A program made the position numbers and the translations under genes. Source: Catajapyx aquilonaris (Eukaryota). Taken from it: 64,000 nucleotides of DNA. The stretch spans positions 1 through 64,000 of the forward strand of contig KZ538162.1 of the NCBI GenBank assembly GCA_000934665.2. Reading direction: 5' to 3'. How positions within the stretch are numbered: the first letter of the stretch is position 1; every line of letters begins with the position of its first letter. This document shows positions 1 through 64,000 of this stretch, piece after piece. The notes beneath the pieces were generated by a model. The model was not told where the DNA came from and did not search any database. It was given only the letters and a program-made list of their open reading frames with translations.

Positions 1-719
1 GGGGGGGAGGGGGAGGGGGAAGAAATGAAATATTCCTTCTGATACTTTACAGCCCTGAAAATGCCACGCACACGCGCAGTTTTAAAGACAGGAATTTAAT
101 TAGGCGAAAAGATGTTGGTTCGTTTTTAGTAATAAAAGCCAAAGCGAGGATCCAGAGACATTATGAGCCCGAAGACGCTTTGAGTCATTAAAGGCAGAGG
201 CAAAAAAAATGCCGCTTTTCTCGTCAAGTCATCTCCAGGAAAATTATTCGGGCGAGCAGGGACCAACAATTCGGCGGGTGTCTGCCAAACCGCCAGTACT
301 TGAAAGGAAAGCTTTTCAATATTACAGTGCTTCAGATATCTCAGAACTGACGTCTCTCGTCGAATTTCGTGAAAACCTGGATTACATATCGTATTATTTT
401 TCTATGTACCCTGTACTTTTTTCTTGAGTAAATAGCCTGCCTAATTAAATATTGATTTGATGGATCTATTGTGTGAGGTTGAGATGAGGCTTGCAGCTTC
501 ACATCCATCACTTGCCTCTTGTCTTCCCTCTTTTCGGCTTCACAATGGCCGCTCTTCTAAAAAAGATTGAACACCTACACAGGAACAATGAAACGCGATG
601 AAAGGATGCGCCTGCTGACTCTCAGGACCATCATGTAGTCATTTCTTAATGACGTATGGGGCCCCCAAGAAATTGGGTTCTAAAGTTAGGCCAGGAGGAA
701 AAATCATCCGAGTCTCGAG

Positions 720-950
720 TGGGTTATATCTCATGGGAATGCAACCGCAGACCAAAAACCATGAAGAAATGGGAGCAAAAAAATGGCATATTCGAGACTG
801 CGAAGTTTTGCTTCCATTTTCCCACAAGACGAAGAGAGAGTTGGTGAAAAAAATATAGGAGAACCTTCCATGTCTTATTCCAGTTCTTGGTTTGACATTT
901 CCGCCGAAGCCTTACACTGGAGTTGCTGACCCGTCTCCAATGACATTCTC
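720..950 (+). pseudogene. Possible decayed THAP-domain coding fragment (DNA-transposon fossil)
   Basis: Across frames and stops: WECNRRPKTMKKW...FHFPT.RRESW*KKYRR, then PS..YS, V*HF and KP....DP.P..F. This follows the motif order of THAP zinc fingers. Alignment by eye only. Confidence 0.3.
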
Positions 951-3900
951 CGCTATATGCCCCCTTGATGTCTACCCGTCTCAAAAACTTTCTCAACAAT
1001 CGAGCATCGCCAAAAATAAGTCCCACCTTCAGATTTTCTTTCCCCCTCAACAAAACTCACAGCTTATATAATTGTGTTAAAATTAAGCTCAAAAGAAGCG
1101 GTCTCTTCTGGTGAAATCTGACACCTTTTTTAGATCCCAAAGTGGCATCCTGGTGCTTCAGATGTCACATGATGTCTCTGACTTAATGTCCTCGCGGGAA
1201 GAGTACCTTCATCGGGTAACAAACCGTGTCCATTTCCCCTAGAGAAATGCCTTGTTTTGGATGAAGGCTTTGGAGTGGTACTTTGCGTCTGTCTCAGATT
1301 CGTTTTTTTTAACCCTCTCAGAAATTTATCTGTTTGCCTTCTTTCCCACCCTCATTTGTATATTTCATCTCAAAAATATAACTCGGATGTACCCTAGCAT
1401 TGGAGCGTGACCCACAAGGCTACCTGTGGTTTTACCTTCTTTTTTTTCTTTTTCTCAGGACACAATTACTGTGAGAGTGTAAGAGGACTTTTTCCCCGCC
1501 AAGTATACCCGTTAGAAAAGCCGCACAGACCATTGTGTGGCCGACTTGCACTACGTCACCTGTCCTGTTCAATGGAACGAGGAACACTAAGGCTAAGCTG
1601 CACTTTGCTCCACACTCTCCAAAAAATTCCACCACACTCGCAGTAAAAGGAGTCACATAATTTATGCCCAGTTTTGTGTTTTTCAGAGAGAAAAAAATAG
1701 GGTCTATGGTGTCTATGACAGAGACTAGACGCCTTTATTGGACAGCGGGACAACATTAGCCTGACTTTACAATGGTGCAACCAAGGTGAACGCTTGTAAT
1801 TTATGGCCAGGGTATATGCTGGAAAATCAATTTAGAACGCCACCGTCAACGGGGTTCCTTGTACTTTGCTGAAAAAAGAAAACCTGTGGCCTATATGCAG
1901 TAAGTGTCGGCCAAGATCATTTTGACACCTTGAACGTCTTCATTTTGGCCAACAAAGCCGCCTGGGGCTTTACTGTCCAATGCATGGCTTTATTATTATG
2001 GACATGACGTGCCTGCTCGCGTCCATGTTATTGTCCCGCTTTTCTTGACGCTTTGTTCGGACACCTCGACAGCGCGTAATGGTATTTTTTCCGGCTTGAG
2101 GAGCCGCACTGATGCATTTATGGAACGGTCATGCACGCAATTTTGGGGCTGTCGGTTCTCTCTACAAAAAAAAGCTGGGGAATACTAGGGACAAGCGTTC
2201 TTTTTTATCGCGACAATGCTGACAAATTTGTCAGCTTTTTAAATGTAAAATATGCCGGAGCATGCTTCAGGGGTGTGCCATTTATCTGCTGCGTTTAGAA
2301 AATAATAGAGTCCCGATGCGGCCATACCATCATGCACCTTTCTGACTCCATCCACAGTTATAAATTCAGTCGCTGATTGCAAACATCGCATCCCCCCCTT
2401 TTTTTTCAACCCACAATAACTTGTAATAACCTTAGAGAATTCCGATGCAAATTTATGCATCCCCCGCAAGTTTAATAGCGTCACAGCTGGAATCCCCCCT
2501 CTCTCTAGTCCATACTATAAAAAATAGGGTCAATATGGCACTGCGGTATTTCCACCTCGGCATCATTCGGTAAGCATGGCAATCAGAGCCAAAATTCTAC
2601 CGCTGAGTGACAGCCTATTGGACGGCCAGTTTAATTTGGTCGACATGCCCCTGCCACATCAATTCGCTGGACCCTAACCCTATGATCCTTGAAAACTTTG
2701 CTTGCTTCATAAATTAGGACAAATGTCCACCCCCACCTAGATCCCCCCATGGTCTACCCCGCAAAATGCACATCGAACAGCGTGACACGACACAACCTCG
2801 GTCAACATAACGGCCGGTTGTTGGATATATGCAATTTTGCACTGGCCAGCCCTCCCCCCCTCTCTAACAGTTCTGGTCACTTCATAACGTAAAATGCGGC
2901 GGGGATCAAAGCCATGTGGTTGCCAGTCAGTGGGGTTAAATATCTACACAATCGACTGCATGTACAGAGCGGGTTAATCTATGGCCCGATGCAATAATAG
3001 ACAGGGGCCAGACCTTTTGTCAGCAGGCGGAAGGTCTTTTGTTAATGCGATTCAAAGTCGCGGCGTTGTTGCCAACAAAAGAATTTTACACCCATCAATC
3101 AAGTGTGGACTCGCAGCCTGCACTGATTGCTCCCATGAATTTGCATTCTTATTGAATCTTATGCGAACAGCTATATTAGCCCTTTGGAACGAAAGCTTTC
3201 AATCTCATGGAAATCGACTCCGGGAGTGCGACGGTCTAGTCATTAACTGTCACGAGGTGTGACGCCCGAAATATATGGGGACTTTCAGATATATTGTGTC
3301 GGGGGCCCAAGTGAAGGGCAACAAGTAGTCTGCACTTTTTATGAGAACGGGCCTGGCCGCAATGCACACGTTTGTCGTGCTATATGAGGGGTGGACCCAT
3401 GTTCCGAATCTAGTTCTGACACTAGTGAGTGCTGGCCAGGGCACCACTTATGCAGTTTTTCCAATATTCTAACTGAGTTTAAGAGTCAGATGGCACGTAA
3501 ATTACCGTTAAGACGGTTAAAACCGTTAGGACCGTTAACTGCCATATTAACAAACCGATAAATATTTTGTCTCAAATTTTACTGAGATTTTTACTGAAGA
3601 ATTTTTGCCACTTCTGGCAAGACAACACCGCCGAGTTATCCGAGTCCGATCTGCTGGCCAGACTCGTCCCATCTGGCAATTATGGTTTGGTCGTAGTGGC
3701 CACTCGCGGCCTGTGTAACTTGTGTCAAATGATCACCGATGACAAAAATGGTCACCACTGGTTACAACCAAAAAAGCCGGATGTGACTTTTCGATCTAGA
3801 ACCCTCCCAAGAATTCGCCTGTTTCCTAAACATCTCCCCCAAAAAAGAGAGCGTGTCTGTCAGTGTCAGCGACATTAAACCTCGTGACATGGTGTCCCAG

Positions 3901-6900
3901 AAGGTGAGTCGGATGAATGACGTCTCCGTTTCGCATGTGACATTCCCTGGTCCGGAAGAGGAATTTCCGATTGGCGCCGAGGGGAGGTCGAACCTTCCGT
4001 TCCACGCAGGATCCTCGCAGGTCTGCCTGCCAGACATGTGGCACTTCTTCCAAAATTTAAGGGGTGGGGAAGCTGTATGGCAGGTCTTTGTCCCTTGCAT
4101 TATTTATCTCGTCTGGGGCAATTTTCCTTCTGTGCGGATGCCGACCCCTGACACTTCCCTGCGGAGGTACCTTTACGGCTCAGAATTGGGACACGCCACC
4201 AGTCGACGAGGTCTCTGGGACCGACATACCCAGAGTTTTACGAAGAGGGCTGGAATGATTATAGTATCACGCTTTGCTGCTATACGCACGGTATGATATA
4301 CCTTGTTTCGCTGTTTTTTCTAAATCACGGAGAGAAGTGATGCAATTAAAGCGAAACAAGATTGAAATTTAATGATGGAGTTTTACTGTGTTAGTAAATG
4401 TTAGTAAATTTAGCGATGCATAACTTGGACAAACACCACGGTGTGTTGTTTTAATTAGCCCAGTGATGATGCATGACAAGCGCTTATAAATTATAAGTAT
4501 AACCACTACATTATAAATTTCCTGGTGTTTCACTATTAATGATATTATTAGCAAAGATTTGACAATGACAAATACATAGCGACGGTAATTGCAATAAAGC
4601 TAGTGTAGGCATATAGTTTTCACTGTACAGAGTAGGGCACTGACAAATTACCCATTTCAAGAGGGAGGTAAGGGAAGAAAATTATCCCATAACCAGTTTT
4701 TAAAATATTAACTGAGACAATGAATGTGATTACTGGTTCCACCGCATTGCTTCTCTTTAAACTGGTTGTTGGGATAGACAATCCATAACACACCAACCTC
4801 TTAATTTGAGGAATTGGGCAGTCCATTCTTTACGTTCATTCATCAATTTTACGACGTAATATTTGATCAATTTTGGTGCATAATTATGCTCCAAAAACGT
4901 AGCATCTGTGGGAACAAATACGGTACATTAACATGTAGAGAGTGTAGATGAATAATGAATTAATGTTTTCCCTGCAGTCCAACTTTAACGGGAAAATTTT
5001 GACACCGAGTACATTTTGGAAGGTACAGTGAGAAAAGTCATAAACGCATAAGTAATCCATATTCAGTATAATATTAAACATACTGTAGTTACCATGCCCA
5101 AAGCTAGGTTTATACTAAGATTATGATAATAATACAGTGTTTCTACCTACAAAGTTAAACTCTACTCAGAATGTTGAGCTTATAAATCGCATGCTTATAA
5201 TAAACAATGACGAAAATATCAAGGCTTAAAATTTGCGCACCGCACTGTACATATAAAATAATGGGTGAGAGGCCTGCCTTTACGTTCAATAGATTCTTGC
5301 TCGCTCAATTTCATTACGTAAATGTAAATATAAAATTTCACCTTTTCAATATGCCGCATGCACTGTACTGCGCCCATTTTTCTTTCACCCCCCCCCCCGT
5401 ACCAGTGTTTGCCCAATCATTCAGTAACAAGATAACTGGAGTGTACTGCTTGTCTCAGGGGGAACAAAGTTTAACAAATTAGTTTTTTGTTTGTCGCGGG
5501 ACAACCTTTTCCAACATATAGCCGCATTGTCGAGCAATATTGCAACAGCTGTTTTATACAAAAAAAAACCTCGTTAACTCTGAAGGTCCAGTGCGATGTA
5601 AACCTCACATCGCTGCCACAGAAGTACTTGTACTAACATGCCCTACTCTGCTCTAATAAAAAGTTTGATTCGGCCTGTTTGCAAAAGTAACATTATTACA
5701 GTCGTGTTTCTCAACCGATATCTGCGTTACACTCCCTCGTTAACTGCTGTGTTGGTTTTGCACATACACTTCAACCTGCCGCTCTAACAAGACTATCATT
5801 AGGCTAAAGTTTTGTTAATTTTGTTAATTTTGTTAATAGTGTTTACACCGGATATCATTACGCAAATATTTTCCTCGAAACATAAAACAAGTTGGCTCGT
5901 TATTTTTGTTTGGACGTTAGTATAACTTGTTGGGGGGAGAGAAAGTGGGGTGGGTGGAAAAATCAGTGGAGAGCAAATACACAAAGTTGCAAAAAAANCC
6001 CCCCCCCCCCCCCCCATCCCGCTTGAGTTTTTTCCAAATGAAGCCCAGAATGTAATCCTGTGACTTTGGAGGGAAATTGCATTTCATTGAAATATTGCTG
6101 TGGCAGCAACTGAAATGAGCCGTCGCCACGAAAGGCTGCAGGAATCCCCCGGAGCCAGCCTTTCCATTGGCTCCGGGCCGTGTTTCCCTCTCGACCGCAG
6201 GTTCAGACCGCATCCGACGAGGGAGCTGCTGCCAGTCCCAAACCGCAAAATGTCTGCACATCTACCCAAAGGGCTGACTGGAGCCGCGTCTCTGATTTCA
6301 CTTCACTCTGTCTCCATCCAACTCTTGACAAATATTCGACTGCCTTGCCTCAACCTGACCTGTTGACTGCACTCTGGCCTGAGTGTCCACATCAGGGTCA
6401 TCCTGAAGAACTAGTTCCCTTGGTATCGACCGGCACGACACCAAATTAAGAAGCTATTTCTGGTGCATTCACATGACGTGACCAGACCCGATAATTGAAA
6501 TATCCCTACTCTTATTAATGGCACACCCTTTTGTGTGGTCTGGGGGGCTCCTACAAGCACCTACCTTATGCGAAGGTTTTACTATTGACCTTAAAGGCTT
6601 GAATATTTGATTTCAGCACGTGCTATCCTTTAACAGGGCCATGAATACTGACATCCACCAGAGGAAAGGCCACCTAAAGGTGTCGATAATCGATACACAC
6701 ATTTTTAGATAGAGCCATAACGTGACTGCTCCGCTTCTGAGTCTTTTTCCCCGGGAATGCGAAACATCTTAAGGTGTTATTTTTATATTGAAGAAGTGCT
6801 GAGAGAGAGTATGTAGGTATGTAGCTTTTCAGAAGAGGAAGGAATTCAAACGGGGGTATCAAAAGTTTCTTTAGGATGAGATATACGCTACCCGTGCCAA

Positions 6901-8284
6901 TACGACAGTATAAAATATTCAAAATTTCCAGTAAATTACAAGCTGATCTGAAAACTCCAGCAAAAATTTCCCCTCTGATATGAACAATTTTGTTTGATAT
7001 GAAACATTTCTCTCTCCCTTCAATAGCGTTAGTATTTGTGTCAACAAGGCACGCTGTAGAGTACACATCATACACAAAACGCATGCACACACTCCAACTC
7101 CTTCTATACCCCAACCCAGTATGTTACTCCTCACATAATAATTGGTAGCACATTGTTATATTTCCCTGCAAGTGGGATCTAAAAAAAAAAGTCCATGTAG
7201 TGGGCAGCTTAAAAAGCCAGGGATTGCTGCTTTACTGGGTGAGTGGAAGGTTGGGTCACAAATTGGAAGCCGGGACCTACTCCAGCCGGCATTTGGAGGA
7301 CTTTTTGGGGGCACACCCACTCGACCGGCTCTTTGCCTCCTAGTTGCTCCACTTTGGGCCTTGGACCCAGAGCAGTAGCGGAGGAGCCAAGTTTAATCAT
7401 ACTGGCCTCTTCAACCAGGGATGAAAGGGGCCTTGCCTTGCCCTAATTGAACTTGTCGGTTTTTAAAGGCTGGTTGCCAGGAGGTCATGACTACGTACCC
7501 CTTCACAGCTGGCGCGACCGACTCCCGGAAGACGACACGAGGCGACATTCGATCGACCTTTCTCTTTCCCGAGGGCACAAAATGGGTAAATCCCTGAAAG
7601 CACGAGCCAGCAGCGTTTTCGCCAATTTGAAGAGTCGGGGAGAAAAACAGCTGAAGAATTAAGGGAAGGGGGGAGGGTTTTCCTAATGAAGTCGACTGCA
7701 GGAAATGTCATCAAGGTGTCCCTGGAGAGTAAAAAAGTGGGGTGTGCAACCGGGGGGGGTCTCAACTCAATTACCAGCCAAGTTCCAATATGGCTAATTC
7801 TGTCCATTTCCTGTATGGGACCGCATTAAAAGCAAGTTTGGGTGTCCCCCACCTCACCTCCCACTCATCTAAAAAAAAAAGGGTGCTAATCAAGGTAATA
7901 GCGGTGGCTATAATACAACGCGGGAATGCTTGCCCATTGGCCCAATAAAGATACCCTTCCAGTCCACCAGAGCCGCCAGTAATTCCACCGCCAATTTCCG
8001 TGCGGTTGCAAATTCTAAAACCGACACGAGGCTCTCGGCGCCATGATCAAACTGGTCTCTACACGTGGCCGGACCCAACCCATTTGATGCCCCGCCCGAC
8101 TAACATCCTCGTTTCCTGCAATAACACCACCATGTTAACCGCAATTACTCCAGAAAGTGCGCGGGTACTACCCCATACACGAAGCTTCCCCCCTCCTGTT
8201 ACAAGCAATATTCCACCCTCGACATACTATATGTAGAGTGTACATACGGAAGACTGCTGGTTGGGACACAGATGAACTCTGGAG

Positions 8285-8313
8285 CCTTACCTGCAAATGA
8301 GAATAAAAGTCAG
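8285..8313 (-). other. Candidate recursive splice site (ratchet point) C
   Basis: Minus strand reads CTGACTTTTATTCTCATTTGCAG|GTAAGG (junction 8291/8290): CTGAC branch point, T-rich tract, CAG|GTAAG. Two GTATGT donors follow 43 and 63 nt downstream. Confidence 0.7.
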
Positions 8314-8770
8314 TGATTACGAGTGTTAGTCACTCTTTTCATGTACAGTATATAGAACACAGCTCCTTCCTATTTCCAGTGCTGATAAGCCGGTATGGCC
8401 TAGAGCAGTGGCGCTCCGAGCTGCAATTTCGTCCTGACAGCTATGCGAAAGTACAGGAGATGAACGTTCCAATCGATCATTTAAGACTGCCAGAGGGAAT
8501 ACCTTGCATGCGAATATGCTGTATATATCTAGCCCCGTCCCTCCCGAGATCCTGTAATCGATGATGCTCCGCATTGTACCTTACACAAGACGTGGTGTAG
8601 AATTTTCGCCTCCTCTTGCTTCGGCTTGTCTCGCTTCAGAATTGCCTTCATTTTTTTTGCTGACATGACGCTGTTAGAAGGAGACCATAGTGTCGACTTA
8701 TCGTACAGTTCATGTGTACACCAGTTAATTTCACTGCTAATCAAGTCATCATTTTCGATACTTATATGCC

Positions 8771-8982
8771 TACAGGGTGTTCCAAATTCGTGGGTCGTTT
8801 TTTATTACTGATATTGCCCGATATAGTTATTTTTTGTAGCTTGTTGTGCCATTAACCAGGTGCCCCATTTTGTAGCAACTGCTATATTAGACCCCCTGGG
8901 AGCCTAATTCAGGGCACAACAAGCTATACAAAAAATAACTACACTATCGGGCGATACCAGTTATTTAAAAAAACGCCCTACA
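8771..8982. mobile_element. Tc1/mariner-type MITE, copy 1 (right terminus truncated)
   Basis: Begins TA-CAGGGTGTTCCAA and has long imperfect TIRs (GTAGCTTGTTGTGCC ... GGCACAACAAGCTA). Homologous to the element at 15833-16052. Confidence 0.75.
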
Positions 8983-11900
8983 TATCACTCGCATGTTTCG
9001 ACTTGTTTCGACTTTTTCGGACTTGTATGCCGACAATATGTGATCTGAAGCCTGGTGTGCAAACCGAACCAGTGTCTCACGCTTCCTGCACCTATTTCGG
9101 ACCAAGGTTACTGTAATAATGAAGGATAGGCGTGTAATGAATAGACATCCAGCCAGCACTGATATTATACCGCGTGTGCTAGCCAGTAATCTAATCAGGG
9201 GGAACCGAGTGCTATGGGCGCTTAATTCGAAGCATGCAGGCATAAGCAGCCGGAGGTTAATCCAAGAGCGCCAATATGTACCCTGCAGATTTGAAAACTT
9301 GGGCTATTACCAAACGTCAATCTCACCCCCCTCAAAGTCCGGGCACTTCATCCCTAGATAACCAGAGGAGAAAAACAAGGCCCGAAACGAGGCCATGGAA
9401 GCGCAGCACTCTAATTAATAGCTTAATGCGGATAATCGACTTATTGATCCAAAAAGTAGGTATATAGGAAAAGGGGGGAGGGGGTCTAACAGTTTTTTTT
9501 TGTACCAATTTTTGCCCAAATAAGTGCATACGACAGCCGGATTCCTGAAGAAAAATATGATCGACGTTTTACTCGTTTCTTCATTTCCACTCCATTTTGT
9601 GCCCCCCCTCTTCTTCTTGTAACAATATCCTTCTATAATCCGCTCCTCAGCTTAATTTCCGCTTAGACCACAAGCGCTCCTCCAGATAGCAAAAAAAAAA
9701 AAAGAAATGTTCTGAAGAGAATCACAATCGAAGGAATTTTCTGGATCCCATGGAATCAAGCGGAATACACTCGACGACATGGATTAATTCGGAATGAAAG
9801 TCCGCCGCTTGGCTTCCTATGCGTGAAATTCATTGCAAGCCTAGTCTTTTCAACTATTAATCGAGAGAAAAGAAGCGAACGGTGGGACGATTGCCATAGT
9901 TATACCCTCTGCGACTGAAATTCGACCTACTTTACTAAAAACCTAGAACCTTACACGAAGGGGGGGGGGGGGGGNGGGTTTACTCGTCCTCTCTTTTAAT
10001 TCGCGCGTTTCGTATTCCGAGCGTTGGATAATCCGAGCTCCTAACTCCATTTCCCCAATACCTTTTTGATCTTAAATTCAATCGCGTCAGACCGCATTAG
10101 GAAACTTGTCATGAACTCGGCACACTCCAAAACCACGCGTTGCTTGTCTATGGTGCCAAAAGATTAATTAATGGCGTTATAGAGTCCATGCATATTGTAA
10201 GGCGACGGGGTGAGCAAAAAGTTTCTCTCGCGCCCCGACGCTGCTCTTGCTAATGCCATTGTTTCAGTATTTGTCGCGCTAATTTCACAGCCTACAGGAA
10301 GTACTGGGAATGAGGAAAAAAATATTGGGGGAGGAAAATTTTACGCAACCTAATTACCTCCATTTTTGCTATATGCCAACAATGTCAGTTTCACGCATTC
10401 TGTTGACTCAAAAACTGAGAATAAGTACTACGGTTGCAAGCCTGGAGGGAAAGCCAATAAAACCCAAAATGTGGCTAGAGATTGAAATGTCGGCTCGGAA
10501 TAAAAAGGCATCAATTCTAGGTTTTATAACTTTTCACTCCTGCATATAAAAAGAACATGGATATAAGAAGCCGATCCAGCCACGTAAAATCGACAGGGGA
10601 AAAAACTCGTGAAAGGTAGCAGAATCCATCATTTTTTTTTCAGGCTAGGCCTGGGCCTGGGAGTTAGGAGGGGTGGGCTTGTAAACAGTAGAATAATCAC
10701 GCGGCAATTGACCCAGGCCGATGAATAATCCAGCATGGGCCTCCCCGTGATTGCAAGATTACGGTTTAATGAAAAAACAGTGTGGAAGGCCCGATGCTGG
10801 GGAAATGCCGTTGGGAGAAGCTTCGGATGGCTCGTTTTAACTTACACCCCATTTTCGACCCGGAGACAACTGCGCAACCACGACTTTACAGCGCCCATTC
10901 CCGCCAGATAATGACCCGGATATGTCCCCTCCGCCATGAATAAGCGTATGGATCTGTATTATATTTAGATCGTAATAATGGACCCTATGGTTGAGCGGTA
11001 TACAGGACCTAGGTTGGTTGGGGAGTTTCGTAACAAAAAAAATAAAATTAGGTGAGTGAAGAGAAAATGGAAGGTGCATTGCTAACTAATCAGGGCCCTC
11101 CCATTGCGTTAATCAGGTGGTGTCACGAAAGGCAAGGGCAGGGTCTACGGTACCCAGGCCGATTTATTCTACGTAAGATACATGTAATTGCAGGGGTAAA
11201 ATCATTAATAACGGGCTGTCAATATTATTTGACAATAATTGGGGCAAATAACTAATTAATTAAATTAAATAGGAATATTCGTGTTTGATGTGTCAGGCGA
11301 TTTACATTATTATTATACTCTTCATTAAAGGTTATGGTTATTTTATCGCCGACTTGTTGACGGCTCGTTTCCAACTTTTCTTCCAACTTTTCCTCCATCA
11401 AACTGTGCCACCTGAACCGCCATCACCGCACCAAACACCCAACGTTATTTGGCTATTTTTTTGTGTGCCCCCCCCCCCCCCCCNCCCCCCAGCACAACTA
11501 ACGCGACGTGCGAGTCTCACAGTTGAGTTGTCGCAGCCAACCCGACAAAACTTTAGCCAAATTTGCTTAGGCGTCGGCTAATTACATGCAGAACCTCAAC
11601 TTTCCTGACAGCCCTACCCAGCCCCCATAATCGCATTTTATATATAAGAAAAAACTTTGTCGGCATGTAATTTTTTATGACCAACAACTCAAGAAGGGTA
11701 ACGACTATCCGTCGCAAAAATAATTTCCCGCGAGACACGTGCAACGGTCAGCCGGGAAATTTTCACCTGACAATATGGTGGATGATTTTTGCCAAAGCCC
11801 CTGCCGGCCAGATATACTTGGAGTGATGGGTGCACATAGGGTAATGATATGGGGGAGGCCCCGGGGCCTACCCTTGGGGACCCCTCCACAGATTAAAACC

Positions 11901-14160
11901 CAGTGTTGGCGCCATTCTAGCAACACCGACGCCATTACGTGCACAAGTGGCGTTATGCCGCTCAGAGATAAAATAGAGCCTATTTATTCAAATATTTACT
12001 CATTTAGCCGGAACGCTTACTCTGGTGCGGATGCTAAAGACTTTATGGGCCGCGTTGAGCCGGAGCTAGACTGACAGCTCTTTGGACTGCTGATTATTAC
12101 GCGATAAATAGAGACGATCATTTCAATGGAAAAAAGTGGGTGGTCATTTAGGGCTGGCGAATATATACACCCAAGGTTGGGCCTCAAGCTGGTGACAAAT
12201 TGCGGCCTCACACACCCCCATCATGCACAGCTAGTATCTCACCCTGGACAAAATGTGATATCGACAGTTGTGGCCAGTGGGGAGAAACTGTCTCGTGTCC
12301 ATAACTACATCAACACACTACCTGCTCAAGTGCTTCTGTGTCAATAAATTATGAATTCAGAGATGGCAATCTCCCTCTTGACTGGGGACATGGGGAAGGA
12401 AGAAAACAGGTCTTATCCTACAGGCGCATGCGAGGAGGATGGAAGCAGTCCAAATAGATCACGCAAACTGTGCTACAAGTTTAAGGGGTGGGGGTGGGTT
12501 CCACTTGGTCAAGTGTCGCCTCTCGAGAATATCATATGCAGCCACACCCATCGGGTTTTTTTCCAGAGTTATATCTAGGCACACACGCGCTTCTGCTTCT
12601 AGGATAAGTGGGATTTATCTCCAGATTTAGTGCTCGTTTAGGCTTATTCCAGCAGCTTACTTGATAGGCGTCAAGAGTGCTAGAGGTAATTAATTTTAGG
12701 TATTAGGAATTAGTCGTCAATATCCGGTTGCACGACCGACGTGCTGCAGGGCCTAATTCTGTGAAAAGGTTTGATCTGAAATCCGGAGTGAAAATAATGA
12801 CGCGATTATCGCAATATAAGCACGAATCATTGCTGGAATAAGGGGTCCACTTTTAACACTTTTGAGTGTTTGAGATACAGATAATCGTGCAATCGGTAAT
12901 TGTAAGATCACGTTTAAACATAGTAAATTTTTAACATAACATTCAGAACATTGTTTTTGGCTTTTCAATTGTGACTGTCCACAGTTGTATGAACGCAATT
13001 TCCCCACATATAATTTTTGGAATAATTTCCCCCCTGAATTGTAATAGGTCTAAATGGCGGTTAAGTGGTCGTATAAACAGATTGTGGCCAAAAATGACAT
13101 CAACTAAATTAATTCCCTTCCAGTGTAGCCAGACAGAGGTCAGACATTGACGGAAACAAATGGGGTATTCCAGACAAGGGTTCCGTCCCTTGCAATAAGC
13201 ATTATAATGCGCATTCCGAGGCATTTCCAGCAAGCAGAAGCATTAAAAGTTGTTTTGCCCGCTCCGATATTTTTGTCGCTCCGGATGAAACGCCTCCCAT
13301 TTCTGAGCTTGCAAAGCATAACTTCCCCTGGTGACGGAATAATACCAAAGAACCGGAGTGTTTTGCCATCGTGCCGAATCTGCAGGGCTAGGCAAAATCG
13401 CATATAAAAAGCGAGGACCCTGTTGGGGACGTCCAACGAAAACAGTCAAGATAACGTAGAGATTCGCTTTGTGCCGGGCATTGTTTCCAAACCACAGCAG
13501 CGCCGTTTAATTCCAGCATTCTAACACTGTCACTTCCTTTCTTTAATTAGGTCTTACGCCTAATTGCTGGAGCTTATTCACCCGGTGGTCTCTCTCGTTT
13601 TGGGAAACGGAAACGGAATCGCGGATTCCATATGAAGTTAACTTCACGAGTGCCTTTGCCTAGTAATGAATAAAAGGATTACGAATTAGCCAAATTATGT
13701 GGGAGCTTGGCGGGGGCCACCCGAAGATGAATAGTAATCGCGAAGCTTTGTGCGAGGATGAAACAGGGCCCTGGAGAGCCCTTGAGATTTGGTTACGTTA
13801 AGTTTCCTTTTGATGTAATTAACGAATGTGGAACGAGATTTCAGCGCTTTGTGGGGGAGTCGTATATAGCCACTCGTTTCCACTGTGGTATTACACTGGT
13901 TCCATTCGCCAACACAAAATTTGCAATTTTTAAGTGCGTCATTTTCAGCCTGCATTTGAGCCATGGGCCAGATGTATCCTTCAATGGAGAAGAAATGAAA
14001 GAATAATATATTAAGTTTGGGTTATTTGTTTTCTGTTCTATCGTCTGGTCAAGTCCACCTATGTGCCAGCAAGCCAGGATTTTCTGTACTCACATGCAAA
14101 CAATTACATGGTAAAATCTTTGGATTATCTCAGAACTGGTTTTTTGAACATTGGATTTCG

Positions 14161-14378
14161 GCAAGACTTTCATATCGGGAGACCGAATGTGGCAGGGGTA
14201 GGGGCATGCTGTACCAATCTATACCCCATGACCTTACCTTTCTTCCCGGAGGATACACGCCTAATCTTCAGCGGATACATGCCTAATCTTAAGCGGATAC
14301 ACGCCTATCTTTCAGCAGATACAATCTTAGGAAAGAAGGTAAACGTGCGGAGTCTCCCGATATGAAAGCGTAGCCCTG
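14161..14378. mobile_element. Non-autonomous DNA element (possibly hAT-type) with internal 22-bp tandem array
   Basis: Perfect 17-bp inverted repeat CTTTCATATCGGGAGAC (14167-14183) / GTCTCCCGATATGAAAG (14352-14368). The right end reads CAGGG on the minus strand. Internal GGATACACGCCTAATCTTCAGC repeats about 3.5 times (14251-14328). Confidence 0.6.
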
Positions 14379-15832
14379 GATTTCTCCCGTTTGTCCACGA
14401 TATGCCGGACCCTGTTGGTTTACAGCATATAGAGACATTCAACCCAAAGCTAATACTGAAATTTATACAGAGGCTGACTAATGAACGTGCATTGTCGATG
14501 ATGTTCAGCATTAAATAACATGTTGCTTGCTCCGCTACTGATTGCCCCTGTCATTCTGTTTGATTTGTAATACAGTCCGTACACATTCGCAGCAGGTTCG
14601 ATTCAACTAGGACGCTGTATATTGTTAAACTGAAGCTCGTAACAGTTAATATCGTCGCATATATTGTTATTATGAGACTGGAAGCTAAAGGGTGGCCCGA
14701 AAGAGATTTTTCCTCTCCGCGGTGGAGTGCACAGCAAAGCACAATTTCACAAATGCGGCAGACAAGCATTCGGCGGTGTAAGGGTCCATCTGGTCATCCA
14801 ATTTGCCCCGAATCCGAACAGCAACATTTCCTACTCAACCCGTCCCGAATGTGCACACAACTGTAGGCTCGGCCGTAGAGATAGACGACACGTCCTAATC
14901 TCCCAGTCCTATCACATGCTTTGGATTCGGCGCATGGCCGATTAACTTTATTATCGTGAATGCTATTGGGATTATGCGCTGATGGCCAGGAATAAATCGC
15001 TCCCGTGCTCGAAAGAGGGCTAATTAGCGGCTATTGTCTAATTATGCTGTTGTGCCAAGTGGCAGTCAATAAAAGGGGATGCAACCCGAATTCCATCGGA
15101 AATCATCCAGCGGAACCAATCCCCCGTTTATTAGCTCCCTGTAAGTTATATTTTTGTCCAAACCGATACAAGCAATCAGGCACACCCGGTCAAACTTATG
15201 CAACCTCATATAACAAAACCCTAGTCAGCTTCCTCCACCCCCCCCCCCCCAAAAAAAAAAAATCTAGAACTACTTGCAACACTTGCACCACCGCCTTTCT
15301 CTACCCACTTTTCTTTACGAGGCAGCTTGAAGAACGGGGCCAAGATTTGTGGGTAGAGTGCACGCGCGCCCAGGGCAATATACCGCCGCACTGCGCCTCC
15401 GCCATTTTTCCTATACTGCCAGAAGGGATTCTGACCACACGGCTATTAATTATTTGGCCCGATGCGAGGCACCGACCGACGTGGTACGTCTTGCTTGGGT
15501 GTGGAAAACTGAGGGGGGGTGCCCGAATCGCTTCATGGCGCCCAAAAGGCGCGGGCTCCACAAATTAATGGACATTTTCCTCGGGAGACACTGTCATTTT
15601 CGGGGGGGCGGGCCATTCCAGCTTGAGTAGTGTTTCGCCATTAGTAAGTGAGAATGACTTGCGTCTATGATTAATAGTTAGGTTTTTTTTACGGCGGGGG
15701 GAGGGGGGTTGTTTGCAAAGAGTGATACTGATGCCCATATGATGGAAGAAAATGGAGGTTGAGCCTGTATTAACCTCAGGATTAATCCAGATCAGGTTAT
15801 GTACGCTCTAAAAATTATTTAGTTGAACTATA

Positions 15833-16052
15833 TGTTCCAAGTTCGTAGGTCATTTTTTTAAATAACTGCATGCTATCGCCCGAAGTAGTTATAAAGTAGC
15901 TTGTTGTGCCCCTTGTTGTGTTCAAGAGGGTCGAATATAGCAGTTGCTATAGAATGAGGTACCTGGTTAGGGGCACAACAAGTTACAAAAAATAACTACT
16001 TTGGGTGATATCAATTATTTAAAAAAATGACCCACAAACTTGGAACACCCTG
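15833..16052. mobile_element. Tc1/mariner-type MITE, copy 2 (inverted relative to copy 1, left terminus truncated)
   Basis: Starts TGTTCCAAGTTCGTAGGTCATTTTT and ends TTGGAACACCCTG. The reverse complement of its internal spacer (CCAGGTACCTCATTCTATAGCAACTGCTATATT) matches copy 1 (CCAGGTGCCCCATTTTGTAGCAACTGCTATATT). Confidence 0.75.
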
Positions 16053-16405
16053 TTCATTTGATTAAAATATATTTGTTAAATATTTCTGAGTTAATATCAT
16101 GGAAAAATTCAATAATAGCCACTAAATGCTACGTTTGACAATGAATCCAAAAAGCAGACTTCTATTATTGGGTTGGAAAAAGAAGCAGTCTACACAGATC
16201 CAGCAGAGGTTGGGGAATCGCACGCATTTTCTTCCTCATAATTTAGGCAAGGAACTGCCTTAATTTCCGCCATCACCTTCCATTACGAGGGTCTCCCCGT
16301 ACTTTGCATGCGCCGGGACCACCCCCATGTTTCTTGATTTACTTCGGCGGGAATGTAAGCTTTTCCACAGCGGGGCGTGATTCAACTTTTCCCCTTTTGC
16401 AGACT

Positions 16406-16408
<3 letters not shown>

Positions 16409-16437
<29 letters not shown>
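16409..16437. repeat. (GA)n microsatellite
   Basis: Pure GA run. Further GA runs occur at ~19281-19302 and ~19424-19440. Confidence 0.9.
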
Positions 16438-16441
<4 letters not shown>

Positions 16442-16944
16442 CCCTGTGGCCCACAAAAATGAAAAATAAACGGCGGCGGGGGGGTGGGGAGGGGGGGGGG
16501 GTGCAAGAATGGTGTTTCTTTTCCATTGGCGCCCGCCGCCGAGTTCACCACTGTCACCTTCGTAAAGGCTAATGTGCTGGAGCGGAGTGATAAAGAGGCC
16601 TCAGCACCAGCTCCAATGACGAGCTGAGGAACACACGGGATCACACGGAGCGCCGTAAAACTTGACGCAAAAGAAGTCGGCCGTGATTTACGCTCGCACA
16701 TTCTGATTTCGATTTCTCCAACCCAACCCTCTCTAGCAACCTTGAGGCAATCGCGTGCAAACTTTTGCATCTGATTAGCATCCAGCCCAGTTAGCGCTGT
16801 GTACATATACTGAAATGAATGAGGCTAGATTTGGGTGTTGTCAACGCCATCCAAGCCACTTCTTGAGTGCCCCAATGTAGCAGGAAAGGCCCATAAAAAC
16901 ATACTATCGTGCAGGTATAGTTGACAGCCTGTTCTGAGGTCTGC

Positions 16945-17282
16945 TCAGTATATGTTCACGGCTCTGAACACTCAACAATATTTAAGTTTAACGAACTTAA
17001 ACAATGCATCATTCAACTACATCGGTTGGTTGAAGTCACAAAGATGCAAAAGACACAAACAAAGATGCCAAAGACACAGAGACAACGAAACCCATTTATG
17101 TTCAGTATATGTTCACGGCTCTAATGTATCATACAACTACATTACTACATCGGTTGTATACAACCGTATACTCGCATAACTCGTATAACTCGTATACAAC
17201 TACATCGGTTGGTTGAAGATGCCAAAGACATAGCCAGAGACAACACAAACCCATTTCTTTTTTTCAGTGTATGTTCACAGCT
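16945..17282. repeat. Degenerate ~160-bp tandem repeat (just over 2 units)
   Basis: TCAGT(A/G)TATGTTCAC(G/A)GCT recurs at 16945, 17102 and 17264. CAACTACATCGGTTGGTTGAAG and GATGCCAAAGACA...AGAGACAAC...AAACCCATTT are repeated in each unit. Confidence 0.85.
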
Positions 17283-20265
17283 ATATTCGACAGTGTCGTA
17301 ATGAAGTATTTGAATATTGTGTCCCGTCATACCGTTTTTAATTAGGGTTGACCCAGCGGCATTGCTTCTTGTGGCACCGGATATTAATCTTGCAGAGCGT
17401 CGGTTGACCCCCCAGTTTTTGATCCTTCTACTGCCATCCTGTGCGGAGCAAACACTCTTTGTGCTTAATTAAAAGGGAGCAGAGACAAAACCCTAGCTAG
17501 TGGTATGGATTTCGATTTGAAACAGGTCTTTAGCTTCCACAGGGGGGGTGGGACGTTGGTGGCGCCCCTGTCGTCAGCGTCCGGCAGCAGTGTCACGCGA
17601 CACTCGGGCCTTAATGCTCCAAATGGCTGGCCATTTTCAACACGAGAGAGCCCGTGTTACTAGCAACCCACTCCCCCGCAAAAAGCATTTTACAGTGTAC
17701 AACTTCTCTCCTTTCAGAGAGCTGCACCAAGAAAACTGCTTTCTGAGTCTCCGTGTCGTGGTGCAGTAGATTATGAAGCGTCAAGAGAGCTTGGGGCTCA
17801 CTTGTTGAGCTGTTATACAGCTTCTAGGAGAGCAATAACTCGGCCCAAATGCTGACTATGCGGGGCCCCCCAAAAGTGCGAGATGTGATGCATGTAAGTC
17901 TAATGGTGGCGCACAGGTGTAAGTCTTTTTTTGTGTGTGGGTAGATCGATGAAGGTACCAAAAAAGAGGTGTCGAGTCCAGTTGGCAGGTGGGGTTGGTG
18001 AAGCAGAGGTGTAACTTTAGGAGCGGTGTTTCGGAAGCGGGAAGGTGGAAGTGCAGCGGTTTTGCACTCGAGACTCCGGGAGAGAAATGGCATCTGGGGA
18101 AAGGTTTGGGGGCGGACTGTTGGCAAGTCACGGAAATGGTGGCCGCCATGATTAATCTTGATGCAGGCCATTGAGCCTGGGAGTCAACTTTAGCTCCATA
18201 TTTAGAGAAAAAGGTGCTTGCGAGTACAGATTTGCACGTACATGCAAAAATCAATACCTAAATTGGAGACGGCCTCTTAAATCCTATAGGGAACGTTGCA
18301 TTTATCCACCACCAGGAAATGGTTTAATCGGCTTAACTTCCAGGGAGACATGTGTTTGAGGACGGCCAGACACTACCAGCCATTAAAATCAGCCACGGAC
18401 TGCTAAAATTGAAATTCACAGTAGAAGAGGCCCTGATTGAGTTACAGCCAACTAAATTCTAATCTGCACACAACAAAACTCGCAGCCGGTGGAAAGTAAT
18501 TATCTGTCCATACAAGACTAACTGCGCCCCCTAGAACTGATTATGCCTTGTCCTCGCCTGCAGAAATTCCACGCCAAACACACAAAACAACGTCCCTCCA
18601 CACGACACACCATGCTTTCGGTAACAATGTTGGAATTAAATCCCATCCTCTCCATACAATATAGCCGTCCGGGGGACTCGCCCATCCTCATTGTCGTCGA
18701 TATCTACACCTAACGCCCGCAATAACTTTGTACCGGCTAGTGGTGCCAAACTTGTCGCACAATTAGCATTTCCCCCCTATAGGTTGAAGGTAGCATTCTT
18801 CAGCCTGGAATGAAAGGGTAATGATGGTGGGAAGGGGGCATACAGACGGGCACTAACATGCAGCACACGAAAGCCGGGCCTTGTCGCAAGAACTGGCCAG
18901 GGATCGATGCAGCCGCTTCCTGTACAACACTCCAGAAATAATTAGCCCGCCGAATTATTAATTTTTTTTAACCCGCCCACGAACGAACACCTCCCAGACC
19001 CCCTCTACTACGCACGGATCACTCACCCCCCTAACAAACGTGCCAATTACACCTTCACCTGTATCTCGACTTCCTATATTTTTTTGTTCACCTTCAGGTC
19101 CCCTCAAATTAAACTGACGTGAAACTCGTACCCCTACCAATGTTGATAAGACATCCGTTGGCCCGTCATTCAGACACGTCTTATAAAACCAGTATTAATA
19201 TAAGGCATTAGAAGTACTAGCAAGGGCGTTGGAGATCGATCCGGCTGTTTTCACCCTCAACTGGCAAAAGCTCTAGGAGTAGAGAGAGAGAGAGAGAGAG
19301 AGAAAAAGGTGGGTTCTAGAATTCCAGCCGCACTGCTCCCATGCTGCATGAATGGGAATGACTCAAAGTGCGCCCACCGCAATAGATGGCGAGTTCCCCA
19401 GGGATTGGGACGCGTTGGACGAAGAGAGAGAGAGAGAGAGGAAGAAGAGAGGAAGAGCCGCAGCCTTTTGTTCCCAATTGTCTTTGAGAAAGGCCCGCAT
19501 TATTCCCTTCTGCACTTTGCTTGATTGCAGGGTGCACATCGACCCTCGTCAAATAAGCCTCTTTTTTTTTGTTACTCCTCTTTCTTTCCACTCCTGCCCT
19601 TTCACAGTCCAACAAGGTACTCGGGGAGGGACATTTTGAATCTCGTCCCGCAGTGGGTTACCAGACACCGGAGTGATGGGTTGCATACGACCGAGGATGC
19701 TATCGAGCTGTTATTATTTGTATAGCGATACGGTTTGGGCTGATAGATTTTTTTTTTTCTTTCAATAAAAGGTTTTCTTCGTGATTGCGTGGGTTTTCCC
19801 TGGGTGATTGATGAAGTGGTGCAGCTCAAAAAAACAATAAGAGGGCACAAGCATGTCAGGGAGCACAATTTAATTCGGAACATAATTGATTAGCGAATTG
19901 CACCATTCCGGTGAATTGATAAGGGTATAGACTGAAAGGAAGTTTAATTCACTCAAAAATGGAAAGATATTGCAAGAACTGGATTTATTTATTTATTTAT
20001 TTTATTTATTGAAATAATTCACAAATTAAGATGAATTTGGCTAATTATAATGGACAATGGATGTTGCTAATTTGAAAGTACAGTAATATAAACAAATCCA
20101 GTCTTGCATAGTGAACTGCCCTAATCCACATATAAGCGTCAATATAAGCAATATAAGCGTCATTTTTATTTTCAGCTAAGTGAATTGAATCGTGGCTAAT
20201 TAAAGTTGACTGGGATGGAATTGTATGGAATCCGAGTGCCCAGTGCATTGAATCAATTCAATTTA

Positions 20266-20334
20266 AAGTTTATTGTGCCTATCTCTGATAATTGCTAATG
20301 TATAATAATTATCAGAGATAGGCACAATAAACTT
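20266..20334. repeat. Perfect 28-bp inverted repeat (69-nt hairpin)
   Basis: AAGTTTATTGTGCCTATCTCTGATAATT (20266-20293), a 13-nt loop, then its exact reverse complement (20307-20334). Confidence 0.95.
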
Positions 20335-20377
20335 ATTAACGTATTAAACGTATAATTTCTTCATTATTGTTACTACT

Positions 20378-20720
20378 GCGGGGAGATGAAGTGGCGCCGC
20401 GGTAACGCGCGCGCCCACGGATATGAAGGTCCCGGGTTCAATCCCCACCCGGGGTTGCCACCTTTATCTGTGCAGAGTTGGGCCATCTCTGGCTTCATTT
20501 CGAGTGGAAATATCCTAAAGACTAATCCACCCGGGGGAGTTCACAAAATGACCACTCAACGACAGCGCACACGCACTTTGCACATCCCCTCCCACCTACC
20601 CTTGGAGTAAACTAATAAGATCCTTCTTAACTCGCTCCAACAAATCCCGATGGTGGTAATCCACCCCCCCCCCAGGAGTAACTAGCTCCCCAAGTGGGGT
20701 AATGAAAAAAATAAAAATAA
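20378..20720 (+). mobile_element. tRNA-derived SINE, full length, with 15-bp TSD
   Basis: A-box-like TGGCGCCGCGG (20392-20402), B box GGTTCAATCCC (20435-20445) and an A-rich 3' tail. Flanking direct repeats ATTATTGTTACTACT (20363-20377) and ATTGTTGTTACTACT (20721-20735). Confidence 0.85.
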
Positions 20721-22796
20721 ATTGTTGTTACTACTCGAAAATACTAGTCGCTAAAATTAGGACGCACGCTTATAAACTACCGTAATGTAGGATGGTCAAA
20801 CATTATACTCGCAATGTGTCAAGTTTGAAATTCAACTCAATTCAGGGCCTGAATGAAAATCTTTTACCAGATAATATTTTGATAAGCAGCTTAGTGCCAA
20901 AAACCAATTTCAGTCAAAACCCCCCTGCATTTTGACCCAAACAACATTCGAGTAATTTCAACTAGCAGACTTCCGGGTATTTCCATCCCAAAGTCCAGCA
21001 AGCGAGTGGACACATCGCACTCCCAACCCAGCCTAATCTTCCCCAGTCTGACAACAGGACACAGCAGCGAAACGGAAGATCGTAATGAAGCCTGAAGGCT
21101 ATTCACCCCTGCGACACACACCTTCTTCTTCCCCCACCCCACCCTCATTTCTCTCTGTCTGTGTCTCCATCCGAGCGTCCGCCTCCTTTTCTCTTTTGGC
21201 TCCCTTTTCCGCTCACTTAGAGCCTCCCTTTTCTCCCCATCCAAAGAACTAATTATCCTTCCAAAAAGGATCGCCTACTTGGGATTACTTTTCTGAAAGG
21301 AAACCGTCCTTGTTCTTTCAGGGCGCGAGTGGCTGACGTCAAGGTGGGTGGAGGGGGAAGGCGAAGAAGACGCGAAACAAAACGCTACCAGAGAGACCCT
21401 CCTAAGAGGTACGCCATGTCACCAATTCCCTCAGATATTATTTTCACTCCATTCGGACCCACAATTTTTGTTCCCCTCCAGCTACTGTCATCCACCTTTT
21501 TTACTATATATAATTAGGCGAGACTTTTTCTTCCCGTTTGACTTACATACACTTGCTTTCTTCCTAATGGAGATGGAACTTTGGGAGGGATAATTAACCG
21601 ACCCTGCAAACTCCCAAGAGGATCTGGACCATTGATGATTTTTTTCCCCCCCCCCTGAGTCAACGACATATCAGAGGAAAAAGGAAACAGGGGAGGAAAA
21701 TTTTCCTCCCTTCAACATCGTCCCCTGCTTCTCTTTCCTCATACGGTACTCGAGTTATAAAGCTTTGCCGCAAGAGGCAGCTAGGGTTCTTCTATTCAGC
21801 GTTGAAAGAGAGTGAACAGCAGATGGAACGTGAAAAGCCCTGGGGAAGGGAAGCGCCATTTGTGAAACACGAGGATTCCACTCACTCCCGACGCCCAAAG
21901 GGTTTGCCGGATTCTTTTCTAATGAAAAGCTTTACAAAAATTGTTATTTTAAGCTGCGGAAAAGGGGTTGGCCAACCGTGTGTATACCGATGCTTCTGGG
22001 GACTTGGCTTCATTAACAAACAAGAAGAGAGAGAGAAGGGGGGGGGGGGGNNNGGGGGGGGGGGGGTGTGCGGAAATGGATGTTTTGCTGCCTCTTTTCT
22101 TACATTGTTCGGGCTCTGAGGGAGCTGTACAGTGTTCTAGAACCAGGCCTGGTTGTGTTATATGAATAACCAGCCGGAAGCCATATCCGCATAATCTCTC
22201 GGCGGTAAATTGCAGATCATTGACATCACCATGGAGGTACAGTCATCCCGACCGATGTGGGTAGAATCTGCCGGATTAAAGGGCGACCATGACGGACTTT
22301 GGCTAATGAGATCATTTAATGTTGTATTATACTTACTCCGGTTTTTTTTTAGCCCGCTGGCAAAGCGCAAGAGAGATATTTCGAACCGGCGCACAATCCT
22401 ATCGGAATATGTAAAACCGCACGGAGGAGTAATTCTACCTATTGGGCATGATTTTAAAGGGATGACGAATGCGGATTTGTTGCACTGTACATGTTCTGGC
22501 GGAAAATCAGATTATTTCTGCAACTTGATTAAATTCCAATGTTATTTACCCAGTACCATTTTTTTTGGAGTGTGTTGCAGGACATGTGAACATATACAGG
22601 AAAAACCCACCAAGTTATACACTATATACGTACAGTACGAGTATACACCTCTATGTAGCATTGTTTCTGCTTTGATGATTCACAATGCGCCTACAAGCTA
22701 GATTTTTTTCTGTCTTCACTAGCATGTAAGTGCATGGATGTTTGATCTTATACTGTATGCCCACGATATACTGTACTTGAAATGTAGGCTGACTAA

Positions 22797-22929
22797 GGGC
22801 CAGTTTCACCAAGCTCAGTATATTATAAATCCGAGATTCTTTTCGAAAAATTCTGTTTTCATTGTTGACAACAATGGTTGCTTTGGAAACCGAGGTTCTA
22901 AGTTATGCTGAGCTCGGTGAAACTGGCCC
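22797..22929. mobile_element. PIF/Harbinger (Tourist-like) MITE, 133 bp
   Basis: TIRs GGGCCAGTTTCACC(A/G)AGCTCAG (22 bp, 1 mismatch) at both ends, with a 3-bp TAA target duplication at 22794-22796 and 22930-22932. Confidence 0.85.
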
Positions 22930-24244
22930 TAAAAATTAAAATTTCATGACATGTCCTTCCAAAAGCCACGTTCCACACCAGTAGTGCCCTAGAAAATTCC
23001 TAGATGTTTCTTTTACCATTAGTTCTGTCAAACTAATTGCTTTACAAGAAAGGAAGGCCTGCGCCTTTCCGCTCTATTACCACACGAGCGCCAAAGGTCT
23101 AAGCTATATTGGTAAGTAAATCGAGGCCAGCGAGAGGCTTTTCCATCTTCGTTCCGGGTGTTTATGAAAAGCAAAATGGAAGCAGCAGGGGAACCGAGTT
23201 TTCGATAAGTGAACTCGGACGCCTGGCTGCGCTTTTCAGGCTACCTACTGCTTACGGATTTTGACCTGGCGGCGACGCCTCTATATACGTAATCGATTTC
23301 CTACATGTCCTGGGCCCCCTCCTTTGCTTTGCCATTTTTTTGTACCTTAATCCTCTTCCAAGTTCAAGACTTTGGCCATGTGTATGGATCAAGTGGTTTC
23401 TCAGAGGGGAATTCTCNNNNNNNNNNNNNNNGGGGGGGGGGGGGGGCGCTTGAAAAATTCCCATTCCGTCACTCCAAGCTTCATTTCCAGTAATTGCAGA
23501 GATACTTGGTTATGCATCCCAAAACCGCATCCACACTGCATTTTTTAAACCAGGCGCAAAAACCGGCAGATGTACCCGGGGCACTTGCAACGTAAAAAAA
23601 TATGCGCATGAGCGTCAGCGTAACAGGTTTTAGCAAGTTTATGGACCACCACATAATTTCATAATGTGCCACGATCAACCCTGTTTTAGCTACAAGCTAC
23701 AAGAGTATTCAGATATGACGCAATTTTATTAGGAACAGCCGTGATGCAAAGTGACAACCGTTTTTTTTTCTCTCCCCCCCAAAAAAAGAGGTAGTGTTGA
23801 CCAAGTAAACCAATTTCCAGGCTCCAATTTGGGGTCCAAAATCCCCCAATCCCTGCGCAATCCCGTCGTAAATGAGTGACTAGGCCCAGCTTCATCTGGA
23901 AAGCTTCCTAGGGGTCAGCTTTCAATAACCCCTACGACTGTTCAGGCCGTGACGTAGAGCTATGGGGGGTGTAATCCCCTCTGCGTTCTATCCCCCTAGG
24001 CATAGGGTTCCCCAAATTCACCCCCCCCCCCCCTGAGCCTAATCGAAGGGACATAATAAGAGGACAAACATGAGGATCCGGTCCTGCATTGTAGTAAAAG
24101 ACCGCGGGGGATCTCGGAACATGTATCACGACACTATCGCGTGTATCTCCTCCAGGAAAACAGACTAATTTAATCCCAGTCTACGTGAGTCTTATATTAC
24201 CTTGGCAACGTTACCCTCTGATATATTTTTTTTGTCTGTTTCAG

Positions 24245-24333
24245 GACCTAATCCTATAAGAGACCGTTTAGGCAGAGTCATCAACCGATCGATGTCTATT
24301 GGTCACGATCGTGATAACTCGAGACACGGTTTG
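24245..24333 (+). other. Candidate 89-nt exon (host transcript unknown)
   Basis: Strong acceptor (T-run followed by GTCTGTTTCAG) and donor TTG|GTGAGC. One open frame reads PNPIRDRLGRVINRSMSIGHDRDNSRHGL, which I do not recognise. Confidence 0.3.
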
Positions 24334-27300
24334 GTGAGCATATAGTGTCATTGCACGACTAACTAACACACGGTCGCACGGTCGCATGAGCAGACTACAT
24401 AATTAAGAAATGCTTTCCTCATGGCAGGATTAAAAATAATATTTCATGCATGCGTGCACTCTAGCGCATATATCCTGAGGTTCACATAATAAAGTCATGG
24501 TGCGCACCATTTGCCAGTAGGCCTGTTAGTACAAGGCCCCCTTTTTCACTAAACAAAAGCACGTAACAACACCATTATAAATACATATCTGCCGGAGGAC
24601 CGCTTTGAAATCCATATCAACACAATGTGAGGCAAACTGTTAACTGCGAGTGCGCAATACTGATGTCCCCCCCCCCACCCCCCCCCNNNNNNNNNNNCCC
24701 CCCCCCCCAAAAAAAAAGGTGTCTTGTAGCCTCAGATTTCCCCATGGAAAATGGCAAAAACCACACCGGCAAAGACCGGTACCCCCCAAAAACTGGGTTT
24801 GGAATCGGTCCCCCCCTCCGGTAAAGCCTTGGACGTGATCAATGCCCAGCGAGCAAACTATCAGATTATCGAGGGAGTCGATCCAACTCTAAGCCCCATT
24901 CCCTGGGACTTTGTCTCATAATTTATTCATCGAGATTTGGGCCTCAATCCGAGGTTCTTTTCCTCTAGGCCAAAAGGGAGGAAGTGACGTCATTAATGGG
25001 ATCTCTTCCCCCCCCCCCCCCCTTTCCTTTTCCCCCCTCCTTTAGCCCGCATGTTGNTAGCACGCATGTTGCGGCAATGTTTAGCGGGATTTGAAGGGGG
25101 GGGGGGTGTTAGTCATTGGCCTAGGTCACTTTACAAAATGGATTGCATTGCAAATCGATGCAGATTTGACTCGGCTCTGGAGCGAATCTTCACGCTCGTG
25201 CTGGAGGAGGCTAATGGTGCAATCTATCCTTACTATTGGATACACTATGTCATTTTTTTCCCCCCCTAGGCTGTCTTAGGATTAGAAAGACATGCGCTAG
25301 GTGGATAATGTTGACATTTGTCACAACGATTGAAAATCCGGCTTTTTTTTTGTGAACTATTGAAATTGAAACTGCAAATGGAGTGTGTAACCGAGGCACG
25401 AAAAAAAAAAGGGGGGGGGGGGTAATGCCAGGAGCTTTCCAGTTAAAGGAAGGACATTAAGGAGATTTATTTTGTTGTTTTATTGGCCATCGCCCAATGA
25501 GTTGCAAGTGAAATGGGTACGTTTGTCTTGTAGAAGAGGACGCGAGTTGGAAGGTGGAGAACCTGCTAGAACCAATTTTTTTTTTTTGGTAAGAAGGTTC
25601 AGCCATCTTGAAGAAACTCAACACTTGAGTCACGTCCGCAAGGTCGTTTCTTTGCCTCGTTCTCCCTTTACCTGTTCGTAAATGACTTAATGGTAATTAC
25701 ATTAGTCTTAAGAGCGTAATTGGTCCTAAAAGTAGTTAAAGGCTGACTAGCATCTGTCAGCACAAAAAAGAAATCCACGTGTAAATTAACTATAAACATC
25801 GATCCTTACTGGCCCTTTAAAAGTGGCTTAAAGGAGTGCAAAGTCAGTCCATAAAACCAGAGCCAGAGAATATTTAAAAAAAACGCTTTCGAATAAACAA
25901 GCTCCTTTGCCCTCATCAACTATATCAAACGTCAACAACACTTTTTCCTGCCCTCCAGTGCCCAAACCGGTTCATCAATTCTTAAATTATTGTAATGATA
26001 CAACAATCCGGCCGTAATAACACCCGCGGGTAAAAATTGCAGGGCGTGCAAGCTCCAAACCCCCTCATCTATCATTAATTAAATTATGGCCAATATGGAA
26101 TATTGTGCATCGGACTAGCTGTTTGTGTCACGGGCCACGCCCCTCTCAGTTTTTTTTCCCCACCCTCATTCTCTCTCCACATTGAACACATTCGCATCCA
26201 ACCGTAATTATGGTTATATTATGTGACGTCATCGTATACTCCAATCACGTACCCTTATGTGAAGAGAACAGGTGAGAAAAATGTCTTTTGCACACAAAAA
26301 AGTTTGAGCATTTGTATTCAGACGGGGCTGAATAATGGCTTTTGGGGGGAGTTCGGGTTCCGCTAGAAGGACTTTATTACTAAACTTGTGAAAATTTAAG
26401 TCTCCGCTCGGCATTAGGATTTTCAATAACAGCACTTGCCATCCTTTAGCATTACGGTGATAGATTGATCAGACGGAGAGGAAGCTAAAGCAAGGGCTTT
26501 ACTCCTTATCCCTTCCGCCATAGATACTGCAGACTGTAGAAAGTGATGGGAGTTGAAGCATACTACAGGAACGAACTCATTTCTAGGACCTGGTTTCAAG
26601 GAGGCCTAGGTATCACCTAGTTGTAAAAAAAAAAAAATGTCAATATTGACACTGCGGGTTGTACAGTATACGCAATATTCCGCACGAAAAGTTGGAGAAA
26701 GAGAAGGTTTTGAGACTGTCAATAGCTGCTGGTATATCCTGGGCATACAAGTAAAATCCATATATCAATTTTGTTGCTTTTGAGTTATTTGCATAAGTAT
26801 TTTTTCTGCAATATCGCCTAAAGATTAATATACAATGAGCCAGCTAGCCAGAACTTTCTATTTTCACTTTGGATGATCTCGAAACTGTTTTTTTTTTTTT
26901 TCGAACAGTGGATTTCACTCTAGTATGGCTACAGTGTGCAATTTACGGATGTACATCATGCATGACGTTCCTATAGAAGAAAATCACTGCCGAATTCAAT
27001 AATTCATAAGTCTGGTCTTATCTTTCTTGTTACCGGCACGAAAGGATATGTGCCATTTGCTGACTCGACCCGGTCAATGCACAACTGCCAGAAAAACCGG
27101 GCCAACAAGAATTTTGCCAACTTGTTGAAGATGTGATCTCACATCCCGGATATTCTGCATGTCTTATTACCTATTCAAATTGCTCTCTAAAAAAAATACG
27201 CACTTTGCCCCCCATTAACCCCCCCATATTCATTAGGCACCAAAAAAATATATCCAGATTGCATGTAATAGGCATTTTGTAGAGAGGTCCTGAAGATGGA

Positions 27301-28868
27301 GGGTGGCCCACTCCAGCTTAAAAGGACCCACTGTCAGATGATTATCCACATGCAGCACCCACACACAAGACTTGACTCGCGTGAGCCCCCGAGTTCTCCG
27401 GAATACGATTTATTGATTCCGGCAAATTACTGTCCCACAGAACTTGTCAGAAACTTTCCGTGCTCCTCGTGCTTAACTGCACATCAGCCTCTGCTGTCTG
27501 CTGCCTTCAGCACAAGGGAAATTATCGCCCATTGGAGACGCCCACCTCGCGCAGGTACTACAAGAAGTGGGCTTTCTACCCCTAGCTTTAATACATGCTT
27601 CACAAAAGCCCCCGGTTCCTCGTTACACTCGCTAGTGTAGGACTGCAGCTCTCTAATTATGTAATGCTTAACTTTAAATTAATCTAGGGAGGGCCAGGAA
27701 GAGATAGAGGGAACCTAGGGAAGGAACTAATTGATCCTGCACATTTCCTTCTTTACCTTCCACCGTTTTCTACGAAAGGCTACGGCTTGCTGCAGGTAAT
27801 TCACAGCTGCCTATTCAAAGGATTCCTCTGGGGATGGAGGCGGCTCGTTTATGCATTCTAGGAATGTGTACTGAAAGGGACCGATATGCTCTCAGCACAA
27901 ACTATGAGCTTCCAAACTATATACGGGCGGTTTTGTGCTGCAGTTGGACTTTGGTTTTCACTCACAGAATGTTGCCAGCTATCTAGCTATACTGGCTAAG
28001 TAAAGGACTCCGAGTGACTTTTTTTTGTACGGGGGTCGAACTCCTAGTTGGGCATCGAATCTGCATTATAGCTATGATAATACGTATTGCTTGGAGAGGA
28101 CATTCCGTGCACAAGTTAATTCTCCGGACTGTAGGGGCGAAAAAATTATAGTTTGAACCAGCTCTACTTGTAATTAAAAGCCGGTTCGGAATTTCAGTAA
28201 TAACATACTGCGTAAAGTGTACTATATGAAACGGTGGAAAAATATAATAAATTATTAATTCCAACTCCTGCACATACTCGTAGTCAAGTGTGACATTATT
28301 GACTGAACTCTTTCTGCTAAAATATTTATTTACGCGAATTCATCAACCGTCACAAATACTACATTTTTAAAAGTTCCAGTACTGCACGCTCTTCACGTCG
28401 TTATTAAAAATTTGCAGGGTCTAGCAAAATTCCATGTTTGTTAATCACAACGTATGCTCCACCGAGTAATTGCACAAGTTTGCTTTGACTATAGTAACTC
28501 ACGCAGGCAAGCACGGTACAATACTGGTTCTGAAATTGAAATAGAGTTATTTTCCTATACAGTGTGGTGGGCATGTGTTGTTACGGTTATAACAATAATT
28601 ATTATTTTTCATTATAATTACGAATAATTAAGCCCGGACCGTGATTTGGGTCATTCCTAAAAATATGCAACAGACTTCTTAAATGAAAGGCTCTCCAACT
28701 GACACGCTTTAATACAATGCTATCAAAATTATGACATTCTGAATCGAAATCCCAAACCAACGCATAACATCCCTAAAATTCCCTTTAAAGTAGCTAACTT
28801 GCAAAACCGACTAGCCTTATGCAGTTAGTTATTCGAAATTCATGCAGCATTTTGAGCACTGCACCAGC

Positions 28869-28916
28869 CTTCTTCTTCTTCTTCTTCTTCTTCTTCTTCT
28901 TCTTCTTCTTCTTCTT
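28869..28916. repeat. (CTT)16 microsatellite
   Basis: Uninterrupted trinucleotide run; it explains the poly-F/L/R stretches in the ORF track. Confidence 0.95.
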
Positions 28917-30595
28917 CCCAAAGTCACGTGTAGCCCAGACAGAAATATTGCAACAGTTCCTCCGCCTTTTTCACATGCAAAGATTTGCGGCCCAGATTTC
29001 TTAGATCTCCATTTGCATGACTCTTCCTTGTAAGTCACAGGGGAGGCAGGGGGTAGAAAAGGGAGAAAAAATAGGCTTGTGTGCAAGAGCCCGTATAGTC
29101 TCTCGGGGTGAAAGATGGTGACACGGCCAGTGCAGAAAGGTAGTCCCGACGACATGATAACACGGTGTGCAACCCATCCCAGGAACCAATAAGCTAGATT
29201 CAGTTTCTGCAGCATCCACCCACCGCAATTCCCGCCTCCCAAATGCATTTGTAATTCGGGACAAGGCTTTGAGTGAGTAAATCCAACCACAAATCCAATG
29301 CCTCCCCTTGCAATACCCGTAGCTTGCCAACGATTTGGCAACTGAAACCCGTGACAGCTCGACGTTGGTTCCAGACGTGGGTGAATTAATGTGCGGGGTG
29401 GCACCGTTATGTAAATTGCACCGCTGTTCCCCCAACAGAGACTTCGCATTTATGTTCTTTTGCGGGAGGGAGGGGGGGGGGGGCAAATGAAATTGAGCAC
29501 AGGTCGTAAACGCAATATTCTCTTCGGGTACTTTTCCTGCCTCATTCTCTGGGCGCGTAATATGTAACGAGATTATTGCTCCGTGCGCTGTGTGTGAGTG
29601 TGTGTGTGGCTCACCAAGTGCGTTATTATGAGACTTTAGATAACTCCAAAACGACCAGATAATTGCAGCTGATCTTTCATTTGGTTACATGAAAAAGAAA
29701 ATGCGCTCACTAATGTTATCTGTAATAACCTGTCTGCAATATTGTGGCAGTGCATCGCGTAATAATGACCCCAGCTTGTTTTCTGGCTATGACACGGATT
29801 AATATTCCATGCAATCACTGATGGACCCCCCCCCCCACAAAACGCAATTAGAATATTAGCTGGACACACTGTTCGCAACACTACCCCAGTTCTTATACAA
29901 ACAACCCGAGAAGTTTCCCCCCAAAACTTTGCACGCCACCTTCATCACACCTCAACTAGGGGTAAATATATCTTGGCGCGGAACTGTAGCAAGCGATCTC
30001 ACTTCATTTACTCATGTCAACGTTGTTCCACCTCAAGTCGACGCCTGCTGCCGAGAAACTTTCCGGCCGGTTTCACCCCCAGCTAAAAATGTTGTTTTTT
30101 TTTTCCAGCGGCTTACTGCCGCCTATGGAATACTTCCGGTTTCATTTTCATCGCATTAAAAGCCAGGTCTGATAACATCCCAGTTCTACAGTGCCGAAAT
30201 TCCCTGCGCTGTATACGAGTGCGGAAACTATACTCGAAATGAGATAGAACCTCGCGATCTTCCCACCCATATAAACCGGCCAAGAGATAGCACGCGCCTG
30301 TAGACACACGGAGACTAGATTTACGAGCCCCTAGTCACACATGAGCCGTTCATTTTCCATGTGGCCCTTGGAGGCCCCAAGTAGATAGAGTCATGGCTCA
30401 GTGAAGGATGCTGGCTTCCCCTCCACCCCCTTCGCACATGGCAATTGTACTGGGTGTAAAAAGCTCCTATCTCGATTATGGCCGGACAGGGGGACAAGCA
30501 TATGAGGGGAAGAAAATCATAGTGCAGCCATACCAAATTGGATGCACTAAACTGATGAACTGTTCATTGACCACATGATCCACATATCCGGATTA

Positions 30596-30630
30596 GCTTA
30601 CCTAACGTGAAGGAAAATGTGCAATAGTTG
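30596..30630 (-). other. Candidate recursive splice site (ratchet point) B
   Basis: Minus strand reads CAACTATTGCACATTTTCCTTCACGTTAG|GTAAGC (junction 30602/30601). Pyrimidine tract, TAG acceptor and strong donor are present; the branch point is less clear. Confidence 0.55.
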
Positions 30631-32891
30631 TATAATTTCAAGCTCATCACTACGCGGCCTACTCACCGATATTGCATTATTCATCGTTTTTAGGATGGCC
30701 CAAAAATACAGGGGGAGGGGGCGGCCCAGTATAAACATTTCAGTATGTCAAAAATGTCCCCGCGGCATACTTTTAATTCAAGATAAACGTTTCAAAAACG
30801 GTCCTGCCTTTTTGACCTCCAGCTGACAGAATCCGCTGAATAATTCAATAAGCCAATTCAGCAACCATTGTTCGATCTAGTGCAGTGCAGAGACCCTTGT
30901 CCATTAGAAAAGATGGGAGGGACAAGAGGGGAGCTACAAAAAGAGACAAAGCTGGACAGGAAGGCCCCTCTCTCTCCAAAGGCGAGATACGTGGATTCCA
31001 TTTTTCCCGCCTCTTGTCCCGCCGGAGGGTCAAACCAGAGTCTGTCGGTCCAATTCTACGAAAAGAAACGCCCCATGGCAGAGGAATCCCATTGTAGAAG
31101 AACTGATAGTTTGCCGTTTCCTTGTGCATTTCATGGGAGGGTACAGTAAAAAAGATGGAACTTGTCGGCATTTATACCAGATTAGGGTCTCCCGGATTAT
31201 TGGAATTCTAGACCCGGACACTGTGTCTCTCACTTCCAAGCTCCGATCTAGACGTGTGTTGGGTCCAGGGGGTTTTCTTCTCCTAGGATTTTACAGTTCT
31301 GGTTCCATTTTACGCCTGGCTTACTTGGGCTCGATTACTTTCACCGGAAAAAAACAGACCGTATGTGGTGTGTGGTTTTGGCCCAACTGTTGCTAATAAT
31401 GGCTTATAATAATACTATATTTCGTGCCAACCCCCGTTATTTGTTCGGGTCAAATATGACCCCCCACCTGGCTTGTCAGCAGATGGCCTTCGGTGGCCCC
31501 AATCCGGGGAAAAGGATATATTCCAGACGGGGAAATGTTTGCCTTTCGCATTGGATTTCCAACCCGAATGCCCTCCGCGATATCCACCAGGGAGCGTTTT
31601 GGGAAAACAATCCTCCCCCTTCAATCTCTCTGCGACCGCCATTTACAAAAATCCCCCTTCTGGCCTCACATTCCCCATCCGGAGTGCTTAGACAAGAACA
31701 GACGATTCTCGGACCCCGCTCACTTCAAGATTCCAAACGAGCCTCTTCTTTCGCCATTCTCCCAGGCTACTTTAATGGAACACCCTCGGCTTCCACCCCT
31801 GCCCTCCCCAATTCCACTCTCCAACCTGGACCATGTGCCTACTCTTCTAGCAATGTTCCAATTGGCACGGGGCACTCCAGATTCTCCTCTGGTCCAGCTC
31901 TATGTACCCAGTGTGTTTGTCCCTCCCTGGGTTTTCCAACTGGCTTTTCAAATGGAACAGGAGGGAGAGGGGGGGTCGGGACCATAGTTTATGAGTCATG
32001 GAAACCGCCCCCTTGAGAAATGAAACGTCATCAACGTATAGAAAACTAGGGGGAGTTTTTCATATCTGCATTGTTACGTATATCCACACTCGACTGGGGT
32101 AGCGGATTGATGGAGAGTGAAGGTAATCAGGATGTCAGATTCCAGTGTTGATGGGGGGAGATTTTTGACGTGTGTTATAGCGAGCACCTGGCATGACTGG
32201 CATTCAAATGTTCAGAAAAAAATGTTTGGATTCCAATGTAGGCCTACAGTTCAGGTACAGTTTCGAATCTGAAGGACCAAAAATGGCGGAATGCGCGAAT
32301 AAAAATTATAACCTCATCGAACTCCTGTTTGTGCAAATTTTTCCATCAAGAGGGCAGCAATTAATTAATAAAACGACTACTTTAAATCATAATATTCACC
32401 TCAGGTCTGGAGAGGTGAAGGGAAAATTTTCCAACTATGCATAATATCCACATTGTCTACTTTACACTTGGAACATCAACTAGAGTGTAATGCTAAAATC
32501 GAAGATATTATCTTAATTTGTGTCCACAAGCCGTTCCATACAATGAAACAATGAACTTTTCTAATGAGGTTTAAATGAGCTGGGCCTCCAGCTAGAAACA
32601 CACATACCGGCTATTGCTAATTTCCGGATTACAGTTCCACCTTGAATGGCCTATAAATCCTGCCATTATAAATCAGGAATACTGAAACTAGTGCATAGCC
32701 TTCCTGGGAGTTGCTCTTCCTGCCTGATGGCCAAAGTTTGGTCCCCACTTTGGGACTTTGATGAAGTTGGCCCCCCCAACTCCACTAGCAAGCAGGGGGG
32801 GGGGGGGGGCACAAAGGCCCTCTTCCAGAAGTATCTTCTTCTGGAGGTCAAGGCAGGAGGAGGACGGAGGAGCAAACCCAACACTCTCTTG

Positions 32892-32905
32892 CCACCAGGT
32901 GGCGC
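32892..32905 (+). promoter_or_regulatory. CTCF-type motif
   Basis: CCACCAGGTGGCGC matches the CTCF core CCASYAGRKGGCRS at all 14 positions. Binding is not demonstrated. Confidence 0.45.
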
Positions 32906-33119
32906 ACTAGGAGTAACGACTTAGCTGACAGCAGCCGAGTTTCCATTTAGCGGGAACTGACAGGAAGAGCAGCGCTCAGCTATGAAATAGCAGGGCCAGG
33001 AAATTTCCAGAGGAGCTGTCCGTTGATGGAAGAAGCGCCGTCTAAGCATACGAAGGAAGAGGAAATCGCTGACTCAGCGACCCCCGCAGGCCTTTATTGA
33101 ACTTGCAAAATTATGTGCA

Positions 33120-33350
33120 CGTCGGCTCCAGTCTTGACCGATACAATGTGTCGCTTAGATATACCGGAGGAAACCAACATTTTGCCTCCGTGTCCCCATC
33201 CATTTGGCCACACCACCACCATGCTTTCCCCAACTTGCAAGAGTTTCCGTACTCGGTGCAAACTTGCGGCAATCGAACCATGCCGTCTGCAGCCGTTTCC
33301 CAACAAAAGTCAACAAGCAGAGCTAACCGCTGAGGAAGAGCTGGAGTCGG
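33120..33350 (+). pseudogene. Possible decayed hAT transposase C-terminal dimerisation-domain fragment
   Basis: Frameshifted fragments in order SSLDRY, EETNIL, W.HHH, FPQLARV and RANR/LTAE.LE resemble the hAT dimerisation consensus (ELDRY...DIL.WW...FP.LA.LA...R.RL.PE.LE). Confidence 0.2.
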
Positions 33351-36300
33351 GGCCTTCACCATATTTCCTCGCATTTGATCCAGGGCATTTCAATTTCTTC
33401 CTAACGTCTCCGTGCTGACACCGGCTTGACGAATGGGGCCGTGGAGAGTGGAGGTGGAGGAAGAAGCTCCAGATCGTAGTAACCCGACGATACGAGTCCC
33501 AGTGTCTGTCTCTCAGCACAATGGAACTCGGGGCCCCCCAGTCTTTTATGAGATCGATCTTGGCAACTACGACAAATCTGCCTGAATGTGTTTCTTTTCC
33601 ATCCTTGCTTCCGAGAAGAAGACGGATCCTCTCACTGCCGCTCTGGATCGACAAGGCATAGTCCACAGCAGAGAATCTATCACCATTTTTGACATGAAGC
33701 TGTTATTGCTTCTCATAGGCCAGTCAAGCTATACTTGTGTTTGACAAGATGTCGTTTTTTATTCCCCTATTTTTATTCGACACTTGTGCAAATTAGTGGA
33801 TCAATCGGCCCCTTTACCATAAAGGAGCTTGTTATTAGGACATGCCCAAATTCTTTCTGGACGAGTAGTGATGGCTAGTGTAAATTAAAAGTGTGGTAAA
33901 CCTAGGATATTTTGTGGGCAAATGCCACAAGTGGCACACCGAGAACTCGTCACTATATGGGCGAATAGAGTCGATGGATGCACTGGGCCCCAGAACTAGA
34001 GCAAAAACTGAGTTGCCGCCAAATGTGGAAATTTTCACACTCCGGTTCTCTGGTAAACAGTGCGTGGGCCGTTATTAACACCCAATTATTATTTTCGAGT
34101 TGTAATTGCAAGGGTAATCAGTCAACACTCAGAAATGGGAGGTGTATATACACGTTATAGCTGCTCCACTCATGGTCGACAGCTTTAATCCACAAATTAC
34201 GAGATTCCATTCGCAGAAAGTGAAAGTGAAATGATAACACATTTGTACCCAGTTTGTCACGAGCATATGCAACAAAAATTGCCTTGTAAACTTTGTGACA
34301 GTAACCACGGAAACTCATTGTGTTGTTATTGCGGTGCACTTAGTAGCAAGCAACTTTATAAATGATGAAAAATACTTCTTGCGACTGAAATCTTGGGATA
34401 AGCCCATGATCCTCTGATGCTGGCAACTTGGAACAATTCAGAGCCAGAACCTCGAATGTTTGCAAGGTCTGGTAAACACGCCTAGCGGATACTTGCCGAA
34501 AACGTTTCTCTCTCCAGTGTCAGACGGAATATCCTATAGACACGCATAAATAAGGGGTATATGGTGTTGCCAAGTACAAACTACTTGTAATAGAATATTT
34601 ATGCCACACCTGGCACTGGCTCTCGTCCTTGAATTGAGCGCCCATATCATTATACACTCCGGTAAAGTGTAGCGTGCGAAGCATTACTATCGCTAAGCAT
34701 AATGGAACAGAATAACACACTTCACCAGGACGCCGTTAAAAAAATCTTAATAATAGTAATCGACCCACTTGTAACACGTCGCTCTTACCCCGAGCTTGAT
34801 ATACGAGCAATGTGTCACAATTCTCGGCTCCACAAGCTATTCTAATCTAGTCCACTAGCACGGTGACAGAAGTTTGCGTGAAACACGGGAGCGTTAAATT
34901 AATTGACCCAGATGCCATACGCACAGCAATGCATTAGGACGCGTACACGGTACGGTACAAAGTGGGCTCAACGGTGAATCGATACCATCAAGGTTTCCCG
35001 CACACCTGCACACTATAAGCAACAGACAGAGGCTTGCTTTTTGCCTATATAGGCACCCCAGAAGCACAGGCAAGGCACCTGCCAGGTATAGTAGCAAGCC
35101 CAGCTTGCCAGCTTCTGACTTTTATCTTGGGTTTTCGTGATGAAAGCTGTGAAAGAAGCCTCAACCCTGCGGACGAGGCCTCCATTTCCAACTCCCATCA
35201 TTTGCCATCCTCAGCCCCTCAAAATAGCTGCGGATATATATACCTAGAGAGCGCAGCAACTGCCTTTCTACACGCGAAACCGGTTATACTTCTCTTTGAG
35301 TCCGAGTCTGTCAACTCTCATGGAACTGTATTGCATCAAAGACACCGGCCGGATACAGTGCATTCAGAATGTTCATCCAACAGTTTGCGCCGACTATCTA
35401 TTAACTTCCTTGCACTATGTGGTAGCTTGCTATAGGGTTGGTTACAAAATCCCATTCCGGTATTGCTACAGTATATTAGAGCGGTGTCTAAGCCTCCAAA
35501 GTTGGTGTAAAGGGCTGATACCCCAAGTTCCGGCCAGTATGTGGTAGATGCCTGGAGCATCCAGAGAAAGGGGGTGATGAAACAGTGCAATCTTGAATAA
35601 TGCAAGAATGCGGTACGGCCAAGATCGTGGACCCAAGCAAGCTAGAACACCTATAGCTGAAATAGTCCAAACATGGAAAGGCAGCGGACGCCCTTCCCTC
35701 CCCCTTCGCTGCTCGGCTGCAAACACAAGAGTGCTGGTCTTGCATCCAGCAAGGCCCCCCTTCTCCCAGCCTCTTCAAGAACCCTCATTTCCCTTTTGGA
35801 ATCTTTTACGCCAAATAAATAATCCCGGGGAGCTGGGTGGAGAGGCAGGCGGAGTGGGCACCAAGTCGAGGCGCAAGGACCGCAACGACCATGCGAAATG
35901 GCGAAACGATGTAAACTGCTATGCTGGGTGCTTACGTGTGCTCCTCCTCTCCCCGTTCCCTCCCTACTTGGGAGATTCGACTATGGTGGAGGTGGGTGCA
36001 ACTGCTGTTAGGGAGCACAGCAATGGCGGGCGGGAGGGACGCCTCAAAAGAACGCCAGCTGCAGGTGGCGCCTTCATGTGCGCCCTACAGCTGTACGCGG
36101 ATCCTTAGAGTTTCCAAACAGTGCTTAGGCAAGTGCCAATATAACCCAGGAACTTTGTTGCCGCTGTTCTCCAGGTATGATTTTGTGTGTAAGAGTCGTT
36201 CATTATTCACAGCATATTGATCCAAAGCGACAGCCAAAAAGGTGGGAAAGCAGAGGCCGTACTTTTTCTAATTGGCCAATTTGCAGGCATCCAAGGTTCA

Positions 36301-39300
36301 ACCCATATCAATTGCCTTTCTAGTAAGTGTTTTCAGAAAATTCAACCCCCGACTTCTTCTCTTCCAAAACCCCAAACTGGAATTGCACGCTGCACCACCT
36401 CCCTCAACAAAGCCTCTGGATCAATTCGAAACTGAGCACAGCAATCAATGGGCACACAACAGATGCTTCTTCCCCCCTTTTTTCCCTTGGCTGCACTTAG
36501 GCTTATAATTTGGAGTGAGAATCGGAACATCGGTAAGCATCTGCAAGCGTTCTCTCTTCCTCCTGCTCTTCTTTCCCTAGCTGTTTCTGCCTCCTCTTCT
36601 TGGAGGGAGCCGTAAAGGCGATTGCTTCTGCTGCAGCCAGCAGGCAAGCCTTGAGGGAGAATCAATTAGGGCAGCGTCTAAGGTTACGCTGGCAGGAGAT
36701 GGTCGTGCGTGTTTGCCACCCAACCTTTCAGCACCGGTGCTGCAAGAGTCTAAGTTTCTCCCAGACTGAGAATGCGCACAGCTGATTTTGGTGAGAGTAT
36801 ACCGTCGAAGGCAAAGGATCTGCCTATATCCCCTGCTATAGAGTGGCAGTTTGAATACATAGAATGGGGGCATAAAGCTCTTCCTACAGTATAGTGTCTG
36901 CAAAGTCGTTATAACCAGTGAGACACGATCAAGTGAGCTGGGATTACAAATCCCGGTGCGGAAAAGCGCAATGAAGCGAGTGCTCTATCGGGATGCACTA
37001 TCAGGAAGCTGCTTTTAATCCCTAAATCTCTTCGGAGCTGTGTGAAACTCCGCCAATCCTTCCCCATCCACCTCAGGACCTGACGAGAGGGCTAATCCCA
37101 CGTGTCCATCTTTACGGATAAAAAAAGCAATTTGGGAAATGGGAAAGGAGTACACGCTGTTAATTACGAGTAGAACCAGTTGCACGGCGGTAACGTGGAG
37201 GAGTGTAGAGCAACGAATGGCCAAGCTGGAGAAGAAGGAAAAAAAAAAAACCTAGAGTATTTTTGTCCAACCCCTGCAGGACTTACGACTGCCTTCGTAA
37301 TATGGGCTAGGCAGGGTGTACAACGCACATAAAAACTTCAAAGTGGGCTGCTGACCTCTGCCACCGAGATTATCTGCAGTAATGATGATGGGATGGTGAA
37401 GAGAACCTGCTCCTTGTTGTCCCACTTCTCCCGCCATTATCGTCTCCAGCCAATCCCAAGCCGGAATTCGTGGCTGCAACCAATCAATGAGGTCCGGCCT
37501 ACTGCCGCATGGCCCATACTAGGAAGACATTTTTGTAGCGAAATGGTACAAATTCTGCATCCATCCTTCACATCAGTAGGAACCGATGCTACTTGTCACT
37601 TGTAAGCCGTACTGGTGGTGTCACGAGACTGATCCAAATCCGGCAGGGGCCTGCCACAATTTGACACTCGAATCAGACGGGTCACTTTACTAAAGCTAAC
37701 GGGCAGGGTTGGAGGACCATTTGCAACATGACTAGAAACTTTTAGGAGGCCTGCCACGGACCACTGCGTCACCTGAACACGGTTTACAGTCACCTAACAT
37801 TTTGAAGCACTTGTACCATCTCAGGATTCAACCGCGGGCTCGTCACTCGCTGAATATTGAAGGACTCAACTTGCGCAGTAGCTTGGTCAGCCTCGGGTTT
37901 TTTTTCCACGATTCTTATCAAGCGGGCTGCAAACCGCTGGAATGGAGACCTCCTTGGCCTGGGATTTAATCAGAGACCTGGCCTCCTACGGTTTGGCCTG
38001 GCCGTTTGCAAGGGGTTTGGGGTCGAGGTAAGACCAAGTAGTTTCATGCAGATTTCACCAGCATGCACTGATTAGGTCTCCTATGCGCGCTCTTTTCTTC
38101 CCGGAAACTGGGCTTTATGAATACGCTTCTAGCCGACCACCGAGAAACACCAAGAGCTAGCCCGCATAGGAAATTGCCATGGTGGCGCAGCACTATTTTC
38201 AGCTTCAGTAATAATATATTACCATATGCTGCAACAATACATGTACTGGCGACATCTTGAGTTCTAGTTTAAGTAAAGATCCAGCTCCATAAACTAGAGG
38301 CGCACATTTTCGGTATAAGAGGCGCCATAAATTGTAGGGCTTAGACTGCAAATCCCGAGTCCGACTTAATTATGGGTGGCAGTGCCGGATAGCATGAAGA
38401 ATATCTGACCCTATATGATGAACTTTGATATATGGTGAAAACATTTTCTGGCAATAGAGACGGAGAGCGAACCGAGAGGAAGGCCAATCTGCGACAGACG
38501 GCGCTTTGAATTCGACCCGAATCCCCAGTCCACTATTTCATTTGCCAGCTGTCCCCCATCTCAACTGCCAAAAAACCACTCCATTCCACCCTACCCACCG
38601 TCTTGCTATAGAGGAACATAGTCACTGACTTTTTTTCTTTTCCTGGTGAAAAGACCCTACCTCAGGTGCTATGAATCACTGCCTGTTGGAAGACTCGTAC
38701 ATCTCGGAAATGAAGTGAGAGGACAAGTTATCAACCCTGTGAATCCTCACGGACTGTTGGTGTCATCATTTTTTTTCTACCTTTTCCTGTACCGTACCCC
38801 CAACCGATGCAACCATGTCCACCGACAAGCCCTCAGGAATGGCACGATGTGACTGACTCATTTCCCCGGTCTCCTCCAACATTTTTTTCCATCCAACCCG
38901 ATTTTTTTTCTCCCCCGCCCATGAAAATTCCTTGGAGGGACGGCCTAAATGACCCGCAAGTTCCACGGTGTCGGAATGACGACGAAAGTTAGTTAGTGGG
39001 AATGAATTAGTTAGTGAACCCGAGTGCTTTTTCTATGCAGCTACTAATGGAGGAAATGCGCCACAGAGGAATGCTGCCGTTGTTTACCACAATGCTCCAG
39101 ATGAGAGCAACCCAGCCTCACATTTCTTGTTATCCAATTTTGTTATTTTTTTTTTTGGGGGGGGGGACCAACTCACACCTTCTGGTTTTGTCTCCTTGGA
39201 GACATTCCTCTCGACTCCATCTCTGACATCTTCCCTCTTCATCTCTTTGACACGGGATTCGCAATTCATGAGCTCGTCTCTCTTCTTGCATGTTATTTCT

Positions 39301-42300
39301 TTCTCCCTCTACCTGCACATGTACCCTGCTTATTCCGTGGGAAACCCAAAAAATATATATAGAGGCCACGAGTTAGAAGAACAAGAGGAATACCTTCGCT
39401 AGGGTCGTACCATGAATTATCGCCTCCCATTTATAGACGTCAGGTTAAATTCCAGCCCGTGTCACAAGCGCCGGCAGGAGGTCGGGGACATCCAAGGGCG
39501 TCGGATATAAATCAACACCTCTCTCAAGATCCCTCTTGCGGTCCCAGAAATTCCCGGCAACCCCCCCCCCCCACCCTTTCCCTGATAATTGAATAAGATA
39601 ATAGCATCAAGACTCTCAGGTTTCAATATGAAACTCTACGCAACGGCATTGTAAATGGTAACCTTAGTTGGCTCTTTTGGGGAAGCTCCGGTTTACAACC
39701 CGACCCCTATAGGGATCATAAAGGGGGTTTCGCCCTGGCATCATTAGCGTGGCTTTTTGTCTTGCCCTCCAAAATGTAAAGTGAGAGAACCATAGCACAG
39801 GTTGCATACCCTCAAGGTGACTGGCCTCTGGTCATAATTAAAACCTGCAAAATTATTATTTTTTCATAGGAATAAACCTGAATTTAATAATAATGGAAAT
39901 TTAAAGTGGGTTAATTCACATCTTGGCGTTCAGGTCTCTTCCACTTATTAAATATGTAGACTAGCAGAGGACCCGACGCTGGGTTCATATTCGAGGGCGA
40001 TTTAGGATTCTGCCACTTGCCCACCACATAAGTTGGCCATTTCTATGACCTCGGATCCCCCACCTGCAGTTCGGCCAATGCCCCGGCCATTCGCTCCTCG
40101 ATAGAGCCAGATAATCCTCTCGACTCTTGAATATCAGAATATCTGATAATTGCTAGAATTTGGGGGTGATAATACCTTTTCTTTCCTCGCCGCATTTGCA
40201 GATAATTACACCTATACTTTTGCGTCGGTGTATGAAAATACAGGTCCTCTGATCCATTGGGACTCAACGGAGAATGCTCCATGTTAATCGATATCAGAGG
40301 TGATAATGCATAATTAGGGACTGCGATTAGTGGCTCAGAGTCCTGACTACCACGTAACATTAAATGTTTACAAAGATCATAAATAAACCCTCCCAGTCTC
40401 CGTAATTGTACAAGTACACTGTGGCCTTTCACCACTTTTATCGGGGATTCATTGATAGAAAGACTATACGCTTTTATGGAGGAAAAAAAACATTCCGCAT
40501 ACTTTATCATAAATTAGAACTGTAATCCATTTGTTGCATACAAATTACGAGCACATCAGCATTTATGTTGAATTGTTATAAAAAAATACTATCTAGCTGG
40601 CACTAGTAAATTAATCAGCTACATCGAACGACTGGAGTAGTTTCTATACCGAATATGTCTACCTATAATAGAAACAGCATAATTATGCCATAATTTTATT
40701 CATCATTTCGGATAATGTAACCAGTGTATACGTATAACATCAATATATTGTAACGTCAATAAACGACATAATTCCCTCCCTGATTAAGAAGTTTGTACAG
40801 TCGTGAGTATAATAGGTAGGAATTGTCATAATTCTAGCCAACACTATACCATAATAGCTTAATTCTCGCCTTGAGACAGAAACATCTCCAGTTTTACAAT
40901 GAACTCATTGGCAGTTCCGCCCAATTATGCCCATCATTATGCTCGCTACTGTACAAGAAGGTTATGCGCCAAATTGGAATAAATGAAAGTAATTGTGTCG
41001 GAGTACTCCTACACATGACACACCAGCTTAAGTGACTTCATCATCATCATATGACGTACAAAGTTGAGAGGGTAAAAAAAAAAAACCCGGCTATTCATTA
41101 TGGAATATAGGCTCAGGCGACATAAAGGGGCCTTACTCGAAAGTTGTCATTCATCCACTTAATAAGTGATTGAACCATTCCATCGCGTTCCACTGACGCT
41201 TACCTCTAACGCTTTAATCAACAAGCTACTCAGTTTTCCGTAGACAGTAAAAAATCACTGATCAATACAATACCAGGAAGCTGGTCAAAAAAAACAACAA
41301 CACATAACAGCGTCACCCCCCGATCAAATTAAAGCAATTACATTTTGCGGCTCAACACCCAGAGCGACTCGCTATAGGCCTCCCACCACACATGTCAAAA
41401 AGCAAAGAGAGACTGACACACCTGCAATACCTTGTGTCAAGTATATATCACGAACCGGGGTCTCGCCAACAATTAAAAATTTCCGCTCTCACAAACCACC
41501 CTGGATGTTTTTTTTTAAAAAAAAAACAACTTTCTGACAGTTTGTCGGCTTCAAATGCAGCATCCTGAATACAACACGGCCAACACGTATAATCTATGCG
41601 TAGACCACACGGTTGTTGAAACAACACTACCGTTCATTGTGGATGCTAAACTCCACACAATTGTTAAGCACACCCTAGCTCAAATATACAAATGAGTACA
41701 AGGGGACGAACCAATCTCACAACAATCAATGACATCCCCTGTTGTTGATGCCTTATATAAAGCACCCCCTAACGCTCTCAAAAAATTGAAAATAATTTTC
41801 CACGCCCATTCCTAGGGGAGGGCCATATATAAAGGAGCAAAGGGGAGGAACATGACGAAACATTTTGGTTCAAGTTGAGCTAATATTGCCCTTTCTCCCT
41901 CGTTAGTATTCCGAGGTGAGTCACATCAAGCGTTAACGGCCGCGATAATGTACGGCAATAAGACGGAACGGTGGGCGGTGTTTCATTCGACGGCTTTTAC
42001 AACCAGATACACGAGCTGTAAGCCCTGGCGCACCCCTGTTATTATTTCATGATGATCGCGGAGATGTAGCCCAGTTTGCGGTCTAGTTAGAGGAACATGA
42101 GGCATATGTGACTGCCACCTAAAGCCCCTTCTCAAGTCAGCTTGTTGGGAACTGTGTATGTTAAGCGCAGGCCATCAAGACGGTCCAAGGGTGGCTTAAC
42201 AAGGAGAGAAGATTGGGACCCCAAGACATTGACAAGAGGGGGACTAACAGGATGGTTTGAAGGGGGAAATGGGCGTGTCCCCTGAGGGAATCACACACAT

Positions 42301-44554
42301 TCATTTTTCACTTCCAAATGACGGAGATTGCCTAGGGTTTCCTGACATAGGATCCCCTTATTATTACTGATGCTCTCAGGCGGCGAGTCTTTGTGTCGGC
42401 GGCCAGAAAAACATCCGGGAAGAGGATTTTGTAGATATAAATAGGATAATGTGCGGGTTTTTTTGGCAGGTGTTTATCCCAATATGCGTTACTGTATATA
42501 GGCAAGTGATGTGAAAAAATTCCGGCATGAATGATTTACTGTGAAAGTAGCCGCTGGCGAAATCCGGTGCGTGGAAAAATTAATGAAATGGCGGTTTCAC
42601 TCGCTCCAAGTGTCCCAAAGTTCGGAACTCCCTTCCTATAAACCAGGTTTTTTGGGTGGTTACGACCGTATTTTTTTGGACGAATCCAGCTTGCTAAAAT
42701 GTTTTTCCAAGAGTTTCCTTTTTGCAAACATCCAAGCGAGGCAAAGAACCCCTGGTGTTGTGTTGCATGTTGTGTCGTCTCTATACGACAGTGTGCCGCT
42801 TGGGGGGCACAAGCCCTTTTATTTAATCATGCACATTGTATGCAAGTTGTACGAGAGAGTAGAGTTCCATTGTCCGGTAAATGTCCAGTGATGGACAGCG
42901 AACAGTACACCCAATTTACTTTTTTAGGAAGAGGAAACCGCCACTACATCTTTTATTACTACACCACTATTATCTTCTAGTGGAGGATTTAACTTAAGAG
43001 TCAAGTGCAGGAGAAAATTTATTATCGACTATTTCCGCCCGTCTTTTGTGTCTACTGTCCCCCTAAGAAAACCCGGGCCTGTCCCATTGTTGACATGGCA
43101 GGAATTGTGACTTTGGCAGAGGCAGCTAATTTTCCGCATTATTCGTTTGGCAATTATGAGGGGCTTGACTGTTAAGATTTGTCATTTGGCGTGAATCCAG
43201 TGTCGGGAAGCGGCGGCCAATAGAGCGGGATCAAGGGATTGGGCATTCCAAATTAACTCCGGGGCTTGATTCTCTGAATGGATGTTGACTTCCAGCGGTC
43301 CAGAAACATTACTGCCATAAGTTTCAATATCGCTATAGGAGCAAGCTTACGTGCCTTGCATGATAGCGCATGATTCTTGTAATGCACGGGGAAAAAATGT
43401 CGGTGTTATAACTATATGCAACATCTGTCAATTTATGGCAAGGGAGGTCATAGTGTTCTCAAACAAAAAAAAAAACTTTTAAAAAAGGTATAACACCAAC
43501 GAAGTAGATTTTGTTGGCATGTGCCACGGAGCCCAGGAATATTTATCAGTAATCTGAAAAGTTACAGCGAACAATAACAATTTCTCATTATTAGAGCTGC
43601 ACCGAGCTCGTTTTGTATGCAGAGCGCGAAAGCCTTAGTCCACGATGCAAACCGATTGTCGGCGCTTCTCGCGCAAATTCCCCAAAGCTGCATTACATAA
43701 ATTATCTCTGACAATAACTCCGAGAGAGGGAGGTAGCAAAAAAAAAAAAAAAGTATTTAAAAGAGAATTGCAGCTATATTTTGTTGGGAGCACAACAGTC
43801 CATACTTTGGCCCTGTTTGTGCGAAATAAGTAGCGCAGAAAAATTGGACATTGCATGACCCTAACGAGAGTTGTTGTCCCGGCTTACGTAAAAATTACAC
43901 GTTTAATCTCTGGACGTGGTAGGAGAACCAAGCGGAACGGAAGAATCTCATCAACATTTATTAAAACATTTCCTGCCTGCATCCAATATGTCCTCTGGAC
44001 AGGGTATTTAAAAAAAGAATCGTTTAAGAGTTCCTTGGTCAAAGATCACGTGCAGGAAAAGCATTATAGAGCGAGGTAAAGCGTAACCTTTTGTAATGTC
44101 AATATTAGCAGTTGTTCCCACGACTCATAATTTGGGGACCCCCTGGTCAGGAAATCCTGTGCGGGGAGGTGGGGTCCTGCCTTGGGTAAGCGGGGGGGGA
44201 GGGGGTTTAAGGCCTCGTTAGAGGGGTCAGAGCGTTGATGATGACTTATCTCTTTCCATCGGCGTTTTCGAGATGGAGCTGCAAGTCGGCTCCAAAAGCG
44301 CACGCACGAGTCTCCACCACAATGAGCGCGATAAATCAAAGGGAGAATGTCACCCTCTTTGTGTGTGCCACGTTCACCGAGCCTGGCCCCGTCTGGCTTT
44401 TATAGCCGTATTTATCATCCATTGCCCCAAAACTGTGCTCTATTGCCCCTATACTACTATTCCTACTACTTTAGGATGCTCCCTGCCCCAACTAAACATC
44501 GATTCATCAATACAAATCGATATAAATCGGTAAATACCAATAAAAACGAATCTA

Positions 44555-44656
44555 CGACTTTTGGTTGCCGTGCCATTTGGCTGTCGTGACATTTGGTGAG
44601 CCAATTTAATCAGCATCCAAATGACCCGCAGCCAAATGACCGTCGGCCAGTAGTCG
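44555..44656. repeat. Small foldback element with CATTTGG sub-repeats
   Basis: CGACTTTTGG...CATTTGGCTGTCGTGACATTTGG pairs imperfectly with CCAAATGACCCGCAGCCAAATGAC...CCAGTAGTCG. Confidence 0.6.
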
Positions 44657-44675
44657 GCAGTTGAGTGGCATCTGA

Positions 44676-44867
44676 ATCGATAAATATCCGCTCAAGTCGA
44701 TAAATATCGATAAATATCCGATTAAGTCGATAAATATCGATAAATATCATAAGTCAATATCCGATTAAGTCGATAAATGTCAATAAATATCCGCTTAAGT
44801 CAATAAATATCGATAAATATCCGATTAAGTCGATAAATATCGATAAATATCAGTATAAGTCGATAAA
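44676..44867. repeat. Minisatellite, ~30-bp unit built of 10-mers (ATCGATAAAT / ATCCGATTAA / GTCGATAAAT)
   Basis: Direct tandem array of about 6 units. A degenerate 10-bp-periodic relative lies at ~44497-44553. Confidence 0.9.
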
Positions 44868-45830
44868 ATTTTAAAAATTCGATTTAAAGTTCAATTTCTG
44901 CCTTTTGTCACATCTGTTGAGTGTTAACACATCAGCGTACTTACACCAGAGGCTTCGGCCTTCGATGATAAAAATATTACAGTAGAGATACGCTATTCTT
45001 AAGAGATTAGGATCATGACTCGACGGTGCATCGTGAAGGGGGAGGTGTAATGAAATATCAAGTGAATTCATGCAATATTTTCAAGTACAAGAGTGGCATA
45101 GACTGCGCACTAAGCCGGGAGGATCATCCTCATGTTTTTTTTTCTTCTTTTTCATTGCCTGCTGGCTTTAAAAAGAAAGAAAAAAAAACAACAGAAGAGG
45201 CAACTTGCCGGAACGAGTGGAGGGAGGTACTGTAGAATATATCGTATATAAAAAAGTGCGCGCATTTTGTGCAGCACTCGCAGGCGAAGAGCACACAACT
45301 CCGCCCTATGGTTACTTAACTTGCAAATACCGGAAAAGCCGCTTGCTACGGGGCTTTTGCAGGCGATTAGTTTGCGTGGAGGAAGCCAGTCATGAATCAC
45401 CGTTTTTCTCATCATCGCCCTAATGTGTGCATGGAACCGTACCGGACTATACCCACTTTTTTATATATATTTTTTCCAGAGCGGGTGGGGGAGTATGCTT
45501 TAACCGACACGTGTTACGGGGACCCTGTAAAGATGAGCCCGCAATGTCCACATAACTATTCTAGGGGGGAGGCTAAAGCTTCAACGTAAACAGTGTCGGT
45601 ATGATGCCATGGGGGCGTCCCAAGGAGTACAAAATTAAGTGCAGACGGATAGAACGTTAGCCACAAAGTCCTTCGGCACACACGCATTGAATCAACCCAT
45701 GCAATCGGTCCATGTAATCGCAAAAGTCATCTTTTTTTGATTTCGCCCAATATGGCCATGTAACAAATATGGCCGATGTGCCCAATACAGCCAATATGCC
45801 CAATCGATCCAATCCAGACAGGGGGCCATC

Positions 45831-46061
45831 TGGACGGTGTTATGCAATAATGATTCAACCCACATAAGAACAGTTTTGAGAAAAAGGTCATACCTATGAA
45901 ATTAATTCAGTGTTCTTTTCGGTCATTTGTGGCAGAAATATGCAGATTTCGTCACCTTTGATTTGAACTGAATGAAGTACTATCCTTTGGGTGTATGTTC
46001 CTGGGCTTATCTCAATTTTGACATTTTTGTGGGTTGATCCATTATTGCATAATACCGTCCA
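45831..46061. mobile_element. MITE with ~33-bp TIRs
   Basis: Left end TGGACGGTGTTATGCAATAATGATTCAACCCACA versus reverse complement of the right end TGGACGGTATTATGCAATAATGGATCAACCCACA. The ends may extend to flanking GGCC. Confidence 0.75.
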
Positions 46062-47499
46062 TATAAGGCCAGTGTTGCTCACCTCATTAGAGGCAGTTTC
46101 TCCCCGTGTGTCACCAGCCATCCATCTCAATCCCAGGCCGATCCTACGGATTCTCACCAGCAACGACCTCTGGCTCTGTTCTGACAACAGCCAGAGACCT
46201 GGACCCGAAACACCCCCACAGACGCGTCTGTTGGATTTATGACTAATTAACGCCCCGCCAGCTCGGGCTGCTCTCCGGACTTTCCGGATGGGTCATGGGG
46301 GTCACCTCAAACCCAGACGCACCAGCTTTGTTCTTCCCCGACAGACTCCGGGGCCAAAAGCTGAATCAATATTTGGGCATATTCAGGCATACACATCTGG
46401 CCGCAATTAAGACGCCTGGTGACGATCATGCTAATTACGGACCCTAATGTAAATTTTTAATAGGAAAAAAAAGACTTGAGGGGGAAGGGATTCAATCAAG
46501 GGACAAAATTGCTTGGGAAACACGTTTTAAATAATCAATCGGTTTTAGCGCCCTCTGACCCCTATTTACAGGCCAAAAATGGCGCAGACTGCAGGATATA
46601 AACGTACTTATAACACCCTTCCCAAAAAAGATGCCCGTCAGCAAAAACCAGACCCAACTTGAGTTTTCACACCGCGTCACAAAGGAACCTGGGGCACGAT
46701 CTGGTCCAACTGCCAATCAGCGACTTTCCGCAATTTCCACCAACTACAAAGGCTGGCCAAAATCATTTGACAAAGACCACAGCAGGCAGCGCCCTCGCAC
46801 CTTATGTAAAGGTACTAATCCGCAGGTTCTTCTATATCAGGAAGAGGGTTTTTCTCTCCCCAAAATCCCGCAAAAGTCCATTCGGCCTTTACGCCGATTG
46901 GCACCCGAATTACACAGGGCACCAGGGGGAAGGAGGGGGAAAGACGGGGAGGGGTAGAAATTGGACGTCTGGCCACCTTCGTTTCCCGCCAGCCTTCCAC
47001 TTATTGCGCCGAGCATTTGGGGAATTGAAAATCAGTCCTAGGGGTCGTAGAAAAGGGGGGAGGGGTGGAAAAGGAGGGCAATGGTGACCCAATCCCATCA
47101 TTAGTCTGGGAATGGAAGAACTGGGGGAGGACGGGAATGAGCCGAGATATTGAGCTAGGTAGAGTAAACTGAAAAAAGGGGGAGGTAGGGGAAGGAGGGG
47201 GGGAGGGAAGTGAAAAAAACAGCTCCCTAGCTTGGGGGTCCCCGAGACGTTTCTAGATGGTCCATTTGCCTCGCCAACTGCCGTCTGGAGACACACAATG
47301 TAGGCGCGATTGACACCAATCGCCGCAACCCAAGGAAAAAGAAAGGATAATTGGGGCCCCTTTGGGCTCGGTCCTAATCCTAATTTACCGTCCCTTCCGG
47401 GCCAACCCTGCCTGTTATACCCTCTCACCATTGTTATGGTCAGATAATGTACTATCTGCCAAAAAAAATACAGATATATCCTGGAAGAGATGCAACCAA

Positions 47500-47652
47500 C
47501 ACTCGCCCAACCTGAAATATGGTCACAGTGCCCAATAAGGTCCAGTGTGCCCAGACGCTCAGTGTACCCAACACGCCCAGTGTGCCCAATACAGCCATGT
47601 TCCGCCTGATTAGACCCTCCTTTTCCGGCGGATCCTACTGGCACACCCTGTA
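47500..47652. repeat. 18-bp degenerate subrepeat array ending in a CACCCTG-TA (mariner-like) terminus
   Basis: GTGTGCCCA/GTGTACCCA units at ~18-bp spacing. TGTGCCCAATACAGCCA is shared with a similar array at ~45745-45805. Terminus CACCCTGTA at 47644-47652. Confidence 0.5.
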
Positions 47653-50600
47653 AGGGCAGGGTTCTATCATATATATACAGCAGCGGCTAATGCTGCACGC
47701 AACGACCGGAATGGAGAAACCACGTCAACGATATACCCCCATGTAAGCCAACCGGCAGATCCTATTAAAAATGCTCTCCGTACTGATTCAATTTAGCTTC
47801 ACCAGAGTGAATACTGGAAATCCTGCAGGGAACCAGATAATTAGGGGAAGCTTTTCCTGCGATATCCATTACCCTACTCTGAAAGCAGACTTGGCCGGAA
47901 GGCACTGCCGGATATTAGCCTATATTTACATCAAACGTTGTTTGGCGTCCGGGTCCGACTGTGGCGCCCCCTCTAATCACACCATAGCTCGTCACTGGTT
48001 CTGTCTGCATTGTCTTAGTCTGACACATGGTGCTAATGTCACTTGTGGATTAGCCGGATTGACGTTCGTTTCTGAATCAGGTTAGCACGACAGGCATTGG
48101 CCATTTTTTCCTTTCCCGGTAGCAAATTAGGTGAAACTCGGCTTTTATACATCGCACACAACAGGTCCCCTACTAGGAAAGAAATTAGATTTTTCTTCCT
48201 CAGAAAATCCGAAATGTGCGCAAAAAAAAAAAGCTAGTTGAGGGTATATATCCCTGCAAAGTACAATCTGTTTCAGACCTATTAGCTCCAGCTCCCATTT
48301 GCATGTTAGAGCTATTGTTCCTTAGATTAATAGTCCCCTCAACTCTTATCGATAAATTTTCCAAGTTGGCTCCCATGGAAACATGTGGTTCTCATAAATC
48401 ACTATCGGGCATCTAATACAGCTCGCTCCAGGTTCATATATACAAGCAAGGCTGCCAGCTCCAGAAATATTTATCTGCTAATATACTACATGCCGTCTCA
48501 CCTGATGCATAGATAACCCCTCGGTATAATTCGGGGGGGCCAAAGCAAGTTTACATCAGGTGGCGTCACCGGGTGTTGAATAATGCCTGAGTTTAAACTG
48601 GTGGGCTCGTAAGGGACGACAAATGTTACAGTCACACTCGTTGCCCGGCACTTATAAAAGTGTTTAACCGCAGTGAAAGTGTATCATCAAGTGAACCATT
48701 TTCATGCAGAGCACTGAACTATTAGTATTTTGCTCCAGCAGCTGTGCATAACATATGGAGGAAAAACTACGCCGTTGAAAAACCGCAAATCGAATGAAAC
48801 AGTTGGATTACTTCTAACTGCACAGAGAGGTTATGTATGAGTCTCATTACTCCTGCACTGTACTGACTGTTTTGTTACTCTTCCGCCCATCTCAACTACG
48901 CCTAGAGGGAATCGAAAGTTTATTATGCGGATTATTCTACTGCAACAAGTTGCAATTATTATACTTCACGTCTGAAACACTCTATTAGGGCTAGTATACG
49001 ATTCAAAAATGGAACAATTTTAAAGCCCTTTTATTAATGGCTGCCTGGAACCCACTGTAATATTACGCGGTACGTAGTTTTTTGCAATTTGCAACTCACA
49101 CAGCGGATAATAACTAACCCTGCGAGACTTGAAGATTTCCGATGGGGATCCCCCAAATTCGCACTACTTTGCATACCCATGATTTGCGACCTGGGTGGGG
49201 TCAACTACCTTGCAGATAGACACTGCAAAGATGACTTTTCTAGACTCTATGAAACCTCCAAAAAAGTTCGAGTCCGACTGAATATCCCCTTCCATTTTTT
49301 TCTTAAAAGTTTGCCCGTCTTTTCTGTGTTGGCTGCTGAATTATCGGTAGGCAGCACCGAGTCGAAGGAACTAGCCTTACTGTCAAAGCTGTTTACCAAT
49401 CCGAGATCGTGGAGAGAATCTACTACGTTTTATCCCCCACTTTCTTCCAATCGTCTTCTCCCTGCTGCTGCCATCCCCATCATCCATTCCTTTTTTCCTC
49501 TTATGATCAGCAGCAAAGGCCTACCTTCAACTGACAGAAGAAGGAAAGGCTTAACTAACAAAATGAAATCCCCGGATTTTTTTTTCCCCCTTCTTCTCTC
49601 TTTTCCGGGTCTTTTCACGGATAGCAGCTTTCGATGGGAATTGTGTCCGGAGGCTGCTTGATGCTGAGGATTATTTGGAAACAATCGTGCGATTAATTCC
49701 TTCTCGAATTGCCCCATTACTATTTTTATTTACTAGTTCAGAGCAGTATGGCCCGTGTCTTATTTCTTGACCGACAGAAAATATAGTCGATAAAATATTG
49801 ACGATTCTTGCAGTTCAAAGGATGTTTTTGTCTACATTTTTTTTTTCTTCTTCAAAGAGCTACTATTGAAAAGCTATAATTAACCTACGGAGGTCAATCG
49901 GGTTTGGATGAAAGAGTCAATATGACCTGGCACTGTACATAATAAAATGTTTACAAGTGCTGGCACACAAAGTGAATGTAAAAATAAACCAGGCTCCCTG
50001 GACTTTTAATTTACCAAAATTGAGTGTAAAAGTAGGCCGTTCTCATGAAATGGGAATGAAGAGCCGGGTTATATTCTCACGTAACGACTGTTCCAAAATG
50101 ACCTCTCTCGTCCGAGTTGTACAACGCTGTCGAGAGAAAAAGGTCTGGTGTGGGTACACGCACATCTTTCAAAAAAAAAAAGTGTCAGCCTCTAGCGAGA
50201 CAAGACCAGAAAAAAGGAGCAAAGTTTATGATGGACAACGTTACATAGCCTTTTTTTTCTCTGAAAGAAGTGAAGCAGACTGTAAAAGCAGCCATTCTCG
50301 TAGCCTTTTCTCTATTGGTTGGGTGCCTTTGGCCAAACGACCGACTCGATATAGACTTTTTTCTCCTCCGGAATCTGAGCGAAGGTGAACACGCAAAAGG
50401 TTTTTTCTGTAAGAATGACTAGTTTTAACCCTCTAAAAAAAATCTCCGTTTTCCATACATAGACTATCCGACCATAGTCTGCAGATTACGCGATTGGAAT
50501 CTACCTCCTTATCGATCTTCCACGCCCAGAACGTTAGTGCAGTAGCCTGAAATTGCACAGCCAGCTCCGACCATTGACATTATACCAGTACAATGGGATC

Positions 50601-50674
50601 TATCACACAGGTAACTACCGTGTCCCGGTGTGTGTAGGCAATTAGGCAGGCTGTTACGTACGACTCTGAAGTAC

Positions 50675-50707
50675 ACTCACCTGCAAAGAGAAGAAAGACA
50701 TGATTAG
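50675..50707 (-). other. Candidate recursive splice site (ratchet point) A
   Basis: Minus strand reads CTAATCATGTCTTTCTTCTCTTTGCAG|GTGAGT: branch-point-like CTAAT, pyrimidine tract and CAG acceptor directly abutting a consensus GTGAGT donor (junction 50681/50680). Confidence 0.7.
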
Positions 50708-52723
50708 TGAAGAATTTATCTTATAGCAAATGCATCTGACCCATTTTTGTCGCAAGGGTCTGACCACCAATTTCCCTGTGGATGACAGAAAAATATCCTC
50801 TTGGGAAGTATATCCTTGGGAGGAAAAAAACTTTTTCCAAACTCCCTTCTTCCTTGCTACTTTTTTTTTTGGGTGTGCTCGCTCTTCTATAGTGCGCGCT
50901 TCCATTATTTTAAAAGCATCACGTAATATATGGAGGAAAAGTTTGCATGGGATAAGGAAAACGAGTCGCTGTTTCTTTGCGCAGAAAAAAAAAATGGTGG
51001 GGATGAACTGGGCCATTCTAGGATAAAGATGAGGTTACTGTGATAATAAGGAAAGCACTGTAGTCCTCATCTGGAGCTTTTCCAGCGCATTTTCCATGGC
51101 AGGTAGGAGGATCTAAGAGAACGAGGAAAAAGCTGTGGGGGGGAAGAAACAAAAAAAAACAATGCAGAGACAAAATTTTCCCAATTTCTGTGATTCAGAG
51201 CGCATTGATCGTGGTTAGTGCATAAAGAATGCAGATAAGGTCCATTCTAGAAGCCTGCTTCAAGTAAACCTTTTTTAAAAAAAGAGTGGTCGCAGCTCCA
51301 CAAAAGGGGGGAGGAAAAGCAGGGGCCAAGCAAGGCCTCGGCATTTATTTCCTGAAATCCGGAGTGCTTGGGGCCATATTTTTCCAATTTGGAAGCCCGA
51401 ACACGAAAATGTCATCTCGCGCCGTAATGTAGGTGAAGGAAGGGAACCCCATGCACGCCGTAAAGCAAAAGCTTTTGACTACGTACCCTCCGGCTAATAC
51501 TTCACTTCCTTTGCTCTCACCTCCACTTACGATCGTTACCAAAGAAAAGAAACGATGATATACTGGGATTTCCTAGGCAGTGGGGGATATCGTTAATCTT
51601 AGCTTACGCTCATTTCGAGACGATCATGTCGTAAATTCCGTTTTTCAAAGCTGTTCTCAGACCAGATATATATACAGTAGTAGAAGAAAAAGGAAAGTAC
51701 TGTCCTCGAAGGGAGGATCCACAACAATCAAAATGCTCGAGAAGACGGCACCAGACAAAGGGGGTCAGGAAATGAAATCACCTCATGGTACAGTGCAGTA
51801 GTTTTAGAAACAGGTCGGATTCTCTCTGCTAGCTCTCGATTTTTACCGTGTTTCCGATCAATAGAAGATTCTACTCAGCAGACCAGCTCGGAACCAGCCC
51901 GATTGCTACGGATAATCTGCTACTGCGGCATCACAAGGTGGGTGGGTTGGGGTGGTAAAAAAAAAAAAAAGAACGTGTCAGTCCTCCCGTTTCCATCACA
52001 TCCACCCGTAATCTCTCATATCCTGGAGATTCTTCAACAGGCACACCACAACCAAACCGGACCGGCAAAATGCATTGATTTCCGATACAAACTTAGGGAG
52101 GGGGCGTATATATAAGGCAGGGAAGCGCATTAGGGAAAAGGCGTGTGCGACATGCAGCACGAGAAAAGCCCAACATGCGGTGCCAATGGAGTATACCAGG
52201 GGCATCGGGCAATTTGGGAGCGCCTGGAAACGTATCCCCGGATCCCTCCCACGGCTTCCGAAACCGTGTTTGACAAGCCGGAAAATGGGGCAAAGGCGAG
52301 AAAGGGAACCCTTAAACGCCCCCGCCTCCAAAAGCCCACCCCTGCAGCCCCTCTCCATAAACAAGGCGACCCAGGGAAAACAAACATCAGGATGCAAACA
52401 GCTTCTCCCTTTCCGCCTCCCCGATTCTCACACCAGTCTCCAACTCTGGATCTCACTAGTCCACCAGACTCCACAATCACTCGGATCAAACCCTCTCAAG
52501 TCGCGTATGTTACATATGTTACAAGATCTGTGGTCAATTCTGAGAAAATTTACTTTTCCTTATTTTTAAAACAAATCAAAGAAATTAATCATTTCAAGGA
52601 GCAAAATGGATGAAAGAAAATTTACCCACTTTCGCCTACGATGATCTTATTATAATAATATCGTTTGAAGCTTACTTCTGTCGGATACATATAAATGGTA
52701 TATAGCACGGTGAATGGTTGAAG

Positions 52724-52935
52724 TTTGTTGGTTGGTTGGTTATGCCAAAGCAAATATAAGGCTATCTAGCAATCGTAAAGTGGGTTTTTTGGTAGTGGGA
52801 GAACCCCGAGAAAACCCACGCAAACACGGCGAGAACCCATCGAAACTCTTTCCACATAAGTGTCCTCCGCCCGACCCGGGGATCGAACTCGGAACCTTAG
52901 AGGTGGAAGGCTGCGGCGTTAACCACTGCACCACC
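52724..52935 (-). mobile_element. tRNA-derived SINE with V-domain-like core and (AACC)n tail
   Basis: Minus strand has A box TGGTGCAGTGG (52923-52933), B box GAGTTCGATCCC (52879-52890), core GTTCTCGCCGTGTTTGCGTGGGTTTTCTCGGGGTTCTCCCAC (52795-52836) and an AACC-repeat tail. TSD GAATGGTTGAAG (52712-52723) / GAATGGTGGAAG (52936-52947). Confidence 0.85.
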
Positions 52936-55900
52936 GAATGGTGGAAGAAAAATATATTTCTTGCTGTAATTCGGATGGGAATTTAGAGGCTATTATCACT
53001 GTTTTCCGTCTATATCTAGATGAGTAAACAACTGTGGGATTTGGTATATTGTGAGGAACCGGATCGGTACACCGAAAAGAAATTTCACGCACGCATCACA
53101 CGGCCGAGATAAGGTCGGAAATGCTTCAGGCCACGGTCCCATTTTAAAATTTTAAAATACTTAATTAAAAATATCATTAGCTGTTTATGCTATTTTAATT
53201 TGAGGTCAGGTGCTAGTTTTGAAATAAACGACACAAAGTCTTATCGCCTATTTTCAAATGTGTCGCTCACGCCCTCATACGTGACTAAACACAACCCTCG
53301 TACACACTCCCACATACAAAAACCCATCTTATCTTTGTGTGGAGTTTACGTGCACGAGCAGCGATGGTTAATCATGTCCACGCCCACACGATAATATCTT
53401 ACCTGAACCACGAGTTTTGTCGCGACCTACATCTGCCGGCCCTCACATCTCCCACAGGACCCTACAAAAGCCTCACAGTCATATTATTCAAAACCCACCC
53501 CCTGTAAATTAGGCTTCCCCCTTGACATGTCCACCACTCCAGCTTCCTTCTGAATTACACCAAGCCTGTATAATTCATATGCTCCGGAGATTTTTCTATT
53601 CGAGGTTCATTAGGTCCGCTTAACCCCCTGATAAAAATTAAATACAGTAGGAAAAAAAAAACCTTCCACCTGCCAGTTAGAATCCGGTTTTTGTCTTGCA
53701 AATCGGCAGTTAAATAGTGGGGAGAAATTTGTACCCGGCTTTAAACACCTCCAGCCAGGCAAAGAGAAAAGGTCGCAGATCCGTAGACAAAGGCACCGTT
53801 TTCCCCTACAGCCGGCAGCTGTTCCGGATCGGCTACAATTATTATTCCTCCATGTTTGCCGTTTGGCCAAAAGGGGGTTTCCCCTAGCTCTCTCTCCCTT
53901 GTGATTATGGGTTCGGAAGGTTCAGGAAAAGTTTTGCGAGTTAAAATAGTGTATATCCCCCCCCCCTCCTTCCCTCCCTCTCGCCATCACCTTATTGCAG
54001 CCGTTATTCGCACATCCCCTTATGGTTGGACCTATAATGACAAGGACGCAGCTGGTGCGCCGCATTATGAAGCTCAACGGTGTTTCATCAAGATGTTGTT
54101 GGCACCCCTCAGAAACTAGTGGGTACCAAAATGGCGGAGTTTCATGGTAAATGGAACGAGTCATCGTGGCGTGCAGTAAATCAGTTTAATTAATTCCCAC
54201 CTTCCTAGTCCGTTCTTGATGAGCTGCATTAGTCAAATTGTCGCGTTCTTCGAAGCGAGAAGTCGAGCGGCCCATATTTTCTCGCCCACGCTGACGTTCC
54301 GTAAAAAAATATATATACAACAACATTTTCATTTCCAAGATTAGAAAATTTGCAATCCATTTTCCATGGGGTGTAGACATAAGGTAAGCAATTTCTCATT
54401 CAGGATTTCGATACAACCTGTACTTGATGTATACACAGAAGAAAAAAAATGGGTCGTGCATCGATCAGTACTGTTGTTTTTATTGTGGGTCGCAACCGTG
54501 TTGATGCAAAGCGATCGGTTTGGAAAACAAATCTTGCAGGAACCCACTCCATTAACCACTCCATTCTGAATGAGCTGCGGTCGTTTGTTTACCATCCTGT
54601 AGCCTTCAAACAGGGGAGAGGCACTGTAAAACAACCAGCTTTATTCCGCATGACTGGCAATGTGAATAATTGCCACACACTTTTAAAATTAGTACTGAAA
54701 CATGAACCAGACTGCAATTAGGCCCACTGTTAAGTAATTACACTTACAACCGTATTCAAAAGGCACAGTTGGTCCAAAATCTAGTTGTTTTTTTTTTCAA
54801 TCTAATGCTTGGGTTGGTATTAATTGGGGCGTGAAAACGGGTGTAATTGATCCCTAGGAGCTATACACGGTATACAAGACTCATCATAATCCTCCTTTGA
54901 TCAAGGCGCCACCCAAACACGGCTGTTGAATACAGGTCAAGCGCCAGCTTGCTTTCTTGAAAAGCGCTGATTTCCAGATCCGGAATAAGGGGGCAATAGG
55001 GGGACTTTTTTTTGACGTGCTTTGAATGCTTTAAAAGAGAAAAGGGGGGTGGGGACACATACAAAAAAAGAGTCCTTTCAACGCTACCGTTGACTGACAA
55101 TGGACACGACTTTCCGAACGGTCGGCTCCATTAGAGAGAACCAATGCTACACCCAGAGAGACGGCCAATTGCGATCGTAAATACGACGATATGGCGGTTA
55201 TGTTGGACCAGCAGGGACACGTCACAACTTTTGAAAGGCATTGTCTGCGTTTTGTAGAAAAGAGAGCGATCACATCGTTTTCTGAGGTCATGGCAGCAAA
55301 GGAGGTGGGTGAAACTTGTGGGGTGGTCCTTCTACCCTCGTAATTTGCCGAATCATGCGAATTCTTCAGATTCCTGGGTCGAGAAGAAAAGTTTCCGGAG
55401 GGAGGCCCTCTGAGGAAATTCGTTAGTTGGTTGGAAATCCTCCTCGCCCGGCTTGTTGCCAGAGACCTTCTTCAAAAAAGGAAAAAAAGAAAAAGGTCTT
55501 ACATTGGAGTCTAGCTCGTTCCCCCAATTTTTTTTTGTAGGGCACTGTTGTTAATCCTTCCTCTTGCCGCAATTAACCTCCGTAAATACACAATGGGAGT
55601 TAAAGTGTTTTGGGGAGGCCTTAATTTGAATGCTTCCTTGCGAGGCGGTCGGGATTTTCCGGAGGGGGGGGGAAAAAGGAAAAGCTTTGAAATATTAATT
55701 TGATCCGCGGCGCTTCTGAATTTCCTTTGAGTCTTAAGTTGAACGCGCTAGTTCTTCTCCCTAAGAAAATATTGCTTTCAAACACAGAAGCATATTAAAA
55801 TTAATGAAAAATCGCCCCGACTTCAGGGCTAGAACCGAAAATTCGAAACCCATGAAGCGAATAGTATAGTACGAGGTTTGTTTCGAAGAGAGGATGGTTT

Positions 55901-56442
55901 TTGTCTCCAACATCCCTTCCCCACAGCCCATTTTGCCATAAAGCAAACTTTGGGTGGGACCTCGGGCTCCGATCTTCCTCGCCGGTTCCTTTTTGGCTTG
56001 GGCCCCGGGATTACAACAAGCGCCTCCTTGCCTCATATAATAAAAGCCGATAGAAAATGTGCAAATCTCTTTTATTGAATGCTGCGCAGCTCTTTGGCAC
56101 AAAGTTTAAGATGGAAGGACCTAAACCAATATTCCGCCCGGATCCCAAGCTTCCTACAAAGTGAGTGCTGGTTATCGACTTTCTCAATAAGCCCATAATG
56201 AGTTTGCAGAAGGGGTATACCTAACTCGGACCGAAAAGAAAGGCTTCATTACTTTCCTTCAAATTCTGCCAGCCCGAGTACAGACGACGAAAATGCTTTG
56301 AAATCGGCTCCTTCTTCTATTTAGTATTATTAGGCATGCCAACCTCAACATAGCCTCTCTGCACATCCGAGCAAATAATGCGCGAGAACAGACCCATTTA
56401 TCAGTTCATGCATTCAGGCCTTATCTATAGGCTTAGGTTCAT

Positions 56443-56929
56443 GTGCGCAAAAAATTAAATTTTGTTCATTTCAGATCCATTTATAGAAAAATGTCGTTAC
56501 ATAATTTCTAATACATTCAGTAATTTATTTTTTAATTTTTTTATTTTTATTACCCAGTGATAACCCGATTAGGGTTTATAAGGGGGTGGATTATTACGAT
56601 TTAGAATAATTTTTTCCATTTTTCTTCAGTCACTGTGCAAGAAATTCGGGAAATGGGATAGGGATAGGGATTGTTGGGGAGGGGACACTTGTGCAGTCCC
56701 CCTGGAGGTTAGGTTGCCAGACACCTCTAAGGTGCAGGTCAGAGACCCTCCTGACGCAGGCGAAAGGGCACACCCAGGCGGGGATGGAACCTGGGACCTT
56801 TCATTCAGCAAGCCGAGACGCCATCTCAGATCTCACCACTCCTCCCGAAATACATTAATTAATGAATTATGTCGCCACTTTTTTTCTATAAATGGATCAG
56901 AAATGAACAAAATAACTTAATTTTGTACT
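56443..56929. mobile_element. Foldback/MITE-like palindromic element interrupted at its centre by a SINE
   Basis: 32-bp inverted repeat TTTTGTTCATTTC(A/T)GATCCATTTATAGAAAAA at 56460-56491 and 56881-56912 (1 mismatch), with weaker pairing extending on both sides. Outer ends are approximate. Confidence 0.7.
56525..56848 (-). mobile_element. tRNA-derived SINE related to the 20378 element
   Basis: Minus strand has B-box-like GGTTCCATCCC (56781-56791) and a 3' module TAATCCACCCCC...GGGTAAT plus A-rich tail shared with the 20378 SINE. TSD AATACATTCAGTAAT (56510-56524) / AATACATTAATTAAT (56849-56863). Confidence 0.75.
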
Positions 56930-57989
56930 AAAATAAATTTTTAATGTTGTGATTGGATTAATATTCACGTAAACAATTTTTAAAAATGGCCGAGCACCCC
57001 CAGCTAACTGCTATTTGCAAATAACGGCTAAGTTCCGCCATTTTTGGCCCCAAGATGCGTGATTAGATTACCTACCTGTAACAATAACACCGCACTTTGA
57101 GCCAACAAGTTGTTCCAGCACATAGAAAAAAAAATGACGACCCGGTGAAACTGAGATGAACATTATTAGCCCTGCGTCTGGCGGCTATAAAACCACGACG
57201 CGCCCCACAAAACCTGACGTCAATAACCTTGGCGAAAGATAAAGCGCGAGCAAGAGGGGTCTTGGGGCCCCCTTCTCCACCAACCCCCTCGCCAGATTTT
57301 CATTTGAAATCTACTCTGGCACAAGAGAGAAAACTTAATTGTGACCTAATTACCAAGAGTTTCTTCTGCGCCACTTCTCTTTATTTGCCTAAATCCCCGA
57401 ATATCAGGATTTCCTTGAGACCTTTCTCTTCTGGATTTATATTCTCCCTTCTACAAAAGCAAAAGGAGGGGGAAACCCCCCTCCCCGCCCTCCCTTTTGC
57501 GCCTTAATTTCTGTCTTTCGAGAGGAAGAAGAGCGTTTATTAGACTGTAGTTCAAACTTGGGGACTGTCGGCGTGTGCCCGAAAAGCCGTTCGTTGACAC
57601 GCGTAGTCTGCAAACATTACTTTTTTTTTGGGGGGGGGGGGGNNNNNNNNTGCCTTGTTGTTATGACAGTGAAAAGGAAGGGCCGGAGAAAAATTAGGGG
57701 AGGGGAGCCAGTCTGTTGCCAAAATCTGTATGCTTTCTTTCAGGGTTGACAGATGACATTTGTATGTACGATGATATCCACTCCGTGGTGACATTCTGTT
57801 TCCAACATACCAATCATCACTTATCAAGTTAGACACGAAATCATCAATTGTGAGGGTCGACCTTATCAGGTCACTGAGGGTCGTGGTAGTGGTCCAATAA
57901 TACAACAGGTTAGGAGAAACCTATTAGACCAGCCAGTTGCAGGCCGTTTCACGACTCCCTACAAAAGAGGTCCACACCAGCAGACGCCA

Positions 57990-58003
57990 CTGCCCTCTAG
58001 TGA
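57990..58003 (-). promoter_or_regulatory. CTCF-type motif
   Basis: Minus strand TCACTAGAGGGCAG matches the CTCF core at 13 of 14 positions. Confidence 0.3.
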
Positions 58004-58511
58004 GGGGACGTCACAACATATGCATGAATTGTCTGTCTACACGGGTGTCGTCTCATTGTTAGATCCTAATCGCAACGACCGCGTGTGTGTACGTATTACT
58101 GTATGGTCTATACTTAATCGAGCTACATACGTTTTAACTACTGCACCATTTGGTTTGACGTAACAAAAAATATTCATCAAGAGGCGCCGCGCCGGTTATA
58201 TTATGCAGTAATCAGATCGACGGGTTCTGGCCTACTAAAGGTGAACCGACGCGAGGTAATTAAATCAGATAGTTCTCATGGCATGCCGACCGAAAGTGAT
58301 ACGTACAGTGGCGTATGATGCTAAATTTTTTATTGTACCCTGAGAAATTATTAGGGTTTTCATTATAGGCTGATAAATTTTAGAGGCAGTAGAAGTAAGG
58401 CTATACGGTAAGTTACAGTGTTTAGTCTCCTCATTCTTTGTCCATGAGAAATATGAAGCACTTTTAGGCCAAAAAATAGAGTGCTTACAATATCAGAATT
58501 TTTAATTACTT

Positions 58512-58512
<1 letters not shown>

Positions 58513-58545
<33 letters not shown>
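58513..58545. repeat. (ATC)n microsatellite
   Basis: About 11 tandem ATC units. Confidence 0.9.
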
Positions 58546-61500
58546 GCCAACATCACCAGCACCTCCATCTCCCTATATTCAGGTCAAGATGCAGTTGTTT
58601 ACAAAAAAAATCAGAGTAGCCAATAGAAAGTGTTCGAAAATCAACAAACCAAGATCGCCCGGCAACGTCCTATATCAGATCAATCTCAGACGATTAGACC
58701 GAACAGACTGATATTGACGATGGAAGAATTAGTTGATGAAATGATGCTCTGGTTCATCTTTGCCATTATCATCATTTTTGTCAAGGGTATGAGCCAAGGT
58801 CTGGACGGCATGGAAAGCGATACTGATTATGACTCGGATTCAGACAACGAGTGATCCAGACTACATGGATTTGGATGTTCCCAAAAGGTAAATGTGCTGA
58901 CAACTAGCTTAATATTGTCGAATAGACAGCAAAATTATTGATTCAACCAGAGCGTTGACGTCACAAGCCTTTAATTGTTAGTTTAATTGCTCACATTTTT
59001 GAAAGCCCAAAATGTGACGTCAGTACAATTCTGTTATTGAAGCAATAATAGAAGCTGATGATTGGCAGGTGCAAGAACGACGTTTTAATTTTGTTCATCG
59101 ATAAGGCAGGTCAAAAGCCTAACTTACAACATGCTGGTCGTTAACTATTATTCATTTATTAGTTGATGTCACTTTTCATAAACTATGCTTTGGAGCACAT
59201 GTGCCATTTTTCTCAGCATCCAATCATGGTGGCTATCCAGTGGTTGAAAATATTTATATTGCGCTTGTATAATAGTGAAAGAAATTAAATTTGTCCTCTT
59301 ATTCGTGGTATTCGCATAAAATAGGGGGACACACAGGCGTACATAGCCTTTGTGTTGACTTGAGCATTGTTCTCATTATTTGCTTGTCCTTGCGGCAAAT
59401 GAAAAACCTACTTAGTGGTGATATACAGCAGGATCATTTTCTTCTTGTGTATTTTAGTGGATAAAAGCATTAATATCAAAATGGCTGCGAGGCCTTAAAG
59501 AACAACAGAGATCACATTGCAACATCCTACGTATACCATACGACTATATAAAAACCTAATCTAAAATGTAAGTTAGTCCGTTTATTTACAAAAATGTAGC
59601 GACGTTATCCTATTCAAGTTATGAATAACTTCCCAGACATCTATTAATGTGAATCTTTTTCCATCCAGCATGCAGCGTCCAGGCGATTAGAGGCGATCTT
59701 CCATCTACGCAGCTTCAGCCTGGCGCCATTAGCAGTTGATGGGAGCACCTCAGTTGTCTTGGTCCAACCAATTAGACTTTCCACAATGGCACATGTAGCT
59801 TTAATTTTGTTCTTCGTATGCCGTTTGGATATTAAAATGTCCTAAAGAGGAGTTCTTCGATGTGTTTATATATTTTTCAGATTCGACTGGGATTACAATC
59901 ACGGCTGTGTTGATGTATGTTTTCCCACATTAGGTACTCCTCCTGTGGTCCGGTTTCTCCAATCTTTTAATAACAGTTAAAACCTAAGGGAAGTTTAAGT
60001 GCCACATCAAGTAACAATGAGTTAAAATTATGGAGAAACCGAGCATATGACAGGTATGTTGTACCTACTTGTCCACGGTACAAGTTCTCGAATGTGTTCA
60101 AATGGCTTTTTTTTATTATAAAAATGTCATAAGCCTACTAATTACCATCATAATTTTACACACTTGCAGGCATTAAGAGCTTCAAGAAGCTGTGCCACTA
60201 AAATTGTCATTATTGCAATGTATGGGTCATTATCATCAATCCACTACCGACATTGGAGGGTCATATGTATTCAAATTGACAAAATACCTATTTGAATCTG
60301 ATAATTATATTTATATACATGAGTGACACTAAATTTATAGGATATGGGACTATTTCCGATGCTGCATCCATTTCTGTCTCCATAATTTAGAAAATAATAT
60401 TGTGAACTGATAATTCGACGCAAATTTTAAGATAAACGTAATTTAATACTTGCAAGCGTGTAAAATTATTAATATGGTAATTTTATTCTCAAATTGTGAA
60501 GGCGTGGAAAGTATTCTTATGACATTTGTCTAATAAAAAGTTGTAACGTTAGGTGCAAAGTTTTTGTTACATGTAGAGGAAAAAAACACTCGGCTATTTG
60601 AACTTCCTTATTTGCCTGGTTTTAAACGAAAATTGCAATTTTCCCGTGAGTTGGCAAATACAGCTGGTGAATTCACAGAAACTATGTACTGTATGACACA
60701 TTATTATTCCTACCTCGAAGGCAAGAATCATTATTATCCATCAGCCTAGCCGCTTGTTGTACGTAAATGTTACTTAAATTACGTAAATGTTACACACAAC
60801 ACGTTTTGGAAACTGGCTCTTCAATAATGTAACGTGGTACCCCCTACCTGCTTGCCAGCCTCATAAATTATTACAAACGCATTGTAGAGTCAGTTAGCTA
60901 TATCTGAGAGCTACAGTTTACAAGTGGAACCAAGTTACCTGCAAGTCAGCTTTCAGGATTCTTCAATCGTAGGGGCGGGGTCGGGGGGGGGGGGGGGNGG
61001 GGGGGGGGGGGTAAATCCGAAAAGTCTCTGATACAGTATACTGTACTTAGTGTATAGGCTGACTAATGCATATATTTCCCATAACAATACGGCAACGTTA
61101 AAGGCTCGGAAGACTTGTAGGAAGATGTACGGAAATCTTGTAATACAGTAGGCTATAACAATCTACTTCAGGTATAGCTTATAAAAATTAAATAAAGATA
61201 GTGGATTTTTGATGTACTTATTGTGATTCATTTATCAGGTACTCAAAATCTGGTATGGTGAACTCAAATATTTTCTGAGAAGGGCGAGTCACTGAAGAGG
61301 GCAAAATAGGTTTATTTTGCAAATATGCATGGCTATGGGGCCCTAGATCCAATATTATTGACCGGACTTCCCATGAAAAATGAAAAGATGAAATCAGGCA
61401 TATGCTGCTCTTTTAGAACTGGAATATGAATGATACGAGCAGATAATAAAATCCCCACTGCACTGTACTGTAGAAAATACTGCATGTGCTTTAAACTCAT

Positions 61501-64000
61501 GGCACAAATCTTCAAAAAAATAATGTAACGCTATCATTCTATTAGGTTCATAATGACACACGACAGTTCTATAAAAGATTTAATCAGAATTCTTATACAA
61601 AACAATTAGAACAATATTTTTAACTCATTGAACTTGATTACATGATAATCAGATGATGTCCTTTCATATTTCAAAAGACATCCAGCATTCCCATTTCCTC
61701 CATAACATTGGACGTCCTCTCCTTCCACACTGATTATGATACCATTCCTACACAAAAAAACTCAATCATTCTCCACCATCCGGCTCCCGAAAAAAAATCA
61801 AAAGCGATAACGAGAGAGGCTCCAAATCAGCGACTCTCCGCAATATGAGGCCGAAGAAAAATAATGGAGATGGGAAGGATGTGTGTGTGCACGGGGCCGG
61901 ATTTTTGCTCCTAGCTCGTTGGCCTGGGACCGAGAGGCGGGCAAACACTGGGCCAATTTCCCGGGGCGAGCTCGTTTACCTGACACTACAAATGCAACAC
62001 AATAGGCGACTGGCAGTCGTTTGGCCCGTCAGAAATTGGCGGCGTGCAGCCAGGAGGCAATCTCTCCCTAGCCCTTTGGCAGGGGCCTAGAGGCCTTTTC
62101 TCTGATGAGAGATGGTGCACTGCAGCCAGCTAATTACTTCCTTACAAGTACATGTTTTGCATATTGTCCTCCCTAAGCCTCCATATGGGGACCGTTTTGC
62201 TGGCCAATCACTCCGGAACAAATCGATCTACTACGTTAAAGGTCTCCAGGAATTCCAAGCTTGCCAAACTCGACTCCAGCTTTATTTTACCAGTCTATTG
62301 ACGCTTTTTTTTGTGCGCATAGTGCATATGCAGGTCCCACATTTTACATGTGAATATACTCTAACCAATCCGAACATGCAATGGGCTCCTGCTTTATAGC
62401 CATGCATCGATGACAAGAAAGCCAACGCCCCCCGGAAAGAATATTCCCATGTTGCAATTTGCTGCACCTGAACCGCATTGAAACAAGGCCTCTGCACGCT
62501 ACATAACCTGCCATCAAATCTGCTCTAACTCACACACGCCACGTGCCAATCAACAATGACTAATTTGGCCGACACCAGCATCAAGCACCTCCCCGCGTGA
62601 GAAAAAACTTCCATCCTGAAAAGTGTCCGAAGAGTGGACAGTGGAAAAGCAACTTTCAGGGCACGCCCCGTTTCCCCAGCTGAAAACCTGCGCTGCTCAT
62701 TAACCGGCTCATAAGTGAGGTTATAGAGGCCACAATTAGTGCGGACCTCCCGTCAGGCACTTCATTGTTTTATTCCTGGACGCCAGAGCCCTGCGAGTCT
62801 ATTGCTAGGGGTCCGCGCCGACTCTGTTTAACTTCATTACCTTGATGAATACCCCCTCCCCCCCAACCCACATCCCCCCCCCACCTTCCCCCTATCCGAA
62901 AAGGGATGAAACAAAAGAGCCGCACTTGTAATAATATTTCATTCGACAGTGAACGCCGAGGAGGCCCCGCTGAAAAGTCACTGCTCATCGGGGGAATACT
63001 CTGATCAAACTTTCGACTGGTATAATCGAATTACCCTCACCGAGTAATTGGCCCCAAACCAGTTTGCATCAATCGCCACTCTTAGACGCCGCTCAAAATT
63101 TTGCTGACCCCAAATGGTGTGGACTATAGTTCGTCTATAGGTGGGGGGAAAAAATGGTGGAGTTTACTTTGGTGTCTCCGTTTTCCTAGCGGAGCAATCG
63201 ATGACCATATGACATCCGAGTCTCACTTGGTCCCCTTCACCAGACTGAGGTTTAGGAGGGAGAGGGCTACTTGTGTACATTTGGCCGGGTCAAACTACAT
63301 CCCTTTTGTTTGCACAATGGCCCTCCGAAAACCTCATCTAAGCCAAGTCCTTTTAAGTGCCTTTTTGGCAAATATATAGAGGCGGGGAAGGTCATATTAT
63401 GGACGTAAAAATTGAGATCCCCCTTCTGCAGGACATGTGTGGGTACTGGTTCCCACAGTACTGTTACATTTTAACCGTCGTGTTTTTTTGTGTGTGATTG
63501 TCGCCAAGTGGCACTTACTCTACCGGAAAGTCCCGGCTCCTGTGGTCCTTTTCTTCCTTCTCTTCACCCCGGACATGCAATTTCACGCATAGATCCAGCC
63601 GGCACTACAGGCCGTCCCAGAAATAATACCCGTGAGGTCGGGTAGGGTAGAGAAAAGGACTCCAAAGTACTAAATCCCATTCGTCATTCCTGGTGGATCA
63701 ATGTGACCTAGCCTCCAGACAGACAGATGCACCGCTTCTTTTCCATGTTTTGTCTCCGTTTGCCACCAGATTAGGACGACCCGGTTCTAACCATTTTTTT
63801 TTTCATCCAACCCGTTCTATACCTTTTAATGTCTCTGCCCGAGCGATTAAATCCCATTGTTGCCAAAGGGGAAAGACAGCGGAGTAAAAAAAATAAATGC
63901 TTTTCTAAAAGCTCGGTGTGTGTTTGGGATCAAGAGCAAGATTGATTGCCAAGCTCCTGTTGTTGTAGGTCTGCTCTGTACAGGGTCCTCTAGCAGACAC

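What the first reader, a model, noticed from the sequence alone, without database searches (positions are those of the whole stretch)
8285..50707. Three evenly spaced minus-strand recursive splice sites: a giant intron apparently removed stepwise
Seen: three acceptor-donor fusions on the same strand, CTAATCATGTCTTTCTTCTCTTTGCAG|GTGAGT (50681/50680), CACATTTTCCTTCACGTTAG|GTAAGC (30602/30601) and CTGACTTTTATTCTCATTTGCAG|GTAAGG (8291/8290). They are 20,079 and 22,311 bp apart, and I found no recognisable minus-strand coding exon between them. By eye, 3 of the 5 minus-strand YAGGTRAG octamers have a proper pyrimidine tract, versus 0 of 2 on the plus strand. Established: recursive splicing at such zero-length-exon 'ratchet points' subdivides very long introns in Drosophila (e.g. 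Ubx) and in some long vertebrate neuronal genes, and it is much less documented in other animals. Inference: the window lies inside a >42-kb intron of a minus-strand gene whose exons are outside the window, and this lineage uses recursive splicing.
Basis: partly seen in the sequence, partly recalled or inferred. Interest (0 to 1): 0.85.

Follow-up and report, generated by a model that had tools for sequence, protein, structure and literature searches.

The report
Candidate recursive splice sites, unverified
Two, possibly three, spots on one strand of this gene-free stretch of animal-like DNA look like the combined "end-of-intron plus start-of-intron" signals that let some animals cut out a giant intron in pieces, but no RNA data could be obtained to show they are used.

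Summary

They are not equally strong. I scored all 411 AGGT sites on both strands with a generic acceptor+donor matrix (weights recalled, not fitted to this organism).
- Site 50681 scores 16.5 bits and site 8291 scores 11.3 bits, ranks 1 and 2, far ahead of the rest.
- Site 30602 scores 5.6 bits, rank 4. It ties the best plus-strand site.

In Markov simulations, 0-4 of 1000 strands carry two sites of at least 11.3 bits. None of 500 carries three YAG|GTRAG sites with a pyrimidine tract. Lone donor and acceptor motifs show no minus-strand excess.

Sites 50681 and 8291 also have TT at -5/-6 and branch-point-like motifs in the range reported for Drosophila. Site 30602 has neither.

No coding exon was recognised in 354 ORFs scanned against Pfam.

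No genome, RNA run or related sequence could be reached. Transcription, junction use and conservation are therefore untested.

Best reading, at about 0.5: real ratchet points in a long minus-strand intron, a known kind of element. Computational enrichment of such sites is already published for several invertebrates.

The parts
50675..50711 (-). Site 1, the strongest candidate ratchet point. Pyrimidine tract, then TTTGCAG|GTGAGT with the junction at 50681|50680. YTNAY branch-point-like motifs put the A at -24 (CTAAT) and -28 (TTCAC).
   Evidence: Sequence. Rank 1 of 411 AGGT sites, 16.5 bits. Best donor on the minus strand and third-best of 3,700 scored acceptors. Reached in 0, 0 and 1 of 1000 simulated strands. 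TT at -5/-6 read. Branch motifs.
30596..30621 (-). Site 2, a weak candidate. CCTTCACGTTAG|GTAAGC with the junction at 30602|30601. The donor is good and the acceptor poor.
   Evidence: Sequence. Rank 4 of 411 (5.6 bits; acceptor 2.0, donor 3.6), tied with plus-strand site 36174. G and C at -5/-6. The only YTNAY has its A at -7. It lies 1,116 bp from the midpoint between sites 1 and 3 (P about 0.05).
8285..8330 (-). Site 3, a strong candidate ratchet point. TTATTCTCATTTGCAG|GTAAGG with the junction at 8291|8290. CTAAC puts the A at -36 and CTGAC at -20.
   Evidence: Sequence. Rank 2 of 411 (11.3 bits). Second-best minus-strand donor. A second-best score this high occurs in 1, 0 and 4 of 1000 simulations. 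TT at -5/-6 read. Branch motifs.
1..64000 (-). Inferred, not shown: part of one long minus-strand intron with no recognisable coding exon.
   Evidence: No Pfam hit above cut-off in 354 ORFs. No splice-flanked open exon candidate on either strand. No Rfam family or tRNA. Small G+T excess on the minus strand in 25 of 32 2-kb bins (p=0.002).

Best explanation
Sites 50681 and 8291, and less certainly 30602, are recursive splice sites (ratchet points, or zero-nucleotide exons) inside a long intron of a minus-strand gene. The gene's exons lie outside the window.

Inferred mechanism, taken from the Drosophila model:
1. While the intron is transcribed from high to low coordinates, the upstream exon is first joined to the acceptor at 50681.
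2. That ligation places the exon end in front of GTGAGT and so rebuilds a 5' splice site.
3. The rebuilt site is then spliced to the next acceptor, which is 30602 if it is used and otherwise 8291.
4. The cycle repeats until the true downstream exon is reached.

The intron is thereby removed in pieces of 20-42 kb and nothing is left in the mRNA.

Shown: the motifs, their strand specificity and their statistical improbability. Inferred: transcription, strand, intron status and use in splicing.
For: (1) Exact AG|GT fusions with acceptor and donor consensus.
(2) Of 411 AGGT sites on both strands, the two best combined scores are minus-strand 50681 (16.5 bits) and 8291 (11.3 bits). The next are 6.2, 5.6 and 5.6. 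The plus-strand top scores are 5.6, 3.2 and 2.1, close to the simulated means of 6.0-7.5, 4.2-5.5 and 3.1-4.3.
(3) Simulations: two sites of at least 11.3 bits occur in 1, 0 and 4 of 1000 strands. Three YAGGTRAG sites with a pyrimidine tract occur in 0 of 500, in each of three orders.
(4) The two best minus-strand donors among 3,595 scored GT sites are exactly these two sites.
(5) Lone motifs are not minus-enriched. GTRAGT is 22 plus against 20 minus. Y10NYAG is 16 plus against 9 minus. Acceptor-plus-GT alone is 5 against 5. This mirrors Shepard 2009, where only the fused RP-site is sense-enriched in large invertebrate introns (Tables 2-4).
(6) TT at -5/-6 at sites 1 and 3. Duff et al. report it in 196 of 197 fly ratchet points, against 44% of all introns.
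(7) YTNAY motifs with the A at -24/-28 (site 1) and -36/-20 (site 3). Reported fly ratchet-point branch points lie mostly at -36 to -21.
(8) Segment lengths of 20.1 and 22.3 kb lie within 0.5 SD of the fly mean of 17,953 +/- 9,039 bp.
(9) The sites share nothing beyond the core motif, so they are not copies of a repeat.
(10) No coding exon was recognised.
(11) The minus strand is slightly G+T-rich in 25 of 32 bins. I recall, from no paper read here, that this is the sense-strand signature in mammals.
Against: - There is no RNA, annotation or cross-species evidence of any kind. Transcription of the window, and its strand, are unknown.
- Site 30602 fails three features: a weak tract near the AG, no TT at -5/-6, and no branch motif in range. 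It scores no better than the best antisense site.
- None of the three sites has a good downstream 5' splice site at +20..+120 that could define the short cryptic RS-exon described for flies. The best scores are 0.3, 0.9 and -0.1, matched by 33-45% of random positions.
- If only sites 1 and 3 are real, the 42.4-kb segment lies 2.7 SD above the fly mean, though inside the reported range of up to 63.6 kb.
- The score matrix and the thresholds are generic, recalled and chosen after the fact. The window was picked from a very large scan, so windows significant at 1 in 1000 are expected by chance somewhere.
- The skews are small. Taken separately they are not significant by sign test (19 of 32 and 21 of 32 bins).
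- In flies only 6% of introns longer than 11 kb carried ratchet points in the first survey.
Confidence: 0.5

Rival explanations
1. Chance. The motifs are unselected coincidences in non-coding, possibly intergenic, DNA. They were noticed because a very large number of windows was read and the criteria were fitted to what was seen.
For: - The total YAGGTRAG count is as expected: 5 observed against simulated means of 2.1-3.4, P 0.06-0.26.
- The third site is within noise.
- No supporting RS-exon donor.
- No evidence of transcription, because no RNA run was available to test it.
- With P about 0.001-0.004 per strand per 64-kb window, a 1-Gb genome would hold tens of such windows by chance (my arithmetic).
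- Background RP-site density on antisense strands is about 0.07-0.12 per 100 kb in published counts.
Against: - Two sites this strong on one strand occur in 0-4 of 1000 simulations.
- The plus strand behaves exactly as simulated.
- Both sites also carry TT at -5/-6 and branch-like motifs, which were not part of the selection.
- The density of 3.1-4.7 per 100 kb is 30-60 times the published antisense background. The scoring schemes differ, so this comparison is rough.
Confidence: 0.3
2. Each site is one ordinary splice site, with the other half of the motif there by accident. It would be either the acceptor of an unannotated non-coding, alternative or poison exon, or the donor of an upstream exon. 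For site 1 specifically, it could be the donor of a tiny first exon. A TATAAG lies about 40 nt upstream, and ATG TCT TTC TTC TCT TTG CAG runs straight into GTGAGT.
For: - Both halves are individually strong. Site 1 is the third-best acceptor and the best donor on its strand.
- The TATAAG and the in-frame ATG are directly visible.
- A 126-codon stop-free frame runs through site 1.
- In vertebrates most recursive sites are expressed RS-exons rather than silent ratchet points (passage).
Against: - An ordinary acceptor is followed by GTRAG only about 0.3% of the time: 10 AGGTRAG among 3,700 scored minus-strand AG. Two such cases in one window would be a second coincidence.
- No open, splice-flanked exon candidate on either strand.
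- The frame through site 1 has no Pfam hit and no homologue, and it does not look coding.
- No downstream donor to close an exon after any of the sites.
Confidence: 0.15

Closest known systems
Drosophila intronic ratchet points (zero-nucleotide exons). Hatton 1998 and Burnette 2005 are known to me only as cited. Duff et al. 2014 preprint 10.1101/006163 was read whole.
   Same: - (Y)nNCAG|GTRAGT-type fusion.
- TT at -5/-6 at sites 1 and 3.
- Branch-like motifs near -36 to -21.
- No coding exon nearby.
- Segment lengths of 20-22 kb, near the fly mean of 18 kb.
- The fused motif is strand-specific, while lone donors and acceptors are not.
   Different: - The organism is unknown.
- No junction, saw-tooth, lariat or conservation evidence.
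- Site 2 lacks TT and a proper tract.
- G at -4 (TTTGCAG). I recall the fly logo as richer in T there, but no call checked this.
- No visible downstream cryptic-exon donor.
[quoted passage not shown] 2009, PMC2773006). Section 6 was read whole and other passages in part. The supplementary figures were not seen.
   Same: Same kind of evidence: motif score and strand asymmetry only. The published sense densities of 0.48-2.2 per 100 kb, against about 0.1 antisense, make a window with 2-3 such sites plausible for an invertebrate long intron.
   Different: Their counts use annotated introns over 50 kb and the Burnette 80% score. Here the intron is only inferred, and the matrix is my own recalled approximation.
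Vertebrate recursive splicing through RS-exons (Sibley 2015, Blazquez 2018), as summarised in PMC8605326 (passages) and in the search listing.
   Same: An AG|GT site regenerates a 5' splice site after the first ligation. Such sites lie in long genes.
   Different: The vertebrate mechanism depends on a defined RS-exon with its own downstream donor, and none is evident here. CpG observed/expected of 0.76 argues against a vertebrate genome, from recalled vertebrate values.
Pseudoexons, poison exons and decoy splice sites in long introns (the DMD pseudoexon review PMC7175933, seen in the search listing only).
   Same: Strong intronic splice-site-like motifs with no coding content.
   Different: Those need a separate acceptor and donor tens to hundreds of nt apart. 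Here the two are fused with zero length.

Membership tests
Drosophila-type intronic ratchet point (zero-nt exon recursive splice site) | [quoted passage not shown] | tested here: met
   All three sites. Combined scores are 16.5, 11.3 and 5.6 bits, ranks 1, 2 and 4 of 411 AGGT sites. The middle site meets this only marginally.
Drosophila-type intronic ratchet point (zero-nt exon recursive splice site) | Prominent pyrimidine tract with TT at -5/-6 (196 of 197 fly sites) | tested here: inconclusive
   Met at 50681 and 8291 (TTTGCAG). Not met at 30602 (G and C at -5/-6), whose acceptor scores 2.0 bits. So 2 of 3.
Drosophila-type intronic ratchet point (zero-nt exon recursive splice site) | Branch point about -36 to -21 from the acceptor | tested here: inconclusive
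   YTNAY motifs with the A at -24/-28 (site 1) and -36/-20 (site 3). Site 2 has only -7. This rests on motif presence alone, and no lariat data exist.
Drosophila-type intronic ratchet point (zero-nt exon recursive splice site) | Fused motif enriched on the sense strand over the antisense strand, while lone donors and acceptors are not | tested here: met
   3 against 0 by the simple rule. The top two of 411 are both minus. GTRAGT is 22 against 20, and long-tract acceptors 16 against 9 in favour of plus. Taking 'sense' to be minus is itself an inference.
Drosophila-type intronic ratchet point (zero-nt exon recursive splice site) | Lies inside a long intron (11-133 kb in flies) of a transcribed gene | not testable with these tools
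   No genome or annotation is held. No RNA run was listed. There is only indirect support: no recognisable exon and a weak G+T skew.
Drosophila-type intronic ratchet point (zero-nt exon recursive splice site) | Exon-to-ratchet-point junction reads, saw-tooth read density and recursive lariats | not testable with these tools
   The look-up of sequencing runs listed no run, so read laying could not be used.
Drosophila-type intronic ratchet point (zero-nt exon recursive splice site) | Motif much better conserved than other AG|GT sites of the same intron | not testable with these tools
   No related sequence was found: earlier windows, metagenome scans and protein-level searches.
Drosophila-type intronic ratchet point (zero-nt exon recursive splice site) | Short cryptic RS-exon (about 50 nt) closed by a downstream donor (Joseph 2018, as described) | tested here: not met
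   The best donor at +20..+120 scores 0.3, 0.9 and -0.1 bits, and 33-45% of random positions do as well. The matrix is generic, and I assume that weak cryptic donors would be missed.
Drosophila-type intronic ratchet point (zero-nt exon recursive splice site) | Segments removed are 2.6-63.6 kb long, mean 18 kb | tested here: met
   20,079 and 22,311 bp, or 42,390 bp if site 2 is not used.
Vertebrate-type RS-exon | A defined exon that starts with a 5' splice-site sequence and is closed by its own donor | tested here: not met
   No downstream donor, and no splice-flanked open exon candidate.

The most novel reading that the evidence does not exclude
The window comes from an animal lineage in which recursive splicing has never been shown experimentally. 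There, a giant intron is removed constitutively in three or more steps of about 20 kb at fly-style zero-length exons. One of them would be a middle ratchet point that works without the TT/pyrimidine-tract signature that is nearly universal in Drosophila. That would imply that spacing, and not only motif strength, is selected.
Probability: 0.15. Interest if true: 0.5.

Novelty: new member of a known kind. Interest (0 to 1): 0.3.

Why it matters
If they are real, these sites would be further examples of stepwise removal of a giant intron. The mechanism is well established in Drosophila. Outside flies it is supported mainly by motif counts (sea urchin, mosquito, bee, beetle) and by single-gene work in locust.

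The practical value is modest. The finding gives two precise coordinates, 50681 and 8291, at which one total-RNA or nascent-RNA experiment, or RT-PCR from the upstream exon, would give a yes-or-no answer. The weak mid-point site offers a small test of whether spacing is selected.

Without the organism's identity or any RNA data, this remains a prediction of a known kind.

Tried and rejected
- RNA evidence: the look-up of sequencing runs (kind rna, 45501-55500) listed no RNA holder; none was listed.
- Whole genome: none is held.
- Earlier scan notes: nothing for this genome or for look-alikes. A word search returned two unrelated findings.
- Metagenome scans: exact matches to the window's last 49 bases and to a 26-mer across site 1 gave 0 hits each.
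- Protein homologues: none for the stop-free frame through site 1 (126 aa) or for the longest ORF (258 aa).
- Rfam: 0 families. tRNA: 0.
- Pfam: 0 hits above cut-off in 354 ORFs. One hit below cut-off, Toxin_11 at 17.2 bits against a cut-off of 25, at 62285-62524(-), is taken as chance.
- ORFs not scanned: the 198 plus-strand ORFs of 48-74 aa, and the 74 of 215 minus-strand ORFs of that size that lie outside about 8.1-51.1 kb.
- Amino-acid-composition scan of all frames: nothing looked coding.
- Splice-flanked exon search: one candidate per strand, and neither has an open frame.
It was rewritten.
- One literature search was badly aimed and useless.
- A 2026 preprint on sequence features of human recursive splicing concerns the upstream 5' splice site, which is outside the window. 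Only the abstract was read.
- Strand-skew literature was seen only as a search listing. The skew argument therefore rests on recall and is given little weight.
- A shared repeat as the source of the three motifs is rejected.
Full report
**The observation.** TTTCTTCTCTTTGCAG|GTGAGT has its junction at 50681|50680. CCTTCACGTTAG|GTAAGC has it at 30602|30601. TTCTCATTTGCAG|GTAAGG has it at 8291|8290. The spacings are 20,079 and 22,311 bp. The window has 201 AGGT on the plus strand and 210 on the minus strand. YAGGTRAG occurs twice on plus and five times on minus. The pyrimidine fraction of the 20 nt upstream is 0.85, 0.75 and 0.75 at the three sites, 0.50 and 0.50 at the other two minus sites, and 0.25 and 0.40 at the two plus sites.

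**What the window is.**
- It is 45% G+C, with CpG observed/expected of 0.76.
- It has no Rfam family, no tRNA and very few internal repeats.
- The 42 N fall largely in or beside homopolymer runs, which suggests a draft assembly.
- I scanned 213 stop-to-stop ORFs of at least 75 aa on both strands. None hits Pfam above its cut-off. One cysteine-rich hit lies below it, at 17.2 bits against a cut-off of 25.
- None of 141 minus-strand ORFs of 48-74 aa across the interval hits at E<=0.001.
- A crude search for acceptor-ORF-donor exons found one candidate per strand, and neither has an open frame.
- An amino-acid-composition scan found nothing that looks coding.

The window is therefore eukaryotic non-coding DNA. 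From the mild CpG depletion and the lack of transposon domains I infer an invertebrate animal, but no tool named the organism.

**Is it more than chance? Simple rule.** The rule is YAG|GTRAG plus at least 15 of 20 pyrimidines upstream. About 5-6% of all positions have such a tract. Strands simulated with Markov chains of order 1, 3 and 5, trained on the minus strand, carry on average 0.11, 0.10 and 0.15 such sites. Three were reached in 0 of 500 simulations in each order. The Poisson equivalent is 1.5e-4 to 5e-4. The enrichment lies in the fusion, not in its halves:
- Acceptor-plus-GT alone is 5 against 5 on the two strands, as expected.
- GTRAGT is 22 plus against 20 minus.
- Long-tract acceptors are 16 plus against 9 minus.

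**Is it more than chance? Graded score.** I used generic acceptor and donor weights recalled from memory, not fitted to this organism. Ranking all 411 AGGT sites gives 50681 at 16.5 bits and 8291 at 11.3 bits. Then come 26617(-) at 6.2, 30602(-) at 5.6 and 36174(+) at 5.6. In 1000 simulations per order:
- a best score of at least 16.5 occurred 0, 0 and 1 times;
- a second-best of at least 11.3 occurred 1, 0 and 4 times;
- a third-best of at least 6.2 has P 0.02-0.10;
- a fourth-best of at least 5.6 has P 0.01-0.06.

The plus strand's top scores (5.6, 3.2, 2.1) match the simulated means. The two best donors among 3,595 scored minus-strand GT sites are exactly sites 1 and 3, and site 1 is also the third-best of 3,700 scored acceptors. 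Two sites are therefore clear outliers, and the middle one is not.

**Independent features.** Duff et al. (preprint read whole) report TT at -5/-6 in 196 of 197 fly ratchet points, against 44% of all introns. They place branch points mostly at -36 to -21 and give segment lengths of 17,953 +/- 9,039 bp (range 2.6-63.6 kb).
- Sites 1 and 3 both read TTTGCAG, so both have TT at -5/-6. Site 2 has G and C there.
- YTNAY motifs put an A at -24 and -28 (site 1) and at -36 and -20 (site 3). Site 2 has only one, at -7.
- The 20.1- and 22.3-kb segments are within 0.5 SD of the fly mean. Without site 2 the segment is 42.4 kb, which is 2.7 SD above the mean but within range.
- Site 2 lies 1,116 bp from the midpoint of sites 1 and 3 (P about 0.05, judged after the fact). 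This is the only thing that speaks for it beyond its good donor.
- The three sites share no similarity beyond the core, so they are not copies of a repeat.

**Evidence against.** The short cryptic RS-exon with its own downstream donor, described for fly ratchet points (passages of PMC8605326), is not visible. The best donors at +20..+120 score 0.3, 0.9 and -0.1 bits, no better than 33-45% of random positions. The G+T excess of the minus strand is small. The T-over-A skew is 1.9% and the G-over-C skew 3.2-3.3%. Their sum is positive in 25 of 32 2-kb bins (p=0.002), but taken singly they are positive in 19 of 32 and 21 of 32 bins, which is not significant. Reading this skew as a mark of the sense strand rests on my recall of mammalian work, not on a paper read here. 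My thresholds were set after seeing the sites. At about 0.001-0.004 per strand per window, a large genome would hold tens of such windows by chance.

**What could not be done.**
- No genome is held.
- No look-alike windows or notes exist.
- Two exact-match metagenome scans found nothing.
- Two protein-level searches found no relatives.

Transcription, strand, junction use, lariats and conservation are the defining evidence for recursive splicing, and all of them are untested.

**Comparison with what is known.** The closest kind is the Drosophila zero-nucleotide-exon ratchet point. Pai et al. report recursive sites in 63% of fly introns over 40 kb (passages). Shepard et al. 2009 (section 6 read whole) counted RP-sites per 100 kb on the sense and antisense strands of introns over 50 kb:

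| Species | Sense | Antisense |
|---|---|---|
| Fruit fly | 2.20 | 0.10 |
| Mosquito | 1.03 | 0 |
| Beetle | 0.81 | 0.10 |
| Sea urchin | 0.54 | 0.07 |
| Bee | 0.48 | 0.12 |
| Vertebrates | about 0.1 | about 0.1 |

In their tables, lone donors and acceptors show no strand excess, which is the pattern seen here. A locust study predicted a recursive site by motif in a 230-kb intron and tested it by U2AF65 RNA immunoprecipitation (passages). Lungfish appear human-like (abstract only). A motif-based prediction of ratchet points in a non-Drosophila invertebrate is therefore not new in kind. The supplementary figures of Shepard et al. and the site tables of Duff et al. and Pai et al. were not seen. 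They could refine the motif comparison.

**Verdict.** The most likely reading, at about 0.5, is that 50681 and 8291 are real recursive splice sites in a long minus-strand intron, with 30602 perhaps a third at about one chance in three. The rivals are chance (0.3) and ordinary or cryptic exon boundaries (0.15), which include a possible tiny TATA-ATG first exon ending at site 1. Novelty: a new member of a known kind. Interest: 0.3.

Noticed in passing
window 50681-50725 (-): Just upstream of site 1 there is a TATAAG about 40 nt before the junction. An ATG opens the frame ATG TCT TTC TTC TCT TTG CAG, which runs straight into GTGAGT. The 'pyrimidine tract' could therefore also be read as a tiny first coding exon (MSFFSLQ) with a strong donor.
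   Followed up: partly
window 28829-32016, both strands: A cluster of unusually long stop-free frames surrounds site 2, in overlapping frames on both strands (206, 227, 254, 175 and 162 aa), in a slightly GC-richer stretch. None has a Pfam hit. This looks like a compositional effect or a decayed element rather than a gene.
   Followed up: partly
window 8798-8897 and 15925-16024: A 100-nt inverted repeat pair, 82% complementary, with 7,027 nt between the arms. The left arm lies about 500 nt from site 3. It could be the ends of a mobile element or two copies of a short interspersed repeat.
   Followed up: no
window 44647-44882: A degenerate tandem array built on TCGATAAATATC-like units (periods of 20, 30 and 73 nt; about 7 copies).
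   Followed up: no
window 60972-61011, 9943-9975, 22051-22053: There is a 40-nt near-pure G run, plus other G or C homopolymers. Several of the window's N positions fall inside or beside these runs, which suggests a draft assembly with unresolved homopolymer lengths.
   Followed up: no
window 26617 (-): A fourth minus-strand acceptor-donor fusion, T13ACAACTAG|GTGATA. The tract is good and the donor poor (6.2 bits, rank 3 of 411). All 5 minus-strand YAG|GT sites with a pyrimidine tract have a purine at +3, against 1 of 5 on the plus strand.
   Followed up: partly
whole window: There is a small but consistent G+T excess on the minus strand: T over A by 1.9% and G over C by 3.3%. The sum of the two skews is positive in 25 of 32 2-kb bins and shows no sign change along the window.
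   Followed up: partly
window 28869-28917, 16408-16437, 58513-58545: Perfect microsatellites: (CTT)16, (GA)15 and (ATC)11.
   Followed up: no
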